From NCBI RefSeq assembly GCF_021028975.2, contig NC_059432.1:66030001-66094000 (forward strand): 64,000 bases of DNA. Reading direction: 5' to 3'. Below, piece by piece: positions 1 through 64,000 of the stretch. Both the position numbers and the translations under genes were made by a program. The notes beneath the pieces were generated by a model that was given only the letters and a program-made list of their open reading frames with translations, was not told the DNA's origin and did no database searches. The stretch comes from Sphaerodactylus townsendi (taxonomy: Eukaryota). Positions within the stretch are counted from its first letter, which is position 1, and every line of letters starts with the position of its first letter.

Positions 1-620
1 CTATTTGTGGCTCTGTCCCCTAAAATATGAGATTCCAACGTGGAGTAAGATACCCTTTGGTTTTCTATGACCTGTCATTTGTATAACAAAGAGCTTGAGT
101 GAACTGTGCATGGAGTATGGATGCATCATTTCTGGGACTTGTTCCCTCTGCCTGCTACAGATATGCAGACAGGCTGCTATGACATGCATGCAGTATAAAC
201 CAGAGGTTGAATTTTTGGGGTGAATTCTAGGGTGCAGGACATTTCTCCACACTTATATTAATTGCCCTCCAGCAGATTTTCCTACTTCCCTGTTCCCTTT
301 ATGCAGATGCCTTCCTGGATAGTTCTGTTTTGTGCATACTGCTGAGAAACAGTAGTTGTGCAGGAGCCTTTCTTACTGGGTCAGACAGGTCATTCCACCA
401 AATGGCAGCCACAACCCAAAAAAACCTTGGATACTGGCCACTGTTGGATTTACCCCTTGCTGGGTGGGTGGCACCTTCAGAAGGCTTTGCTCAGTTGAGC
501 AAAGCTATCTCAGTGGAACATAGAGAGAAAGGTGGTCTTGTAGATAAGTTAGCAATTGGATCCTGCATTCAGTTTGGGGCGCTAGGCCATGCATTCAGTT
601 TGGGGCGCTAGGCCATGAAG

Positions 621-851
621 CCAGAGTGGTGTAGTGGTTAAGAGCAGTGGACTCTAATTTGGAGAACTGGGTTCGATACCTCACTCCTCCACATGAAGCC
701 TGCTGGGTGACTTTGGGCCAGTCACAGTTCTCTCAGAACTCTTTCAATTCACATGGAGGCAGGCAATAGCAAACCACTTCCAACCACCTGTTCTCTTGAA
801 AGCTCTGGGGGTCACTATAAGTCAGCTGGGACTTGATGGCACACATACAAA
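621..851 (+). mobile_element. tRNA-derived squamate SINE
   Basis: Box A-like TGGTGTAGTGGTTAAGAGC and box B-like GGTTCGATACC; body shared with copies at ~40970 and ~62213; flanked by CCATGAAG (613-620 and 852-859). Confidence 0.8.
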
Positions 852-929
852 CCATGAAGAGCACCTCAAACTGAATGCAGGATCCAATTGCTAACTAATG
901 GAATTACTTCTGAATTAGTATAACAGTCT

Positions 930-3900
930 CTGGAACCAGCAGAGAGGAGTAGCAGCAGAAGAGACTTGGCCAGGAAGAGCAGAGTGACCTGCTGGTGTTC
1001 ATTTTGGAGGGCTTTTCTCAAAGCCACAGCTTTTAAAACAGTGTTATTTTAAAGGGGTTATCTCTTTTTCTCCTTGTAAGGCTGCTGAATCTGGAAGGTG
1101 GGGCTTAACAGGGGTTAACAGAGTTCATCTCTTGTTCCTCTTTGTCCTAAGAGGTGGGGCTTTTGTCCTGAGAGGTGGGGCTTTTAATTCCAGTCCTCTG
1201 GAGACCAGCGGTGCGCGCCTGGCGGTATGGCGCAATTTTAATTTAACTTTTTTTTCTAGAATTAATAAGGACATATTTGACAGATGAAATGCGTTACGCA
1301 AAGAATAGCTTCCAGGGGGGGCAGTGACTAAAAGCTTAATATCTAAATATCTAAATGGAAATCAGATATGAAGGCAGAAGCCAGCAAGGGGGGGGGGGGA
1401 TGGGGGGCTTTCCAGTGTTTGACTTTCTACAAAGTGTCACATGTATGACTATCTCGCCACTAGGACAGAAGAAGTGCATTAGGTGTTGCCCTAGCTGCAA
1501 TGAGCTCCTGGCACTCCAAGGAGGCGTGTGCGTTCTCTTGAAGCCAAGGTAGCAAACCTGGAGGAGAAGCTGAAAGAGGGAGAGAGGGTGACAGGCCAAG
1601 GCTTTCAGGAGACCCTAACAACCGGGTCCCACTCCCAAGGGTGACTTATCTCTTCCAGATGTCATGGAGAATGAAGGCCTTGGGGATGGAGAGGTGCCAG
1701 TCTGAGGTGGGGAAAGATGCTCCGCTTAAGATGGGATCCCTTCCTTAACTGGTGATCCAGCTATCCTCTTGCACTGAGGATACCTCAGCGGGGAGAGTGG
1801 GGGGGCTCCTTGTGGTGGGTACGAGTCACTGATCATTAGAAATGTAGAGAGTTGGAGTTTGTGAGAGGCGTGATGACCGCATGGTGACTTGCCTGCCTGG
1901 TCGCGAAGGTTGCGGGATGTCTCGGCATTACGTCCCTAGAATAGGCTTTTAGACAGTGCTGGGGGTGGAGTCAGCAGTTGTGGTCCACATTAGCTTTCAA
2001 GCGACATTGGGAAATGCTTGGCGGGGAGGTTCCTGGAAGCTAGAATTTGGTAGGCTGCTAGGAAACAGGTTGAAGTCCAGGACCTCCCAAGGTGTAGCAT
2101 TCTCAGAAATGCACTACCCGATTTCCTGCGCAGAGGCGAGCTAGGCAAGCGGAGATACAGGGTCTCAATGCGTGGATAAGGAGAAGGTGAGATTGTAAGG
2201 CAGAGGGTTTCAGATTTGCTTGTCAGGAACTGGGGAGTGTACCTTTTGGGACAAGGCAGGCCTGTACAAAGCCCGGGGCCGGAGCTTCATCTTAACCAAA
2301 GAGGAACCAGGCTGCTGAAGCTCAACATTAAAAAGGTGGCAGGAGCAGCTTTTAAACTGATCACTGGGGGAAAGCCGACCCAGGAGCTGAGAGGGATGAC
2401 TTAGAGTTGAATCACAGTATCTATGAGGGATGCTGAGACAGAGAGGGAGGTTTTTTCTAAAATCAACCACATACAAGAAAAGCGAGGAGCGTAGCAATGT
2501 GTGCATGTATGACAAAGGGATAGTGTCTACAAAAGACTTGAGGGTAAAGAAGCACATAGAAATGCACCAGAGTTAAGGACAGAGACCTTAGGGTATACAG
2601 GTGTCTCTATGCTAATAAAGTAGAGAGCATGCGACCTTGAAAATGGGGGAGCTAGAGTACCAAGAGTTTTGAAGGAGGACTTTTTGATATAGTGGGCATT
2701 ACAGAGACATGGTGGAATGAGGAGGAACCAGTGGGGATGCTGTTTATACCAGGCCTACACAGGCTCCTATAGGAAGGGAGGATAAGGACAGGGCGCATTG
2801 GGGGTGGGAGTTGCCCTTTACATCAAAGAGAGCATAGCATCACATAAAATAGACAATGCAGCGGGAGCTGGTTCCCCTACAAGGAATCACTGTGGATATC
2901 AATTTTCTACCAGGTGTGAAAAGGACAGTTTAATATTAGGAGATATATTATCGTCCCCTGACCAAAAGTGCACAAGAGGATTCTGAGATGGAAAAAGAAA
3001 GAAATTAGAATTGAGGAGACCAACAAAGGAAGACACAAATATGTGAGTGGTAATGGGTTGATTTTAACTATCCCCATATAAACTGGAAAAATGCATGTTC
3101 AGGTCATGAAGTAAGGAGAGAGCATTCCTGGATATGCTAAATGACTGTGGCTTAAGAGCAGATGGTTGTAAAAGGAACCAACCAGGGGAGAGAGTGATCC
3201 TAAGATCTAATTCTATGTGGGACCCAGGACCTGAATTGCAGAGGAAGGTCAGTGTTGTTGAGCCGATAGGGAACAGCTGACCACAATGCTGTCAGATTCA
3301 ATTATCTCCAGCATGCAGGAACAGAGTGGCAACTACTAATGTAGATTACATTAAAGCCTTCAGAAAAGGAAATTTCTCAAAGATAAGGGGGGATGAGATG
3401 CGCTAAGGGAAGCTGAAAGGGAGAAAATCAAAGAAGAGTCAAAACTGTCCAGGATGCTTGGAGGTTATTTATTTAAAAACACAATGTAATAAAGCTCAGC
3501 TGGAATGTGTGTTCCTAGAGTTAAGAAAAAGGCAGCACCCAGTCAAAAAGAAGCCACCATGGTTAACAAGAGAGGTTGAGGAAATTATCAGAAAAAAGAA
3601 AATGTCTTTTAGAAAATGGAAGTCCAGTTTGGCTGATATAGAAGAATATGAGAGGGAACACAAATGGTGGCAAAAGAGAAGCAAGTTAGCTAGCTGTAAA
3701 GGGGAGGCAAAAAAAAGGAGTTATGAGGAGGCATGGCTATGAACATCAAGACCAGCAACAAACAGTTCTTCAAGTACATCAAAAGCAGGGAAGCCAGCAA
3801 AAGAAAAGCGGTAGGCCCGTTAAGAAGGGGACAAAGGAACAAAGAGGTGTGCTAAAAGATGGCAGGGAGATTGCAGAGAAGCTGAATGAATTCTTTGCAT

Positions 3901-5840
3901 CTGTGTCTTCACTTAAGAAGAGGAGGTGAGGAACATTCCTGCACCTGAACCAGAAGCTTCTTAGGAAGTGAATCCGAGGAACTGAGCTTGAAGATAGTGG
4001 TAGACAAGGAAGAAGTTCTGGCAGCCATTGATAAACTAAATGTTACCAAATCCCCTGGCCCAGATTGCATTCACCCAAGAGTTCTTAAAGAGCTCAAGCA
4101 TGAAATTGCGGATCTTCTCACTTTAATATGCAACTTATCCCTGAAATCAGGCTCCATCCCTGAAGACTGGAAGATGGCCAATGTCCACTGTGACCAATCT
4201 TTAAAGAAAGGATCCTAGGGGGGACCCGGGAAATTACAGGCCAGTCAGTTTTGACATCTGTTCCTGTAGTAGAGAATTAGTAGGAATCTATCATTAAAAG
4301 AAGATAAAATTATAAGACATGTAGAAAAGCAAGACCTGCTGAGAGAAAAGTCAAGCATGGCTTTTTTGCAGAGGCTTAAATCCTGTCTTACCCTAAACTT
4401 ACCTAAGAGTTCTTTGAGGGTGTAAACAGGCATGTGGACAGGGGAGTGATGAACCGGTGGATGTGTGTCTACTTGGATTTCCAAAAGGCTTTTGACAAAG
4501 TTCCTCACCAGAGACTGTTGAAAACTCAGCAATGAAGGAATAAGAGGGGAAGTCCTCCTATGGATTAAAACTGGATTGAGAAACAGGAAACAAAAGAGTG
4601 TTAGGTGTGAAATGGGAAGTTCTCACAATGGAGAGATGTCGGGAGTGAGTGTTCCCCCAAGGATCCGTTTTGGGACCAGTGCTCTTTTAACCTATTCATA
4701 AATGACCTGGAAGTAGAGGGTGGAAGTAAGCGTGGTGGCCAAAAAGTTTTAGCGAGGATGATACAAATTATGTAGAATTGGGTGAGAACCACAAAAGGAT
4801 TCTTGAAGAGCTCCTAGCGGACAGCCTTGATAAATTAGGTGAGAATTGGGCCCAGAAATGGCAAATGCACACAGTTCAATGTAGCAAAATGTAAGAAGTG
4901 ATGCACATAGAGGGCAAAAAAAATCAGAAAACTTCACATACACCTGCGCTACACAGGGTCCAGTGCTATCAGTCACAAGACCAGGGAAAGGGGATTTAGA
5001 AGCGTCTTAGTTGAAGTAGTTCCATGGGAATGTCCAACTCAATGCATAGCAGCTGTGAAAAAAGGCAAGAGCTCTATGCTGTAGGGATCATTAGAAAAGG
5101 AATTGAGAATAAAACTGCAAAGATTGTCATGCCTGCCCTTATATATAAAAGCAGTGTAGATGCGACACGCACTTTGGAGTACTGTGTTCAGTTCTGAGTA
5201 GCCGCATCTCAAAAAAAAGGATATTGAGGAGATAGAAAAAGTGCAGAGAAGGGCAACAAGGATGATTGAGGGACTGGGGCACCTTCCCTATGAGGAAGAG
5301 GCTGCGGGCGTTTGGGACTCTTTAGTTTGGAGAGAGGCGGCTGAGGGATATGATTGAAGTCTACAAAATTGTATGCATGGGGTAGAAAATGTTGACAGAG
5401 AGACATTTTTCTCTCTTTCTCTACAATAATACTAGAACCAAGGGGACATTCATTTGAAAATGCTGGGGGGAAAGAGGATTAGGACTAATAAAGGAAACAC
5501 TAGCCTTCACGCATAGCGTGTGATTGAGGTGGTTTGGAATATGCTGCCGCAGGAGGTGGTGGTGATGGCCACTAACCTGGATAGCTTTAAAAGGGGCTTG
5601 GACAGATTTATGGAGGAGAAGTTGATTTATGGCTACCAATCTTGATCCTCCTTGATTTGAGATTGCAAATGCCTTAACAGACCAGGTGATCGGGAGCAAC
5701 AGCCGCAGAAGGCCATTGCGTTCACATCCTACATGTGAGCTCCCAAAGGCACCTGGTGGGCCACTGCGAGTAGCAGAGAGCTGGACTAGATGGACTTTGG
5801 TCTGATCCAGCTGGCTTGTTCTTATGTTCTTATGTTCTTA
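930..5840 (+). mobile_element. near full-length CR1 LINE (ORF1 with esterase-like domain, ORF2 endonuclease + reverse transcriptase), heavily frameshifted as assembled
   Basis: ORF fragments GVGVALYIKES, KPPWLTREV, KSPGPDCIHPRVLKEL...IPEDWKMANV, DFQKAFDKVPH (~4480), PQGSVLGPVL (~4660); 3' tail (TTCTTATG)n at 5819-5840; 5' boundary approximate. Confidence 0.93.
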
Positions 5841-7362
5841 TACTCTCAATAGTAAATGAGTCACGACATTCTGGATGAGCATTCTAGATGATGATGGATG
5901 GAAGCCCGCATATATTCCATCAGATGAAGAGGAGAGAATGGCAAGTGGTCCTGAAGGCTGGTCCTGAAGGGAGACTAGAACTTTCCCCACTGCTGTGCTT
6001 ATGTGTTTAGATATAGGGAGTTTTTACATGAGTGAGCATTAGAAGTGCTAGCTTTCTGCCTGTTGTTTGTAATGCTGCAGATCACTCTGCCACCTCATCT
6101 GGCATTAAGAAGATAAAAAATGTGCAAACTGTGGTTATATAACTTTTCCTCAGCTGGCTAGAGTCGCCTATCAGTCTGAGCTTAGCACTACTGCCGTGAG
6201 TATGCTGTCACACTGATATGATTAGAACCTCTAAGCTCTTGCTCAGGATGTCTGTTTGCCCATCTGCTGCTTTTACTTGATGGCTCACAGTCTCTGTATA
6301 TTCGGGACAGTGTTATTTGTGTCTTCTACACTGTTGTAGAATGGTTCAATGCTAGATACTGTGTTGCCTACAAAAAAAATCTAAATTTTAACGGAGTTGA
6401 ATCCACTTGTGGTAGATGGGATGAAGTCGGCATTCACTAAGCAGGTTAAGAGCTTTGGGGTGCTCTTGGACCAAGCCTTGCTATTTGGCCCAGTGCCAGG
6501 GCTCCCAGGCAGTGACTGGCAACTGGTAGGAGACCTGTCGAATTTGGAGGGGAGGACACAATGCTGAACAAGTATCCTTAGGCCTAGAGCTCCTTTGTCA
6601 TTGAAGATTTGTGCTGCCAGGTAAATAAATGCTTTTAAGATTCTGGTCAGGAGGATGATTGCTTCCCTCTGCCTTTTTCTACAATTACAGTAAAAAGTTA
6701 ATATGCATATTCTATGAAGTATAGTTTTATTAAAAGTTTAGGGAAACCAAGACATAAATGAACAATCTTTTAAATCTACACAGTAAATTAAGATAGTAAC
6801 TATGTTCTTCAAACTGCTTGTTGAATATACTAGTAGTCTGTTATAAATCACAATAAGATATTTATTCTGGTGGCTTTGTCGCTTTGCACAAAACTCAGCA
6901 ATGCCTTGGCTTAGCCAGTCACTTTGCCAAAATTCACATCAGTATGCACTTATAAGTGTCAGCTGTTTTTTCAACCTGAAACCTTTCCCTACTTTATTGA
7001 GATTGGGTGGGACGGAGGAGGGTCCTCCCCTCTCTCCCCAGTCTGGATTGCTTTCTTAGGCACACTTGTAACAAGTTTTCTGAGCAGCTAGTACATGTAA
7101 ATATTTTGAAAGGTGTTTTTTTTTTTAAGAAAAAGGATGAAGGAATTTTGCACTCCAGTTGTTGGAATTGTTAAATGTGCAGGCTTAAGCGTGTTAGCAG
7201 GGCTGCTGTCTGAAAAGAAGAGGCTGGGACAGTCTGTAACACAATCCTCCAAGGCGAATAAATATAGCCCAGCCCAGATGGCTGCAGAAGAAACAATTCC
7301 CAGTGATCCGACGTCTCTCCTGCTTCAGCAGGAGGTCCTTTGGTTGCCGCAGCAGCTGCCCA

Positions 7363-7710
7363 ATGTTGAGCCTTTGTAAAGTCACGGACTCTTTGTTTAT
7401 TAGCAATGCTAGGTCAGCCTGCGCGGAAAATCTCCTCGCTCGAGAAGGGGTGACGTTCTGCATCAATGTCTCCAGGCAGCAGCCATTCCCCGACATGCAG
7501 CCAGGGCAGACGTTGCGGGTACCGGTCTTTGACGACCCTTCGGAGGACCTCTACAAATATTTTGAGCGCTGCAGCGCGGCCATAGAGCGCACAATCCACA
7601 GCGGCGGGAAATGCTTGGTGTATTGCAAGAACGGTCGGAGCCGGTCTGCAGCCATCTGCACGGCTTACTTGATGAAGCACCACAAGCTCAGCCTACAGGA
7701 TGCCTTTGAG
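7363..7710 (+). CDS. DUSP28: dual specificity phosphatase 28, coding exon 1
   Basis: MLSLCKVTDSLFISNARSAC...VPVFDDPSEDLY...LVYCKNGRSRSAAICTAYLM; the YCKNGRSRS active-site loop is the DUSP28 signature; donor GAG|GTACTG at 7710/7711, phase 0. Confidence 0.93.
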
Positions 7711-9348
7711 GTACTGGGAGCATGCAGGAACCAATGCCAGGGTGAGGGTCTCGTCCCGTTTCGGGAGGCAGTAAAGCCAGAGAGCGTTTCAGAGTAGGCA
7801 TCCAAGGACCTCTGGATATGAAAGGTCTTTCTCAATATCCCCGACCTGTGCGTTTGCAAATGATTATAAAGGCTGCAGTCTGGATGGTCACTTTCACTAA
7901 CCAGAGGCGGAGTAGTTCTGAGCAAACTGGTTTAGAGGCAGTGTACTGGGCTCCCTTTTTCAGACGCAAGTGGGGCAAAGGAGAGCCATGCATACAGTTC
8001 TAATCGTTGACAAAGAATAGGTAAAATGGATGATAGGCTGAATAATTTGTAGAGAGATTAAGCCTATTTGAACACGTTTTAAAAGTTCTGGGAAGTGTGT
8101 ACACTCATAAGACTTTTGCTTCTAGTAAACGGCGTTTGGAAATTCAGAAATCTTTATGATCAGAGACAAAAATAGACAAAAGAAATGTGTCACTGTCAAA
8201 GCAGTTTCAGTGCATCCTTCCCCTCCAGCATCTGGAAGAATGTCCAAGCAAATCAGTGCAATGTGTTTAATTTAAAGTTCCTGCTATGGTAAATTGCCTA
8301 CTTGCTTTTGTATATGTGCATATTATAATGGTATGAACGGAGTACAATTTAGCCATGTACCCATAAATTATTCTTCCCATCCTTTCCTTTCAATAGATAT
8401 TTCCTCTTTTAGCAAAACTTGGCTAAAATATTATGAACTGATTCCTGTGCCTCTTTTCTATCAGTATAAGAAACTTCCTCCTGGTGACAGGTTTCTCTGA
8501 AGCAGGATTATCAAATTCAACTGCTTCCTCCTGTTATTTGTAGCAGTGGTCCATTTTCAATGGCTTTTAATCCCCATAGTTCCTTGAGTATCTGCATCCC
8601 ATTTTTGGTGACTTGCAGGCAGTTGCGGGGGAGGCTGAGGGAGGTCAGACTCTCACTTACTGGCAAAGTGTAGAATCTGACTCTACTACAGTAATCCTAA
8701 ATGGAACTAAACCCTTCCATATTAGTTGAAGTCCATGGACTTTGAAAGGTGTAAACGTGTTTAGGATTGCATTTTTAATGTACTGGAAAGGAAGAAAGGG
8801 CTCCTCTACATCATGAGTCACAGAGAAAATATAATTTTATTACTTGAAGCATTTCTTATTCCCATATCTTATAGTACCTGAAAGCTAACGCCAATTTACC
8901 AGGTAGTATCAATTGAGATACAATTTTCTAAATCACAAACCTGTAGGTGGGGGCAGGGAATGACCTATATTATAGGACTATGGTAGATTCCTGAAATAAT
9001 GTATGTGAAACTATAGGGCACCAGAACTTTACTACAGGAATGCTAAGTAGTAAAGGAATTAAAACCATTATCCTTCTGCATTTGGTCACTATAAGCTCAC
9101 TGTACATGAAAACCAGTTGTCTTTTCAAAAATAAATTAACCAGATCAGTTTTCCAATTTCCCTCTTTGGTCAACTCTTTTAGTATTCTTTGTTTCATGTG
9201 ATTTCATGTATTTAGCTGTTTTCCTTATGTAATTTGTATTCACATCTACTGTTGTGTATCAGTTTTCCATACAGAAACAAACAGGAGTCTAGTGGCACTT
9301 TAAATATCAGCAACATTTTATTCCAACATCAGTTTTCATACGCTAGAG

Positions 9349-9566
9349 CAGTGGTTCTCAACCTTCCTAATGCTGCAACCCTTTAATACAGTTCCTCATG
9401 TTGTGGTGACCCCCAACCATAAAATTATTATGGAGACAGATAGAGGAGTGGTGTCTCGGTTCCTAAGACCATCGGAAATATGTGTTTTCCAATGGTCTTA
9501 GGCGACCCCTGTGAAAAGGTCATTCGACCCCCAAAGGGGTCGCGACCAACAGGTTGAGAACCACTG
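9349..9566 (-). mobile_element. SPIN (URR1-like) non-autonomous hAT MITE in DUSP28 intron
   Basis: TIRs CAGTGGTTCTCAACCT / AGGTTGAGAACCACTG; internal segments match my recollection of the SPIN/URR1 consensus (GGGGTCGCCTAAGACCAT, TTTATGGTTGGGGGTCACCACAACATGAGGAACTGTATTAAAGGG); 8-bp TSD CGCTAGAG/GGCTAGAG. Confidence 0.88.
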
Positions 9567-9677
9567 GGCTAGAGCCTATTCTTCAGATGCAAGCTAGAAA
9601 GGCAGTAGGAAAAGAGGACATGAACAGATTTATGATTGTGTTCCGTATGACACCATGTGTTTCTTTTCCTCTTATAG

Positions 9678-9803
9678 ACTGTGAAGACCGCCAGGCCAGT
9701 AGCAGAGCCCAATGCAGGATTTTGGTCTCAATTACAAAAATATGAAGAATACTTGTACATGCAGGATCGGGTAGCTCCTTCTCAGAAAGAAACTTTACAG
9801 TAA
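9678..9803 (+). CDS. DUSP28: dual specificity phosphatase 28, coding exon 2
   Basis: Polypyrimidine acceptor TTCTTTTCCTCTTATAG|; TVKTARPVAEPNAGFWSQLQKYEEYLYMQDRVAPSQKETLQ* has the DUSP R-P-x-x-x-PNxGF motif; candidate AATAAA at 10412. Confidence 0.93.
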   Translation, partial: TVKTARPVAEPNAGFWSQLQKYEEYLYMQDRVAPSQKETLQ

Positions 9804-11429
9804 ATATAGTCTTGATGCCAATGGGAGTATCCACTAAAATGGTATGTGCTCCAAAAGAACATGGAGGGATTGTGAAAACCAGCAATAGGCTACTATAGTT
9901 TGCCTCATCCAGGAAATGTTCTTCAGATCTGCACAAGTTACCCTGATGCTGAAAACTTTTGGCTGTCGGAATAGATGTGAAGTTATAGGGGGAAATGTTT
10001 CAGATGTGAGACAGAACAATTGTACTATTTTCCTTGAAGAAAGTGAAAACAGTCTGTGGACAGCTGATCTTCTATCCTCGGGGACATATTTGGCAGTGGG
10101 AGCTTTAATATATTGAGGAAGAGAAGGCTGAAACTAATTAAATATCCATTCTAATGAAACACGGCTGTGTATATTTTATTTCACTGACAACATTATACAT
10201 TCTGAATATATTACAAACATGCATAGATATTGTCATGACAATCAGCCTATATCTATCTCCCTCAGGTGAATCATGTAATATAACAGCATGTTCTAAATAT
10301 ATAGATAGTGAAGAACTGCAGAATGCAGAACCTCCTAAGGTGGTGTGAAAACTGTATTTGCTGGAATATAAAAGGAAGAGTTAATATTGTCCAAAACAAT
10401 AATCTATTTGTAATAAACTCATGAAAAAATTATTCCTCTGACTGCATTGCTTTTCTCTGGACTCAGATGATTATGTAAACATGGGTTTGGGTGGCTGCCC
10501 TTCCTTTAGCACTCACATCTTTGAAAAGCCTCTTTTCATCCTAGGGCCTGGGCAATATCTTATTAAGTCTTCTCCTCCTGGCAGTTTTTCTGCTTAAAAT
10601 TCTCTCCCCTCCCAATTGTTTCCACACAATTACAGTCCTAGAGCTGCTTTTCATTAAAAAGATAGATAGTAGGACATCCTTATATAAATTTATGTTTAAC
10701 ATATAATTTATGGGCCTAAATGTTAAGTAGTGAAAAAATGAATGTGTGTAAAAAAGCATTGTGATGAAACTGTAAAATTCCAACATGGTATGCATTCATA
10801 TATGTATCTGTATGCATGCATATTTAAGAATCTGACTCTGCAGTATAAATTAATAAGCAAGCAGACAGAAGCATAATAACATGTAACAAAGATTTTGCAC
10901 AAAATGCCTTATAAGCCATTGAGTCAGGCAGCACAGTTACTCAGAGCTTTGAACTAGAAAGTCCCTGGTTAAAATGTCATGTCTGCCACAAACTCATCAG
11001 AGAGATCAAGCAATGTACAGTGCAATCCTAAACAGTCCAGTGATTCATTGGACTTAGAAGAATGTAACTCTGTTTAGGATTGCTCTTTTACTTTCTTGGC
11101 TACAGCTCTTCGTTTGCTTCATTTGAATATCTTGCCTTTATAGTCTGTGCTTATTAACCCATAGTTAAAAGCAGTTTTATTCCAGAAATAATTATAAATT
11201 CTACTGGTGCTGTACAATAAGATGCAAAACATTTATCTCAGCAAACTCTTTGCATTTGGGGATCTATAGCATGACCTCATTTTTCCTTAAATGTGTTCTC
11301 ATACAGCCAGTTCCTAGGAAACTGGATGATAAAAAGTCCCCAGAAGGAAATTCTGTATACAGATACAACATTCAGTACCAATACGAAAACTCTGTGCCCA
11401 ACATGAAACATTTAGAAAACATAAAAATT

Positions 11430-11529
11430 CTAAACATAATCTTTGACGGATGTTACTGTCTCCAATGCTTTGTTGTAAATTAATTGTTCATTAGCTTTCT
11501 GGGTAGTAGCAGAACCATAATTGAAGTTT
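11430..11529 (-). CDS. claudin-10/15-like, exon 5 (C-terminal tail)
   Basis: Acceptor TTTTTAATTACAG|; (R)NFNYGSATTQKANEQLIYNKALETVTSVKDYV* ends in the claudin PDZ-binding YV; phase matches exon 4. Confidence 0.88.
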
Positions 11530-12085
11530 CTGTAATTAAAAAGAGGCATACATATTTGGTACCATTCTCTTTGACACATGGCATACACAATATATGTATA
11601 ACTCTGAAAAAAAATACGAATGTAATGTAATACATTTTTTAGCTATCACAGATCAATAAGGAAGTAATGCACAGCCTTCATACAGTGGGAGCTGAAAGTT
11701 GATCACAGTGAGTCCCACCACAAATATTATTAGCCTGGTGTAACTACAGGCATGATGCGCATGGAAACACGCCTCTGCATGTGTTTCTCAAGCTGATGGA
11801 TACAAACTGGCCCCTATACATTTGGTTTCCTATATTCATCCAACAGCTTGTGTCCTCCCAGTAACCATGCTTTTTCAGAAGAAAATCCCATGTATTTCAA
11901 TATTTAACACATTTTATGTTATTTCATTTGATGTGTTAAACTTTATGAAAAGTTTTCACATGGAATTCAATACCGGAAATATATCAGAAGTCTGTGAGAA
12001 AACAAACGGTCCCTAAAATAATGTCTGAACCAATGAAAACACCATTTCATTCACAACTTTTGCTTTTCAATATCAGTTAAAATAC

Positions 12086-12196
12086 CTGTGATTCTGTTTT
12101 TTTATTCCTTTGCATGAGCATGTCACGAGGATCCCACCAAGTATAGAAATCAGAGAGCCAGCCCAGCCTATGTACAGTGCATGTCCCAGTTCATAT
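12086..12196 (-). CDS. claudin-10/15-like, exon 4
   Basis: [29 protein letters not shown], the claudin TM4 motif; AG/GT boundaries, 111 nt. Confidence 0.93.
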
Positions 12197-12610
12197 CTGG
12201 AATAAAAAAGATTCTATAGAAGCAGTACTCAATAAAATCAAAGGCAATGATTTTTCCAGTATATGACTGTCACTTAGACAAGGATGGAGAAAAAAAGGGG
12301 TGTACAGGAAGGTCAGGAGAAAAGGTTATTGCTACAGTGTCTGTGTGTCTGTGGAGTGCTTAGAAGAGGTCAGCTTAATGGACTGTGATGGAGACAAGGG
12401 AGAGGGGGATCTAAGTAGGAGCCTATGCTTCCCTAAACATTGATCCAGAAATATGTCTTTTACAAATATAGTCAAAAAATGAAGGAGGGAGGGGATTTGT
12501 CTCTTTATCATGCTGGAGCATGATCATTAGACAGGGATGGGAAAACAGAAAATAATAAACACTTATTCAAACAATAATGTATGTAATGTCACCTCATGTT
12601 GGGTTACTCT

Positions 12611-12869
12611 TAAGAACATAAGAACATAAGAAAGAGCCTGCTGGATCAGACCAGAGTCCACCTAGTCCAGCACTCTGCTACTCGCAGTGGCCCACCAGAT
12701 ACCTTTGGGAGCTCACATGCAGGATGTGAAAGCAATGGCCTTCTGCGGCTGCTGCTCCCGAGCACCTGGTCTGCTAAGGCATTTGCAATCTCAGATCAAG
12801 GAGGACCAAGATTGGTAGCCATACATCGACTTCTCCTCCATAAATATGTCCAAGCCCCTTTTAAAGCTA
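12611..12869 (-). mobile_element. 5'-truncated CR1 (3' UTR and tail), same family as the 930-5840 copy
   Basis: Reverse complement closely matches 5580-5840; tail TAAGAACATAAGAACATAAG. Confidence 0.9.
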
Positions 12870-13075
12870 ATCTTCCTTAAGGGAATCACAGTGCAGACCG
12901 TGAGGAGCCAGATATTTATTTCAGGCAATCACTGTATAATTGATAATATCCTAATATCAATTAATGTATTCAGATTACACAACATTTAGCCCTAAACATT
13001 TGGCATTGGTTAAAAATGTTCATGTATTGTAATGACTGAGTTGAGCTAACAATACAAGGAGACCCATTAACTTAC

Positions 13076-13157
13076 TTTGTTCCAGCATACAGTGAATCAA
13101 AAAACTGAGCTGTGATCATTGATGCATACCAAGAAACAGCCACCATTGATGAGAGAC
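13076..13157 (-). CDS. claudin-10/15-like, exon 3
   Basis: GLSSMVAVSWYASMITAQFFDSLYAGTK; 82 nt, CAG|/|GTAAG boundaries. Confidence 0.93.
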
Positions 13158-14676
13158 CTGGAGAAACAAAACAGTTCATGAGGGTATTCCTGAGGGGCCA
13201 GGAGCAACAGTAAAGCTGACATTTCTATGCACATTTGTTTGAGCACAGCTCAACTCTGCCTCCAGATTCACTCCCCAGCATTTCCAGTTTAAAAGCTTTT
13301 TGGCAGCTTACTGGGTTCAGTCTCAGACCCTAGAGTGCCACTGTCAGTCAAAGTAGGCAGTACTGATTCAGAATTAGTACAAGTTAGTGTCATATATCCA
13401 AATGAGTTTCTCTGTGTGCCATCAAGTTATGGTTGACTTATGATAACACTTAAGGATTTTCAAGGCACGAGACGTTCAGAGGTGGTTTGCCATTCCTGCC
13501 TCTGGAGAACATGGGAGGAAAGAGGTGGGGGTAAACAGTGTTATGATGGGGAAAGGCACCACCACCAGAAATGAGAGGACACAAGAAAGAAAGGAAATGT
13601 GGGAGTAAGAAGCTGGAGAAGTTCCCATGTGTTTCTCATGGTTGCCTATTTATTGTTCAGATTTCCCAAATAAAAACTATTCTGAGCATATAGGAAAAAA
13701 TCTTTTTTCAAAAGATGAGGAATGAATGGGTTTTCCCCAGGGCTATTGGCTGGTTCCATTTTCAGGATATTCTCTGCAGTCCTATTGGCAGTGGCACTGT
13801 TTTGACACTATCTGCATTATCATGGAGGATTCACACCACTTTAGATAGGTTGCTATTTTCACACCCTTATTCCTATCCACTCTGCAACTTCACTTTTTTT
13901 GCAGATACCGATAGGTGTCTGTTTCTGCAACCTTTTTTTTTGAGTGTTGCTAAGCACTATAATGCCATTGCATGATTTAAAAAGTGTCCCTCTAATTAAT
14001 TTATTTCCCAAGCCATTACAAAGTTGCACATCTATTAGTGGCAATGTTTGTCACTATAAAATTATGGAGCTAATTTCTTAGGGTTCCAATAAAACAAAAG
14101 CAAATGCTGATGTTGGCAGGACCTGCTGCACAGCTTGAAGACTGGAGGCTGAAGGAGAAAGTCCCACTAGACTAGTAAGAAATTACTATCAACCAGATCA
14201 TGGGGGCGGTTTTTGCTTTGCATCACCTCGAAGATTTGTTAGAGCAACCATCTCAGCATATTATAGATTAGCAGCACAAAGATCACTGAGATGACTAGGA
14301 CCGAGCTTCTATTCCACTTACTAGAAATACATTACAGAAATTAACAACAAGAAAAAGTAGGAATGCAACTCTGAAAGAATGGGAAAGCACTGGCACGTTT
14401 GGGGCATGGTGTAGAACTTCCATTAATCATGGCAAGGTTGCCCAATGTTGAACCAACCTAGTTTGAGTCATATAGAGTTCTTCACTTTGCAGCCATCCTA
14501 TAGACTCTACTTGGGTCACTCTGTGGTCTGGATTGAGTCACTTGATTTGTGAGGAGCTAGTAGGTGGATGTGTTGCTACTTCACAGCAGAGGTTGGGACT
14601 AGATTTCTCTTCATTCCTTTCTATCCCCAGGATTTCATTTTCTCCACTCTTATCAAAGGTGCTCCTGATTTCTCAC

Positions 14677-14841
14677 CTGATAAAATGAAGAGCATTCCTC
14701 CTGTTGTGGCAATCTTCGCCTTTGTATATTTATTACTGTGCCCAAGTTGAGTGCACTCTAAACCAAACACTGTCACCAGAACACCAAACAGACCCAAGAT
14801 AAGGGAAATGACCATCAGGGCTCGGCATGCTTGGATATAAG
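14677..14841 (-). CDS. claudin-10/15-like, exon 2
   Basis: YIQACRALMVISLILGLFGVLVTVFGLECTQLG...KAKIATTGGMLFILS; 165 nt, phase 1/1. Confidence 0.95.
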
Positions 14842-15994
14842 CTGCAACAGAAGGAAAATTGATAGAAGTCAGGGTTTTTTTTAAATTCCAGGAATTTAAT
14901 AAGAATCAAAGAATCAAAAAGTGTCATTCTTAACGAGCTTGGAAGTAAAGATGCAAAAACAAATGTGGGCATACAGAGGTGAGCAATAACCTGGGCAAAT
15001 ACTCTGTACACATACATTCCCATAATTTGGTGGCCATTTTCTTACTTCAGTTTAATTTTTGAAGCTGTCCTTCCTTTCCTCACTTCCATGATTTATTTCT
15101 CTTCCCTTGCAAAATCTCTGGTTCTCATATCTTGACTCTATCCAGCTCCTAGCTTACACCTAAATTATTAGTGAATTTTGTGAAAGTCCCATTGAGGTAA
15201 ATTGCTCCTTTCCTCAGCATCACTTAACAGAGACTTAGAGCTACTAATAACATTGCCATCTTTTTAATCCTTTAGTGAAGAGGGAAACCAGAAGTGGAAA
15301 GACCTTCATAGGGAAATGTGAAATGCTTGAGAGCACTGTATCATAGTGTGTATTGATTCACCAAGTAATTTATTAAACCAATTTACCAAGCTCTAGAAGT
15401 TGCAACACATGACTAATGAATCAAGTGGCAAGGACAGGTGATGAGGAAATCAATGTAAGCTGCATGATTTTTATATAATCTTTTGTTATGCAGCTGAATT
15501 ATGAGCTATTATCTAACATTGCCATTTGCTTTTGAGGTTAGGGAGAGTGTCACAAGGCCAGGAACTCCTGCCTTTTAAATCCTGGGTTATTTTCTTCCAG
15601 ATACTCAAAAACCACTGAGTTTTCCAAAGATTTATTAAAACAACAGAAGATAAGAAATGTTTCTAATACACGGATTTCTCAGCTCATCTCTAGCATCATT
15701 CCAGGCAGTTTTTTTGTTTCAGACCTGGCACCGAAGTTCTTCCTCCTGCCCCGCCTGAATTAGAACACCCTTTGTTCGCACTCTTTGGTCCCCAGGTAAA
15801 CTCTGTTTCCTGGCCTTGTTGTAAACCAGTTCTTTGTTCTTACTGTTTGGCTACTAGCTTTCTTTTGGGTAATTTATTCAAAGCCTTTCCGTTTCCTTTC
15901 TGCAGATCAAAGGCCCTTGTCAGGCTAGTATGAATCTGCCTGATACTGTACCCAGAGCAACCTCTTCACAGATAGTTTTGTTCAATGAAACTTC

Positions 15995-16145
15995 CTGATC
16001 TTGGGCTAGTCACAGTTCTTTGGAACTCTCTCAGCCCCACCTACCTCATAGGTGTCTGTTGTGCAGAAAGGGAGGGAAAGGAGTTAGTAAGCCACCTTGA
16101 GTCTCCTTACAGGAGAGAAAGGTGGGGTATAAATCCAAACTCTTC
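15995..16145 (+). mobile_element. SINE 3' fragment
   Basis: CTTGGGCTAGTCACAG...CTCTCAGCCCCACCTACCTCA...GGTATAAATCCAAACTCTTC; same family as 43905-44185. Confidence 0.7.
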
Positions 16146-16670
16146 TTTTATTTAATTGTCTGAGCATGCGGACATGAATAACAAAAGTGATGAGCTAGCA
16201 AGGAGTTCAACCCAGGGTTGAGATCCCCTATTTTTGGCAAATAAATAAATAGCATGAGCTTCACAAAACTTCCCATAGGGCCCAAAGTCTGTTCTTCTCC
16301 ACACCTGTCTACTCAGGCATTCCCAGGTTTGCTTGGAGTCTTGTAGTTAGGGAGATCAGCCTCCATATGGGACCTGGGGAATTCCTGGAATTACTTCTCA
16401 TCTTCAGACTACAGAGATCACTTCCCCTGGAGAAATGAATGTTTTGGAGGGTAGACACTAAGGCAGGGGTGTAACGAGGCAGCCCTGGGCAAACTGTAGC
16501 CCTGGGCAAAACCTGAGTTGGATGCCACCCCACCCCCCCCATGGGCGGCCACTCCACCATGACCAAATTTTTTTTGCACCAGGACATTGGTGCCTGCAGG
16601 GGGTGCGTTTTAGAAATATCAGCACCACAATTTCTTTTTTTTAAATATTTTTATTGATATTTCGGAATTA

Positions 16671-19600
16671 TTACAGATTTATATTGTGTACTTTATATAC
16701 ATCCTCCATATCTTTTCCCCCCTTTTTTCCCCTCCCCCTCCTTCTTCTTCTCTTCTTTAGATGCGCAGCAGCAGGTCCATTCTTTTCAATCTTCTTGTCC
16801 ATTTTTCTTCTGTAATTCCAATTTCGTTTAGCCAGTCTTCTTTTCAGAATTCCATCCAAAATCCCCTTCATATCCTTTTGTTTTTTTTCTTGCCATATTT
16901 TGATTTCCTCTTTGACATTTGTGTCGAAAATTTCTAATTGTATTTGCTCCCATGTATATTCCAACCATTTCTGCACTGTCCAAGATTTTTTTGTCCTTTC
17001 CCACCCCAATGCTATTACTGCATGGGTCGGCTTCCCTGATCATGAATTTGAAAAAGTTTTCTTTTTCTTTGTTCTATTATAGTATAATCCAAATATACCT
17101 ATAAATGAAGTAAAATCTTATATTTATCTTTATTTTTTACCTTTACATATTTTTTCTATGTATTTTTATCACATTTTCCCACATATTTTTTACTTCTATA
17201 CATTCTAGCCACATATGGGTATATATTGCATTTTTATCTCCCACAATGCTACTTAACATTTCGGGCTGAGTCCACTTATCATATATGCCAACTGTTTCGA
17301 TTGATTTCATATATACCATTTTAATATTAATTTCTTCTCTCTAGTTCTGCATATTTATCTATTTTTATTTTATTTATATTGTCTATAGTCCTTTTTAATA
17401 CAAGATCTATGTCTTTCACTCCATCTTTTGTTGCCATTTTTTTCCATTATTATGATTCTTATCATAAATCCTTGATCTTCTATCAATGTTTTGTGTATAA
17501 AACTCCTAACATTTGTCCTTTCTTTCTCCTCATATATTTTTATACAACTTTTCATTATACACTCTTCCTCCCTCCTGGAGGCTTTTTTATCTTTTCCCCA
17601 GATTCCTCTTTAATAGTAACCAGTTTTCTTTACCTCCTTTCTCTATAAAATTTGGAAAGCGGTATTGAATTCTCCTCTTTCAATTTGTACAGTTGTGCTA
17701 ACCTTATATATTCCTTGTCTATGTAGAGATCTTTATTGCTTGTGCTCCTTCCTGTCTCAACCATGCTTTCATGCGAGTGGTGCCGCAGATCCAGTAACCC
17801 TGGCATCCATTTTTTCCCTTCCATTTCTCTCCCAGATTTCCATTGACACCTTTCTAGGGCCTTTTAATTTTGTCTTTCTATTTTTTTTGAACAAGCTTGA
17901 ATATATTCCCAAAGCTACCCGTGTTAAAATTTATTTCATTTTCGAACTTCATCCATCTGTCTCTTTTATCTATTTGAATTCCCATCAAACTTTTTTTATT
18001 TAGGAAATGCCCTTTCGTAATATTCCTGTAATTTTGGGAGCCCCCAGCCCATTAGTTTTTTTTAGGACATATATAGACTATTTTGTATTCATCACTCCTG
18101 GTTTCTTTTTTGATTAGAAATGCCCATGGATTGTAATTTTCTTGTCCCATTCTTCAGAATTGTTTTCTTCTTAATCTCTAACGACAAAGAAGTCACGAAA
18201 TAGATAGAAGAGTTTTGGCATTATAATACACATTTTTTAATGCTACTATTCTCTTAGAAATAGATAGATTCTTCCCCTTGCCACTCCTTTTAATTGCTTT
18301 GTTATTTTTTTTCCATATTACTTCATAATTATGTTTCTAAACATGTCTTTTCCTTCTTATTTGTTAAATGTTATACCTAAGTATTTAATCTTCTTCTTCA
18401 CCATTTCCTTCCCTAGTAGTTTTTTTTTCTATATTTATTCCCAGGATTTTCAGTTTTCTCCAATATTAACCACCAAACCTTCAAGAATGCTTTTGAAAGT
18501 CTTCTAATATTATTTTTAATTTACTTTTAAAAGTTTCTACAGGGTTAGTTGTTATTGGCTAATAAATCATCTGCAAATAGAATTTAATCTTATTTCTTTC
18601 TTTTTTATTGATTTTTATAGCCTTTGATCCTACGTCAAGTATTTTCTAATTCTATCCGCTAGATATTCCAGAAATTGCTACCTCACTTGGAGAATAATGA
18701 TGGAGAAAGCGGACATCCTTGTTTCTACAACCTCTTTCTATCCTAATTTCTTCCGACCATCCATTATTTATCACTTAATCTTTGCTTTTATTGTTTTTAT
18801 ATAATTCTTTTTAATATCGATTTATTAATCCCTTTCCAAATCCCGTCTCGTTCCATTATTTGGAATAAATATGCATGTAGCTAACTGTGTCCAAATGCTT
18901 TTGTAGACATCTAATTTTTATCATGGCATATTTTTTATCCTTCTCCAAATCATATTCAATACATTTCTTATGGGATAGCTAATATCTCTATCCTTCACAA
19001 AATCCATTATTGATCTTGACCAATTATTTTTGGTACTATTGCGCTTTATTCTGTCTTCGACAATATTTTAGTAAATATTTTATAATCCTGGTTTTACAAT
19101 AAACTTATAGGTCTATATGATTCAACCCTGTTCTGGATTCTTAGCAAGTCCTGGTTTTAATATGAGTGATTATTTCTGTTTCCTCTCCATGTTTTCTTGG
19201 TATTTTTCTGTCCCTTTAATATCTTATTATTATATAACCTTTTGTAAAATTCAGGTATTAATATTTCTGCCATTTCTTTGTCCTACTCTGCTGTAAATCC
19301 CTCTAAACCCGGAAACTTGTTGTTCTTTAATTCTTTTATTACTAAGCCTTTTTTATTTCTTCTTGTGTTATATCTTTCTCCATACTTTGTTTCTCTTCCT
19401 GTGTTAGATCTTTTTTTATGTATTTCTTTCTATCCTTTCTGTGTCTATCCTTTTAAAAAATAATTTTTGAGTAAACACTGGCATGCGAACCTTTGCTCTA
19501 ATTCTTTTTATGTTTCCTGTTATTCTTTCATTATTTTCACTTATTATTGATTTGTGAATCTCTTTTTGTTTTTTCTTTTTCTTTTTTCTTTTTAAATAAT

Positions 19601-20718
19601 TGGCTAGATTGTTTCCCATTGACTTTATATTGGTTCTTTGAAATTGATTTTTACCCATGTGTCTTTTTTCCATAACTCTGAGCTGATCCAATTCCTCCAG
19701 TTGTTTATTTAGTAGTTTTAATTCATTTATAGTCCTCGTTATATTATTTCTGTTCTGTAGTTTGTCTCTGCAGTCTTTGATTTTTTCCACTAATTGATGT
19801 CTTCTTTCCTTATTTAATAATCGCTTTTTTCTGTCTTTTTTGTATTTCTATACAATACCCTCTCATTACTGCCTTCGAGGCATCCCATTTCAACATCCGT
19901 CCAAGAGGCGGTGTTGTTTCTATTTTTTCTAGAAAATAATTTTTCATTCGCTTTCCTGTAAAATCTCTCTTATTTCTTTTCATTCTTCATTATAATATTA
20001 TCATATCTCCATCTATACTGTTTTGTCCTCTTTTTGCCAAAGGTCTGAATGTAGCTACCACGGGAGACATGGTCTGAAATCCACTCTTTATGTGTCTGGC
20101 TCTTTCTACACATTGAATAAGACTCCATGTTCTTTTGTCAGAATATAGTCTAGCTTGTGTAATGTAAGATTTTTTTTTTATATGTCTGTTAGAATAGAAA
20201 GTTGGTTGTTGTGATTTTCCCGTCTCCTCATACATATTAGTTATATTCCATTTTTTAAAGCCCTTATAAGTTCTTAAATCCATATTACAGTCTCCCACTA
20301 TTAATGTTTCTCCTTTATATTCCCTTTGTACTCTGTTAAATTGTTTTTGTAGGAAACTCTTTTGCTTTTTGTTAGGTGCATATAAGTTCATTAGTGTTAT
20401 TTGTATCTCATTAAGGAAACCTTGTAACAAAATCCATCTCCCATTTTGATCCTTCAATATTTTTTGCACTTGTATGTTTATATTATTTTTCGCCAAAATA
20501 GCAACACCATTCTTCTTTCCCTCTGCTCTTGATTCACATAAGGTTCTCCAGCCCGGTAGCTTTATTAAAGGAGCAATATCTCTCTTTCTTTTATGCGTTT
20601 CTTGGATGCAAACCAAATCCCAGTTTTCTTTCTTAACTAGTTTGGCTAGTTTAAATCTTTTGAAATTGGAATTTAATCCGTTAATATTTACAGATACAAG
20701 TTTTAAATCTCCTGCCAT
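16671..20718 (-). pseudogene. L1 ORF2 (APE endonuclease-RT-Cys-rich), frameshifted as assembled
   Basis: Clean endonuclease N-terminus in ORF 19990-20718; RT and C-terminal motifs distributed over several frames. Confidence 0.85.
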
Positions 20719-21275
20719 AAGTAATAATTTTTGTCTACTATTTTCGGGCCTGCTGCTGTTTCATATTCATTTATTTTTTCCCCTCATTTTCCCCCCTTCT
20801 CCCCCTTTCCAGATGTTCCTCCCTCCCACATCTTGGATTTTCGGCCTCTGCGGTCTTCCCTCCCCCCCCCAGCATATATTCTTAGTCAATTCTCTCTGTT
20901 AATGGCAATCAATCAGTTTAAAAATTCTTACAACATTCAAATAAAAAGATACTTCTAAATACATACATATCAACTAGATTGCATCTTACAACCTATTTTT
21001 CCATCAGAAGAGAGTTTTCTGTCTGGGCATTCCGCCCATTTTGATGTTTACTGAAACAGTGTTGAAGCTAGATAATACTATTCAAAACAAATTTCTGGGA
21101 AACTTTCCCAGGTTGTTAAAGTAAACAATGTTAGAGCAGATTACTGTTTTAATATCTTCTAAAAACTACATACAAGAGTTATTTTAGTTAGTGATTGTTA
21201 TTCAGTTAAATTCTATTAGTACTTAGAGTGAAATGTTATATAGCCATTTAAAAGAATTTTTGAAGAAGTCTTGAC

Positions 21276-22094
21276 TTATGTTATCTTTCTTTGGCGCTTT
21301 GAACGTCTGGTATCTTGTGAAGTTGCAGCCTGGTCCTGCATGTCGTCTTCTTCTGAATCACTGTCTGTCTGAGGTTCTGCAGCTTCCAAGGAAAGACCCA
21401 GTTTATCCAGAAGTTGTTGTGCCTCCCTTGGGGTTCTTGCTATATATTTCTGATTGCTTTCAAAGTGCAGGATCGCCATTGGTAAAATCCATGAGAATTT
21501 TTTATTTGCCTTATATAGAGCGTTTGCATAGGGCATTAGTGCTTTCTTGATTTGCAGCGTTTCTGGTGAAAGATCTTGTCTCACAAAAATTTTCTTGCCT
21601 TTATACATCAGAGGCTGAGCATTTCTCAGCTTCTTGTATAGTGTTTCTTTGATCTCTTCTGTAGTGCATTTGAAAATAATGTCTGGAGTTCTGTTTCCCT
21701 GAGAAAATCCTCTGTGGGCTCTATCTATCGATTCCGGTGTCGTTGGAATGTTTATAGAATTGAGCCACTGTATTAATTGGTTTTTTATATCTGTTTCATC
21801 CTCCATTCTCGGGACTCCAATTAAACGAAGGTTTGCACGTCTTTGTCTATCTGAGAGAGAGGCTATTTTTGATTTCAGGAAGTCAATATCATCAGTATTT
21901 TTCTTTATTTGTTTCTCGTTTTTAATCACTCTCTCCGCAGTGTTAGAAAATTTCTTTGACATGTCTTGTATGTCTTTATCAATTGCAATCAGGTTAGTCT
22001 GTGTTGTCTTAGTAAAGTCATCAAAGGAAGCCTTTATCTGATTTGTTAGCTCTAACAAATCTGTTTTGGTTACATAATTTTCCTTGGGCGCCAT
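21276..22094 (-). CDS. L1 ORF1p (coiled coil + RRM + CTD), intact 272 aa
   Basis: Heptad-rich N-terminus followed by RRANLRLIGVP, IDRAHR and IFVRQDLSPET, typical L1 ORF1 motifs. Confidence 0.9.
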   Translation of the reverse strand: MAPKENYVTKTDLLELTNQIKASFDDFTKTTQTNLIAIDKDIQDMSKKFSNTAERVIKNEKQIKKNTDDIDFLKSKIASLSDRQRRANLRLIGVPRMEDETDIKNQLIQWLNSINIPTTPESIDRAHRGFSQGNRTPDIIFKCTTEEIKETLYKKLRNAQPLMYKGKKIFVRQDLSPETLQIKKALMPYANALYKANKKFSWILPMAILHFESNQKYIARTPREAQQLLDKLGLSLEAAEPQTDSDSEEDDMQDQAATSQDTRRSKRQRKIT

Positions 22095-25000
22095 ATTTTT
22101 GCTTCGCCCTTTATCTTTTTAGTATTTTAATTGGACTCACCGGTTTGTTTTTCGTCTCTTCAAAGCTGTCCGGTGTTCTCTCTTTTGAGTTCTCTGTTTT
22201 AAGTTGATTATTAGTCTTTATCTTCTCTTTTATGCCATTAAATCTTTGTTGCTTGCTGGGAGGGTGTCGAAAAGCGTCTAATCCTTGTCGGACATGCGCA
22301 GAAAAGGCAGCACCACAATTTCAGCATATCATCAGGAGACTGTCCTTATGCTACTCCCCAAGTTTGGTGAGGTTTGGTTCAAGGAGTCCAAAGTTATGGA
22401 CTCCCAAAAGGGGTGCCCCATCCCCATTGTTTCCAATGGGAGCTAATAGGAGATGAGGGCTACAGTTTTGAGGGTCCATAACTTTGGCCCCCTTGAACCA
22501 AACTGCACCAAACCTGGGGGGTGTCATCAGGGCAGTATCCTGATGAGACCCTGAAAGCTTTGAGACTGTGCCTTCAGAAATGTCCCCCCCAGCCTGCAAT
22601 CCCAATGGATAGCAATATAGAAAACTCAATGCAGAACAAAGATTCTTGGGCAAATTTCTGGAATGTTCCTGCAGGGGGCGCATTCTTGGATGTATAGGCA
22701 CCAGAATTTCAGGGTATCACCTGGAAACTGTCTTTATGGTACCCCCAAAGTTTGGTGCAGTTTGGTTTAGGGGGTCCAAAGTTATGGACCCTCAAAAGGG
22801 GTACCGAATCCCACATTCTTTGCTAAGGAGATGGGGGCTACCCTTTTGAGGGTCCATAACTTTGGACCCACTGAACCAAACTGCACCAAACCTTGGGGGT
22901 GCCATCATGACAGTCTCCAGATGATACCCTGAAATTTTGGTGTTGATACATCCAAGAATGCCCTCCCTGCAAGAACATCCCAAAATTTGCCCAAGAATCT
23001 TCTGCATTGAGTTTTCTATATTGCGATCCATTGGGGTTGCAGGCTGGGGGGGACATTTCTGAAGGCACAGTCTCAAAGCTTTCAGGGTCTCATCAGGATA
23101 CTGCCCTAATGATTCCCCCCAGGTTTGGTGCAGTTTGGTTCAGGGGGGCCAAAGTTATGGACCCTCAAAACTGTAGCCCCATCTCCTATTAGCTCCCATT
23201 GGAAACACTGGGGGATAGGGGCACCCCCTTTGGGAGTCCATAACTTTGGACTCCCTGAACCAAACCTCACCAAACTTGGGGGGTTGCATAAGGACAGTCT
23301 CTTGATGATACGCTGAAAATTTGGTGCCGCTAGCCTAAAAACTGCGCCCCCTGTAGGCCAAAAATGGAAAACCACTAAAATACCTAAAAACAAACCCAGC
23401 ATTTTGATGCCCCCCACAAGGTGATGCCCTGGGCAGCTGCCCACCTTGTCCAATGGGCATTACGCCAGTGCACTAAGGCATTTCACCCAGCAAGGTCCCT
23501 GTCCTCTCCCAAGCTCAAATCTCCAGGAGTTTACTAATCTGGATCTGGCAATCTCACGTTCCTGTATCTCACCAGTGTCTGCAGGAACCCAGGAACCCTT
23601 CTTGTTACTGACTGAGGGAAATAGGGAGAAAACTGGGTGGGGAAGAAGAGTTGGGTGAAAATGGTTCAGGGGAAGGGTAAAGGTCCACTCATGCCAGAGA
23701 TGCTGAAGAGAGAAGCAAGGACAACATTTTGTGGGTTAGAATCACTTCTAAGCCCCATGCAGTTGAACAAGTAGTGAGATTTGTTTCATATGGTGTTCAA
23801 TTTAGGTCTGAGTGGTTTAAGGAATAGCCAAGAATGAATCTTTGTCTGGTCCATAGTGGCTTCAGCAGCCTTGCCTCCTGCCCATTGATTCTCACAGTTG
23901 TGGCATTGCACCAGCGATGCAGACAGACACAAAATGTTCTGCTGCCACAGAAGCCTATACATGAATTCAGACATGCTATCTAAAGTGGTTTGTGCATGTG
24001 TGATAAATAGGAAGGCAGTTTCCAATGGATTTCTGAATTGCTTCATGGCTACACATGAAGATGGCTTTACAACTGCATCTCAATCTTCCTGCACTATTTC
24101 CAGTGCACACGTGATTTCAGTCTTTATTACTGTGCCAACATCCAGCCAAACCTGTGGCATAACAATGACTCATAGTGAGACTGTACAACATAAAAATCAG
24201 CAGAAAGGGCTATGGAGAAGTCACCAATGGCCTCAACATTGCTTGACATCACAATAAAGTTCTTTCGGATTTCATGGAATCATCCATGTTAGTATAATTT
24301 GTTGAATAGTAGTAAAAATTTCTAACGGAATGGTAACTAATGAGCAAAATAGCAAGATATATTCAAGATAGAGCATTTATTTTTGCTGTCCCCAGAAATT
24401 CAGATCTGAGATATGTAATCCCTGTGTGACATCACAAGTGATGCTGGAGCACTTCTCTTGGTTTCTGCTTACCACAGTTGCTCATGCCACACCAATGTTT
24501 GATCCAGAAATAAATTACATCTTAATATCCTCTGAGATGTTACCAGGAAACTTACAATTTTTATTTATTTACTTATACTCTGCTTTTTTCCGCATTTCCT
24601 TTCATCGTACTGAAGGGCGAGTTCATTCAGAATGCACATAGTAAGGGTAACCAACCCTACAACTTAACCCTAAAAAAACTTGCTGTCCCAAATGACTGCA
24701 TGCACTAGCCGTGTGGTTGCACTGGACTTGGACGGACTTGGCCCCCTCATCTCAGATAAGTCACCATGTGACTTCATACTATGTTGATGCAAAGCACATC
24801 ATCATCACTCTCATAGCTAGCATATCTTTTAAGTACAGGGTACTACTGTTTTCTGTGCAGTGACAGAACTTTGATTTCCTCTCTTATCAGACATATACCC
24901 GGATGACTAATTGCCTTCAAGTATAATAAAAATCACTTTTAAAGCAATGAAACAAATGAAGTCAGCAGCCAACTGATTGCCAAGTGCCAAATATGTTATC

Positions 25001-27218
25001 TGAAAGGCCAGACAGCTCTTCATTCCTGAAGAGCAGCAATTGGCAACAGAGATCCCTCAGTCTTTGATCCAAATATTTGCAGTGCCATCCAAAAAAAAGC
25101 TGTACCCTCCTAAGCCCATTGACTTCATCAGCGAATTGTACATTTTCGCTTATGTGTCTTAATCTGGGGAATTTAAACCTTGTTAATTGGATTTCTATAT
25201 TTTGTGTTCTTGAGACTTAGTAATGCAATGTAATCCACCTTGAGACTGAGGAAATACGTGGGATACAAGTATTTGAAAATAACAAATAAATGGAGTTCAG
25301 GAAGATGATGTCTCGTCATAGGGGCCTTTGAGAAATGCTGCCAGTGTCTCCCAGTGAGAGAGCTTATTAACTAGGCTTAGGCTTAGGTGAGTGGTTGTAT
25401 GTCTAGCCTGGAGCATCCACACAACATTTTCTGCTAGTTTCTCCAGTCTGCTACATCTTCCCCAATCCTGGTTTGGTACACTCTTTTAGGAAAGATTTTA
25501 GCCAACATGCATTTCATGTGGTGTATGTCGGAAGCTGTGCATTGTTGTATATCCTGTCCACATCAGTGCCATTTTCTTTGCCTCCTGCAGCTGCCATCCT
25601 ACCACTCTGCAACACAGCTTTTCAAAAAATCACATCAGTAGTTGATATATCACTTTTGTATCAAGTTACAGTGATATGTCAATTTCAGATTTTATGCTGT
25701 AGCAATCTATAGCCAATTGTTTTTAAAGGCCAGAAAAAGTTCTCTGTTGGCATGGAATGGTGGCTGGCTGCAGGGATCTGAGGCAGGGAAGGGGGGTACT
25801 ATTGTGTGAACATTTCATTAATATGCCAAATGCCTTTGCATTCACAGTGGCAATGGAAGGGACATAGAAAATAGTTGCCATGTGGAGACAGCCAAGAGGA
25901 TGGCGTGTTGGGAGATGGACCAGGCAAAGAGCAGAAAAAATGAAATGCATTTGTGAAGATTCAAATGTGTAAAGTTCTGGGCCTTAATTCCTGTAACCTT
26001 GGGCCTGACATATTATATAGGGTCTTGGCTATCTATCAACAGGGTTGTTGTGATGATAAAATGAGGGGGACTGTTCATGCTGTCACTATCCTGAAGTCTC
26101 TTGGAGGAAGGCTGGAATAAAATGCAACAACTAATAATAAGTGTCTTTACAGATTACTGTTTTGTAACACAATAAAAGCCCAGCAATTATTCATTTCTGA
26201 TAGAAGTATCTGTCTTCCAGGAAATGAGTCAGTTGAAAAGAAATTGCATTTTCCTGGTACATAAACCACAATGGTCTATTGCTTGGAAAATTCTCTTTCC
26301 CTCTCATCTAGATTGCTTATTGCAATTGTAACTGCTATGAAGGATGAAATTATACAGATCCCATGGGGTCCTATTCAACATAGACCACAATTCTGTAAAT
26401 GTTGTTAAATTTAATTGTGAAAACTTTTTTGAAGGGTGATTGCTCCTCCACTGACCCACTGCAAATACCAGAAAAGCTCCACCTTGCTCACAAATCACAA
26501 CCCTGCTATTACTCATATTTTTTCTATTGTTTTGCGCTGAATGAAGCCACTGAGATTCAACTCTTCCTTGACAGAACTAGAAAGCATCTCTGGTGCAACA
26601 TCCCCACCACCTTGATTGTTTAGTAAGAACTTTAACCTTCTCCAGGAGTAAAATGTTTGCTTATATTAATTATTTTGTGCATATGTTATTCATTTCCAGC
26701 AGCATGACTATCCAACAACAACATACATTATAATTATTGTTTTAAATTAGATTTACATATTTAGTAACACAAAAATTATGGGCTGGGCCCCATGATTGGC
26801 AGAAACAAGTGTTATAGATCTTTCCACGTTCCTCTTCCCTCAATAGTCCCTTCTGACCACAGGAAAATGTACTCCCGGGGTCATAGTCTGCAGTGGGGAG
26901 GTAGATGGGGGTGAAATCTGCTCTTTCTTTTTCCTGATGGATTTCAGGTTCCAGCTTTCTGATTACAATTAAAGCCCAGTTGTTACTTCAAGTGTTTCAA
27001 GGCTCATTTTGATTTAACAGAAATGAACACTCAATGAGCAGTTAATCATTTAGCAAAAGCTCATCTGCTAAAGATACAAGTGCAACATACAGCCAAAGAT
27101 CCAGACAAAGTATCACTACAAAAGATTGATCAGAGCATCCTGGCAACTTTCGAAGGGTTGAAATGATACATTTTGTTTAAAAGGGTTGCTGCCAGAGCCT
27201 CAAGAACACCCCTTCTTC

Positions 27219-29346
27219 AAAAGCATTTTTAATAAGTTTCTGTCAGGCCATCTGGATCCAGGTGCTTTGTCCTTTCTGAGGTTTTTTTAAAATAGCATGA
27301 TTAATTTCTTGTATTGTTATGATTTGATTTAGAATTCTTCTGTGCTCACATAGTAATCTTTGAGTCGGTATTTCTGTTAAATATATATCCATATCTTCCA
27401 CATGTATAGAAAATTTTGAATAAAGATTTTTTAAAATTATTTGTTCATGTATTTATTATTTATTCTGGCAATGGAAATACTAGCTATAAAAATTAGACAA
27501 GATATAAGGATCTCTGGAATAAAAAAGACAAATGAGTATAAAATTAAAAGTTATGTGGATGATGTTGTTATATCAATAATAAAACCAAATATCTCAAATA
27601 TACAATGGAACAAAAATAGATTTGGAATTTATTTTGGATATAAATCGAATAAAAAGAAGACAACAATATTAGTTGTTAGTAACAACAACTAAAGTAGAAA
27701 AAAGAAGGGATAGAAAAATTAATAAAATATATTGTTAGTAAAAAAAATAAGCTATTTGAATATATATGTAATGGGACAAAATGACAATCTCTACAAAGAT
27801 AATTATCAAAAAGTTTGGACAAATAACTAGAAAGATAGGAAAAGTTAATAATTTCCTGGTTAGGAAGAATTTCTGCATTTAAAATGAATATATTACCAAA
27901 GTGTATTTTTTTATTCCAAATGTTACACTTTATATAGATAAAAAGACCTTAATAATGGCATAGAACAATAAAAAAATTGATATGGAGTGAAAAGAAGCCA
28001 AGATTAAGATTTTAAATATTGCAAGACTTTTTTTTTAAGAAGAAGTTTAGCAGTACTGAACATTAAATTGTACCTTTAAGATGCTGTACCAGTCTGTGTG
28101 TCAGACTGGATTATCAATCCAAATCGAGAGAATATAAAACTGGAAAAAATTGACACTAAAGAAGGAATAAATAACTATCTATGGATTAAAAAGCCACTAG
28201 GAACAATTCAAGTTCAAGATGGAAGTAATATTTTGAGAGATGGTTTGTTAAGAATATGGTTTTAATGGAGAATAAACCCACCAAATTCACCATTGACACC
28301 TTGAGTTGACATTTATTCTGGTAACACAACAAAGAAGAAAATTAATTATATAACTTATGAAAATATGATGGACAATCTAGAAAAAAAAAACTCTGGCAAA
28401 CAATCAAAGATGAAAGAAAAATGATACCATCAAAGGTTATCAAAAATGTTATCAAAATTCAGGGAACAAATAGCCAAAGAAGGCAGCCAATTAAGATGAC
28501 GACTTTTGAACCATTAATCACTAAAGACTCAAGACATTTATTAAGAAAAAATTATAAAATATTATTGTAATATGATACTAAAACAGACCAAGTAAAAGAT
28601 TGCATTATAAAATGTATGCGAATTTTTGGAGAAAACATACACATGAGTCAATGGGAAAATCTTTGGACTAAAGATATTATGTTTAGAGAATGTCAAATAT
28701 TAAGAATGAAATGGTATAAAATATTCTTCAGACAATATATTACACCTAAAGATATAGCTAAAACTAACAAAGATTATAATGGGAAGTGTGGGAAATGTTA
28801 GAACACAGATGCAACATGTCACATGTGGTGGGCATATTAAAAAGCAAGAAAACATTAGAGATACACGATGATACTAAAACTTCAGTTTGAGATGAATCTG
28901 AAAAATATGCTACTAAATATTGTACCAAGTAATATTCCAAAATTATTCAAGTACATGGTGACGTTGATAAGAGTAAAAGAGAAATATCCAGATTTGAATG
29001 AATCGATGAATAAATTAACTGAATGGCAAAATTAACATTATTTATACATCCTTTATACAATTTCAGAATTTCAAGAAAAATTGAATGTATTTTAATTATA
29101 TAGTTGAAATTTAAGAATAAAATTAAATCAAGTTAAACCAAAACAGAAAAAGACAGGTTTAGGCAATATATATTTCACAATAAATATGCTATAAAATATT
29201 AAGATAAATTTGCAAAGATGAGTAATTTTTTTAAAATGTAAATTTAGATTGTAAGCTCCATACAAAAATGAATGTGGCTGTCTATGCATTTTGTCTATGT
29301 TTGCTGTGTGTGTTGAAATAAAATTTGTAAAACTTAAAAAAATAAG
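27219..29346 (+). mobile_element. old 5'-truncated L1-clade LINE with inverted 5' segment
   Basis: + strand from 27441: LLFILAMEILA...YVDD, then degraded ORF2 to an A-rich tail at ~29335; 27219-27440 reads on the - strand as ITIQEINHAI...KDKAPG-x-DGL. Confidence 0.8.
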
Positions 29347-29538
29347 AGAATACTGCTTCCTCTTTATAAACCAGTCCATCTCCAGTACAATAGCATTATT
29401 GTATGGCCTATTTTGCAAACAAAAAATTATTTAGGGGAAAGCCTCATTAATATTATTTTTATTGAGTGATGTGTGTGTGTGTATTCATCTGACAACTTAT
29501 CTCTAGATAAAGATAACGTACATCAAAGAAAAACATAC

Positions 29539-29755
29539 CAGGAAGTGCTAGAAGTGTGTCAAACTCTCTGCAATTGGAGACACCAGTACTGTCTTCCGCA
29601 CAGCTGCGCCACAGGTTTTCATATATGGTGGAGGATGTAATCACACTCCCAAGATTAGAAGATACTTTCCAGTAGCTATTTGACAAAACTGCTCCAACCA
29701 TTATCCATCCACTAATACAGAATAGAAATCCAGCGATTTCTAAAATAACAGACAT
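29539..29755 (-). CDS. claudin-10/15-like, proximal first exon (10b/15-type)
   Basis: MSVILEIAGFLFCISGW...YWKVSS...YENLWRSCAEDSTGVSNCREF with W-LW-C-C signature; 217 nt, donor G|GTATG, phase 1; exons 1-5 sum to 675 nt = 224 aa + stop. Confidence 0.95.
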
Positions 29756-32700
29756 GCTGAAAGTATTCACAAATATCTGTTATATTAAGAGTACTTGCTG
29801 TCTTAGCTCCAGCTTCACTCCAAAATGAGGCCACCTTTGCTCTTTGCTCAGTATAAACGATAAGATGTATATCACATTGCTTTAATAATCATGGGGCATG
29901 GTTTAAGAAGATAGCAGTGGATTAATACATTAATTAATATTGAGTTGGCTCTAGACTACTGTGACAATTTTCCCTTACTCCTCCTTCTTTCATGTCATTC
30001 ATTAAGGCTTTCTAGCCCTTAGGAAGAGTATTTTGTGGAGATCACTGGGCTGCCGTGTGTGTGTGTGAGGGGGGGTGTATGCAAGGGTTGCATTATAGCT
30101 CCAAATAACATCACCAGTTGAAATACTGCCTGTAAGAAACAAAGGCTATCTGCTTAGAATGAAAACACCTGGGTCTGTGCTAATGAAGGTCAGATAAGTT
30201 AAAATAGGAGTGGGAGGGAAATTCAAGGAGAGTTTTTGTTTGGCATTTGGCAGCTCATTTGGGCGGATGGCACTGATCTTTTTCTCAATATACCGGAAGG
30301 TTTGTTTTGTTGAGAATTATTGGATAATCTCAAGGATTACCTTTTCTTGTTTTAACCACTTTGAATAAAAAGCTTTTGAACTTTATTACCGCTGGCAGCT
30401 GAAAGTTTTTGTTTACATCTCACTTCGCTTGTGAAAGAAAAAGCCTTAATAGAAAAGGTTGTTTTGGAGAAAAGCTTTCTGGAGGACTCTACAGGCCGCT
30501 TGTCATCTGACTCATAAAGTTGCAAGAAGGCCAGAACGAGGGCACAGGCTCATGGGGGGCAGGGGCGGGGGTTGAGGAGGAATGTTCTGTTCTGCCATTG
30601 GAAAAATTACAATGCTGTCCCAGGGGGGTCTTGGGGAGCTGATTGATCCTTATGCTGGCATAGGTTGGAGGTATGCTGACATAAGGGACTGACATACAGG
30701 CACAGGCCCTTAGAGCCACTCTGCTGCTCTCGGGCATGGTGCTGCTGTGTGACAGCTGTGCTTTAATTCAGGCACAGGGCTTTGCATCAGCGTTGTTGTG
30801 GGTGGATCATAGGATGTGGCTGGAGTTAGTCTGCTCCCTACTGCCTTTCAGCCCCTAGCAAAGTTGTGCCAAGAAAAATGGTGGCATTATTCATAGGCGA
30901 CTACAAAATAGCAAAAACTAGAGTCCCCCACTGCCATGGCCATGCGGCATCAAGTAGCTCTAAAGCTGACTAAAGGCACTACCAATCACCTCCCTACCCT
31001 GAGGCGGCCAATCACCCAGTCACAGCTCCCCCTCACTCCACCCCTTCAAAAACCACAGCCAGGATGCCCCACATCTCATGGGGTAGAGTGTGTGGTATGA
31101 CATGTTGTTTGACAGCTCCTCACCATGCAGATTTACAAGTGCTGACACACCTTGGAGGCAGGAAAAACACACAGAGGACAGTTAACACTACTGGCGACCA
31201 GTTTGCATAAACATGCAACAGGAAGAGCAAAGTCCATACTCCATGACTGACCTTTCTCCATTCTGAAACCAATCAGGGACCCCATCTCTTTCACCAGGAG
31301 CCAAAGGGGTAGGAATGCACACTGACAGATAAGCTGCCTTTCTCCTTGTTTGTGGTTGGGAGCTGCCTTAGAAATACACCTCCTGAATCCAAGCCCAACA
31401 GGGGAAGCAGAAACTCCATTATTTCCATCCACCATTGCTCCTGTGCACAAGGAGGTTTTGTGCATGGAGAATGGGCCAGTACAGTTGTCCAGAGAGAAGG
31501 CCCAAGCTTTTGTCTCTGCACTCAGGCAGTTGCTGGACTCTCCTGCAGACAGGAAGTGTTGAGGGAGGGGGGCAGAGGTCCACCATGTGGAGTAGAGTGA
31601 ATAACCACATCATTCTTGAAATCATTCCCTTGTAGCAACAGACTCTAATGGAGCTGATGCCAATGGGGACCCATCATTTGTTTTTGGTTTGAACATGAGC
31701 ACTAGACAGATTAGGGTGTTTTGGATGCTGTGAGCCTTTGCTGGTGGGGGGTAGCAGTTGTGGCACAGGTTCATCCCAAAGGTCGTGGAGTGGCATGTGT
31801 TATAGTGTGCAAGGTAATCTAAATCTCCACAGCTCAAAAGGCAGAGTGGGGAATCAAACCCAGTTCTCCAGATTAGAGTGCACCGGCTCTTAACCACTAT
31901 GTAACGCGGCAGCGTGGTTGCTGGTCACACTAACATGATGGGCTCCCCTGCAGGGAGTGGACTAGAAGCATCATAGTTATGGCATAGCTAACTGCTGTGG
32001 CAAGACAAAGGATTGCTTGGTCTGGATCGAAACCATTATCAGCATGGTTTCACAAATCCACATCCCATCTCCTGCACTAAGGCTCATAAACATCTTTTTT
32101 ACAGGCTGTAGTTTTTTTAAAAAGTATTTAATGCTGGAGTGGTAGCAATGAAAAGAAAATCGGTGCTGAAATGTGAGTGAGGCAAATGGGAGAAGAAATA
32201 TCAGCCTAATATTTACATTGCCCTTATTGTAGCTCTTTAATTAATATGGTTTTATGTCATATCATTAAGGCCTATGGCTATAACATTTAATAAATATATA
32301 CTTCATTTACATTGCCCCCACCTTCTGCAGCAAGGTCTTCATCTTCCTATACAGGCTTAAAGCAGCCCCAGGGGCATTTCTGATCAGGAAGGCTGCATTA
32401 AGAGGACCAGTTATATACCTTTTTTTTTTCACTGCAGCCCTAGTTTAGATGTCTCCTTTACTTCCATCCCAGAACTGCTTTTTACAAGTAAATTATGTCA
32501 GGAATATGATTATGGATTATGGATACAACATGGCCACCATCTGAATGGTGCTTTAAAATGTTCACCTTTGCAGCTGTCCCCACTCATCAAGTCACATACA
32601 ATTGCTTGTGGAGAAGAAATTTTATTTTCTCGATGGCCCATTCAGCTGGAATCCCAAAATAGACCAAAGAAGACTCTTGTACAGATGTTCTTCACCAGGT

Positions 32701-34557
32701 CGGCTACAAACTATAAAATTCTGAGTAGCATGTTCTTTCAGTAGCATGTCTGTCTAGCACATATCTTGTGTTGACGCATTTCCAACAACTGATGATACTG
32801 AATCATGTTCTTGATATACCATGCTAAGCTGATATACTGTCAATCATCCAGATTTTAATTTTCAAGGGAAAATAAAACCTGACAGCATTTGATTAATATG
32901 TTTGTTTAATAAAGCACAAGGATCAGAAAAGGAGACAAAGTCTCGAAGATTAAAGTATAATAAGAAAGCAATTAAAGATAAAAATAACGACTTACGTAGA
33001 TTATTAGTAAATGTTAGGATTGTTTTCTTGATTTATTGTATGGGAAGAGAATGAATAGAATGCCTAACTTCCATAAAACTACTACCAGCAATTATGGTGC
33101 TAATAGCCATGTAGTCGAAATGCTAAACACTTTCAACCACACTCATAAAAAACAAACCTCATTTCTGAACATGTTAAAGGCTTATCAAGTTCATACAGAA
33201 TTGTGTAGCAAAAAAGCATTAAAAAGTCAAAATGTTGGTGGCATATAAAACAAATGTAAGGATTGCATAATTTAATACACATTTATGATGAGGCATTAAA
33301 TATATGATTTTTTTGGCAACAATTAGAAAAAGTATTTTGAATATGATGGGAATCATAGTCCATTCTTCGGTAATGGGCTGGCTCAGAAAAACCTACATGC
33401 AGAATGCAAGATTCAAATGTACATTGCAATAGCAAGCTATATTTTGTAGTAGTAAATTTTATAATTTCCAAAAGAGTGTTTACTTATAAAGTATGATGCA
33501 TTTTTAGTGAAAATTTGGTAAATGATTCTTTTAAAAAATCTTAATGGGAATATGCTGAATTCTCTTTACCAAGTTGAATTATCATATACAAATTATTAAT
33601 TAAAACAGATTAAAATGGCTGGATCACATCAGGAGTGAAAGAGATGAAATGATCAAGTTCCAATTTCAAAACAATTTAAGTTGGGATGAAATTTAAGTTG
33701 CATAGGCTTTCTTTCCTTTCCCCTCTCCATATAGTACTGTAGCATAATATTTGGATTTTTAAAAATCTGAATATGGTAATCTGTTTCTTGGAAATGGGGA
33801 ATTCTCATTTCCCAGTACTAGGGGCAGGTAGAGATTGACCAGATTTGGATGGTCTCTTACCTTGAAAACTGCATAAGAGGTCACTACAAGTCAGCTATGA
33901 CTTGATGACAATTGACAGATGCACATTCACAAACAGACACACATTGAAATCAACAGAAAAAGAAGGGCCAGAGATGCATATAGGAAAGTTAGGACACTGA
34001 CTCAACCCCAAATAAGATCTGAACCAATCAATTTTAATTGCTTTTTTATGTTTTTTATTTAAAATACAGGTTCATTGCAGGTTATACTAACTATATAAAC
34101 ACTTCACAGCCACAAATAACTGAGAAAATTACTCAAACATGAGACAAAACGTTGTAACACAAATTGCTTCAGTACAGTCTAAACCAGCTTCTTTATAATG
34201 GTTATTTAAAATGTCAAGTGTTGCTTGAATTATTTTTAGAGTGTGTAGGTAGAATTCAGTATAGCATTACTCTTATCAAGACTAGTTTCTGACTCAGAGT
34301 ATACCAGTAAAGGAAACTACTTTTCTTGAAACCTAGAAGAATATGAAGGATCTTCTCAATTTAAAACAAAACGGTTTTGTCTAACATAATTTCCACATTT
34401 TGAAAAAAAGCTGCAGGTAAACCTGTTGATCTAAAGAAAGATTCCAAGCCAAAAGTCACATAATACCTTTTATGAAGACCCAATGCTATAAAGCTTAACT
34501 TCATATTCAAATATGCAGCTAGCACTTTCATTGCTGTATAAGACTATTGCTGTGCAG

Positions 34558-35640
34558 ATAGAATCATAGGAGTTGGAAAGGGTCATCCTGGTCATCTAGT
34601 CCAACTCCCTGCTCAATGCGGGATCAATTTAATGTTTGTCCAGCTACTACTTGAAAACTGCCAGTGTGTGTAGTTTACCACGTCCCTCGGTAGCCGATTC
34701 CACTGTTGGAAACTCTTATTGCATTTTTCCCCCCCAAAATCCAGCTGGCACCTTTCTGCTAGTAATTTAAACACATTATTGTGACTTTCTTCTGCTGCCT
34801 TTGTATAGGGCCCAGGAACCTGAACTCATCCAATGAAAACAGGTGCTTCTTAACAATTTCTCTGTCCCTGTCAGCCAGCAGCCCAGATACCGTGCTTTGC
34901 CCTCTACCATCTCTAGATGTCTGATTTCTTCTTCAGGGAAAAAACTTGAAGCAAAGTAGGCACTGAGCTTTTCTGCTTTCTCTCTGTCATCTTCCAGAGT
35001 TTCTCCATTTTCAGCTATTTCCTCTTTTATCTTGCATTTGCTCCTCACACATCTGAAGAAGATTTTTTAGTTGTAGTGAGCTTTTCTGGCCATCCTCAGC
35101 TAAGTGTGAGCTTTGGCCTCTCTGATGGCTGATCTAGAGTCCCTAGCAACCCACAGATGCTCTTCTTTAGAGGTATGTCCTTGCCTCTTCTTGAACATTT
35201 TCTTTTTTCCTCCCTTAATTCATTGTGAAATTCTCTATTCATCCACATTAGCTGATTGGATCCCCTACTATGTCTCCTTCTTGTTGGAATAGTGATGGCT
35301 TGAGCTTTCAGAGCTCTTCTTTTAGGACAGTCCACCCATCACTTGCTTCTTCCCCTTCCAGTAGTCTTGCCCATCATTGCCTCTGAGATTAGTAATGTCT
35401 GCCCTATTAAAATCTAACATACGCATGTAGCTACGAACTTCCTTGGTTCCCCATAGCAAAAGAAATTCTAGAGGACACAGTCACTTCCTTCTAAGGTCCT
35501 CAACACCTTCACCCCATCTACCATCTCTTGGCTGTTGATCAATATCAAGTTGAGTATTGCTGAACCCCTCATAGCTTCTTCTAACATTTGATAGAGGAAG
35601 TTGACAGCCAGGACAGTAAGGAACTTGTGTGACTGTAGAC
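34558..35640 (-). mobile_element. old CR1, 3' half (end of endonuclease, linker, internal deletion, 3' tail)
   Basis: - strand reads LQSHKFLTVLAVNFLYQMLEEAMRGSAILNLILIN, WMNRE, DREKAEKLSAYFAS; CR1 3' end ATAGAATCATAG...ATCTAGTCCAAC at ~34560. Confidence 0.8.
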
Positions 35641-35681
35641 CAGGGGTAGGGAACCTGCGGCTCTCCAGATGTTTACCCCAG
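35641..35681. mobile_element. collapsed 41-bp remnant of the palindromic hAT MITE (left inversion breakpoint)
   Basis: First 33 nt identical to 49424-49456 (CAGGGGTAGGGAACCTGCGGCTCTCCAGATGTT), followed directly by TACCCCAG, the terminal 8 nt with one mismatch. Confidence 0.9.
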
Positions 35682-36025
35682 GTATAGCTAGTTTAACCAG
35701 CAACTCTTCTGCAAAACCAAAACCTAAAAACTAAGCTACATATGATATAAATTACCTGCAATATTCCATTATTGAATAACTTTAAAAGTGTATATTGGTA
35801 TAAAATGGTATTCCAATAAAATTGCTATAAAATTTAAAGTTTACCTAACTAATTTTTTTCTTTGATGCTGGGTTCAGGTTACAGAAAAGTCCCTAGATTT
35901 CAATAATGTCTCCTGTAGGTTAAACCCCCCCCCCCCCAATAACCCTATTTCCTTTTTAACATAGTATGCTTAGTATAGTTTCTGAAAAGAAGGTAGATGA
36001 GATTGGATTCAGAAGTGGGACTCAC

Positions 36026-36096
36026 AGCTCCAAGTGATGGTCCAAACCTTCCTGTGGCTACTTTGCAGACATAACTTACAAATGTGGAAACAGCAC
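36026..36096 (-). CDS. PARL: presenilin-associated rhomboid-like protease, exon 7
   Basis: GAVSTFVSYVCKVATGRFGPSLGA; 71 nt; TAG|/|GTGAGT. Confidence 0.94.
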
Positions 36097-36886
36097 CTAG
36101 AAAAAATTAGTTAAGAAATTAGTTAAGAAATAACATCTCTGGAACCCAAAGCCCTTGAATATTTCTGCTTTCTGTACTAGCCATCCCTCTCACTTATCCA
36201 ACTAAACCTTTTCTAAGGAGCAGCAATGTTTAAGATGGACACAGCCCTCTTTCAGATAATTATTTTAGAAAGTTTATAAGCTGCCTCTTCAGATACCTGC
36301 TTGACTAGAATGTATACACAAGGTGAAAAGCATATCCTGTTCCCAAAGTTGCCTCAATTTAGCGCATGAAGAGCAATGCTTTCCTTTCCCCCTACCACCT
36401 CACTGGGACTTTAAAGCATGCTCTGGTCTTCTAGAAATAAAAATAGGCCTACAGGTGAGGGCAGCAATGGTATTCTATCATAGCTGGCCTCTTTCCCTCC
36501 TCTTTCCCTTTCCTTTCTTTTCCCGTTCTTTTTCTTTCCCTTCTGTTTTCCCTCTCTTTAACTCATTCTCCTTAGTTTGGTGAGAAGTTAATTTTATAGC
36601 ACCTTGTAATTCATTGTTGTAAATGTTAATCTGGTAATTTGTAAACCACACTAAGCCCATTAAGGGGAACGGCAGCCTAGAAATAAACTTATAAATAAAA
36701 TTTAAAAATAAAAATAAGACTCCCTACTTTTTTTTGCTTCTGCATACAAAACAGGCATTCTACCACTAACCACAGACCCTCCCCAAGATATAATACACAA
36801 TACATTCTAAATATCAGTCACATTTAAAGTTATTTTAGCAGCATAAATTAAACATCTAAATATAACCAAGCTTCCGAGTTTATTAC

Positions 36887-37036
36887 CGGCAGAGAAATAG
36901 ACTGCAATGAACTGCTCAGGTCCCAGAAGAGAGACTATGCTGGTTGAGAAGCTCCACAGAACATACATGTTGGCTGCCATGTGCAGAAATGAGAAATGAC
37001 TAAAGGTCGACAGCACCATAGGAAAGCACAAAACTC
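36887..37036 (-). CDS. PARL: PARL exon 6
   Basis: [49 protein letters not shown]; 150 nt. Confidence 0.96.
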
Positions 37037-38133
37037 CTAGGTAAAGAGGAAATGCTATTAGATCATTTTCTTACTATATTCACTCTTAATTTAGGAACTT
37101 ATTTGTTGGAGAAAACTTGACAATGTGTCACATCTGGGTTTCCAAAGCTATTAAGTATTGTCCATCTAACATAAAAAAAGACTAGCCGTCTAACTTCTAT
37201 ATGATAGTTGGGATGGAGTGGAAGAGACATCTTTTTGGTCAGTATGTGTATCAGTTTTTAAATTATGTATTTAATAACAATGGATGGCCCTCTTGTGCAG
37301 ATCAAAAAACCCAGGGTCTATGGCATATGCTTCTGCAAATCTAAGGTAACACTAGGGTAAAAAGAGACTGATTAATCTCAGTTCATGAGACAGTTCATGA
37401 TAGTTCACATGATAGAGACAGTTCATGAGACAGTTCACGTACTCATTAGAAAGAGATGCTGCATTAAAGCTTGACGGATTAGCTGCTTTATATTTCTTTC
37501 AGAATCCTCAGATGAAGCACAAATACATCAGCTACACTTCAGAAGAAGAAACAAGAAATAAGAGGTATTTCTTTGCCTTCTTTACTTGTCATCACAACTC
37601 ACCCCTCTTTCAGAAATCTATCCTGCTACTTCTGACTGATATATAGGTACTATTGTTTTAAAGTAAGAACTAGAATCTCTTTCACAGGATGTTCAGGGCA
37701 GAACCCATGGGTGCTGTCAGGAGTCCCAACCCATTAAAAAGTGTGGGTAACTAGTATTCCCTAGACATGGGAAGGAATCCATTCCATTTTGAGGCCATGG
37801 TTCTCCATCATATCTGCCTTTCCAACTAAAGAACTGCTCAATCAAAAAATGAAGAGTTTCATACTCTCAAATGCAAAAAGAGTACCTAACATGCACAACT
37901 CTTACCTAGTCGATATAACATAAGGAGATATTTTCAAATGTATAAGACATTCATTTTGAGCATTAATATTATCTCAGTAACTATAGCAATATCTATGTGT
38001 AGGTATTATTTTAATTCATTCATTAATTTCTAAGCAGAATCCTTTTCCTTTTACTGAATCCCCAAGTCATAAAGCCAACATAAGTATCAATTAAAAACCA
38101 AGATCTGAATCGTTACAACTACAGCATACTTAC

Positions 38134-38229
38134 GAGAAGCAGGATTAGATGTAAAATATGTGACCATTATCCGCTGCAAAGCAGGTACCCGCCATAAGCA
38201 GAATACTAAGACATTCGCTGCTATAATGC
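38134..38229 (-). CDS. PARL: PARL exon 5
   Basis: GIIAANVLVFCLWRVPALQRIMVTYFTSNPAS; 96 nt. Confidence 0.95.
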
Positions 38230-39235
38230 CTACAAATTTAAAGAGAGTTTAGTGACAAGGCTGACAATCTGGAAAATGATTCAGCTTACAATGTATACAG
38301 CCTAAGAATTATTTCTTTCTTATAAATTCAGTCACCATAAAGTTACTATTTTTAAAAGTGCATTTAAGCAAGAATTACTGAATACGTTATTGGGATAAAG
38401 TCTTGAATTTTCCGCCTAATGGCTAAGAAAATATTGGAAAAAAACAAAACATTGGGTATCCTGATGCCTGAAATAATAGGAAGGAAATATCCTGCATTAG
38501 ATAGGTAATCACTATTTTCTTAAAATGCTGATTTTTAGTTACTGAAATATTTATGTAATAAATGTGCATAAAGCAAATTGTTGTGATATCTTAGTAATAT
38601 ATACATCTTTCTAAGTACACAACTGATGCCAGGACTAACAACTGTTCAAGTGTCCTAGAAGACAGGATCATTCCACCTGAACAGATAAATAATACTCCTT
38701 TAGGAGTAATTTGGCAGCAATATGTCACAATTCTACACAGAAATTAACAGGTAAACTAATAGTGTAGATAATATTAGCATAAACAGAATATGTGCCAGGA
38801 GTGTTTGGGAACATCTCTGATATCTGTACAAGATTCAAGTTGAGGTTCTGTTTCCTCTTCTGCTTGATTGAAGGTACTAAAACCCTGGCCAAAGGCAGAG
38901 ACATAAGCCTTTGGGCAAGAACCAAAGGCCTTGAGTCTTAGCCCGTGGCTTATGCCTGTGAGTTACTCCCCCAGCAGATCTAGGACCAATCTGGAATTCA
39001 TGCTGCATATTTTTGTTTTCTCCTTCTCATTTGTTGAAATTATATTTGGAAGGCTGTGGTTGGGAGGGGGGAGCTGCTTTGGGTTGACAGCAGAGACAAA
39101 AGCAGCATATAAATCCCAACATAAATACTTAGAGAAGCAAGATTGCCCTAGGTTTAACAGCCATCCAGTAACATACTGTACCTGTGTCATATCTCTCTTC
39201 CTGAGAATGTCTAATACTTGTAAGCTAACACAAAC

Positions 39236-39284
39236 CTGACACAGCACGTTGCCCTTCACTCAAAGATTTCCACCATATGTGAAT
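39236..39284 (-). CDS. PARL: PARL exon 4
   Basis: IHIWWKSLSEGQRAVS; 49 nt; TAG|/|GT, phases fit neighbours. Confidence 0.9.
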
Positions 39285-40601
39285 CTAAAACAGAATGAAC
39301 AAAAGCCTCATCAGGATACCCAAAGTACCCAGCACCTCAAGGAATTAAATACATACATGTGAGCATGTGTAATGAATACTCTTGTCCCATAATTTCCCAA
39401 AAATAAAACTATTCAGAAATGTTTATTTTGAATGGATGAACATGATATAGTTCTTCGCTAGTTTATGAAAGAACGCAAATTAGTTGATTATTGCTTTCAT
39501 TTTAAGATCTGGTCATTTTAAGATCTTGTTTTAGACCATGAGGAAAACATACACTTGATGCATAAGAGAAGCAATAATATTCTGCTTTGTTGCCCTCTTG
39601 CATATGTTAACTAAAAAAAAGAAAAGAAAAATACCCAGTTTCAAAAGCAAGCTTATCAGAGCCATACCTTCTGACAAAGCAACAATATGACAGTGTGCAC
39701 CAGTTCCTGTGCTCTGCCTGAATTTTCTGCTTCATGGACTTTTCATGATTTATTTCTAGAATCCTGTTAAAGGAAAAAATCTCAGATCCCCATGTGAGCT
39801 TCCAATGAGTCTAATATTTCAGGCATCTGAGGTAAACCGATAAGTAGCAACCCCTAAATTTCCCTTTGTCTCTTAAATGGCAGATTCTCACTGAGGCTCA
39901 AGTCGGATTGTACAACAATGCAATCAAATAGGTGAAATCCAACAAACAATGCTCAATTTGCATAATGTGCACATTATGCCATCCAGATTTGGGGGACTGG
40001 AATATGACAATTCCATACTTTTGGATATTAATTGGTCATGGTGTATTTTTTCTGCTATGGAATAAACTCTTGCTTCCTGCTTATTTGTTCTTATTTTTAT
40101 TGATTTGATTTTGTTTTATTCGATTACCTGCATCCTCCCAAGTTGCAGGTGGGCTCAGGGCAGCTAAGACACATAATTTCAATTATAAAACAATTTAACA
40201 ATTAAATGATATAAATATTAAAAACATTCTAATATTTAAAAGCATTCACATACGGCAATTTGAATATCAGATTTTCAATCACATGCACTTGAAAGCAATA
40301 GAGATTGGTCAGCTGCCTCTTATGCCCTTGATTATGGCTTTTCAAATAAGTACAGACTCAATCCCAGAGAAGAAAACTTTAAACATATTATTTTCTTTTA
40401 CATTTGAGATCCACATGATCTTATTTCATATCATGCCAAACTCTATCAAATGGACCAAGATGCACCATGATCAGCTTTTTGTTCTACATTGAAAGTTCTG
40501 CTGTGATATAGTTTGGATTTGTAGGAGAACAATCATAATTAATGTCCTAGAAAAACTGAGGCACTTCCAAATGCCTAAGGAACAGAAATAGAGATTATTA
40601 A

Positions 40602-40878
40602 CAGCCCAATCTGGGGAGGCAAGGGGATTGATATGTGAAGGAAGCACAGGCTTGCCCTGGAGCCCTTACCCTGGTGGAGGGGCAAATACAACAGCAGGTG
40701 GATGCCATGGTCCTCTGGGAAAATTCTTGGGGGTAGAGTCGACATTAGTCAGCTTCCACCTTGGTTTTGAATGGTGTGGGGAGGGGGCTCTGTCTTTCTG
40801 TGCTGCCAGAAAGCCCTCTGGAGGCAGTGGTGCAGAAGCACTGCTGTCCCCAGCCACTTCGGTTTGTGGATTGGGCTG
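40602..40878. repeat. old element bounded by CAGCCCAAT/ATTGGGCTG inverted ends; related copy at 51111-51566
   Basis: Short terminal inverted repeats seen at both loci; interior diverged. Confidence 0.5.
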
Positions 40879-40969
40879 CCCTTGCCCAGATGGAGTGAAA
40901 ATAAGAGAACTGCCTTTTCATTTGTTCCTGTTTTTACCAAATCATTCTGAGGGTTTAAGGCTGAGAAGA

Positions 40970-41200
40970 GGAGCCAGTGTGATATAGTGGTAGAAAAAAC
41001 ACTCTAATCTGGGGACTAAGTTCAATTCCCCACTCCTCCACATGAAACTTGCTGTGTGACCTTGGGCCAGTCACAGTTTTCTCAAAAATCTTTCAGTCCA
41101 AGGAGAGGGATGCAATGGCAAACCACCTCCAAAATTATCTTAGCTTGAAACTCCTACATGGTCTCCATAAGTCAGTGTTACTTGATGGCACTTTTGACAA
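40970..41200 (+). mobile_element. squamate SINE
   Basis: Similar along its length to the copy at 621-851. Confidence 0.75.
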
Positions 41201-41799
41201 TCAAGGTTAAGAAGATGACAAAAAGCCTTGCCAGTCCTGGATCCTGCACATCAGCTCAGGACTGAGGATTCTTTTTAAGCTACTCAACGTTTTATGCTGT
41301 TTTTATGCCCTGGCTAGGTTTTAAATGGTTAACAACTTGTATCATGTTTTATGCTTTATTTTGTTAGTCAGTTCCAGCAGCTTTTATGGAGGTGGCCCCA
41401 GACATTTTCTAAATAAACTGCACAGCATAAACAACCAAATCAGTAAATATGTCCATGAAATATACAACACCCTATTATATTTCCATGGCCATCTTGGAGA
41501 CTACTAATCATCAAAACACAGTAAAAACAATGGTCATAAAAGCTAAATAAACATTCTGCTTGTGACTCGCATATTCTTAGAACTTTTTATACAAAAGGCT
41601 GAAATTATTTTCTTTGAGATTCACTAGTAAAATTAAGGTACTTTGCAAAGGCCCTAGATATTAAGACATAGCAGGGAAAGTGTTAATGAATTTGTCTACA
41701 AGAATGCACAAATGATCTACCAATTAGCACAAAGCACTTGTGTCTCAGTGAATGGTTGACAAGAACAAATTTGCAAAAATATACATAAGTTCCTCATAC

Positions 41800-41940
41800 C
41801 TCTCTCCTGATGTCCAACCCTGTACGTATCTTCATCCTATCCAACCAGTCATCTCGAGTATTCTCAAAATACCTCTGGAACTTTGCTTTGAGAGTTTCAT
41901 ATTGCCATATAGCTGCTGTGCCAAAAGCACAACCTGAAAA
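41800..41940 (-). CDS. PARL: PARL exon 3
   Basis: FSGCAFGTAAIWQYETLKAKFQRYFENTRDDWLDRMKIRTGLDIRRE; 141 nt. Confidence 0.95.
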
Positions 41941-42237
41941 CTATAAGTATAATCAAGATATAGAATAAGAGTAAAATGTGTGGGGGGAGTAGGGATAGAA
42001 TTAAAATCTGCAAACATTCAAGGTTGACAACAGAATCACAAAAGCAGTTGTATAACTAGTATAGCCAACTACAATTAATGCATATTATTAAAAACATTAA
42101 ATAATTCACTGTACATTGAATTATTGTACTTCCCTTTAAGTATGAACTACAACATCTCTAATTGCCAGACTCTGTATGGTACAAGCGTTCTGTACCTTCC
42201 ATGGGCTGGAGAATTTTGACAAACACATTCTTGTACA

Positions 42238-42400
42238 TGGGTGCTGTGTGGTTTCCGGGCTGTATGGCCGAGGATCCTCTGAAGATGGGAGCCACAGATG
42301 CAGGCAAAACGTCAGGAGAGAATGCTGCTAGAACACGGCCATACAGCCCAGAAACGACATAGCACCCAAGTGATTCCAGCCGTTAAAGCCTTCGACAATA
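42238..42400. mobile_element. short Penelope-like repeat in PARL intron 2; related copy at ~51570-51870
   Basis: CCTCTGAAGATG...GCAGGCAAAACGTCAGGAG...AAAGCCTTCGACAATACA with an inverted 5' piece; flanked by duplicated ACATTCTTGTACA. Confidence 0.6.
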
Positions 42401-42570
42401 CATTCTTGTACACTTTATTGCTGTAATGGCTCTGACTACCAAAATCCAACCTCTGTACAAGTAGGAAACCCTATTCTACAACAGTTTGTGTAACAAAATA
42501 ATAAAACAGTTTGTGTCAGCAATAAAGTATAGCTGCCAATGTAATTTAAACACACTGAAAGCAGTATTAC

Positions 42571-42763
42571 CCCAACTGTGAAGAAGAATGGCTTCAGAAG
42601 CTTCTTCACTGAATGGGAAGGTGTTGGAAAGATGACATCCTCTACCGGAGGAGACAAACCACTTCTCTGTGGTTTAGTACTGGCTTTTGAGTTAGGATTT
42701 TGGACATCGTTCTTCTGTGTTGGTCTTCTGAATCCATGTCTTTGTTGAGTATACAAGGTAGTT
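42571..42763 (-). CDS. PARL: PARL exon 2
   Basis: QQRHGFRRP...RSGLSPPVEDVIFPTP...LLKPFFFTVG; 193 nt; CAG|/|GTAAT. Confidence 0.92.
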
Positions 42764-43285
42764 CTGATCAGAAAATATATACCGAACACAAAAGAGATTA
42801 ATTTTAAATATCTCCTGCATGTGAAGATACATTATTTTCTTTATCAGAAAACAACAACAATAACATTTTCAAGCACTCCAAGATTTCATTTTGTCCCCCT
42901 CTTTAACTTTGGGTATGTATGTAAGACTTTTTCCACAAGCACTCCTAGTTGTCTTAAATGATGGAGGTACTACCAATAAAATCTTCTGGTTTCTAACACT
43001 ATAGAACTATTAGACTTAACTCCATCATCTTCATATATATATTTGTAATCCTGCGTTTCAACTGAGGGTCCTCAAGAGGTCGCTTAACAGGAAATCTCCA
43101 TGTTCATAGGTAAAGTATACTGCAAAACAATATGCTAAGCCTATACGTTGGGGAGGGGTGTGTGTGGAATCTGACTCCCAACAATAGAAAACGTCAGAAC
43201 ATGGGACGCTTATTTTCGCGTTCCCTATCTTACTCTTTTCCCAAAACGCTATCGCCCTCCTCCAGAAGGGAGCGCTTTATCGTAC

Positions 43286-43356
43286 CTACGTGCCCGAACT
43301 CCACTAGTCCATAACTCCCGTCCGACCCATACGCGAGCGCAGCAGGTCCACGCCAT
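43286..43356 (-). CDS. PARL: PARL exon 1 (mitochondrial targeting region)
   Basis: MAWTCCARVWVGRELWTSGVRAR; Kozak AAAATGG; donor AG|GTACG, phase 2 matches exon 2; lies in a CpG-rich patch. Confidence 0.88.
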
Positions 43357-43570
43357 TTTCCTCAACCCCCCAACATAACTTTTCCGGGTCGCCCAACGCT
43401 TCCGGCCGCCATCTTGGAAGCGGTAGTACTGACGCGGCATAAACACGTCACAGGTAAACAAACGAACCGGAAGGTTTGCCTGCGACGCTTGGAAGGGTTC
43501 CTCGCCTCCTAGAAGCCCGGAATCTTGTTGCGTTACATTAAAGGGATTAGGAGTCTGCCGTACGTTGTTT
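43357..43570 (-). promoter_or_regulatory. PARL CpG-rich promoter / 5' UTR
   Basis: High CpG density; YY1-type GCCGCCATCTTG (~43406-43417), ETS/GABP-type CTTCCGG (43399) and CCGGAAG (43467), typical of housekeeping mitochondrial genes. Confidence 0.7.
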
Positions 43571-43757
43571 GTGCTCTATCGTGGGCTTGTAACAGGCATT
43601 TCACAGTTCCTTGCGTGGATCTCCCAGACATTTAGGACAAGCTGTACAGTTATAAATTCTATTCGTTGCCCCTCTAATGAAAAAAAAAAAAGGGAAAACG
43701 AGTTCATTTATAACTATTGCAACTCGGTATCAATATGCTGTGCAGATTCCACTTTAA

Positions 43758-43896
43758 GGCCCCTTCGGCACATGCAGAATAAGGCACTTTCAATCCACTT
43801 TGCAGCTGGATTTTCTGTGCAGAATAGGAAAATCCACTTGCAAACAATTGTGAAAGTGGATTGAAAGTGCATTATTCTGCATGAACAGAAGGGGTC
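43758..43896. mobile_element. PIF/Harbinger-type MITE
   Basis: Palindromic GGCCCCTTC...CACATGCAGAATAA / TTATTCTGCATG...GAAGGGGTC; same family as 48150 and 59138. Confidence 0.75.
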
Positions 43897-43904
43897 AAAT
43901 TCTT

Positions 43905-44185
43905 GAAGAAGAAGAGTTTGGATTTATATCCCCCCCCCCCCTTTCGTTCCTATAGGAGACTCAAAGGGGCTTACAATCTCCTTGCCCTTCCCCCCCTCAC
44001 AACAAACACCCTGTGAGGTAGGTGGGGCTGAGAGAGCTCCAAAAATCTGTGACTAGCCCAAGGTCACCCAGTTGGCATGTGTGGGAGTGCACAGGCTAAT
44101 TTGAATTCCCTAGATAAGTGCCCACAGCTCAGGTTTTTCCAGATTAGAATGCACCTGCTCTTAACCACTACACCACTGCTGCTCC
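43905..44185 (-). mobile_element. squamate SINE
   Basis: (GAA)n tail, GAGTTTGGATTTATA...CCCAAGGTCACCCAG...CTCTTAACCACTACACCA (reverse box A). Confidence 0.8.
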
Positions 44186-45733
44186 CCTGCATACACCTGC
44201 AAGGCAGTCTCATTGACTGAGGATGCTGGAATAAATCTCACCCTGAACATTCAAGAACACGTATTACAGGACTGCACACCTCTTACAAACTTGCTGAATC
44301 AACATCATCTTCAAAAATATGTTTCAAAACTGATGTGTTCAGTTAACAATCACTGTTTAAAGAAATTCACATTGAAGCTCTTATCTTAAATGCTTTTTCC
44401 ATTTCAGTGCATTTGTAGTTCTTAACTGTTTAATAAAACCTTTATTTAATGTAATGTTATTCAACCAATTCATTTTTGAATGGTGGTCAGGGAAATTGAC
44501 AAAAGTTGGTCAAAGAAAATTGCGGAAATGGAAAATAAATTTTTAGAGGTAACCCTGGATTGAGCAAATCCCCTTGAGAAAATGGTCTTTTGGAGGGTGG
44601 ACTCTGTTATGTTATACCTCATTGAGGCTTCTCTTTGCCTTCCCAAGGTTCCACACCCAAATCTCCAGGAATTTCCCAGTCCAGAGTGGATGATTGTACA
44701 GTGAAATACTGGAGAATTATGATATTGTAATCTTTATGAGACACCTGGATTCCATACCTCACTTCCAGGTGCAAGAAAGAAGGCCTTTTTGTGCTCAAAA
44801 TTTGGAAATACATCAATTCAAAGTGGACAGCATCAAAAAACCCACACAAGGGACTGTCACTGTAACCTTGAGGCTTGGTGATTGTAATTCTCTCTACTTG
44901 AATCTGATCTTAAAGTCTTTTCAGAAACTCCAGCTATCACAGAATACTACAACTCAGTTTCTACATTGGGGCATATTATGAACTTATTAATGTTACAAAT
45001 GGAGCAAATAGATATATTTTTAACTCATCCATAAAACTAGGTTGATGCCCAGTTACTCTCCAAAATCATACATTCATATTTGAAAAGAAAAAAATGGGGT
45101 GAGGGTTTACTTGGGAGCAGAAAAAGGAGAAAAAGCACCCTACCTATTTATTAATCCTCTACAGTAAGAGTCTTCCATCTATATATTATCCCCCTGAATA
45201 TTGTACTGGTTCCCATGTGTGCAAAGATAACATCTAATTTTCCCCTAATTTCTGTCTGCAGTGTAGAATCAATGAACCTGTCTGCTTTACAGTACACTGG
45301 CCTGAAGGCAGATGATACAACAATTGTGTCAATGTGGATCGGAACACTGTGCATGCTATCTTGAGCAGGGAATATCAGGAATGAAAACAGGGTATAAGGG
45401 TATTATGCAAGTTATTGTAAGGATTGCTGAATTGATGTATGTGAATTCCAGAGGGATATATGTGTTAATCTATTGCAGCCCAAGTGGAAGAGTTTTGTGG
45501 CATTTTAAAGACAAGTCTACGGTGGCCCAAGCTTTCATTAGCCTACTTCTTCAGATACAGCAAGAATTACGTTCATTTGGCAGAGAGATTTACAAGCAGC
45601 AACAGGGGCATTTTATAAAAGAGCAGCAGACCTAATTTTCAGGATGGGCAGCCCAATTCCAATAACTACCTGATTTTCCATCAGATATTCTCCCAAGTAT
45701 AGATAAATAACAACAGATGCCCTTCTGTGAGGG

Positions 45734-46610
45734 CATTATACTACGCCACTGGCCGCCTCGGGTAACATTAAGTAATTTGTAGCCTGTGCAACATAGTGAG
45801 GCGAGGGAAGCCGCGGTTCTTCAAAAAGCAACCTATTTTAGATCTGAAGTGGCTGCTGCCGGTCGGGCAGGGGAAACGCCGAGTTTCAAAGCCAACCGCT
45901 AGAACTTTTATACAATAATACATCAAAGAGTATAGGGGGCAGGTAAGGGGGCAGGTCCCTTACCATACAACAATAAAGAAACATCAACACATAAAAGAAA
46001 AGGTACAATTACAACTTTGTGAATGGGACCATGAGATCTCACTGTCAGGTGACTTTTCACGAGACTTTACGATAGTGCTGAAATGGAGAGCGGAGAGAGT
46101 CCCATTCATAAAACTGGGTGAGCCTGTTTAACGCACCCAGGAATCTGGTTATCAGATGGGCTGCTTTCTTGAGTTATGAACTGCGCCTCAGTCCCGCAAC
46201 TGCGCCTCAGTCCCGCAACAAAAGAAAGTTCAAATGGTCCAGTGGTGATCTTGGCACGTTCTTCAATGGCTGGGATTTCTGGGGTGCTGTTATCAGATTC
46301 CGCTCTCTGTAGAATCTGGAAGCGGGTCCTTGTTTCTGCTAAAAAGATCTACTGGTAAGCTAGCCTAAAACTGAATTCTAAGGCTAGCTTCCCTTTGGCT
46401 CTTAATATCAGCTAGCAAGGGCAGTTTTCATTGTCATTGCTTTTACCCATAGATACGGATATTTAAAATAACATTTCTAAACTTAAACATTAGAGAAAAC
46501 CTAGGAGCCACCAATACAGTACAAGCACATATACGTAACCAAAGCCTTAAATACTGGAAAACCTAGCTAGAGCATAATCCTAAACACTGGGCAAATAATA
46601 AATCCAACAC
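45734..46610 (-). mobile_element. unclassified LTR-like insertion
   Basis: Flanked by TGAGGG direct repeats (45728-45733, 46611-46616); CpG-retaining; - strand begins (G)TGTTGG; internal 19-bp tandem duplication at 46179-46216. Confidence 0.45.
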
Positions 46611-47229
46611 TGAGGGGGACTTTTGAACAACACTGGTCTCTTTGCTCTGATCTTTAGCCAGTGTGGTGACAGGCTCAGGAAAATATTTTTCTTATTTTCC
46701 TGGTGGTAACAATATGGCATAGTGTCTGGAAAGCCTTGATTTTTAGCATGAGGGGGAAAGGTTGTAAAGCATTACGAAATACTTTTTCTGTTTGCAAAAC
46801 TGACCCCCAACCTGCTGATGCAACTCTGCACTGGAACGTTGACAAGGGAACACAAGTTTTACAACAGTAAGTACAACATTCTGTTTTTTTGGAAATTTGA
46901 ATCTATATAATATATTTCAGCAAATATGGTGAAATATTTTAAACTTTTAATTGGATTATTTGGTTCAAAATATATTAGAAATGTGTAAATTAATTATATA
47001 TAAATGCATGAAAAATCTAATCTACACTGCATGCTCAAAAATAACATTTGGCATATATTTACATAAAAATATTTAATATATTTTCTTTGTTGAGTGTTTA
47101 TTTTCATGCATAGCTCAATAGTGTGCCTAATACACATTGTTTGATCTCTATTGCTAGAACATCAATCTTTTGAATAGACCTCTGGTATCAGCATCTATAA
47201 GACAAAACTCCAAAACTTTTCATTGAAGA

Positions 47230-47449
47230 ATGGCATCGGCATCTTTTCAGATCTCTGGATTACTTCTGGCTGCTCTGGGTTTTATCCTTTTACTTGTTGC
47301 CACTGTGTCCAATAGCTGGAAAATTTCCAGTTCAACAAACCCAATTATTCCTGCAAGCTGGATCTATGAAGGTCTCTGGATGAACTGTGCAACTACTAAT
47401 TTGGCCTTGGTTCGGTGTAAGAGATTCTCTTTCTTCCTAAGTTTAGACA
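47230..47449 (+). CDS. orphaned claudin first exon, claudin-10a-like; probable distal alternative exon 1 of the - strand claudin
   Basis: MASASFQISGLLLAALGF...WKISS...SWIYEGLWMNCATTNLALVRCKRF; 220 nt, consensus donor A|GTAAGT, phase 1; no claudin exons 2-5 found downstream on +. Confidence 0.9.
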
Positions 47450-48149
47450 GTAAGTGTATTTTTCCTTGCATAAAATGCTAGACTGTAATTTTTCTTGAAA
47501 GACTGAATAGCAAACCTAGATTCTCCAGCATTTAGTAGATACATACAAAACACTGTTATGCGTAGAACTTTAGGGAATAACAATAGTATATTCTGTGATG
47601 AAATTTGATGTCAGAACACCTAATGTTGTGTGTTACTCATGAAGGCATCAGTCGCACACAGCAACTTGATTGGTGGGTATCTCTGTGGACTCCGATGAGG
47701 TCACTATGTGGTCTGAATCTTAGCAGGGAATGTTTGTCATATTTCCCCTCTGTGGAATGATCATGGGATACCAGCTCGTAGCCACAGACTGCCATCAGTG
47801 TCCGGGTTCTTAAGGTAGGGTTAGCTTGTTTCTGCTGCACTCTATGCCACCATTGCAAGTGTATATTATTTTTGCCGTCTGAGACACAGAAAAAAATTAA
47901 AATAGAAAACACATCTTGGAATAAATAAAAGAATGATCTAGGGTGAGAGAAAGAGCAGGGGACAGAACTGTTAGCAAGGTGAATGTTAGTTTTCCTTTCC
48001 TAAACTGCTAAAAGGCATTAACTGAGATTGTCGTGTGAAAGGACAGTTTGAGAGGTGAGGGCATGGCCCTTTGAATTTTAAGACTCCTCCTCACCAGAGG
48101 TATGATTTTGGCATGAGCCAAAGGATGAAAGCTAAAGCTGTGTCTCTTA

Positions 48150-48288
48150 GGCTCATCCGCACATGCAGAATAATGCACTTTCAAACTGCTTTCAATGCTC
48201 TTTGAAGCTGTGCGGAATGGCAAAATCCACTTGCAAACAGTTGTGAAAGTGGTTTGAAAAGCACTATTTTGCGTGTGCGGAAGGGGCC
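48150..48288. mobile_element. PIF/Harbinger-type MITE
   Basis: TIRs GGCTCATCCGCACATGCAGAATAA / TATTTTGCGTGTGCGGAAGGGGCC; 3-bp TSD TTA. Confidence 0.82.
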
Positions 48289-48429
48289 TTAGCCTGGAAA
48301 TTGGGCCTGGTGGTCCCATAAGTCATTAAGAAGCTTTTACATTGTTATACTTGTTACCCCTTTTGGCTTAGGTAAATATTTTGTCAGGTCTGTAAGTTTC
48401 AGGTTAGGTCAACACACCAAGATATTTCT

Positions 48430-49423
48430 AGGGAGAAAGAATCCACTTGGAAAAGGGTGATGAATCCTCATGGACCATTTCCAGTCACTTGTAAACCAGA
48501 TCCCAAAACTGATCATAACTCATTTTTATGGTCCATGTGGCAACCAATGACATGCCCTTGAACACCATCAAAAGCATTAAGACTGACTATGAAGCTCCCA
48601 GGAGAAATCTTAAGGGAATGGGCCAAAGTGGTGTTCTCTTTGATCCTTCCTGTCAGAGGAAGAGGAATGAAATGGGGACAGAAGATAATGGAGGAACCAC
48701 TGGCTATATTGGTGGTGCTAGGAGGAGCAATTTGGATTCTGGCACAATGGGCTTGGTTTTCTGGACAATGACCTTCTGTCATGCAGTGGACTTTACCTAT
48801 CAAAGTCAGGGAATCATGGGTTTGAAAGATACCTGGGGAGATTCACCAGGAGGGCTTTAAACTCCCGGGAAAGGAGACCAACATAGAGATTTAGAGAGAG
48901 AACAAACAGCAGAATCCCACCCGGGAGGTCCAGGTCTAATAGAGAAGAAGGTATGGGGCTTCAGCTGACTTATGTACTAATGTCTCAAGCTTGGGCAATA
49001 AGGAGGAAGAACTTGAGCTTTTAATGCAGAGGGATATGATTTTGTAGGCATTACAGAGACTTGGTGGGATGATTCCCATTACTAGAATATAGTACTAGAT
49101 GGACATGAGTTGTTCAAGAAAAACCAAAAGGGTCAAAGAGGTGGTGGAGTGACACTGTATGTGAGGCAAGGGTTTGCTTGTCAGGAAATACTGGAAGAGG
49201 TGGTGACAGCCCTGTGGAAACTATCTGGGTAAGGATAAGGGGAGGAAGGACAAACAGTATTGTGGTTGGAGTCTGCTACAGACCTTCTAGCTAGGGTGAG
49301 GAAGTGGATGCTGCTCTCCTTGAACAGCTTGACAGGGTATCCAAACAACATGACCTGGTAATTATGGGTGACTTCAACTTGCCTGATTAATGCTGGGAGA
49401 CAAACTCTGCAAACCGTCTACAG
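48430..49423 (+). mobile_element. old CR1, 5' half (ORF1 esterase end, start of ORF2 endonuclease)
   Basis: VHVATND; SLGNKEEELEL; VGITETWWD; RGGGVTLYV; VGVCYRP; VIMGDFNLPD-x-CWETNSANRLQ, stopping at the MITE; 5' boundary approximate. Confidence 0.82.
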
Positions 49424-49571
49424 CAGGGGTAGGGAACCTGCGGCTCTCCAGATGTTCAGGAACTACAATTCCCATCAGCCTCTGTCAGCATGGCCAATTG
49501 GCCATGCTGGTAGGGGCTGATGGGAATTGTAGTTCCTGAACATCTGGAGAGCCGCAGGTTCCCTACCCCTG
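49424..49571. mobile_element. 148-bp palindromic hAT (Charlie-like) MITE (right inversion breakpoint)
   Basis: Near-perfect hairpin centred on GGCCAATTGGCC; ends CAGGGGTAGGGAACC / GGTTCCCTACCCCTG; non-matching flanks GTCTACAG and AGCTATAC. Confidence 0.93.
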
Positions 49572-50488
49572 AGCTATACTGATGATCTTGACTTCCACTG
49601 TAAACACTTATCTTGGATCAAGTACTACTGTTGTAATTAAATATGTTCCTAGTAATTGTCACAGAGAGTTACAGTTTTACTACTTGACTGATCCTGTGTA
49701 TACGGAGTCTGTACTGCCACATCATGTTCAAGGGAATTTATCATAAACAAGACTGCAATACTGTGCAAACCTAAGACTGAACTGAACTTGGTGATATTTG
49801 CTAAATAAACTTGCATAGGGTCAGGCTACAAGTTGGCACAGAACTGTAAACTTACTTGGGTTTGCCAGTGTTGCAAATACATTGGATATGTTGTAACTGT
49901 TGTAGTTTTCATGACAGTGTTTTGTTATTGCACACATTCTTGGTGGTGGTGAAAAATGCTGGCAAGGTTTAGCTGACTTATAGTGACCCCATAGGGTTTT
50001 CAAGGCAAGAGATGTTCAAAGTTGTTTTGCCATTGACTGCTTCTGTGTCATTGTGTCTTGTTGGTCTCCCATCTGAATGCTAACCAGGGCCAACATTGCT
50101 TAGCTTCCAAAGTCCCATGAGATTGAGCTAGCTTGGGCTATCCAATCAGGGCAAGTTCTTCCTAATCATTTTAGATCAAAGAATCTTTGTATCTGAGTAA
50201 AGATGCTGTGATTTCTTAAGCAATTTGCCTCATACCTTTCATTGAAATAATTATTTTCAAACGGCTGTTGAATGCTGCAGTGTTTGGGAACTTTGAAACT
50301 AGTATAGCTGGGCTCCTACTGCATCCTTTCTCCTTCTTACATATTTTCTAACTTATTGGACCTGGAATATGAATTGGTAAGTTTCTGTTCTAAAAGGAAA
50401 TGAATATACTTGCCTGATGTTGCAGAGTGCTGGAATGTACTCATGTGTTAACATTCTTAATTTAACTTGTATTTTAATGTAATTCTAG

Positions 50489-50590
50489 TCAGGTGCTATA
50501 ATGACCGTCCTTGCAGCCGTATGTACTAAGATGCCAGAAGCCAAGCTAGCCATAATATTTCTCCCAATGTTCACATTTACAGCTGGAAAT
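50489..50590 (+). CDS. PARL: PARL exon 8 (catalytic Ser of GASG)
   Basis: SGAIMTVLAAVCTKMPEAKLAIIFLPMFTFTAGN; 102 nt; TAG|/|GTAAGT. Confidence 0.96.
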
Positions 50591-51910
50591 GTAAGTAACT
50601 TTTTTTTGTTTCTGCATATTAGTTCCCTGACCATACTTTTGTTTTATCGGTATTTCAAAGCTGCATGCATATTTAAGTTAATTTCACCACAAGAGACACA
50701 TCCATTGCACTGTGCTCTGTTACACTAAAGAGCAGTGTATATTGGGATTATATTGTGCCATTTCACTTTTGAGCAGGCAGAATTCTGACATTTCTAGCTG
50801 TTTTACAAATACATTGCCAGGATCCAGAACCCTTCCTTGGATGTGACAGTCGGCATGGGGTTGGACTGTGAACAGTAGATCTCCTTGCCACATCATGATC
50901 TGCTTTTGAATGTTTCCCTCATTCCTCCTCCCACATCAGCATCAGTATCCTAGTGTCTGAGATTTGATATTTTAAATGCTGGTTTCGTTAATAACCACTG
51001 GAGGAAAAAAGTTTAGAATTGGGGGACTTTTTCAGAAGTTAACTAATGGCAGCTTTGGTACAGTTTTAATGCTCCAGTAGTAGGTTTTCTGGCACAGTTT
51101 AGCTGACAGGCAGCCCAATTAGGTGGGGAGGGGGGTGCACCCTTACAGCCAATGCGGGGCTGCACTGGCACATTTGCCCACCCCACTGGTGTAAGTGGAG
51201 GGCAAACTGGGAAGCAGGTGGGCACTGTGGACCTCGGTGGCATCTGACCCAGGAGAGAACCCAGCCCCTAGAGCTGTTTCTGTGTGCAGAAGGACACCCG
51301 AATGACTGGGGGCGTTCCAGGGGCATTCTAGGGGTGGGTGGAGCCAACTTTAGTCAGATTCCACCGGTCCTTGGAGCTGGAAACATCCCAATGTATTTCT
51401 TGAACAGGTGATACAAGTCTGTTTTGGGCTATGGAGGGCTTTCAGGTGGCTAGAGAGTTTGTGGTGTTTGCTGCCTCTCTACGCTGCCTGGAAGCCCTCT
51501 GGAAGGCAGGACAGAAGTGTGCCAGTGATGCCATCCCCAGCTGCTTGAGCCCTGTGGATTGGGCTGTATATGCTATATTTTCCAAAATAAAACCAGAACT
51601 GGCTGTTGTGAGTTTTCCAAGCAGTGTGGCAGTGGTCTGGTAGTTTTTGATCCTAATATTTTGCCTGCATCTATGACTGGTATCTTCAGAGGCATATTTT
51701 GGTGATATGTGTTTCTGTTGTGCAGTGTAGAAATACATCTCACATGCCTCTGAAGACTGCCACCCATAGATGGGCGCAAAATGTTAGGAGCAAAAACTAC
51801 CAAACCATGACCTCATAACCTGGAAAACCCACAGTTGATTCTGGCTATGAAAGTCTTCAATAATACAAAAACATAATTCTTTAATCTGCTAAAGTTGGTA
51901 TAGTTTGCCA

Positions 51911-52705
51911 ATCCAATCCAAAAACCTTTATTAGGCATAAAACAGAAGTACCATACATTCCAAGTACAATAACAGGATCGTTGTTACACATCATGTAGAA
52001 CACGGATTAAAAATGTGGCAACTGCTTCAAAAATTTCTACATGAGGGCTGTTCAGTAGCTTAGACATTTTTAGTTTGTCTGAGAAAAACATAAATTCTAG
52101 AGGTAGTAAAGCTCCCAGATCGGTTCTAATATCATTATACCTCGAACAGTAAAGCAGGATATGAGGAATTGAGTCCATTGTGTTGGAACAGAACCGACAA
52201 CAATACTCACTTTGTGGGATGTTAAGGAAACGACCTTGAAGATAGACAGAGGGGAATGAGTTGCACCTTGCTCTGGTCATACCCATCTGCACTTATAGTT
52301 GACAAGCTGTTCTAAATATACAGCAGGGCTAGATTTCTGGGGTGTGATCCCAAGGTATAGAGGGGAACAAGAGCTTTGCGCAGCACTTAGGAGAGATTGG
52401 TATTCCTGATCATACAGTCTGGTCTTTAGACGATGGTAAATTTCCGTGGTGGTAAGCATATGAAGAGACTCCAATGAGAAACCCAAGGAGAAGATTTTTT
52501 TTTTTTCAATATGAAGCCACCACTTTGAAAGCCAAGCTCCCTCATTTCTAGCAGAGATAAGCTTTTTGGATCTGTGCCGAAGCATAGACGCAGCCAAAAC
52601 TTAAATGTTACAGCCCATGCCCTAGTTTCTAATAGATGTTGCCTTGACTCCAGACAAAGCACACCATAAGGGACACAATGTGGGGTGCCAAATATCTTAT
52701 ATAGG
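51911..52705 (-). mobile_element. 5'-truncated LINE (ORF2 C-terminus with CCHC knuckle; clade uncertain, RTE-X-like) in PARL intron 8
   Basis: CRFC...HILLYC motif; AATAAA followed by a (TTGGA)n tail; perfect 14-bp TSD GGTATAGTTTGCCA (51897-51910, 52706-52719). Confidence 0.8.
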
Positions 52706-52904
52706 GGTATAGTTTGCCACTTTGTTAGTTTGGGGTTTTTCCATCTCTTGTCCTAATTATGATACAGCTTGTCGCTAATTTTTTTTCTCACCCAGACTGC
52801 TTCTGTTTACCTGTGGTGAGCAATAGGCTTGGAGACAATGATTTTCTCAGTCCATTGAGTCTGAGGTGGAAGCCAATGCCACAGTAGCACTAGACTGCTC
52901 TTTA

Positions 52905-53363
52905 TAAAACTATACATAGGATGGAGAAAGTGAACTGAAAGAGCCTTTTCTCCTTTTCCCATAATTGTGGAGCTCAAGACACCCAATTAAGTTGGTGGGC
53001 AGTAGGTTCAGGACACACACAAAAAATACTTCTTCCCTCAATGGTAATTAAATTGTGGGATTTGCTGCCAGCAGACGTAATGATGGCCACTATCATAGAT
53101 ATCTTTAAAAGGAGGTTAGCTAGATTAATGGAGAATAGGTCTATTAATGATTACTAGCCATAGTGACTAAAGGCTGAATATGACTTCTTATGCAGAGGCA
53201 GTAAACCTCTGAATACTAGATCTAGGAGGCAACATCAGAAACAGGCCTTGGCCTCTGTGCCCTTTTTCTTGGCCCTCCAGGGCAACTGTTTAGCTGCTGT
53301 GTGAGACAAGACGCTGCACTAGATGCACCACTGCTCTTGTATATCAGGAATCTTGTGTTCTTA
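52905..53363 (+). mobile_element. old CR1 3' fragment
   Basis: Similar to 5370-5840 (TGATGGCCAC...TTTAAAAG...ATGGAG...CACTAGATG...TGTTCTTA). Confidence 0.75.
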
Positions 53364-53508
53364 ATGGCTGTTGCCTTTGTATGGCAGAAGAGAATATTTT
53401 ATGAGGAATGTTCTGTGATATTGCTGTTTTTGATCAGTTGAAAAATAAATTTAATTTTCCTGACTCCTGGAATATTAACCAAAGCCATACTTGTTTACTT
53501 ACTTCTAG

Positions 53509-53606
53509 GCTTTAAAAGCTATTATTGCAATGGACAGTGCAGGACTTGTTTTGGGTTGGAAGTTTTTTGACCATGCTGCTCACCTTGGGGGAACTCTGTT
53601 TGGCAT
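53509..53606 (+). CDS. PARL: PARL exon 9 (catalytic His)
   Basis: [32 protein letters not shown]; 98 nt. Confidence 0.96.
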
Positions 53607-53820
53607 GTAAGTTTTTAAAATTATGTATACACTATGTTATTATGGCAGTGTTACTTCACTTCATATTGAAAATAGAGCTGAGAAATATAGTTGTTCTGAT
53701 GTTATTGACACTAAGCTATTGTTGAGAATTGTTTTCAGCCAATGGCCTCATGTTAATGTATCTGGTAAATGTTTGTTATATCTGTAATGCATTATATGAT
53801 GGTGTTTGTTTTGCTTTAAG

Positions 53821-53917
53821 GTGGTATGTAACATTTGGGAATGAACTTATCTGGAAGAACAGAGAACCACTGGTAAAGCTTTGGCATAACATAAGGACTG
53901 GGAGTTCAAAGAAGTGA
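53821..53917 (+). CDS. PARL: PARL exon 10
   Basis: WYVTFGNELIWKNREPLVKLWHNIRTGSSKK*; AATAAA at 54080-54085; ten exons sum to 1068 nt = 355 aa + stop. Confidence 0.95.
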
Positions 53918-56388
53918 ATTTTAGAAGAAATACAGGCACAGTTTGCTACTGAAAGATCTGAAAGTGGCCTAATAATTGTGCTGCCATCTGATATTGGATA
54001 TTGGGACCTTTAGTTTCTAATGTGGCTATCCACACTTGCAATTAATTGCATTTAATTGTAAATGCGGCAGAACTGAAACAATAAAGATTGACTTTATTGC
54101 TTTATGAAGTGAGCTTTTTATTATTTTCTGGACTATTTTGGAGTTCCCTGACAAGGAACTTGGATCAATGGCCCATTGGTTTTGTTTTAATTTTAATCAC
54201 AAGATAAAGGAGTGCAAATCACAAGCACATTAGTCACAAATGCCCAGAGCAATTATAACATTACTAAATATGGCAACTCATGATTGAAAATGGGCATACT
54301 GAATTATTGGGATACAGTGCTCAGGAGGACTTCTCTAAATCCAACATTGATAGGAGTTTCAGTTCGTATAACTACTGTTTTTCTGGTCCCCATCTTATTC
54401 TTCTACAAACTGTGTTTGACTTGAGTAGTGGTTTCTGAATCACTGTAATCACACATTTATGCAGGCCTAATGCACCAACGAATATAGGTTGCTTTATATA
54501 GGCGGTGACTTGCATTATAGTTTATATGATGACGGCATACTGCTTTAATTCCAGGCTAGACATAGCACACAGAAATGGGTATCTTTCACTTTTTAAGACA
54601 CAAAAGAAGCCTTGGGTGGAAAAGTTCAGAGGAAAGTGTGAAGAAGCCTTTTAGTCCTCTTAGGAGGCTGCTTTTGGTTTGAAAAAAAAAGATTCTGCGA
54701 AAGGGAGATGGTTGTAAACTCATGGCATGACTAGTATGGCTTAGTGGGATGACACATCAAGCATTAGAAGTCTGTTGTTATAAACTATCATAGTCCTATT
54801 CTAGCAAGAGCAATTTCTTCCACTTTACTCTAAACTTTACAGTCTATTTTCACTTCACTTGTTTGTATCAGTCTCTTGGATTGGGGTGTTCATGAACTGA
54901 CTCATGAAAGCTGTACAGGAGTTACAGTTACACAAACTCATTTAGGAGAAGGCAACTACTGCAGGATTATTCTGTTTTCCAATGAATTTTTCCACTCTCT
55001 TGTTTACTAAGTAAGCCATACAATGTAACATGTACAGAAGTTTTGTTCCCTTTAATGCTGCTTCCAGACAAAAAGAATACAATTTCCTTCCAATCCTTTC
55101 TAATTGTTTTGAAATAGTGAATATTTTGTCTACTTCCAATGGCTGCTATGTTGCCACACATTTTTAAAAAGTTCAAACCAGATAAAAAACTGTAAAGTAT
55201 GGGACAAATTACAACCTTGTTTTGAGTGCTAATGCCTCACTGAAATTGACCAACAATAGAGAAATCACCACTTTTTTGAAAAATGTTAACCCTTCCTTTA
55301 AAACTGTAGAGCTCACTAGGAAACCTCATGTTATATTTTTTGCTCACTTGATAGGGAATGGGCAGATGTATGTTTTTATAATTCTCCTTGCAAATCTGGA
55401 TGCAGCAGAACACACAGAAGGAAATCCTAATTTTGTGTATCACAATCAGTGTTTTGTATTCTTTGGTAATATGAAATGGTGATTTGATCAGGAACTGAAA
55501 AACAGGCTTTTTATTAATCACATCCTGCAGGGTTTTTTCAAATAATTTGAAGCATATTTATTAAGGACTGATATTTTACAGTCTTGTATATTATGCAATA
55601 GGGAATTTTAAATTATTCAATGCTCACTGCAGCTAACAGTAAAACATAATACCATGGCATTACAGCCTTTAGCCATCTGTTATGTAAGACATTAAACTGC
55701 AAAGGTCAAGTCTCACTTCCGTGCTTTTCTTAGGAGTGGGGCCATCAGAGATCTCTTATGTTACTACTAAAAAAAGTATGATAAACAGTAATCCATGTGA
55801 TTTCTTATGCACAAACTATTAAACAGTAGGTCTCTATAATGATTATGTCTCTTGCTATATTGCTTGCAAAATGGATTTTCTATAAAAAGTATGCTGATCT
55901 CTGTTTTGAGGGAGTGCATGTGTAATTCCTGCAGTCTGCACACATCACTCCAGATTCTCTTGTTGATTAATACCGATTCCCCTATGGCAGGCAACTATTT
56001 ATAGTATGCCTTTCTCATTGAGACTCATGATGGGTTACAAAACATGAAAAGCAATTCAATCAGGTAGCCCTATCAAATAATTTTACTGAATCTTTGAAAG
56101 TGTGCACGTTTGCATATTGAGGTAGGCTTATTTGATTAAGGCAGCAAGCAATGCAAGATATTTCCTAGAGAGCCTGTGGGAAAAGTCAGATGGGACAGTA
56201 GAAAGATCAGCGACCGGTGCTGTACCCCCCATCCCTTTGCCTTTTTGCATCCCTGGCAGATGCTGCTGCATTAAGCTCCATCTGCTAGCCCGGGGGGAGA
56301 GTAATGGTGCACCAGAGGCATCACGTGTCTGCCAACCCTAACGAGGGGCTGATATTGACCAAAGGAACCCGTGGGGGGGGGGAAATAA

Positions 56389-57141
<753 letters not shown>

Positions 57142-58849
57142 TAGGACCTTAACTGAATGGCTGCCTCTTCCAGGGGTGCAGGTCTCGCCGAATGGGGTTT
57201 TATCAGGGTGGTTGGTTGGGAGAGATGTAGCAAATTAAAATAAGGACAGGTGATGACTCTGAACATGTAGCCCGGATTTGCTTCCTCCTAATTGCCTGAA
57301 AAGATCACTCCTAAAAAGATAACTCCACATGTGTGACTTTTCCTGTACAGGAAGGACTTTCGTATAGAAAAGTGTGAAGCCTGCCTGGTTTGTTACAGGT
57401 GGAGTCAGCATTACCTGTACATATACCAGAAAAGGGATAAATGCAGCATCCTTGCAGTTGGATGCTAATAAAATAGAATGTGCACATCACAGTATATATT
57501 TTGTTGTCCCTGTATTGGTGGAGGGTAGGGGAATTCTTGGTACAGAATGAGTTTCCTATGGAGGAAAAGAGTTCGTTAGGTGGAGTAAACCAGATAACAA
57601 CTACCTGTCACATACATCTATGGGACTAGACTAGAGGTGAGGATCTTAACACAAAGCTAGGCATAAAAATCAAGCATTGCCATCTTGCGGCTTCCTGGTA
57701 GGCCTGGAAGGTTTCCTTATTTGTTCCTTCTGCTGCCACTGATCTCCTCCCAGTAAGTTCCTCCAGCATGCAAACCTCAAATATAATGCCAAAAAATAAA
57801 TGTCACAGCTATTGATGTTTTAAAAATGCTATTTATTAAAAGAGAATGTTCCAGGGAATTAATTCCCAAAGATTACTTAATGTTCAACCCTTTTACTAGA
57901 CCTAGTAAAAAGAGCACAGATCAGTAATGCATTTAATATATTATAATATATGTAATATATTATACTATGTATAGAAAGCAGATAGAACATTTCTTTCTTG
58001 CTGTTTCTTCAGATGTTTGTTTCCCCAACCCCCCTTTTTGGGGAGGGATCCTAATACATGGATATTACTCCTGTTGGCCACAGCCTCCTTTTGAAGTTCT
58101 AGGGGTCCCTTGCAAGGCCATCCCCCTAACAACCGTTGTGGCATCCAGCAATCCAGATCTGAGATTTTAAGTGAGGATTTAACAAAGTGTCCTGGCTTGA
58201 CCAACCTTTTTTCTTTCTTTCTTTCTGTTCTATGCACAGCATGGGTTTGTATGCCAGCCAAGAAAAACAGGGAGGCATGGGCCATATAAACACAAAGGGC
58301 TCTATTGACAGAGCAATGGTCTTGTCTCTGTTTGGTACCAAGGATAGAAGGATGTGTACCCTAAAGGACATTTTCCAGACAACAAGGAATGTGTTTAGGA
58401 TTGTTACAGTGCCCAGGACATGGCCAAATGTTGTGATTTTAGTCTGAGTTCTATTGTTTGGGTTCAGCCAGCTTTTTAACATAATCTTGCTGTTTCTCCT
58501 GTTTACTGCAGCACCTGTCTCACATGGCTTTAATCCATGCAGTTCATTTTAAGTCCTTTTAAGTCCTGTTTAGGCAGTCAAAGGGGATCCCTCTTTTCTT
58601 TCTCATCAAATGATAATCTGGTTAGATACAGCCCCATATATCTGATTCATAGTAGAACCAATATCCCTGTTTGCATTGCTTTCAGAGTATTGATAGCTAC
58701 TTGTATCCCATGCTTCCTTAGTCTTTTGGATGGCAAAGAGGCAGATAAAACCAACCATTTCCAACAGTGTAAGCATACAATTGCCTCCTCTGCTTCAAAG
58801 TGTCACTGTCCACATTTTTGTGTTAATTTGATCTGCAAACTTGTTTTAG

Positions 58850-58967
58850 GCAAGAGTATCGCCCGTGGACTGGCGTAAAACGATCTAAGGCCTCAAAGAC
58901 AAAACAAGGGTTCATTATCCCAGAGGATCATTTTGTGCGAGAAACTAGCTACAAGGCAGACTTTAAG
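58850..58967 (+). CDS. MAP6D1: MAP6D1 exon 2
   Basis: QEYRPWTGVKRSKASKTKQGFIIPEDHFVRETSYKADFK; 118 nt; phase fits. Confidence 0.92.
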
Positions 58968-59137
58968 GTAAATGTATTTTGTGAAAACTTTCAGATGTAA
59001 GAGTTTAATAATGTAAGTAGGATTCAACTCATGAAAACAGCAGTGCACCATGAATGAGTCTTTCATTTCCAAGAATCTTTACATTGGGTTTTTAGAGCAA
59101 TAAGGCAGACTCCCTGATACTGCAAGACAGACTCTAT

Positions 59138-59278
59138 GGCCCCTTCCGCACACGCAAAATAATGTGTTTTCAAACCACTTTCACAACTGTTTGCAAGTGG
59201 ATTTTGCCATTCTGCACAGCTTCAAAGAGCACTGAAAGCAGTTTGAAAGTGCATTATTCTGCATGTGCGGAATGAGCC
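59138..59278. mobile_element. PIF/Harbinger-type MITE
   Basis: Near reverse complement of 48150-48288; 3-bp TSD TAT. Confidence 0.82.
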
Positions 59279-61146
59279 TATATTTATTTTTGACTATTTA
59301 TTTTAGCTAACATTTTTATTTGAAACAATCCAAGGCAGGTGACAATATTATTTTAAAAATACATCTTGGAATAAGCCATATAAGGATTCAGATATGGAAG
59401 GACAAGAATTAAATAGAATCAAACAACCAGAGATCAATCAACAGGCAATTAAAACAATAAGCAATTGCTCTTTGCTAAACAGAACACAATTCTTAATCCC
59501 TCCCCCAAGAGAATCACTGTTCCCCACAAGGAGCCCCTTGGCTGCTGTAGTATTTCATTCTGGTTATTTCATCTCAGAAGAGATTTTGGAGCTCTTTGTT
59601 GTGCACGTAGACAAATCTCAGAAGCATGTGGAAGATCTCTTCCACTGAGATCTTCATTGTAGGGAATATTTCCCATGCTGAGTGAACCAGTTCCACTCTG
59701 TGTTTTGACCAGTGGTGAGTTACCTTTTTCTGCCTCATCCTAACTCCAGAGGACTGATGAACTGAATCAGCTGTTAGGACCAGGACTCCTAGCCTCTCCT
59801 GGACAAAGACTTGACTTCCACAAAAGCAAGCAAGCTTAGTTCATGTGGTAGCAAATAGATTGCCAGTCAGTTGTACTTTATATCTGCATTATTATCTTTA
59901 TCTAGGCCAAAGCTGGGTAGGCTGGCGGGCTGTTTGTGCGTGTTTGTTTAAATGCAGATAGGGATATAGATCCCCACATGGGACCTCTAGCTGTATGCAA
60001 CTAGAGCTGAATTGGGGGCAGAATTTGGCTCCTTAAAGGTTAACTGGTTTTATTACTTTCGTGCATAACCAGTCCAATTTATTCATGCACAAGCCAAAGA
60101 CTGCACCTTTAAAAAAAGAAATCATTGCACAAAAATCCAATATTTATCTACACAAAATTTACACAATTATAATATTTACACAAAATTCCCATCATGGTCA
60201 TAATATAAATAAAATAAGTCATGAGGATTCAGTTAATCTGCTAGCTAGTTGCCCTCAGGGCTTAATAAACTTGGCTGTAATTCTCCTTACTGGAAAGGCA
60301 AATGGGGCTATGCATCTCGTAACTTTCATCTTGCTGTAATTTAAAAGATACGTGATTTTGGCAAACAGATGCAGAACTAATTTTGTCTAGAACAGGAGAC
60401 AGCCATCTGATTTGATTGTCTGAGTAAAGGCAGCAGCATAGCAAACAATTCTGTATCTTCATAATCACAGATATGCTGGCAACGGTTAAGATCAGTCTTT
60501 TCCTAATAACCTTCAAGCACTTTTAAGGCAATGACTGATATCTGGCAGAAAAAGACACAAAGGGTGGTAAATTAATTTGGGCAGGTTGTTCCCCATTATG
60601 AAATCCTTTTCGAAGACGTTATGCCCAGGAGAAGATTGCTAGACACTTGCTGAAACTGAAATCTTACCTCCTGAAACCTTACTTCTTGACCATCCTGTGA
60701 GCATGCTGGATGGGAAAAAATAATTTGGAGCTTATGTACATTAATTTATAATTGCCTCTACAGAGGTTTTCTTCAGGCCTCTATTATTCAGTGTCCTTTG
60801 AAGTTATTGCCTTAGCTGCAAAATGTCAATGTGGACAGAGACCACAAGACTTCAGTGTAGTCCTAAGCAAAGTTACACCCTTGGAAGCTGATTGATTTCA
60901 GTGGGTTTAGGTGGGTGTGACTCTTCTTAGAATTGCACTGCACTGTGCACTTTTATGCACTTTTTGTGCACAATCCAGCCCAGATTAGGAGGCTTGAACC
61001 CCATTGATTAGTACCTTCTGTGTGGCAAGAGACCCTTAGAATACTGGGGATCACTTTGTGGTCTTAATTTTAAAGGTAACTAGAGTCTACAACAGTTATA
61101 TACGTAAAAATTGGATTGATCTGTGGATTTCCTTTTTCTGTTCTAG

Positions 61147-61224
61147 ATACCTGAAGTGAAGGCTAAGTTTTCTCCCAACCCTTCTGCAGTTTTCCAGGCT
61201 CCATCTCATATTCTCAATGTATGA
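61147..61224 (+). CDS. MAP6D1: MAP6D1 exon 3
   Basis: IPEVKAKFSPNPSAVFQAPSHILNV*, matching the MAP6D1 C-terminus; three exons give 259 aa. Confidence 0.92.
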   Translation: MPEVKAKFSPNPSAVFQAPSHILNV

Positions 61225-62212
61225 ATCTGGATCTCACAGGTTCCTTGTCCAGGCAGCTTGAATGTTAAAGTTGTAAAAAATGTACAGCTATGCAACTTTC
61301 ATGAGTGGTTTTGAGATAAGAGGAAGAATAATTCAGAATGTCTACAGTAATTATCAGAATGTATGCATCTGTTATGAAAATGTAACTCATATAAGCACTT
61401 GAGTTGGAGACAGCATAATATACCATGGAGAAATAGAAATAGGCTCATTATTGATAGCCTGACATCGAGTTTAAGGCACTGAATCTGGGTGGCAACAATT
61501 ACATTTGAGACAGTGTGCATCAGTTTAAATGCACTTGTGGGGTCAAGGTTCATAGTGAAACCCAAACCTCATATTATTTTATGACTGTATTGAGAAAGGG
61601 TCAGTACTAAAGACTCTGAATGGCTTTTGAACTTTTTCTTTTACCTCTGGGAAACCATCTCAGAAATTCTCTCCTGTTGTTGCAGGAACTATGGTGTCTC
61701 AAGGTCAGTAGCATGACCCTTTACCAATTTGTTGTAGATCATTGTTTGTTCTTCTTGCAAATGCTGAATGGGTTTTGAGGACATCTGGAAAAAGTAGAAG
61801 CAAACCCCTGTCTTTCCAAGACTGGTCTGGGCTAGATACTTTATGTGCTTTCTCTTTTATCCTGACTTAGCTCGATCTATAATGTCCTTTGGTAGGGGAT
61901 GTAGCTCATGTCAGATTCTTTTTCTGTTGGAGAAAAGTATTCTCAGTACACCTAGCCTCCATACAGTTCTGCATCATTACCCGCCAAAGGCCAAAACCCT
62001 TGTTGAGTCATTTGTATTTGAAGGCTAGATAGAAATTCCCTTTATGTTAACAACTATTCCCTCACCCTGCCTCCGCTGTTGAAACATTTCTGCCACACCA
62101 GAATACCCCTAGCAAGAAAGACCTAGTTGTGATTTTGGATATGAAAAATCTTGGCTTCATCCAGAAAGAAGTATCTTGTCATAATTAACAGCCTCCTAAT
62201 TGAATAAGGGGA

Positions 62213-62385
62213 GTGCTGGCATCGTGTAGAGGTTAAGAGTGCTGGACTAGTATCTGGAAGACCCAGGTTCAAATCTCCACTTGTGCCATGGAAGCTCATT
62301 GGGTGACATTGGGCCAGTCACACTTTGTCAGCCTAACCTAACTCACAGAGTTATTGTGAGGATAAAATGGAGGAAGGGAGATGGG
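62213..62385 (+). mobile_element. tRNA-derived SINE
   Basis: GTGTAGAGGTTAAGAGTG...GGTTCAAATC...TTGGGCCAGTCAC...GTTATTGTGAGGATAAAATGG. Confidence 0.75.
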
Positions 62386-63587
62386 GTGATCATATATTTT
62401 GTATCACTGAGCCCTGCACAGTCTTACATTAAACTATTTCAATAAAATGAGGATTCCAATCATACAAATGCAACTAAAAGCACAATATAGAGTAATTCGA
62501 TTGCAGCGGCAATAAATCTTTCCTAACTTAAATGACTGACACTCACATGACTCTGGGAGGTTTGATGTAACACTAACAAGTCTACAAAAAGAGGTTCTGC
62601 TTTTAATATTGATTGTGTGTCTGAGTGGGGTCATTACATTTTGAGGAAAAAACCCACAACAGGAGCAACATAAAAGAAACTGCAGTATTCCTGACAAAAC
62701 ACTAACATTTATTGGGAAATGGTAGCACTCATTGTTTTAATTCAGATAATTTCAACAGACCACCATAAAGCAATGACTAACTTAAATTGTGACGGTGCAA
62801 TTTAATGTGAATGTAAATACTGTATATAAAGATGAGTGATGGCTTTTTCATTTTAAAAGGTATGCTTACTATTTTATTTAGTCCTTTGAGTATGCAAGGT
62901 AGAAAAGCTATTGCCTTGAAATTCTTACGGTTATTGCTCGTACATCAGTAATGCCAATATTAGAGAAATGAATGTTGCATACAGAAATAATTTTAAGTTA
63001 CGTTATTTTATCAGTGATTTTTGTATAGTGTCAGCACAGTTAACTTTTGCCTAGCCTCTTTGGGAAACCATTTCTTAGTGATAGTTCAGTTTCTCATAGA
63101 TTGTTTGTACATTTTTATATGAAGGGTTTCCAAAACATGAGTTGCCAATTTATCATTTGTTTTCATTCAGGTTGCTCTGATTTCAGAGACTCCAATGTAC
63201 ACATATGGACTCTCTGATATGCATTTGGGGCTTCTGCTGCTCGTACATAGGTTTCACAGGACTGTAGAACCAGGGTGAATCCATAGGTGGCAAGAGCTCT
63301 GAGTATGCCTTGGAGACCCAGAGAGCTCTGAGCTGGAGCTCTCCAATCTTACACTGGCCCCTTAGAATAAAGAACATATTGCTCACAGTGGACTGTCAAT
63401 CTTTCATTCTTAAATAGTGAGATATTCATTGAACAAGAACTTATAATTGTTAGGTATAACTGAAAAAAATTGGGCATATCCAAATGTGTGCATATATTGT
63501 ATACTTTTCAGTGAGCTTTAGATGTGCCAAACATGATTGAATCCGTGAGCCAAGATTCAAAGAGCTGCTTTAGATATGCCCAAAGGC

Positions 63588-63767
63588 CAGAGGTGTAGCA
63601 AGGGGGGAAAGCGCCCGGTGCACTGGTGCATCCTCCTCTCCTGTCCTGCCCTGGAATGCCCCTGTCCTGCCCTGGAACGCCCCTGCCCGGAATGCCCTAG
63701 CCACACCCCCACAGGGGCATGTGCCTGGTGTGTCGCACCCCTCGGCCCCCTTGGAGCTATGATTCTG
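63588..63767. mobile_element. short hAT-type MITE
   Basis: 8-bp TSD CCAAAGGC (63580-63587, 63768-63775); decayed TIRs CAGAGGTGTAGC / GCTATGATTCTG; internal tandem CCTGTCCTGCCCTGGAA. Confidence 0.7.
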
Positions 63768-64000
63768 CCAAAGGCTCAGGCATATTCAACTGGATTTGTT
63801 GTGAATTATTTTTCACTGAACACTAGACCTTCATGCCGTTTTATACACTACTTTGCAAAGTCTCCTGTTTTAAAAGCAGTTTTCCTGTTAGCATGAGAGT
63901 TGAGGTCAGTCTCCTTTTGGAGTCTTTACACCCTTAGGATGTTGTTCTTGGCACCATATTCTTTTTAATGGGGTGAATGACAACACTGTTTCTTTCACGT

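Follow-up and report, generated by a model that had tools for sequence, protein, structure and literature searches.

Mammalian CLDN10 possesses two alternative first exons, 1a and 1b, which are joined to common exons 2–5 (PMC7140793), and D56 acts as the selectivity filter of claudin-10b (PMC11617971). The zebrafish claudin 15-like gene is known to act in the polarity of hepatocytes and in the formation of bile ducts (review PMC3875606). A claudin 15-like gene with two first exons is already present in databases for other animals, and no paper describing these two first exons was found in the literature searched. The locus in the window (the whole 64-kb stretch of gecko DNA that was analysed) is itself mostly a matter of ordinary orthology. 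We consider it, with a probability of about 0.75, to be a five-exon claudin 15-like gene with two mutually exclusive first exons, the upstream one of which has been mis-oriented by an inversion.

The sequence-only reading had pointed to two claudin first exons, and both were recovered, each with an ATG, a GT donor, and an end in phase 1. The coding exons of the gene are the following:

47230 to 47449, + strand: a-type (upstream) alternative first coding exon, 220 nt, 73 codons plus 1 nt, ATG, phase 1
29539 to 29755, − strand: b-type (proximal) alternative first coding exon, claudin-15-like, 217 nt, 72 codons plus 1 nt, ATG, phase 1
14677 to 14841, − strand: shared exon 2, 165 nt, AG acceptor and GT donor
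13076 to 13157, − strand: shared exon 3, 82 nt
12086 to 12196, − strand: shared exon 4, 111 nt
11430 to 11529, − strand: coding part of shared exon 5, 100 nt including the TAG stop

The a-type exon, which ends in ...GACA before the donor GTAAGT, encodes TM1 and the first extracellular loop, and the b-type exon ends in ...CCTG before the donor GTATGT. The claudin signature W-(G/N)LW-C-C was found in both loops, as W30, EGLW, C53, and C63 in the a-type and as W29, ENLW, C52, and C62 in the b-type. Both exons matched Pfam PF00822 (PMP22_Claudin), with E-values of 1.2e-08 for the a-type and 1.5e-08 for the b-type; the bit scores of the a-type exon (35.5), the b-type exon (35.2), and exon 2 (32.9) all exceeded the gathering cut-off of 26.7 bits. 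Identity to the corresponding exons of the leopard gecko was 77% for the a-type and 86% for the b-type. In addition, the a-type exon was fully spanned by a short-read contig (46673–48172) with zero differences; it stands on the + strand only because the surrounding block is inverted.

The first base of exon 2, 14841, is preceded by an AG, and both first exons end in phase 1; thus, either can be joined to it in frame, as had been claimed for the orphan a-type exon. The junction peptides are D-T-YIQACRALM for the a-type and P-A-YIQACRALM for the b-type, and the expected a-type/exon 2 junction is ...TTAGACA joined to CTTATATCC. From the exon lengths, the a-isoform has a coding sequence of 678 nt (225 aa) and the b-isoform one of 675 nt (224 aa); the isoforms of orthologues are likewise 225 and 224 aa long. 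The C-terminus encoded by exon 5, ...KDYV, is a PDZ-binding tail. A tblastn search of the whole 64-kb window with the gene’s own exons 2–5 found a single set (14841–11430, − strand), in agreement with the earlier observation that the orphan exon has no exons 2–5 of its own. A match at 62706–62638 (E 0.024), considered as an extra claudin exon, was rejected as a chance one, being preceded by stop codons and devoid of the YELG..GW motif. Each first exon, which brings its own ATG, TM1, and most of the first loop, would be spliced to the same exon 2, presumably from a promoter of its own. We infer that both first exons are used in this animal, from separate promoters, and the ion selectivity discussed below is inferred in the same way.

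Five other genomes likewise carry first the a-type exon, then the b-type exon, and then exon 2 on a single strand, namely those of the leopard gecko (a-type at 10001, b-type at 21633, and exon 2 at 31009), Paroedura, green turtle (Chelonia), duck (Anas), and piranha (Serrasalmus). At sauropsid loci, PARL precedes the gene in head-to-head orientation, and a DSPc phosphatase gene follows it. The annotated isoform pairs of Pelusios (P0159/P0244), Salminus (P0283/P0297), and Brachyhypopomus (P0284/P0336) have the same sequence from residue 74 on. A duck mRNA contig (L007) passes from the a-type exon directly to exon 2, skipping the b-type exon, and in database proteins, too, the a-type exon leads into the shared exon 2. 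The conserved exon order, the isoform pairs, and the duck splice thus support the proposal of the sequence-only reading that alternative first exons are used with shared exons 2–5. That reading had named the a-type/exon 2 junction as a check in RNA: the splice is present in the duck contig, the depth of the a-type exon was zero in three RNA runs of a close relative (tissue unspecified), and the exon was absent from all runs recorded as RNA; a search for RNA runs of this species returned none. The b-type exon of Paroedura is broken, so geckos can lose one of the isoforms.

Phylogenetic comparison addressed the identity of the gene. On the first-exon tree, which had been put forward earlier as a check, the a-type exon joined the exons of CLDN10a (support 80/84); CLDN10b and CLDN15, each represented by just one sequence, formed a group with the b-type exon (support 100/99). 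The assignment to the CLDN10/CLDN15 group made from the sequence was supported. The tree of exons 2–5, in which leopard gecko P0165 stood in for the window gene, placed the tetrapod gene with cldn15la and cldn15lb, apart from CLDN10 and CLDN15, with moderate support (87/78) and several long branches. Judged by its sequence, the window gene is the gecko orthologue of vertebrate claudin 15-like, the tetrapod counterpart of teleost cldn15la/lb. It is not an unrecognised gene: both isoforms are already annotated by RefSeq and Ensembl in many species; the RefSeq names in sauropsids and amphibians are inconsistent (claudin-19-like, -15-like, and -7-like). A synteny idea that set ABCC4–CLDN10 beside ABCC5–PARL was dropped, as the neighbour here is the DSPc phosphatase gene and not ABCC5.

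The inversion described earlier is present in the assembly, where the two parts of PARL lie on different strands. The features concerned are listed below:

36026 to 43450 (approximate span), − strand: PARL exons 1–7, within the inverted block
50490 to 53917 (approximate span), + strand: PARL exons 8–10, outside the block, on the other strand than exons 1–7
35641 to 35681, no strand: left inversion junction, palindromic MITE copy, internally deleted (33 + 8 nt)
49424 to 49571, no strand: right inversion junction, full palindromic MITE, 148 nt, 142/148 self-complementary

The inverted block (about 35.67–49.5 kb, 13.9 kb) carries the a-type exon and PARL exons 1–7 backwards; PARL exon 1, at a CpG island (43.2–43.6 kb), is head-to-head with the a-type exon. 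Apart from this flipped middle block, the window is colinear with gecko loci. After the block is flipped back, the distance from the a-type donor to the b-type (proximal) ATG is about 8.0 kb, close to the 7.9 kb given previously. Un-inverting also restores a LINE reading frame along with both MITE target duplications, the 8-bp CTGTAGAC and AGCTATAC, which pair up only in that orientation. The MITE remnant at 35.64 kb was detected only through open reading frame reading and alignment, and, except for the MITE palindrome itself, no inverted repeats of at least 60 nt were found flanking the block. An exchange inside the two palindromic MITE copies would have inverted the 13.9-kb block. In the DNA check of the right junction, short-read contigs broke at repeats (48172–48266, 49051–49328, and 49442–49555). 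We hold an assembly error to be somewhat more probable than a true inversion, which would probably be heterozygous. Recognition of the flipped block, in which the upstream exon of claudin 15-like and the 5′ half of PARL lie, corrects a likely gap in annotation.

If the inversion were real and fixed or common in the species, the a-type exon would be a recently orphaned relic, and only the b-type isoform would be made, with no switch. The window is free of N gaps, the junctions lie in repeats able to mediate a true rearrangement, and both the zero RNA depth in the close relative and the isoform lost in Paroedura fit such a history. The a-type exon also evolves faster than the b-type exon (dN/dS of 0.68 and 0.52 vs. 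0.23 and 0.31, the value of 0.68 counting as raised) and has uncommon residues at four sites whose conservation is 85% or higher, G59A among them. However, its reading frame, ATG, and donor are intact, the invariant residues G17, W30, EGLW, C53, and C63 are all kept, and its nucleotide identity to the leopard gecko is 89%, compared with 78% for its flanks. A fixed inversion would, moreover, split PARL, a conserved mitochondrial protease, between exons 7 and 8, and is for this reason unlikely; RNA reads of the relative, which is about 1% diverged, show the normal splice between these exons at 50489/50490. We regard a relic as improbable. Far less credible still is a separate claudin gene with downstream exons of its own: the + strand exon does bring an ATG of its own and is assembled on the opposite strand, but additional claudin exons are absent from the whole window, the exon precedes the b-type exon on the same strand in the five other genomes, and in the database proteins and the duck transcript it is followed by the shared exon 2.

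The preferred reading, with two alternative first exons in one gene, leaves the nature of the two isoforms to be weighed. A recount of the first-loop charges in this gecko gave the numbers reported earlier, 4 basic and 2 acidic residues (net +2) in the a-type and 3 basic and 5 acidic (net −2) in the b-type. The opposite pore charge claimed on that basis is less well supported. In the b-type exon the pore-lining acidic residues E46, E54, D55, and E64 are kept, D55 being the C-x-x-D aspartate singled out before and the equivalent of claudin-10b D56, and the best match among solved structures is claudin-15 (E 2.6e-20). With these residues, the b-type isoform would most probably form a cation-selective paracellular pore. 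For the a-type, the claim went too far: the net charge of this loop ranges from −6 to +3 over 109 orthologues and is mostly negative (birds dominate the sample), and the putative equivalent of CLDN10a Arg33 is missing. Because the a-type loop has not kept its net charge across orthologues, that charge gives no reading of an anion/cation switch. The acidic pore residues of claudin-15 and claudin-10b are absent from the a-type loop, in which Lys-Arg follows the second Cys, and the permeability of this isoform must presumably differ from that of the b-type, whether as an anion pore or as a barrier.

There is nearly an even chance that the two isoforms are not an anion/cation pair of the CLDN10a/10b kind; the a-type would then be a claudin that seals the junction, or a pore with another selectivity, and the charge contrast in this gecko would be incidental. 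The variable and mostly negative net charge is consistent with this, and so are the nearest solved structures of the a-type exon, claudin-19 and claudin-4, which we take to be barrier-type claudins and whose solved chains share the Lys after the second Cys. The residue that we take, from an alignment by eye, to be equivalent to CLDN10a Arg33 is Ser35 in the a-type exon. On the other hand, a-type exons cluster with the CLDN10a exons and not with classic claudins (support 80/84, as above), and the basic residue after the second Cys, Lys64, which is kept in 103 of 107 orthologues, presumably corresponds to CLDN10a Arg62 and claudin-17 Lys65.

Comparison of the two-first-exon gene with known systems demonstrated a close likeness to teleost cldn15lb, whose RefSeq isoforms X1 and X2 differ only by an a-type or b-type first exon, as here. 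The a-then-b exon order of a characiform locus is that of the gecko gene, and the YIQACRALM motif and the ...K[AD]YV tail occur in both teleost cldn15lb and the gecko gene. Unlike teleost cldn15la/lb, the tetrapod gene is flanked by PARL and the DSPc phosphatase gene. With mammalian CLDN15 the likeness is confined to the b-type exon, which is 60–65% identical to claudin-15 exon 1 and shares E46, D55, and the acidic position 64; mammalian CLDN15 is not known to have any first exon other than the b-type. The possibility that the a/b first-exon pair predates the split of CLDN10 and claudin 15-like is rather doubtful. Early vertebrates would then have had a dual-promoter gene for two kinds of paracellular channels, and non-mammals would have kept a second switch, its a-type being a distinct, possibly anion-selective, channel lost by mammals. 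Mammalian CLDN10 resembles the gecko gene in its two alternative first exons joined to common exons 2–5, whereas the exon 2–5 tree makes it a separate gene, and the CLDN10a motif (...RASSVITATW...CRPH) is, like the Arg33 equivalent, missing from the a-type loop. Claudin 15-like of fishes, amphibians, reptiles, and birds has the two-first-exon design of CLDN10 with homologous exon types, which provides a testable lead on how paracellular ion flow may be tuned in the kidney, liver, and gut epithelia of non-mammals.

The claudin gene of the window comprises five coding exons on the minus strand, all with AG and GT splice sites, and a second first exon on the plus strand. The upstream alternative first coding exon is termed here a-type and the proximal one b-type; both end in phase 1, and each scores past the cut-off of the claudin Pfam family.

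Coding exons of the claudin gene in the window
29755-29539, minus strand: exon 1 (b-type), 217 nt
14841-14677, minus strand: exon 2, 165 nt
13157-13076, minus strand: exon 3, 82 nt
12196-12086, minus strand: exon 4, 111 nt
11529-11430, minus strand: exon 5, 100 nt including the TAG stop; C-terminus ...KDYV
47230-47449, plus strand: second first exon (a-type), 220 nt, ATG start, GTAAGT donor

By arithmetic, the a-type isoform would be encoded by 678 nt (225 aa) and the b-type isoform by 675 nt (224 aa), the same lengths as in the isoform pair annotated in turtles. The sequence-only reading had reported no separate exons 2-5 for the a-type exon, and a tblastn search of the entire window with the gene's own exons 2-5 likewise revealed no second set. 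A weak tblastn match at 62.6 kb was rejected as a further claudin exon and attributed to chance. The first intron contains a large palindromic repeat of ~1 kb (22307-23330), which matches its own reverse complement at ~90% identity.

A profile-free search of the a-type exon against 1.84 billion representatives identified the painted-turtle RefSeq protein “claudin-19-like isoform X3” as the best match (64% identity); the previously proposed junction SLD-T-YIQACRALM is present in this protein. Two fish models among the matches wrongly chained the a-type and b-type exons, which is expected because both are located upstream of exon 2. Starting from the turtle protein, a word search retrieved 330 proteins of turtles, crocodilians, birds, lizards, geckos, and amphibians; their names are claudin-19-like, -15-like, or -7-like, and many are labelled isoform X1 or X2. 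The Pelusios a-type (225 aa) and b-type (224 aa) proteins are identical from residue 74 onward. The window gene is orthologous to one that already has a name and wide annotation and whose isoform pair is present in databases; a literature search found no paper on the claudin 15-like pair of first exons.

The order a-type exon, b-type exon, exon 2 was found on one strand in five species, and in the sauropsid loci a divergently transcribed PARL lies upstream and a DSPc phosphatase gene downstream.

Positions of the a-type exon, b-type exon, and exon 2 in the loci of five species
Leopard gecko (locus L001): a-type 10001, b-type 21633, exon 2 31009
Paroedura (L002): a-type 10001, b-type 15255, exon 2 19994
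Green turtle: a-type 10001, b-type 27628, exon 2 34570
Duck (L004): a-type 10001, b-type 14414, exon 2 17162
Piranha: a-type 10028, b-type 13200, exon 2 15717

In duck, the entire a-type protein was recovered as a single open frame in two contigs of public sequencing runs. One of them, placed on the genome, runs from a short 5' exon to the a-type exon and then to exon 2, skipping the b-type exon; for a bird, this proves the a-type splice at transcript level. The observation of two claudin first exons was correct, and comparative and transcript data from relatives support its core reading, in which a single gene has two alternative first exons, the upstream one hidden by an inversion. The short exon that begins the duck a-type transcript is non-coding (L004:9450-9510), and the a-type coding exon follows ~430 nt downstream. 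In the Paroedura picta assembly, the b-type exon (L002:15255-15470) is broken by a TGA replacing the Trp codon of the NLW motif and by a 2-nt deletion near its end that shifts the frame; since the a-type exon is intact there, loss of a single isoform seems to occur.

In the window, the a-type exon retains its reading frame, ATG, donor site, and every invariant residue, and is altered at four positions conserved at ≥85%, including G59A and S60L. The dN/dS values against leopard gecko were 0.68 (a-type) and 0.23 (b-type), with 73 codons being too few to tell relaxed from purifying selection. No reads covered the a-type exon in three RNA runs of a close relative (~1% diverged; tissue unknown), a result that is uninformative rather than negative.

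The a-type exon shares an inverted block (~35.67-49.5 kb) with part of PARL.

Features at and around the inverted block
~43.4 kb down to 36.0 kb, minus strand: PARL exons 1-7
50.49-53.92 kb, plus strand: PARL exons 8-10
56401-57144, plus strand: open frame in a GC-rich CpG island just downstream of PARL, presumably MAP6D1 exon 1
35641-35681: left junction, 33 + 8 nt remnant of a palindromic MITE
49424-49571: right junction, full 148-nt palindromic MITE copy, 142/148 self-complementary

In comparison with the leopard gecko locus, colinearity is in reverse for window 5972-34559 and forward for 39988-47525; Paroedura gave the same pattern, with the forward block reaching 47843. This change of direction indicates that the middle block is flipped. 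Both junctions are placed exactly, and the 8-bp MITE flanks match as target-site duplications only when swapped across them: CTGTAGAC (35633-35640) pairs with the reverse complement of 49416-49423, and AGCTATAC (49572-49579) with that of 35682-35689. A LINE endonuclease reading frame becomes continuous once the flanks are joined un-inverted. With the block flipped back, the a-type donor lies ~8.0 kb upstream of the b-type ATG, and the a-type exon stands head-to-head with PARL exon 1, ~3.8 kb apart; this layout agrees with leopard gecko, where the corresponding spacings are larger.

An assembly error is the probable source of the inversion (roughly 60%). In RNA reads of the relative, PARL exons 7 and 8 are spliced together precisely at 50489/50490, so PARL is intact there, and a fixed inversion would destroy this gene. 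A real inversion, probably heterozygous, is somewhat less likely. Contigs from a DNA run (~80-110x) cover all unique sequence of 44.6-50.6 kb with zero differences, and are interrupted at every repeat, the MITE included. The MITE junctions themselves would be consistent either with recombination between inverted repeats of 33 nt or with an assembler that reversed direction within the palindrome. In all three RNA runs, the MITE and a SINE-like repeat (48148-48292) had depths of 50-300, presumably from many genomic copies and not this locus.

At the other end of the window, the first 6 kb contain LINE fragments, and a CpG island (7.2-7.8 kb) carries a dual-specificity phosphatase exon (7303-7797, plus strand), which we take to be DUSP28-like, with the unusual active-site string YCKNGRSRS (Tyr in the usual His place). 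A DSPc-domain gene was called at the same place in the orthologous loci; beyond it, AA_kinase and aldehyde dehydrogenase domains mark a further gene in Paroedura (L002:34707-37983; P5CS/ALDH18-like).

The two first exons had been assigned opposite pore charges. The b-type exon carries E46, E54, D55, and E64, and its best solved relative is claudin-15 (E 2.6e-20). An aspartate ring corresponding to the b-type aspartate forms the selectivity filter of claudin-10b (PMC11617971). The b-type isoform may fairly be predicted to form a cation pore. For the a-type loop of this gecko, we obtained the same count of 4 basic and 2 acidic residues; among 109 a-type orthologues, mainly birds, the net charge spans -6 to +3, with negative values in the majority. 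Conserved features of the a-type exon are the absence of a D55-type aspartate and a Lys following the second Cys, which also occurs in the solved chains of the sealing claudins claudin-4 and claudin-19. Therefore, a predicted difference in permeability between the isoforms is well founded, whereas the label “anion channel” for the a-type is not.

In fishes, the gene corresponds to claudin 15-like b. The RefSeq isoforms X1 and X2 of this fish gene in Salminus and Brachyhypopomus differ only in the a-type or b-type first exon, and the same contrast exists between two close species, Danio rerio (X2, b-type) and Danio aesculapii (X1, a-type). On the tree of the shared part, the tetrapod gene grouped with cldn15la and cldn15lb, apart from CLDN10 and CLDN15 (support 87/78, some branches long). 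On the tree of first-exon peptides, whose 73 columns limit resolution, the b-type exons of the gene formed one clade with a fish CLDN10b exon and a CLDN15 exon (100/99), and the a-type exons clustered with CLDN10a exons of mammals, fishes, and cyclostomes (80/84); both groups were set apart from the classic claudins (99/97). This topology is compatible with, without proving, an a/b exon pair that would predate the gene duplication, and the evolutionary tie to the CLDN10 exon pair may merit specialist attention.

What the first reader, a model, noticed from the sequence alone, without database searches (positions are those of the whole stretch)
35633..49579. 13.7-kb inversion between two palindromic MITEs with swapped TSDs splits PARL across opposite strands
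Seen: PARL exons 1-7 are on - and exons 8-10 on +, all with intact frames and splice sites. Two copies of one hAT MITE sit at 35641-35681 and 49424-49571. The left copy is flanked by CTGTAGAC and GTATAGCT, the right by GTCTACAG and AGCTATAC. CTGTAGAC is the reverse complement of GTCTACAG and GTATAGCT of AGCTATAC, so reversing 35682-49423 gives each MITE a perfect 8-bp TSD and restores a colinear 355-aa PARL with a ~1.4 kb intron 7, co-oriented with MAP6D1 as in human. Established: hAT elements make 8-bp TSDs; the rhomboid catalytic Ser (first codon of exon 8, GA|SG) and His (exon 9, HLGG) would both be missing from an exon 1-7 transcript, and Parl loss is lethal postnatally in mice. Inference: because the MITE is a palindrome, any two copies act as inverted repeats. 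This is either a very recent or heterozygous ectopic-recombination inversion, or an assembly mis-join at the hairpins. The lack of exon decay argues against an old fixed event; trans-splicing rescue is a remote possibility.
Basis: partly seen in the sequence, partly recalled or inferred. Interest (0 to 1): 0.92.

Follow-up and report, generated by a model that had tools for sequence, protein, structure and literature searches.

The report
Gecko PARL split by flipped segment
In the Townsend's least gecko reference genome, a 13.7-kb stretch between two copies of a palindromic mobile element lies back to front and splits the essential mitochondrial protease gene PARL; this is more likely an assembly orientation error than a real inversion, but the public data could not settle it.

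Summary
Two copies of one palindromic MITE (41 bp and 148 bp) bound window 35682-49423. Their 8-bp flanks are exact reverse complements of each other, pair by pair. PARL exons 1-7 lie on the minus strand and exons 8-10 on the plus strand, all intact, giving 355 codons.

A LINE endonuclease reading frame is cut the same way, which independently shows that the un-inverted order is ancestral. Contigs from two related species and a second individual leave the window exactly at both edges of the left MITE.

The window is Sphaerodactylus townsendi GCA_021028975.2. That assembly is a 10x/Supernova build, rescaffolded with ARCS, gap-closed with about 3.5x Nanopore reads, polished, and scaffolded with 3D-DNA.

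The inverted and un-inverted orders share every k-mer up to k=34, so the only public data served (31-mer contigs) cannot tell them apart. The contig from the probable source individual does not follow the assembly through the 41-bp MITE.

My odds:
- Assembly mis-orientation: about 0.62.
- A real, segregating MITE-mediated inversion: about 0.30.
- A fixed event: excluded in practice.

If real, it would be a new example of a known mechanism, as in the Galileo inversions of Drosophila.

The parts
35633..35640 (.). Left flank of MITE-L, CTGTAGAC. It is one half of the site-1 target duplication.
   Evidence: It is the exact reverse complement of 49416-49423.
35641..35681 (.). MITE-L, a 41-bp remnant: the 33-nt terminal repeat plus TACCCCAG (the last 8 nt of the other end, with one T>A change).
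   Evidence: The interior joint GATGTT|TACCCCAG is not followed by the X1 contig (record 8).
35682..35689 (.). Right flank of MITE-L, GTATAGCT. It is one half of the site-2 target duplication, reverse-complemented.
   Evidence: It is the exact reverse complement of 49572-49579.
35682..49423 (.). The 13,742-bp segment that lies inverted relative to the ancestral order. It carries PARL exons 1-7, about 5.9 kb of PARL upstream sequence, and one half of a LINE.
36026..43356 (-). PARL exons 1-7: 43286-43356, 42571-42763, 41800-41940, 39236-39284, 38134-38229, 36887-37036, 36026-36096. Together 771 nt, or 257 codons.
   Evidence: Pfam Rhomboid hits the exon 6 piece.
49416..49423 (.). Left flank of MITE-R, GTCTACAG.
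49424..49571 (.). MITE-R, a full 148-bp palindromic MITE with 74-nt arms that are 96% complementary.
   Evidence: I1.
49572..49579 (.). Right flank of MITE-R, AGCTATAC.
50489..53917 (+). PARL exons 8-10: 50489-50590, 53509-53606, 53821-53917 (including the stop). They carry the catalytic Ser (first codon of exon 8) and the His of the HLGG motif.
   Evidence: Pfam Rhomboid hits the exon 9 piece.
48900..49423 (+). Upstream half of a decayed CR1-like LINE endonuclease region, ending ...VIMGDFNLPD*CWETNSANRLQ at the MITE-R flank.
   Evidence: Weak Pfam Exo_endo_phos_2 hit, profile 17-42.
34600..35640 (-). Downstream half of the same LINE, starting LQSHKFLTVLAVNFLYQ...GSDCVL at the MITE-L flank. 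The flank codons CTA CAG (Leu-Gln) are in frame on both halves.
56557..57141 (+). MAP6D1 exon 1, on the same strand as PARL exons 8-10. It identified the genome.
   Evidence: P0044, 100% identity, Sphaerodactylus townsendi..

Best explanation
The inversion is most likely an orientation error in the reference assembly rather than a feature of the gecko's chromosomes.

What I take to be real: two very young insertions of a high-copy palindromic hAT-like MITE. One sits in a LINE about 5.9 kb upstream of PARL (target CTGTAGAC). The other sits in PARL intron 7 (target AGCTATAC).

Why the order is ambiguous to an assembler: the element reads almost the same on both strands, so the 13.7 kb between the two copies can be walked in either direction through a k-mer graph without changing the k-mer content.

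What I infer happened: the Supernova/ARCS/TGS-GapCloser/NextPolish pipeline chose the wrong direction. It left a garbled 41-bp MITE at one of the two false joints. On this reading the true gene is a colinear 10-exon, 355-codon PARL followed by MAP6D1.

Shown here: the swapped flanks, the split PARL gene and split LINE, the k-mer equivalence, the assembly method, and the departure of other genomes' contigs at the junction.

Inferred: that the source animal itself carries the un-inverted order.
For: 1. The window is S. townsendi GCA_021028975.2.

2. The authors built it from 10x linked reads with Supernova, then Tigmint, ARCS, TGS-GapCloser with 6.6 Gb of Nanopore reads, NextPolish and 3D-DNA. 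That Supernova works on a short-k-mer graph and that barcodes orient short segments poorly is my own knowledge.

3. The window and the un-inverted form have identical canonical k-mer sets for every k up to 34. If both MITEs are full length in the animal, the equivalence would reach much larger k (inference).

4. X1 is identical to the window over 5.4 kb at about 70x depth, so it is probably the source animal. Its contig running from PARL exon 7 towards MITE-L matches only as far as 35674. It then carries 16 letters that do not fit the assembly's GATGTT|TACCCCAG joint (record 8). The assembly is therefore not faithful at exactly this joint.

5. X1's contigs enter MITE ends at both flanks without stopping at 35640 or 35682, so no empty-site allele appears in its contigs.

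6. All ten exons keep their frames and splice sites. Both catalytic residues lie on exons 8-9. From my own knowledge, loss of Parl is lethal after birth in mice. A homozygous break in an adult reference male is therefore unlikely.

7. The submitter's annotation calls no gene over exons 8-10, as expected for a gene the assembly has broken.
Against: - There is no run of N at either joint. A mis-oriented piece usually keeps its gaps, and a gap closer normally needs a read that spans the joint in that orientation.
- At k=48, 28 k-mers are specific to the window's form with the 41-bp element. If Supernova itself wrote this joint, those k-mers should have been in the reads.
- The 41-bp remnant, with both termini kept and the interior lost, looks like a natural product of aborted gap repair.
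- Swapped target duplications are the classic mark of real ectopic recombination between transposon copies (PMC2775673).
- The family is clearly active and polymorphic in this species.
- I had no spanning reads. 31-mer contigs cannot test orientation.
Confidence: 0.62

Rival explanations
1. The inversion is real, very recent, and segregating in S. townsendi. On this reading the reference male carries it on one chromosome. It arose by exchange between the two MITE copies: either homologous recombination inside the terminal repeats, or repair of a transposase-made break at one copy using the other copy as template with crossover. The second route would also explain the 41-bp remnant as aborted gap repair. 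The inverted chromosome would be a PARL null, tolerated when heterozygous.
For: - Both pairs of 8-bp flanks are exactly swapped. This is the signature described for Galileo-made inversions (PMC2775673).
- Both joints are gapless.
- The family is very abundant, with summed contig depth about 1e6 against about 70 for single-copy DNA. Its terminal repeats are perfect.
- Both flanks of the left MITE run on in non-window sequence in a second S. townsendi and in two related species. This suggests very recent insertions and therefore recent activity.
- The remnant keeps both termini.
Against: - It needs two young insertions, an exchange between repeats only 33-148 bp long, and a loss-of-function allele of an essential gene, all in the one animal chosen as reference.
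- The junction interior is not reproduced by that animal's own contig.
- The assembly method is prone to exactly this error.
- Nothing in the k-mer data favours it over the un-inverted order.
Confidence: 0.3
2. The inversion is fixed or homozygous in the species. PARL is then either lost or rescued by trans-splicing of an exon 1-7 RNA to an exon 8-10 RNA.
For: Only that exons and splice sites are intact on both strands.
Against: - In a second S. townsendi (X3), both flanks of MITE-L run on in 22 letters that do not fit the window.
- In two related species they run on for 87-89 and 423-424 letters. The arrangement is therefore not shared.
- There is no exon decay.
- No RNA run was available.
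Confidence: 0.03
3. The joint comes from chimeric molecules made during library preparation, by template switching at the palindromic MITEs in the 10x amplification step. The assembler then accepted these molecules.
For: It would explain read-backed k-mers for a joint that does not exist in the genome. It would also explain an odd 41-bp element not seen in the main contig path.
Against: No microhomology at the GATGTT|TACCCCAG joint would guide a template switch (my reading). Two matching false joints 13.8 kb apart would be needed. This was not tested.
Confidence: 0.05

Closest known systems
Galileo-generated inversions 2j, 2q7 and 2z3 of Drosophila buzzatii (Delprat et al. 2009, PMC2775673)
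   Same: A transposon copy sits at each breakpoint, in opposite orientation, with exchanged target site duplications. That paper takes this pattern as proof of ectopic recombination. As here, the element has long inverted termini and is recently active.
   Different: Galileo belongs to the P superfamily and makes 7-bp duplications. Those inversions are megabase-scale and were verified on chromosomes and by PCR in natural populations. Here the element is a 148-bp hAT-like MITE with 8-bp duplications, the segment is 13.7 kb, it breaks a gene, and its existence outside the assembly is unproven.
BuT5, a MITE that generated fixed inversions in the Drosophila repleta group (PMC3698922)
   Same: A non-coding miniature element at inversion breakpoints.
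   Different: BuT5 is about 1 kb, P-related, and the inversions are fixed and cytologically visible. I did not read this paper beyond its abstract.
Ac/Ds (hAT) alternative-transposition inversions in maize p1/p2 (bioRxiv 10.1101/2021.03.08.434479)
   Same: hAT-superfamily ends on two nearby copies produce inversions that alter genes.
   Different: Alternative transposition creates a new 8-bp duplication at a new target, and one breakpoint is not a pre-existing insertion. Here both joints are pre-existing insertions with swapped flanks. That fits exchange between copies, or mis-assembly, but not alternative transposition. I saw the abstract only.
Orientation errors of short segments between repeats in graph- and barcode-based assemblies (my own knowledge, not a citation)
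   Same: A segment bounded by inverted copies of one repeat can be traversed either way through the graph. Linked-read barcodes and Hi-C cannot orient pieces of about 10-20 kb reliably.
   Different: Such errors usually keep N gaps at the joins. Here both joins are gapless.

Membership tests
hAT-superfamily MITE | 8-bp target site duplication flanking each copy | tested here: met
   In place it is not met: 4/8 matches at each copy. After turning the segment round, both copies get perfect 8-bp duplications, CTGTAGAC and AGCTATAC.
hAT-superfamily MITE | Terminal inverted repeats, no coding capacity, high copy number | tested here: met
   The 33-nt perfect termini sit in a 148-bp element that is 96% self-complementary. 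Summed contig depth over the repeat is about 1e6 against about 70 for single-copy DNA in X1.
hAT-superfamily MITE | Target preference nTnnnnAn | tested here: inconclusive
   CTGTAGAC fits. AGCTATAC fits only at position 7. Most other copies share TAGAC, preceded by GTC, before the terminus (table 7), suggesting a GTCTAGAC-like preference. The consensus nTnnnnAn is from my own knowledge.
hAT-superfamily MITE | Termini shared with an autonomous element that encodes a hAT transposase | not tested
   No autonomous partner was looked for. A literature search for the terminus found nothing.
Transposon-mediated inversion by ectopic recombination (Galileo type) | Transposon copies at both breakpoints with exchanged target site duplications | tested here: met
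   The criteria are as listed in PMC2775673.
Transposon-mediated inversion by ectopic recombination (Galileo type) | Both copies chimeric | tested here: inconclusive
   MITE-L combines a standard left end with a variant right end (T>A). The family consensus and its arm asymmetries could not be established from the data served.
Transposon-mediated inversion by ectopic recombination (Galileo type) | The un-inverted arrangement exists in relatives or other individuals | tested here: met
   This is indirect. Contigs of X3, X4 and X5 leave the window exactly at 35640 and 35682. The 423-424 letters fit the distance from 49580 to a SINE-like repeat at about 49963-50045. The split LINE frame and split PARL give the ancestral order. 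The overhanging letters themselves were not shown to me.
Transposon-mediated inversion by ectopic recombination (Galileo type) | The inverted arrangement is shown on real DNA molecules that span the breakpoints | not testable with these tools
   Only 31-mer contigs were served. The two orders are identical in k-mers up to k=34.
PARL (mitochondrial rhomboid protease) | Rhomboid domain with a catalytic Ser in GxSG and a catalytic His | tested here: met
   Pfam PF01694 hits the exon 6 and exon 9 pieces. ...GA|SGA spans the exon 7/8 border, and HLGG lies in exon 9.
PARL (mitochondrial rhomboid protease) | Conserved position next to MAP6D1 on the same strand | tested here: met
   It holds for exons 8-10 and MAP6D1, which are both on plus. 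It fails for exons 1-7 as assembled. The human gene order is from my own knowledge.
Assembly mis-orientation | Both orders are compatible with the k-mer graph, and the pipeline lacks spanning information | tested here: met
   k-mer sets are identical for k<=34. The pipeline was Supernova, ARCS, and about 3.5x Nanopore gap closing.
Assembly mis-orientation | The junction sequence is not reproduced by the source individual's reads | tested here: inconclusive
   X1 record 8 departs from the window at 35674. However, contig building may have dropped a second allele, and X1's identity with the source animal is inferred from zero differences, not stated.

The most novel reading that the evidence does not exclude
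The inversion is real. An active, palindromic hAT-like MITE family in Sphaerodactylus townsendi has just produced a 13.7-kb inversion by exchange between two insertions that are themselves still polymorphic. The result is a segregating null allele of the essential mitochondrial protease PARL, carried heterozygously by the reference male. The 41-bp remnant would then record the break-repair event.
Probability: 0.3. Interest if true: 0.55.

Novelty: not a real feature. Interest (0 to 1): 0.25.

Why it matters
If it is an artefact, the value is practical:
- PARL is broken and unannotated over exons 8-10 in the S. townsendi reference.
- The same error may recur wherever two copies of this very abundant palindromic MITE lie close together, so a genome-wide check for swapped 8-bp flanks would find and fix such flips.

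If it is real, it would be a rare vertebrate case of a MITE-made inversion caught while the insertions are still polymorphic. The breakpoints would be at base resolution, and an essential gene would be knocked out on the inverted chromosome. The mechanism itself is already known from Drosophila and maize.

Tried and rejected
1. Reads. It did not print the overhanging letters at 35640 and 35682, so I could only use their lengths.

2. Fetching the contigs themselves.
- An exact look-up of one ORF near the junctions found nothing.
- A look-up of ten more also found nothing.
- These geckos' contigs are not in the protein collection.

3. RNA evidence for the exon 7-8 junction. A protein search with the exon 8 piece returned 43 fragments from other vertebrates and none from this species. 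Three of them (P0017, P0019, P0029) look mammalian and may be human-like. I did not look up their contigs or use them further.

4. Pfam on the downstream LINE half gave no hit. LINE continuity rests on the shared reading frame across the flank codons and on the known motif order of this endonuclease type.

5. No other copy of this LINE in the window spans the site.

6. Earlier notes of this scan held nothing relevant.

7. Literature searches for the MITE terminus and for a PARL inversion in lizards found nothing.

8. Alternative transposition and cut-and-rejoin at the MITE edges were rejected. They would leave a new duplication or footprints, and all four 8-bp flanks are untouched.

9. The 22-letter overhangs in X3 equal k-1-8. 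That is the length expected when an empty site shares its 8-bp target with a filled allele in the same graph. I could not explain why the nearer fork is passed while the farther one stops the contig, so X3 being heterozygous remains an inference.

Only exon lengths and phases were added up.


Full report
**What is there**

- Left junction: CTGTAGAC, then a 41-bp element at 35641-35681, then GTATAGCT.
- Right junction: GTCTACAG, then a 148-bp element at 49424-49571, then AGCTATAC.

The 148-bp element is a near-perfect palindrome: 142/148 self-complementary, with 74-nt arms that are 96% complementary.

The 41-bp element is a remnant of the same family. It consists of the perfect 33-nt terminal repeat joined to TACCCCAG, which is the last 8 nt of the other end with one T>A change.

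The 33-mer occurs three times in the window and nowhere else, with none expected by chance. Each flank on the left is the exact reverse complement of one flank on the right. In place, each element's own two flanks agree at only 4 of 8 positions (my reading).

**The gene**

All ten PARL exons are present once, with AG/GT borders.
- Seven lie on the minus strand between 36026 and 43356.
- Three lie on the plus strand between 50489 and 53917.

Their lengths add to 1068 nt, which is 355 codons plus a stop. Exon 7 ends in phase 0 and exon 8 begins with the serine codon of the GxSG motif. Turning the segment round would give an intron 7 of 1409 nt.

Pfam places the first part of one Rhomboid domain on the minus-strand exon 6 piece and the last part on the plus-strand exon 9 piece. 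I did not build or search a joined protein; only lengths and phases were added up.

**Independent proof of the ancestral order**

A decayed CR1-like LINE endonuclease frame runs on the plus strand up to the left flank of the right MITE, ending ...VIMGDFNLPD*CWETNSANRLQ. It continues on the minus strand from the left flank of the left MITE as LQSHKFLTVLAVNFLYQ...GSDCVL.

The flank codons CTA CAG (Leu-Gln) are in the LINE's frame on both halves. The sequences at 49423 and 35640 were therefore once joined, and a MITE inserted there with an 8-bp duplication. This agrees with the PARL exon order and with MAP6D1 lying downstream on the plus strand.

**Which genome, and how it was built**

MAP6D1 exon 1 matches the Sphaerodactylus townsendi protein at 100% identity. 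The fetched locus from GCA_021028975.2, CM037621.2, overlaps the window with no mismatch. The window is therefore 66,030,001-66,094,000 of that record. The submitter's annotation lists no gene over PARL exons 8-10.

The authors' preprint (10.1101/2021.08.13.456260) describes these steps:
- 10x linked reads assembled with Supernova
- Tigmint
- ARCS
- gap filling by TGS-GapCloser with 6.6 Gb of Nanopore reads
- NextPolish
- two rounds of 3D-DNA

The roughly 3.5x Nanopore coverage is my estimate. It assumes a genome of about 1.6-1.9 Gb, taken from the contig totals.

**What public reads could and could not say**

Only 31-mer contigs were served, with no RNA and no raw reads.

I computed that the window and the un-inverted form obtained by exchange inside the terminal repeats have identical canonical k-mer sets for every k up to 34. 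They differ by 28 k-mers at k=48. Such contigs therefore cannot test orientation.

The X1 contig has TACCCCAG directly beside GTATAGCT.

The lay on 33000-38900 gave four useful facts.
1. **X1.** It shows no difference from the window over 5.4 kb at depth about 70, so it is probably the source male. Its contigs enter MITE ends at both flanks without stopping at 35640 or 35682. The contig coming from the PARL exon 7 side fits the window only to 35674. It then has 16 letters that do not fit the assembly's GATGTT|TACCCCAG joint.
2. **X3, a second animal of the same species.** Both flanks run on for exactly 22 letters that do not fit the window. Twenty-two equals k-1-8, the length expected for an empty site that shares its 8-bp target with a filled allele. 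That reading is an inference.
3. **X4 and X5, two related species.** The left flank runs on for 89 and 87 letters and the right flank for 423 and 424 letters, none fitting the stretch. A SINE-like repeat starts about 384 nt beyond the right MITE. A contig running from PARL intron 7 across an empty site would break at just that distance.
4. **The family.** It is very abundant, with summed depth about 1e6 against about 70. Most copies share TAGAC, preceded by GTC, before the terminus, which suggests a GTCTAGAC-like target preference.

So the insertions are young and polymorphic, and the left junction is not shared by another conspecific or by relatives. A fixed inversion is in practice excluded.

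**Weighing artefact against real inversion**

For an artefact:
- The assembly method is of the kind in which a 13.7-kb piece between two copies of a high-copy palindrome can be walked either way.
- The assembly's sequence at one of the two joints is not reproduced by the probable source animal's own contig.
- PARL is intact exon by exon and essential in mice (my own knowledge), and the reference was an adult male.

For a real inversion:
- Both joints are gapless.
- At Supernova's k the 41-bp joint needs its own k-mers.
- A remnant keeping both termini is what aborted gap repair leaves.
- Swapped duplications are the accepted mark of ectopic recombination between transposon copies (PMC2775673).
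- The family is evidently active.

I put mis-orientation at about 0.62, a real segregating inversion at about 0.30, library chimeras at about 0.05, and a fixed or trans-spliced state at about 0.03.

**Comparison with what is known**

If real, this is the Galileo pattern of Drosophila buzzatii in a gecko, made by a hAT-like MITE and breaking a gene. That would be a new member of a known kind. Alternative transposition as in maize Ac/Ds does not fit, because both joints are old insertions with untouched flanks.

**Handling notes**

Three protein fragments returned look mammalian (P0017, P0019, P0029). I did not trace their contigs or use them further.

Noticed in passing
window 7240-7794 (+): A long open frame with a dual-specificity phosphatase catalytic domain (Pfam DSPc, E 2e-24, profile 1-115 of 133). 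It is probably a single-exon part of a DUSP gene upstream of PARL.
   Followed up: partly
window 29462-29779 (-) and 14624-14905 (-): Two exons of a claudin-family gene on the minus strand (Pfam PMP22_Claudin, profile 3-60 and 58-110). A roughly 15-kb intron between them holds a LINE.
   Followed up: partly
window 19993-22118 (-): An L1-like LINE with long open frames: a 280-aa ORF1-like frame (weak L1 RBD-like hit) and a 256-aa endonuclease frame (Exo_endo_phos, E 2e-12). It is possibly a young copy.
   Followed up: partly
window 49963-50045, 13423-13504, 756-827: Three copies of a SINE-like repeat, 76-78% alike. The one in PARL intron 7 probably ends the related species' contigs.
   Followed up: partly
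window 43760-43894, 48162-48194, 42235-42371, 51607-51833: Further short hairpin-like inverted repeats, probably other MITE families. One family has copies at 43851-43883 and 48162-48194, both inside the inverted segment and near the PARL promoter.
   Followed up: no
L001 1-10000 (= window 46557-56556): The submitter's annotation of GCA_021028975.2 lists no gene over PARL exons 8-10. Only MAP6D1 and YEATS2 are called in this locus.
   Followed up: partly
window 35626-35656 (X1 record 3): The X1 contig from the left flank stops only 16 nt into the MITE terminus, although 15 nt of flank are still in the last k-mer. This suggests another LINE copy elsewhere with a MITE at the same site, or a second allele. 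It is unexplained.
   Followed up: no
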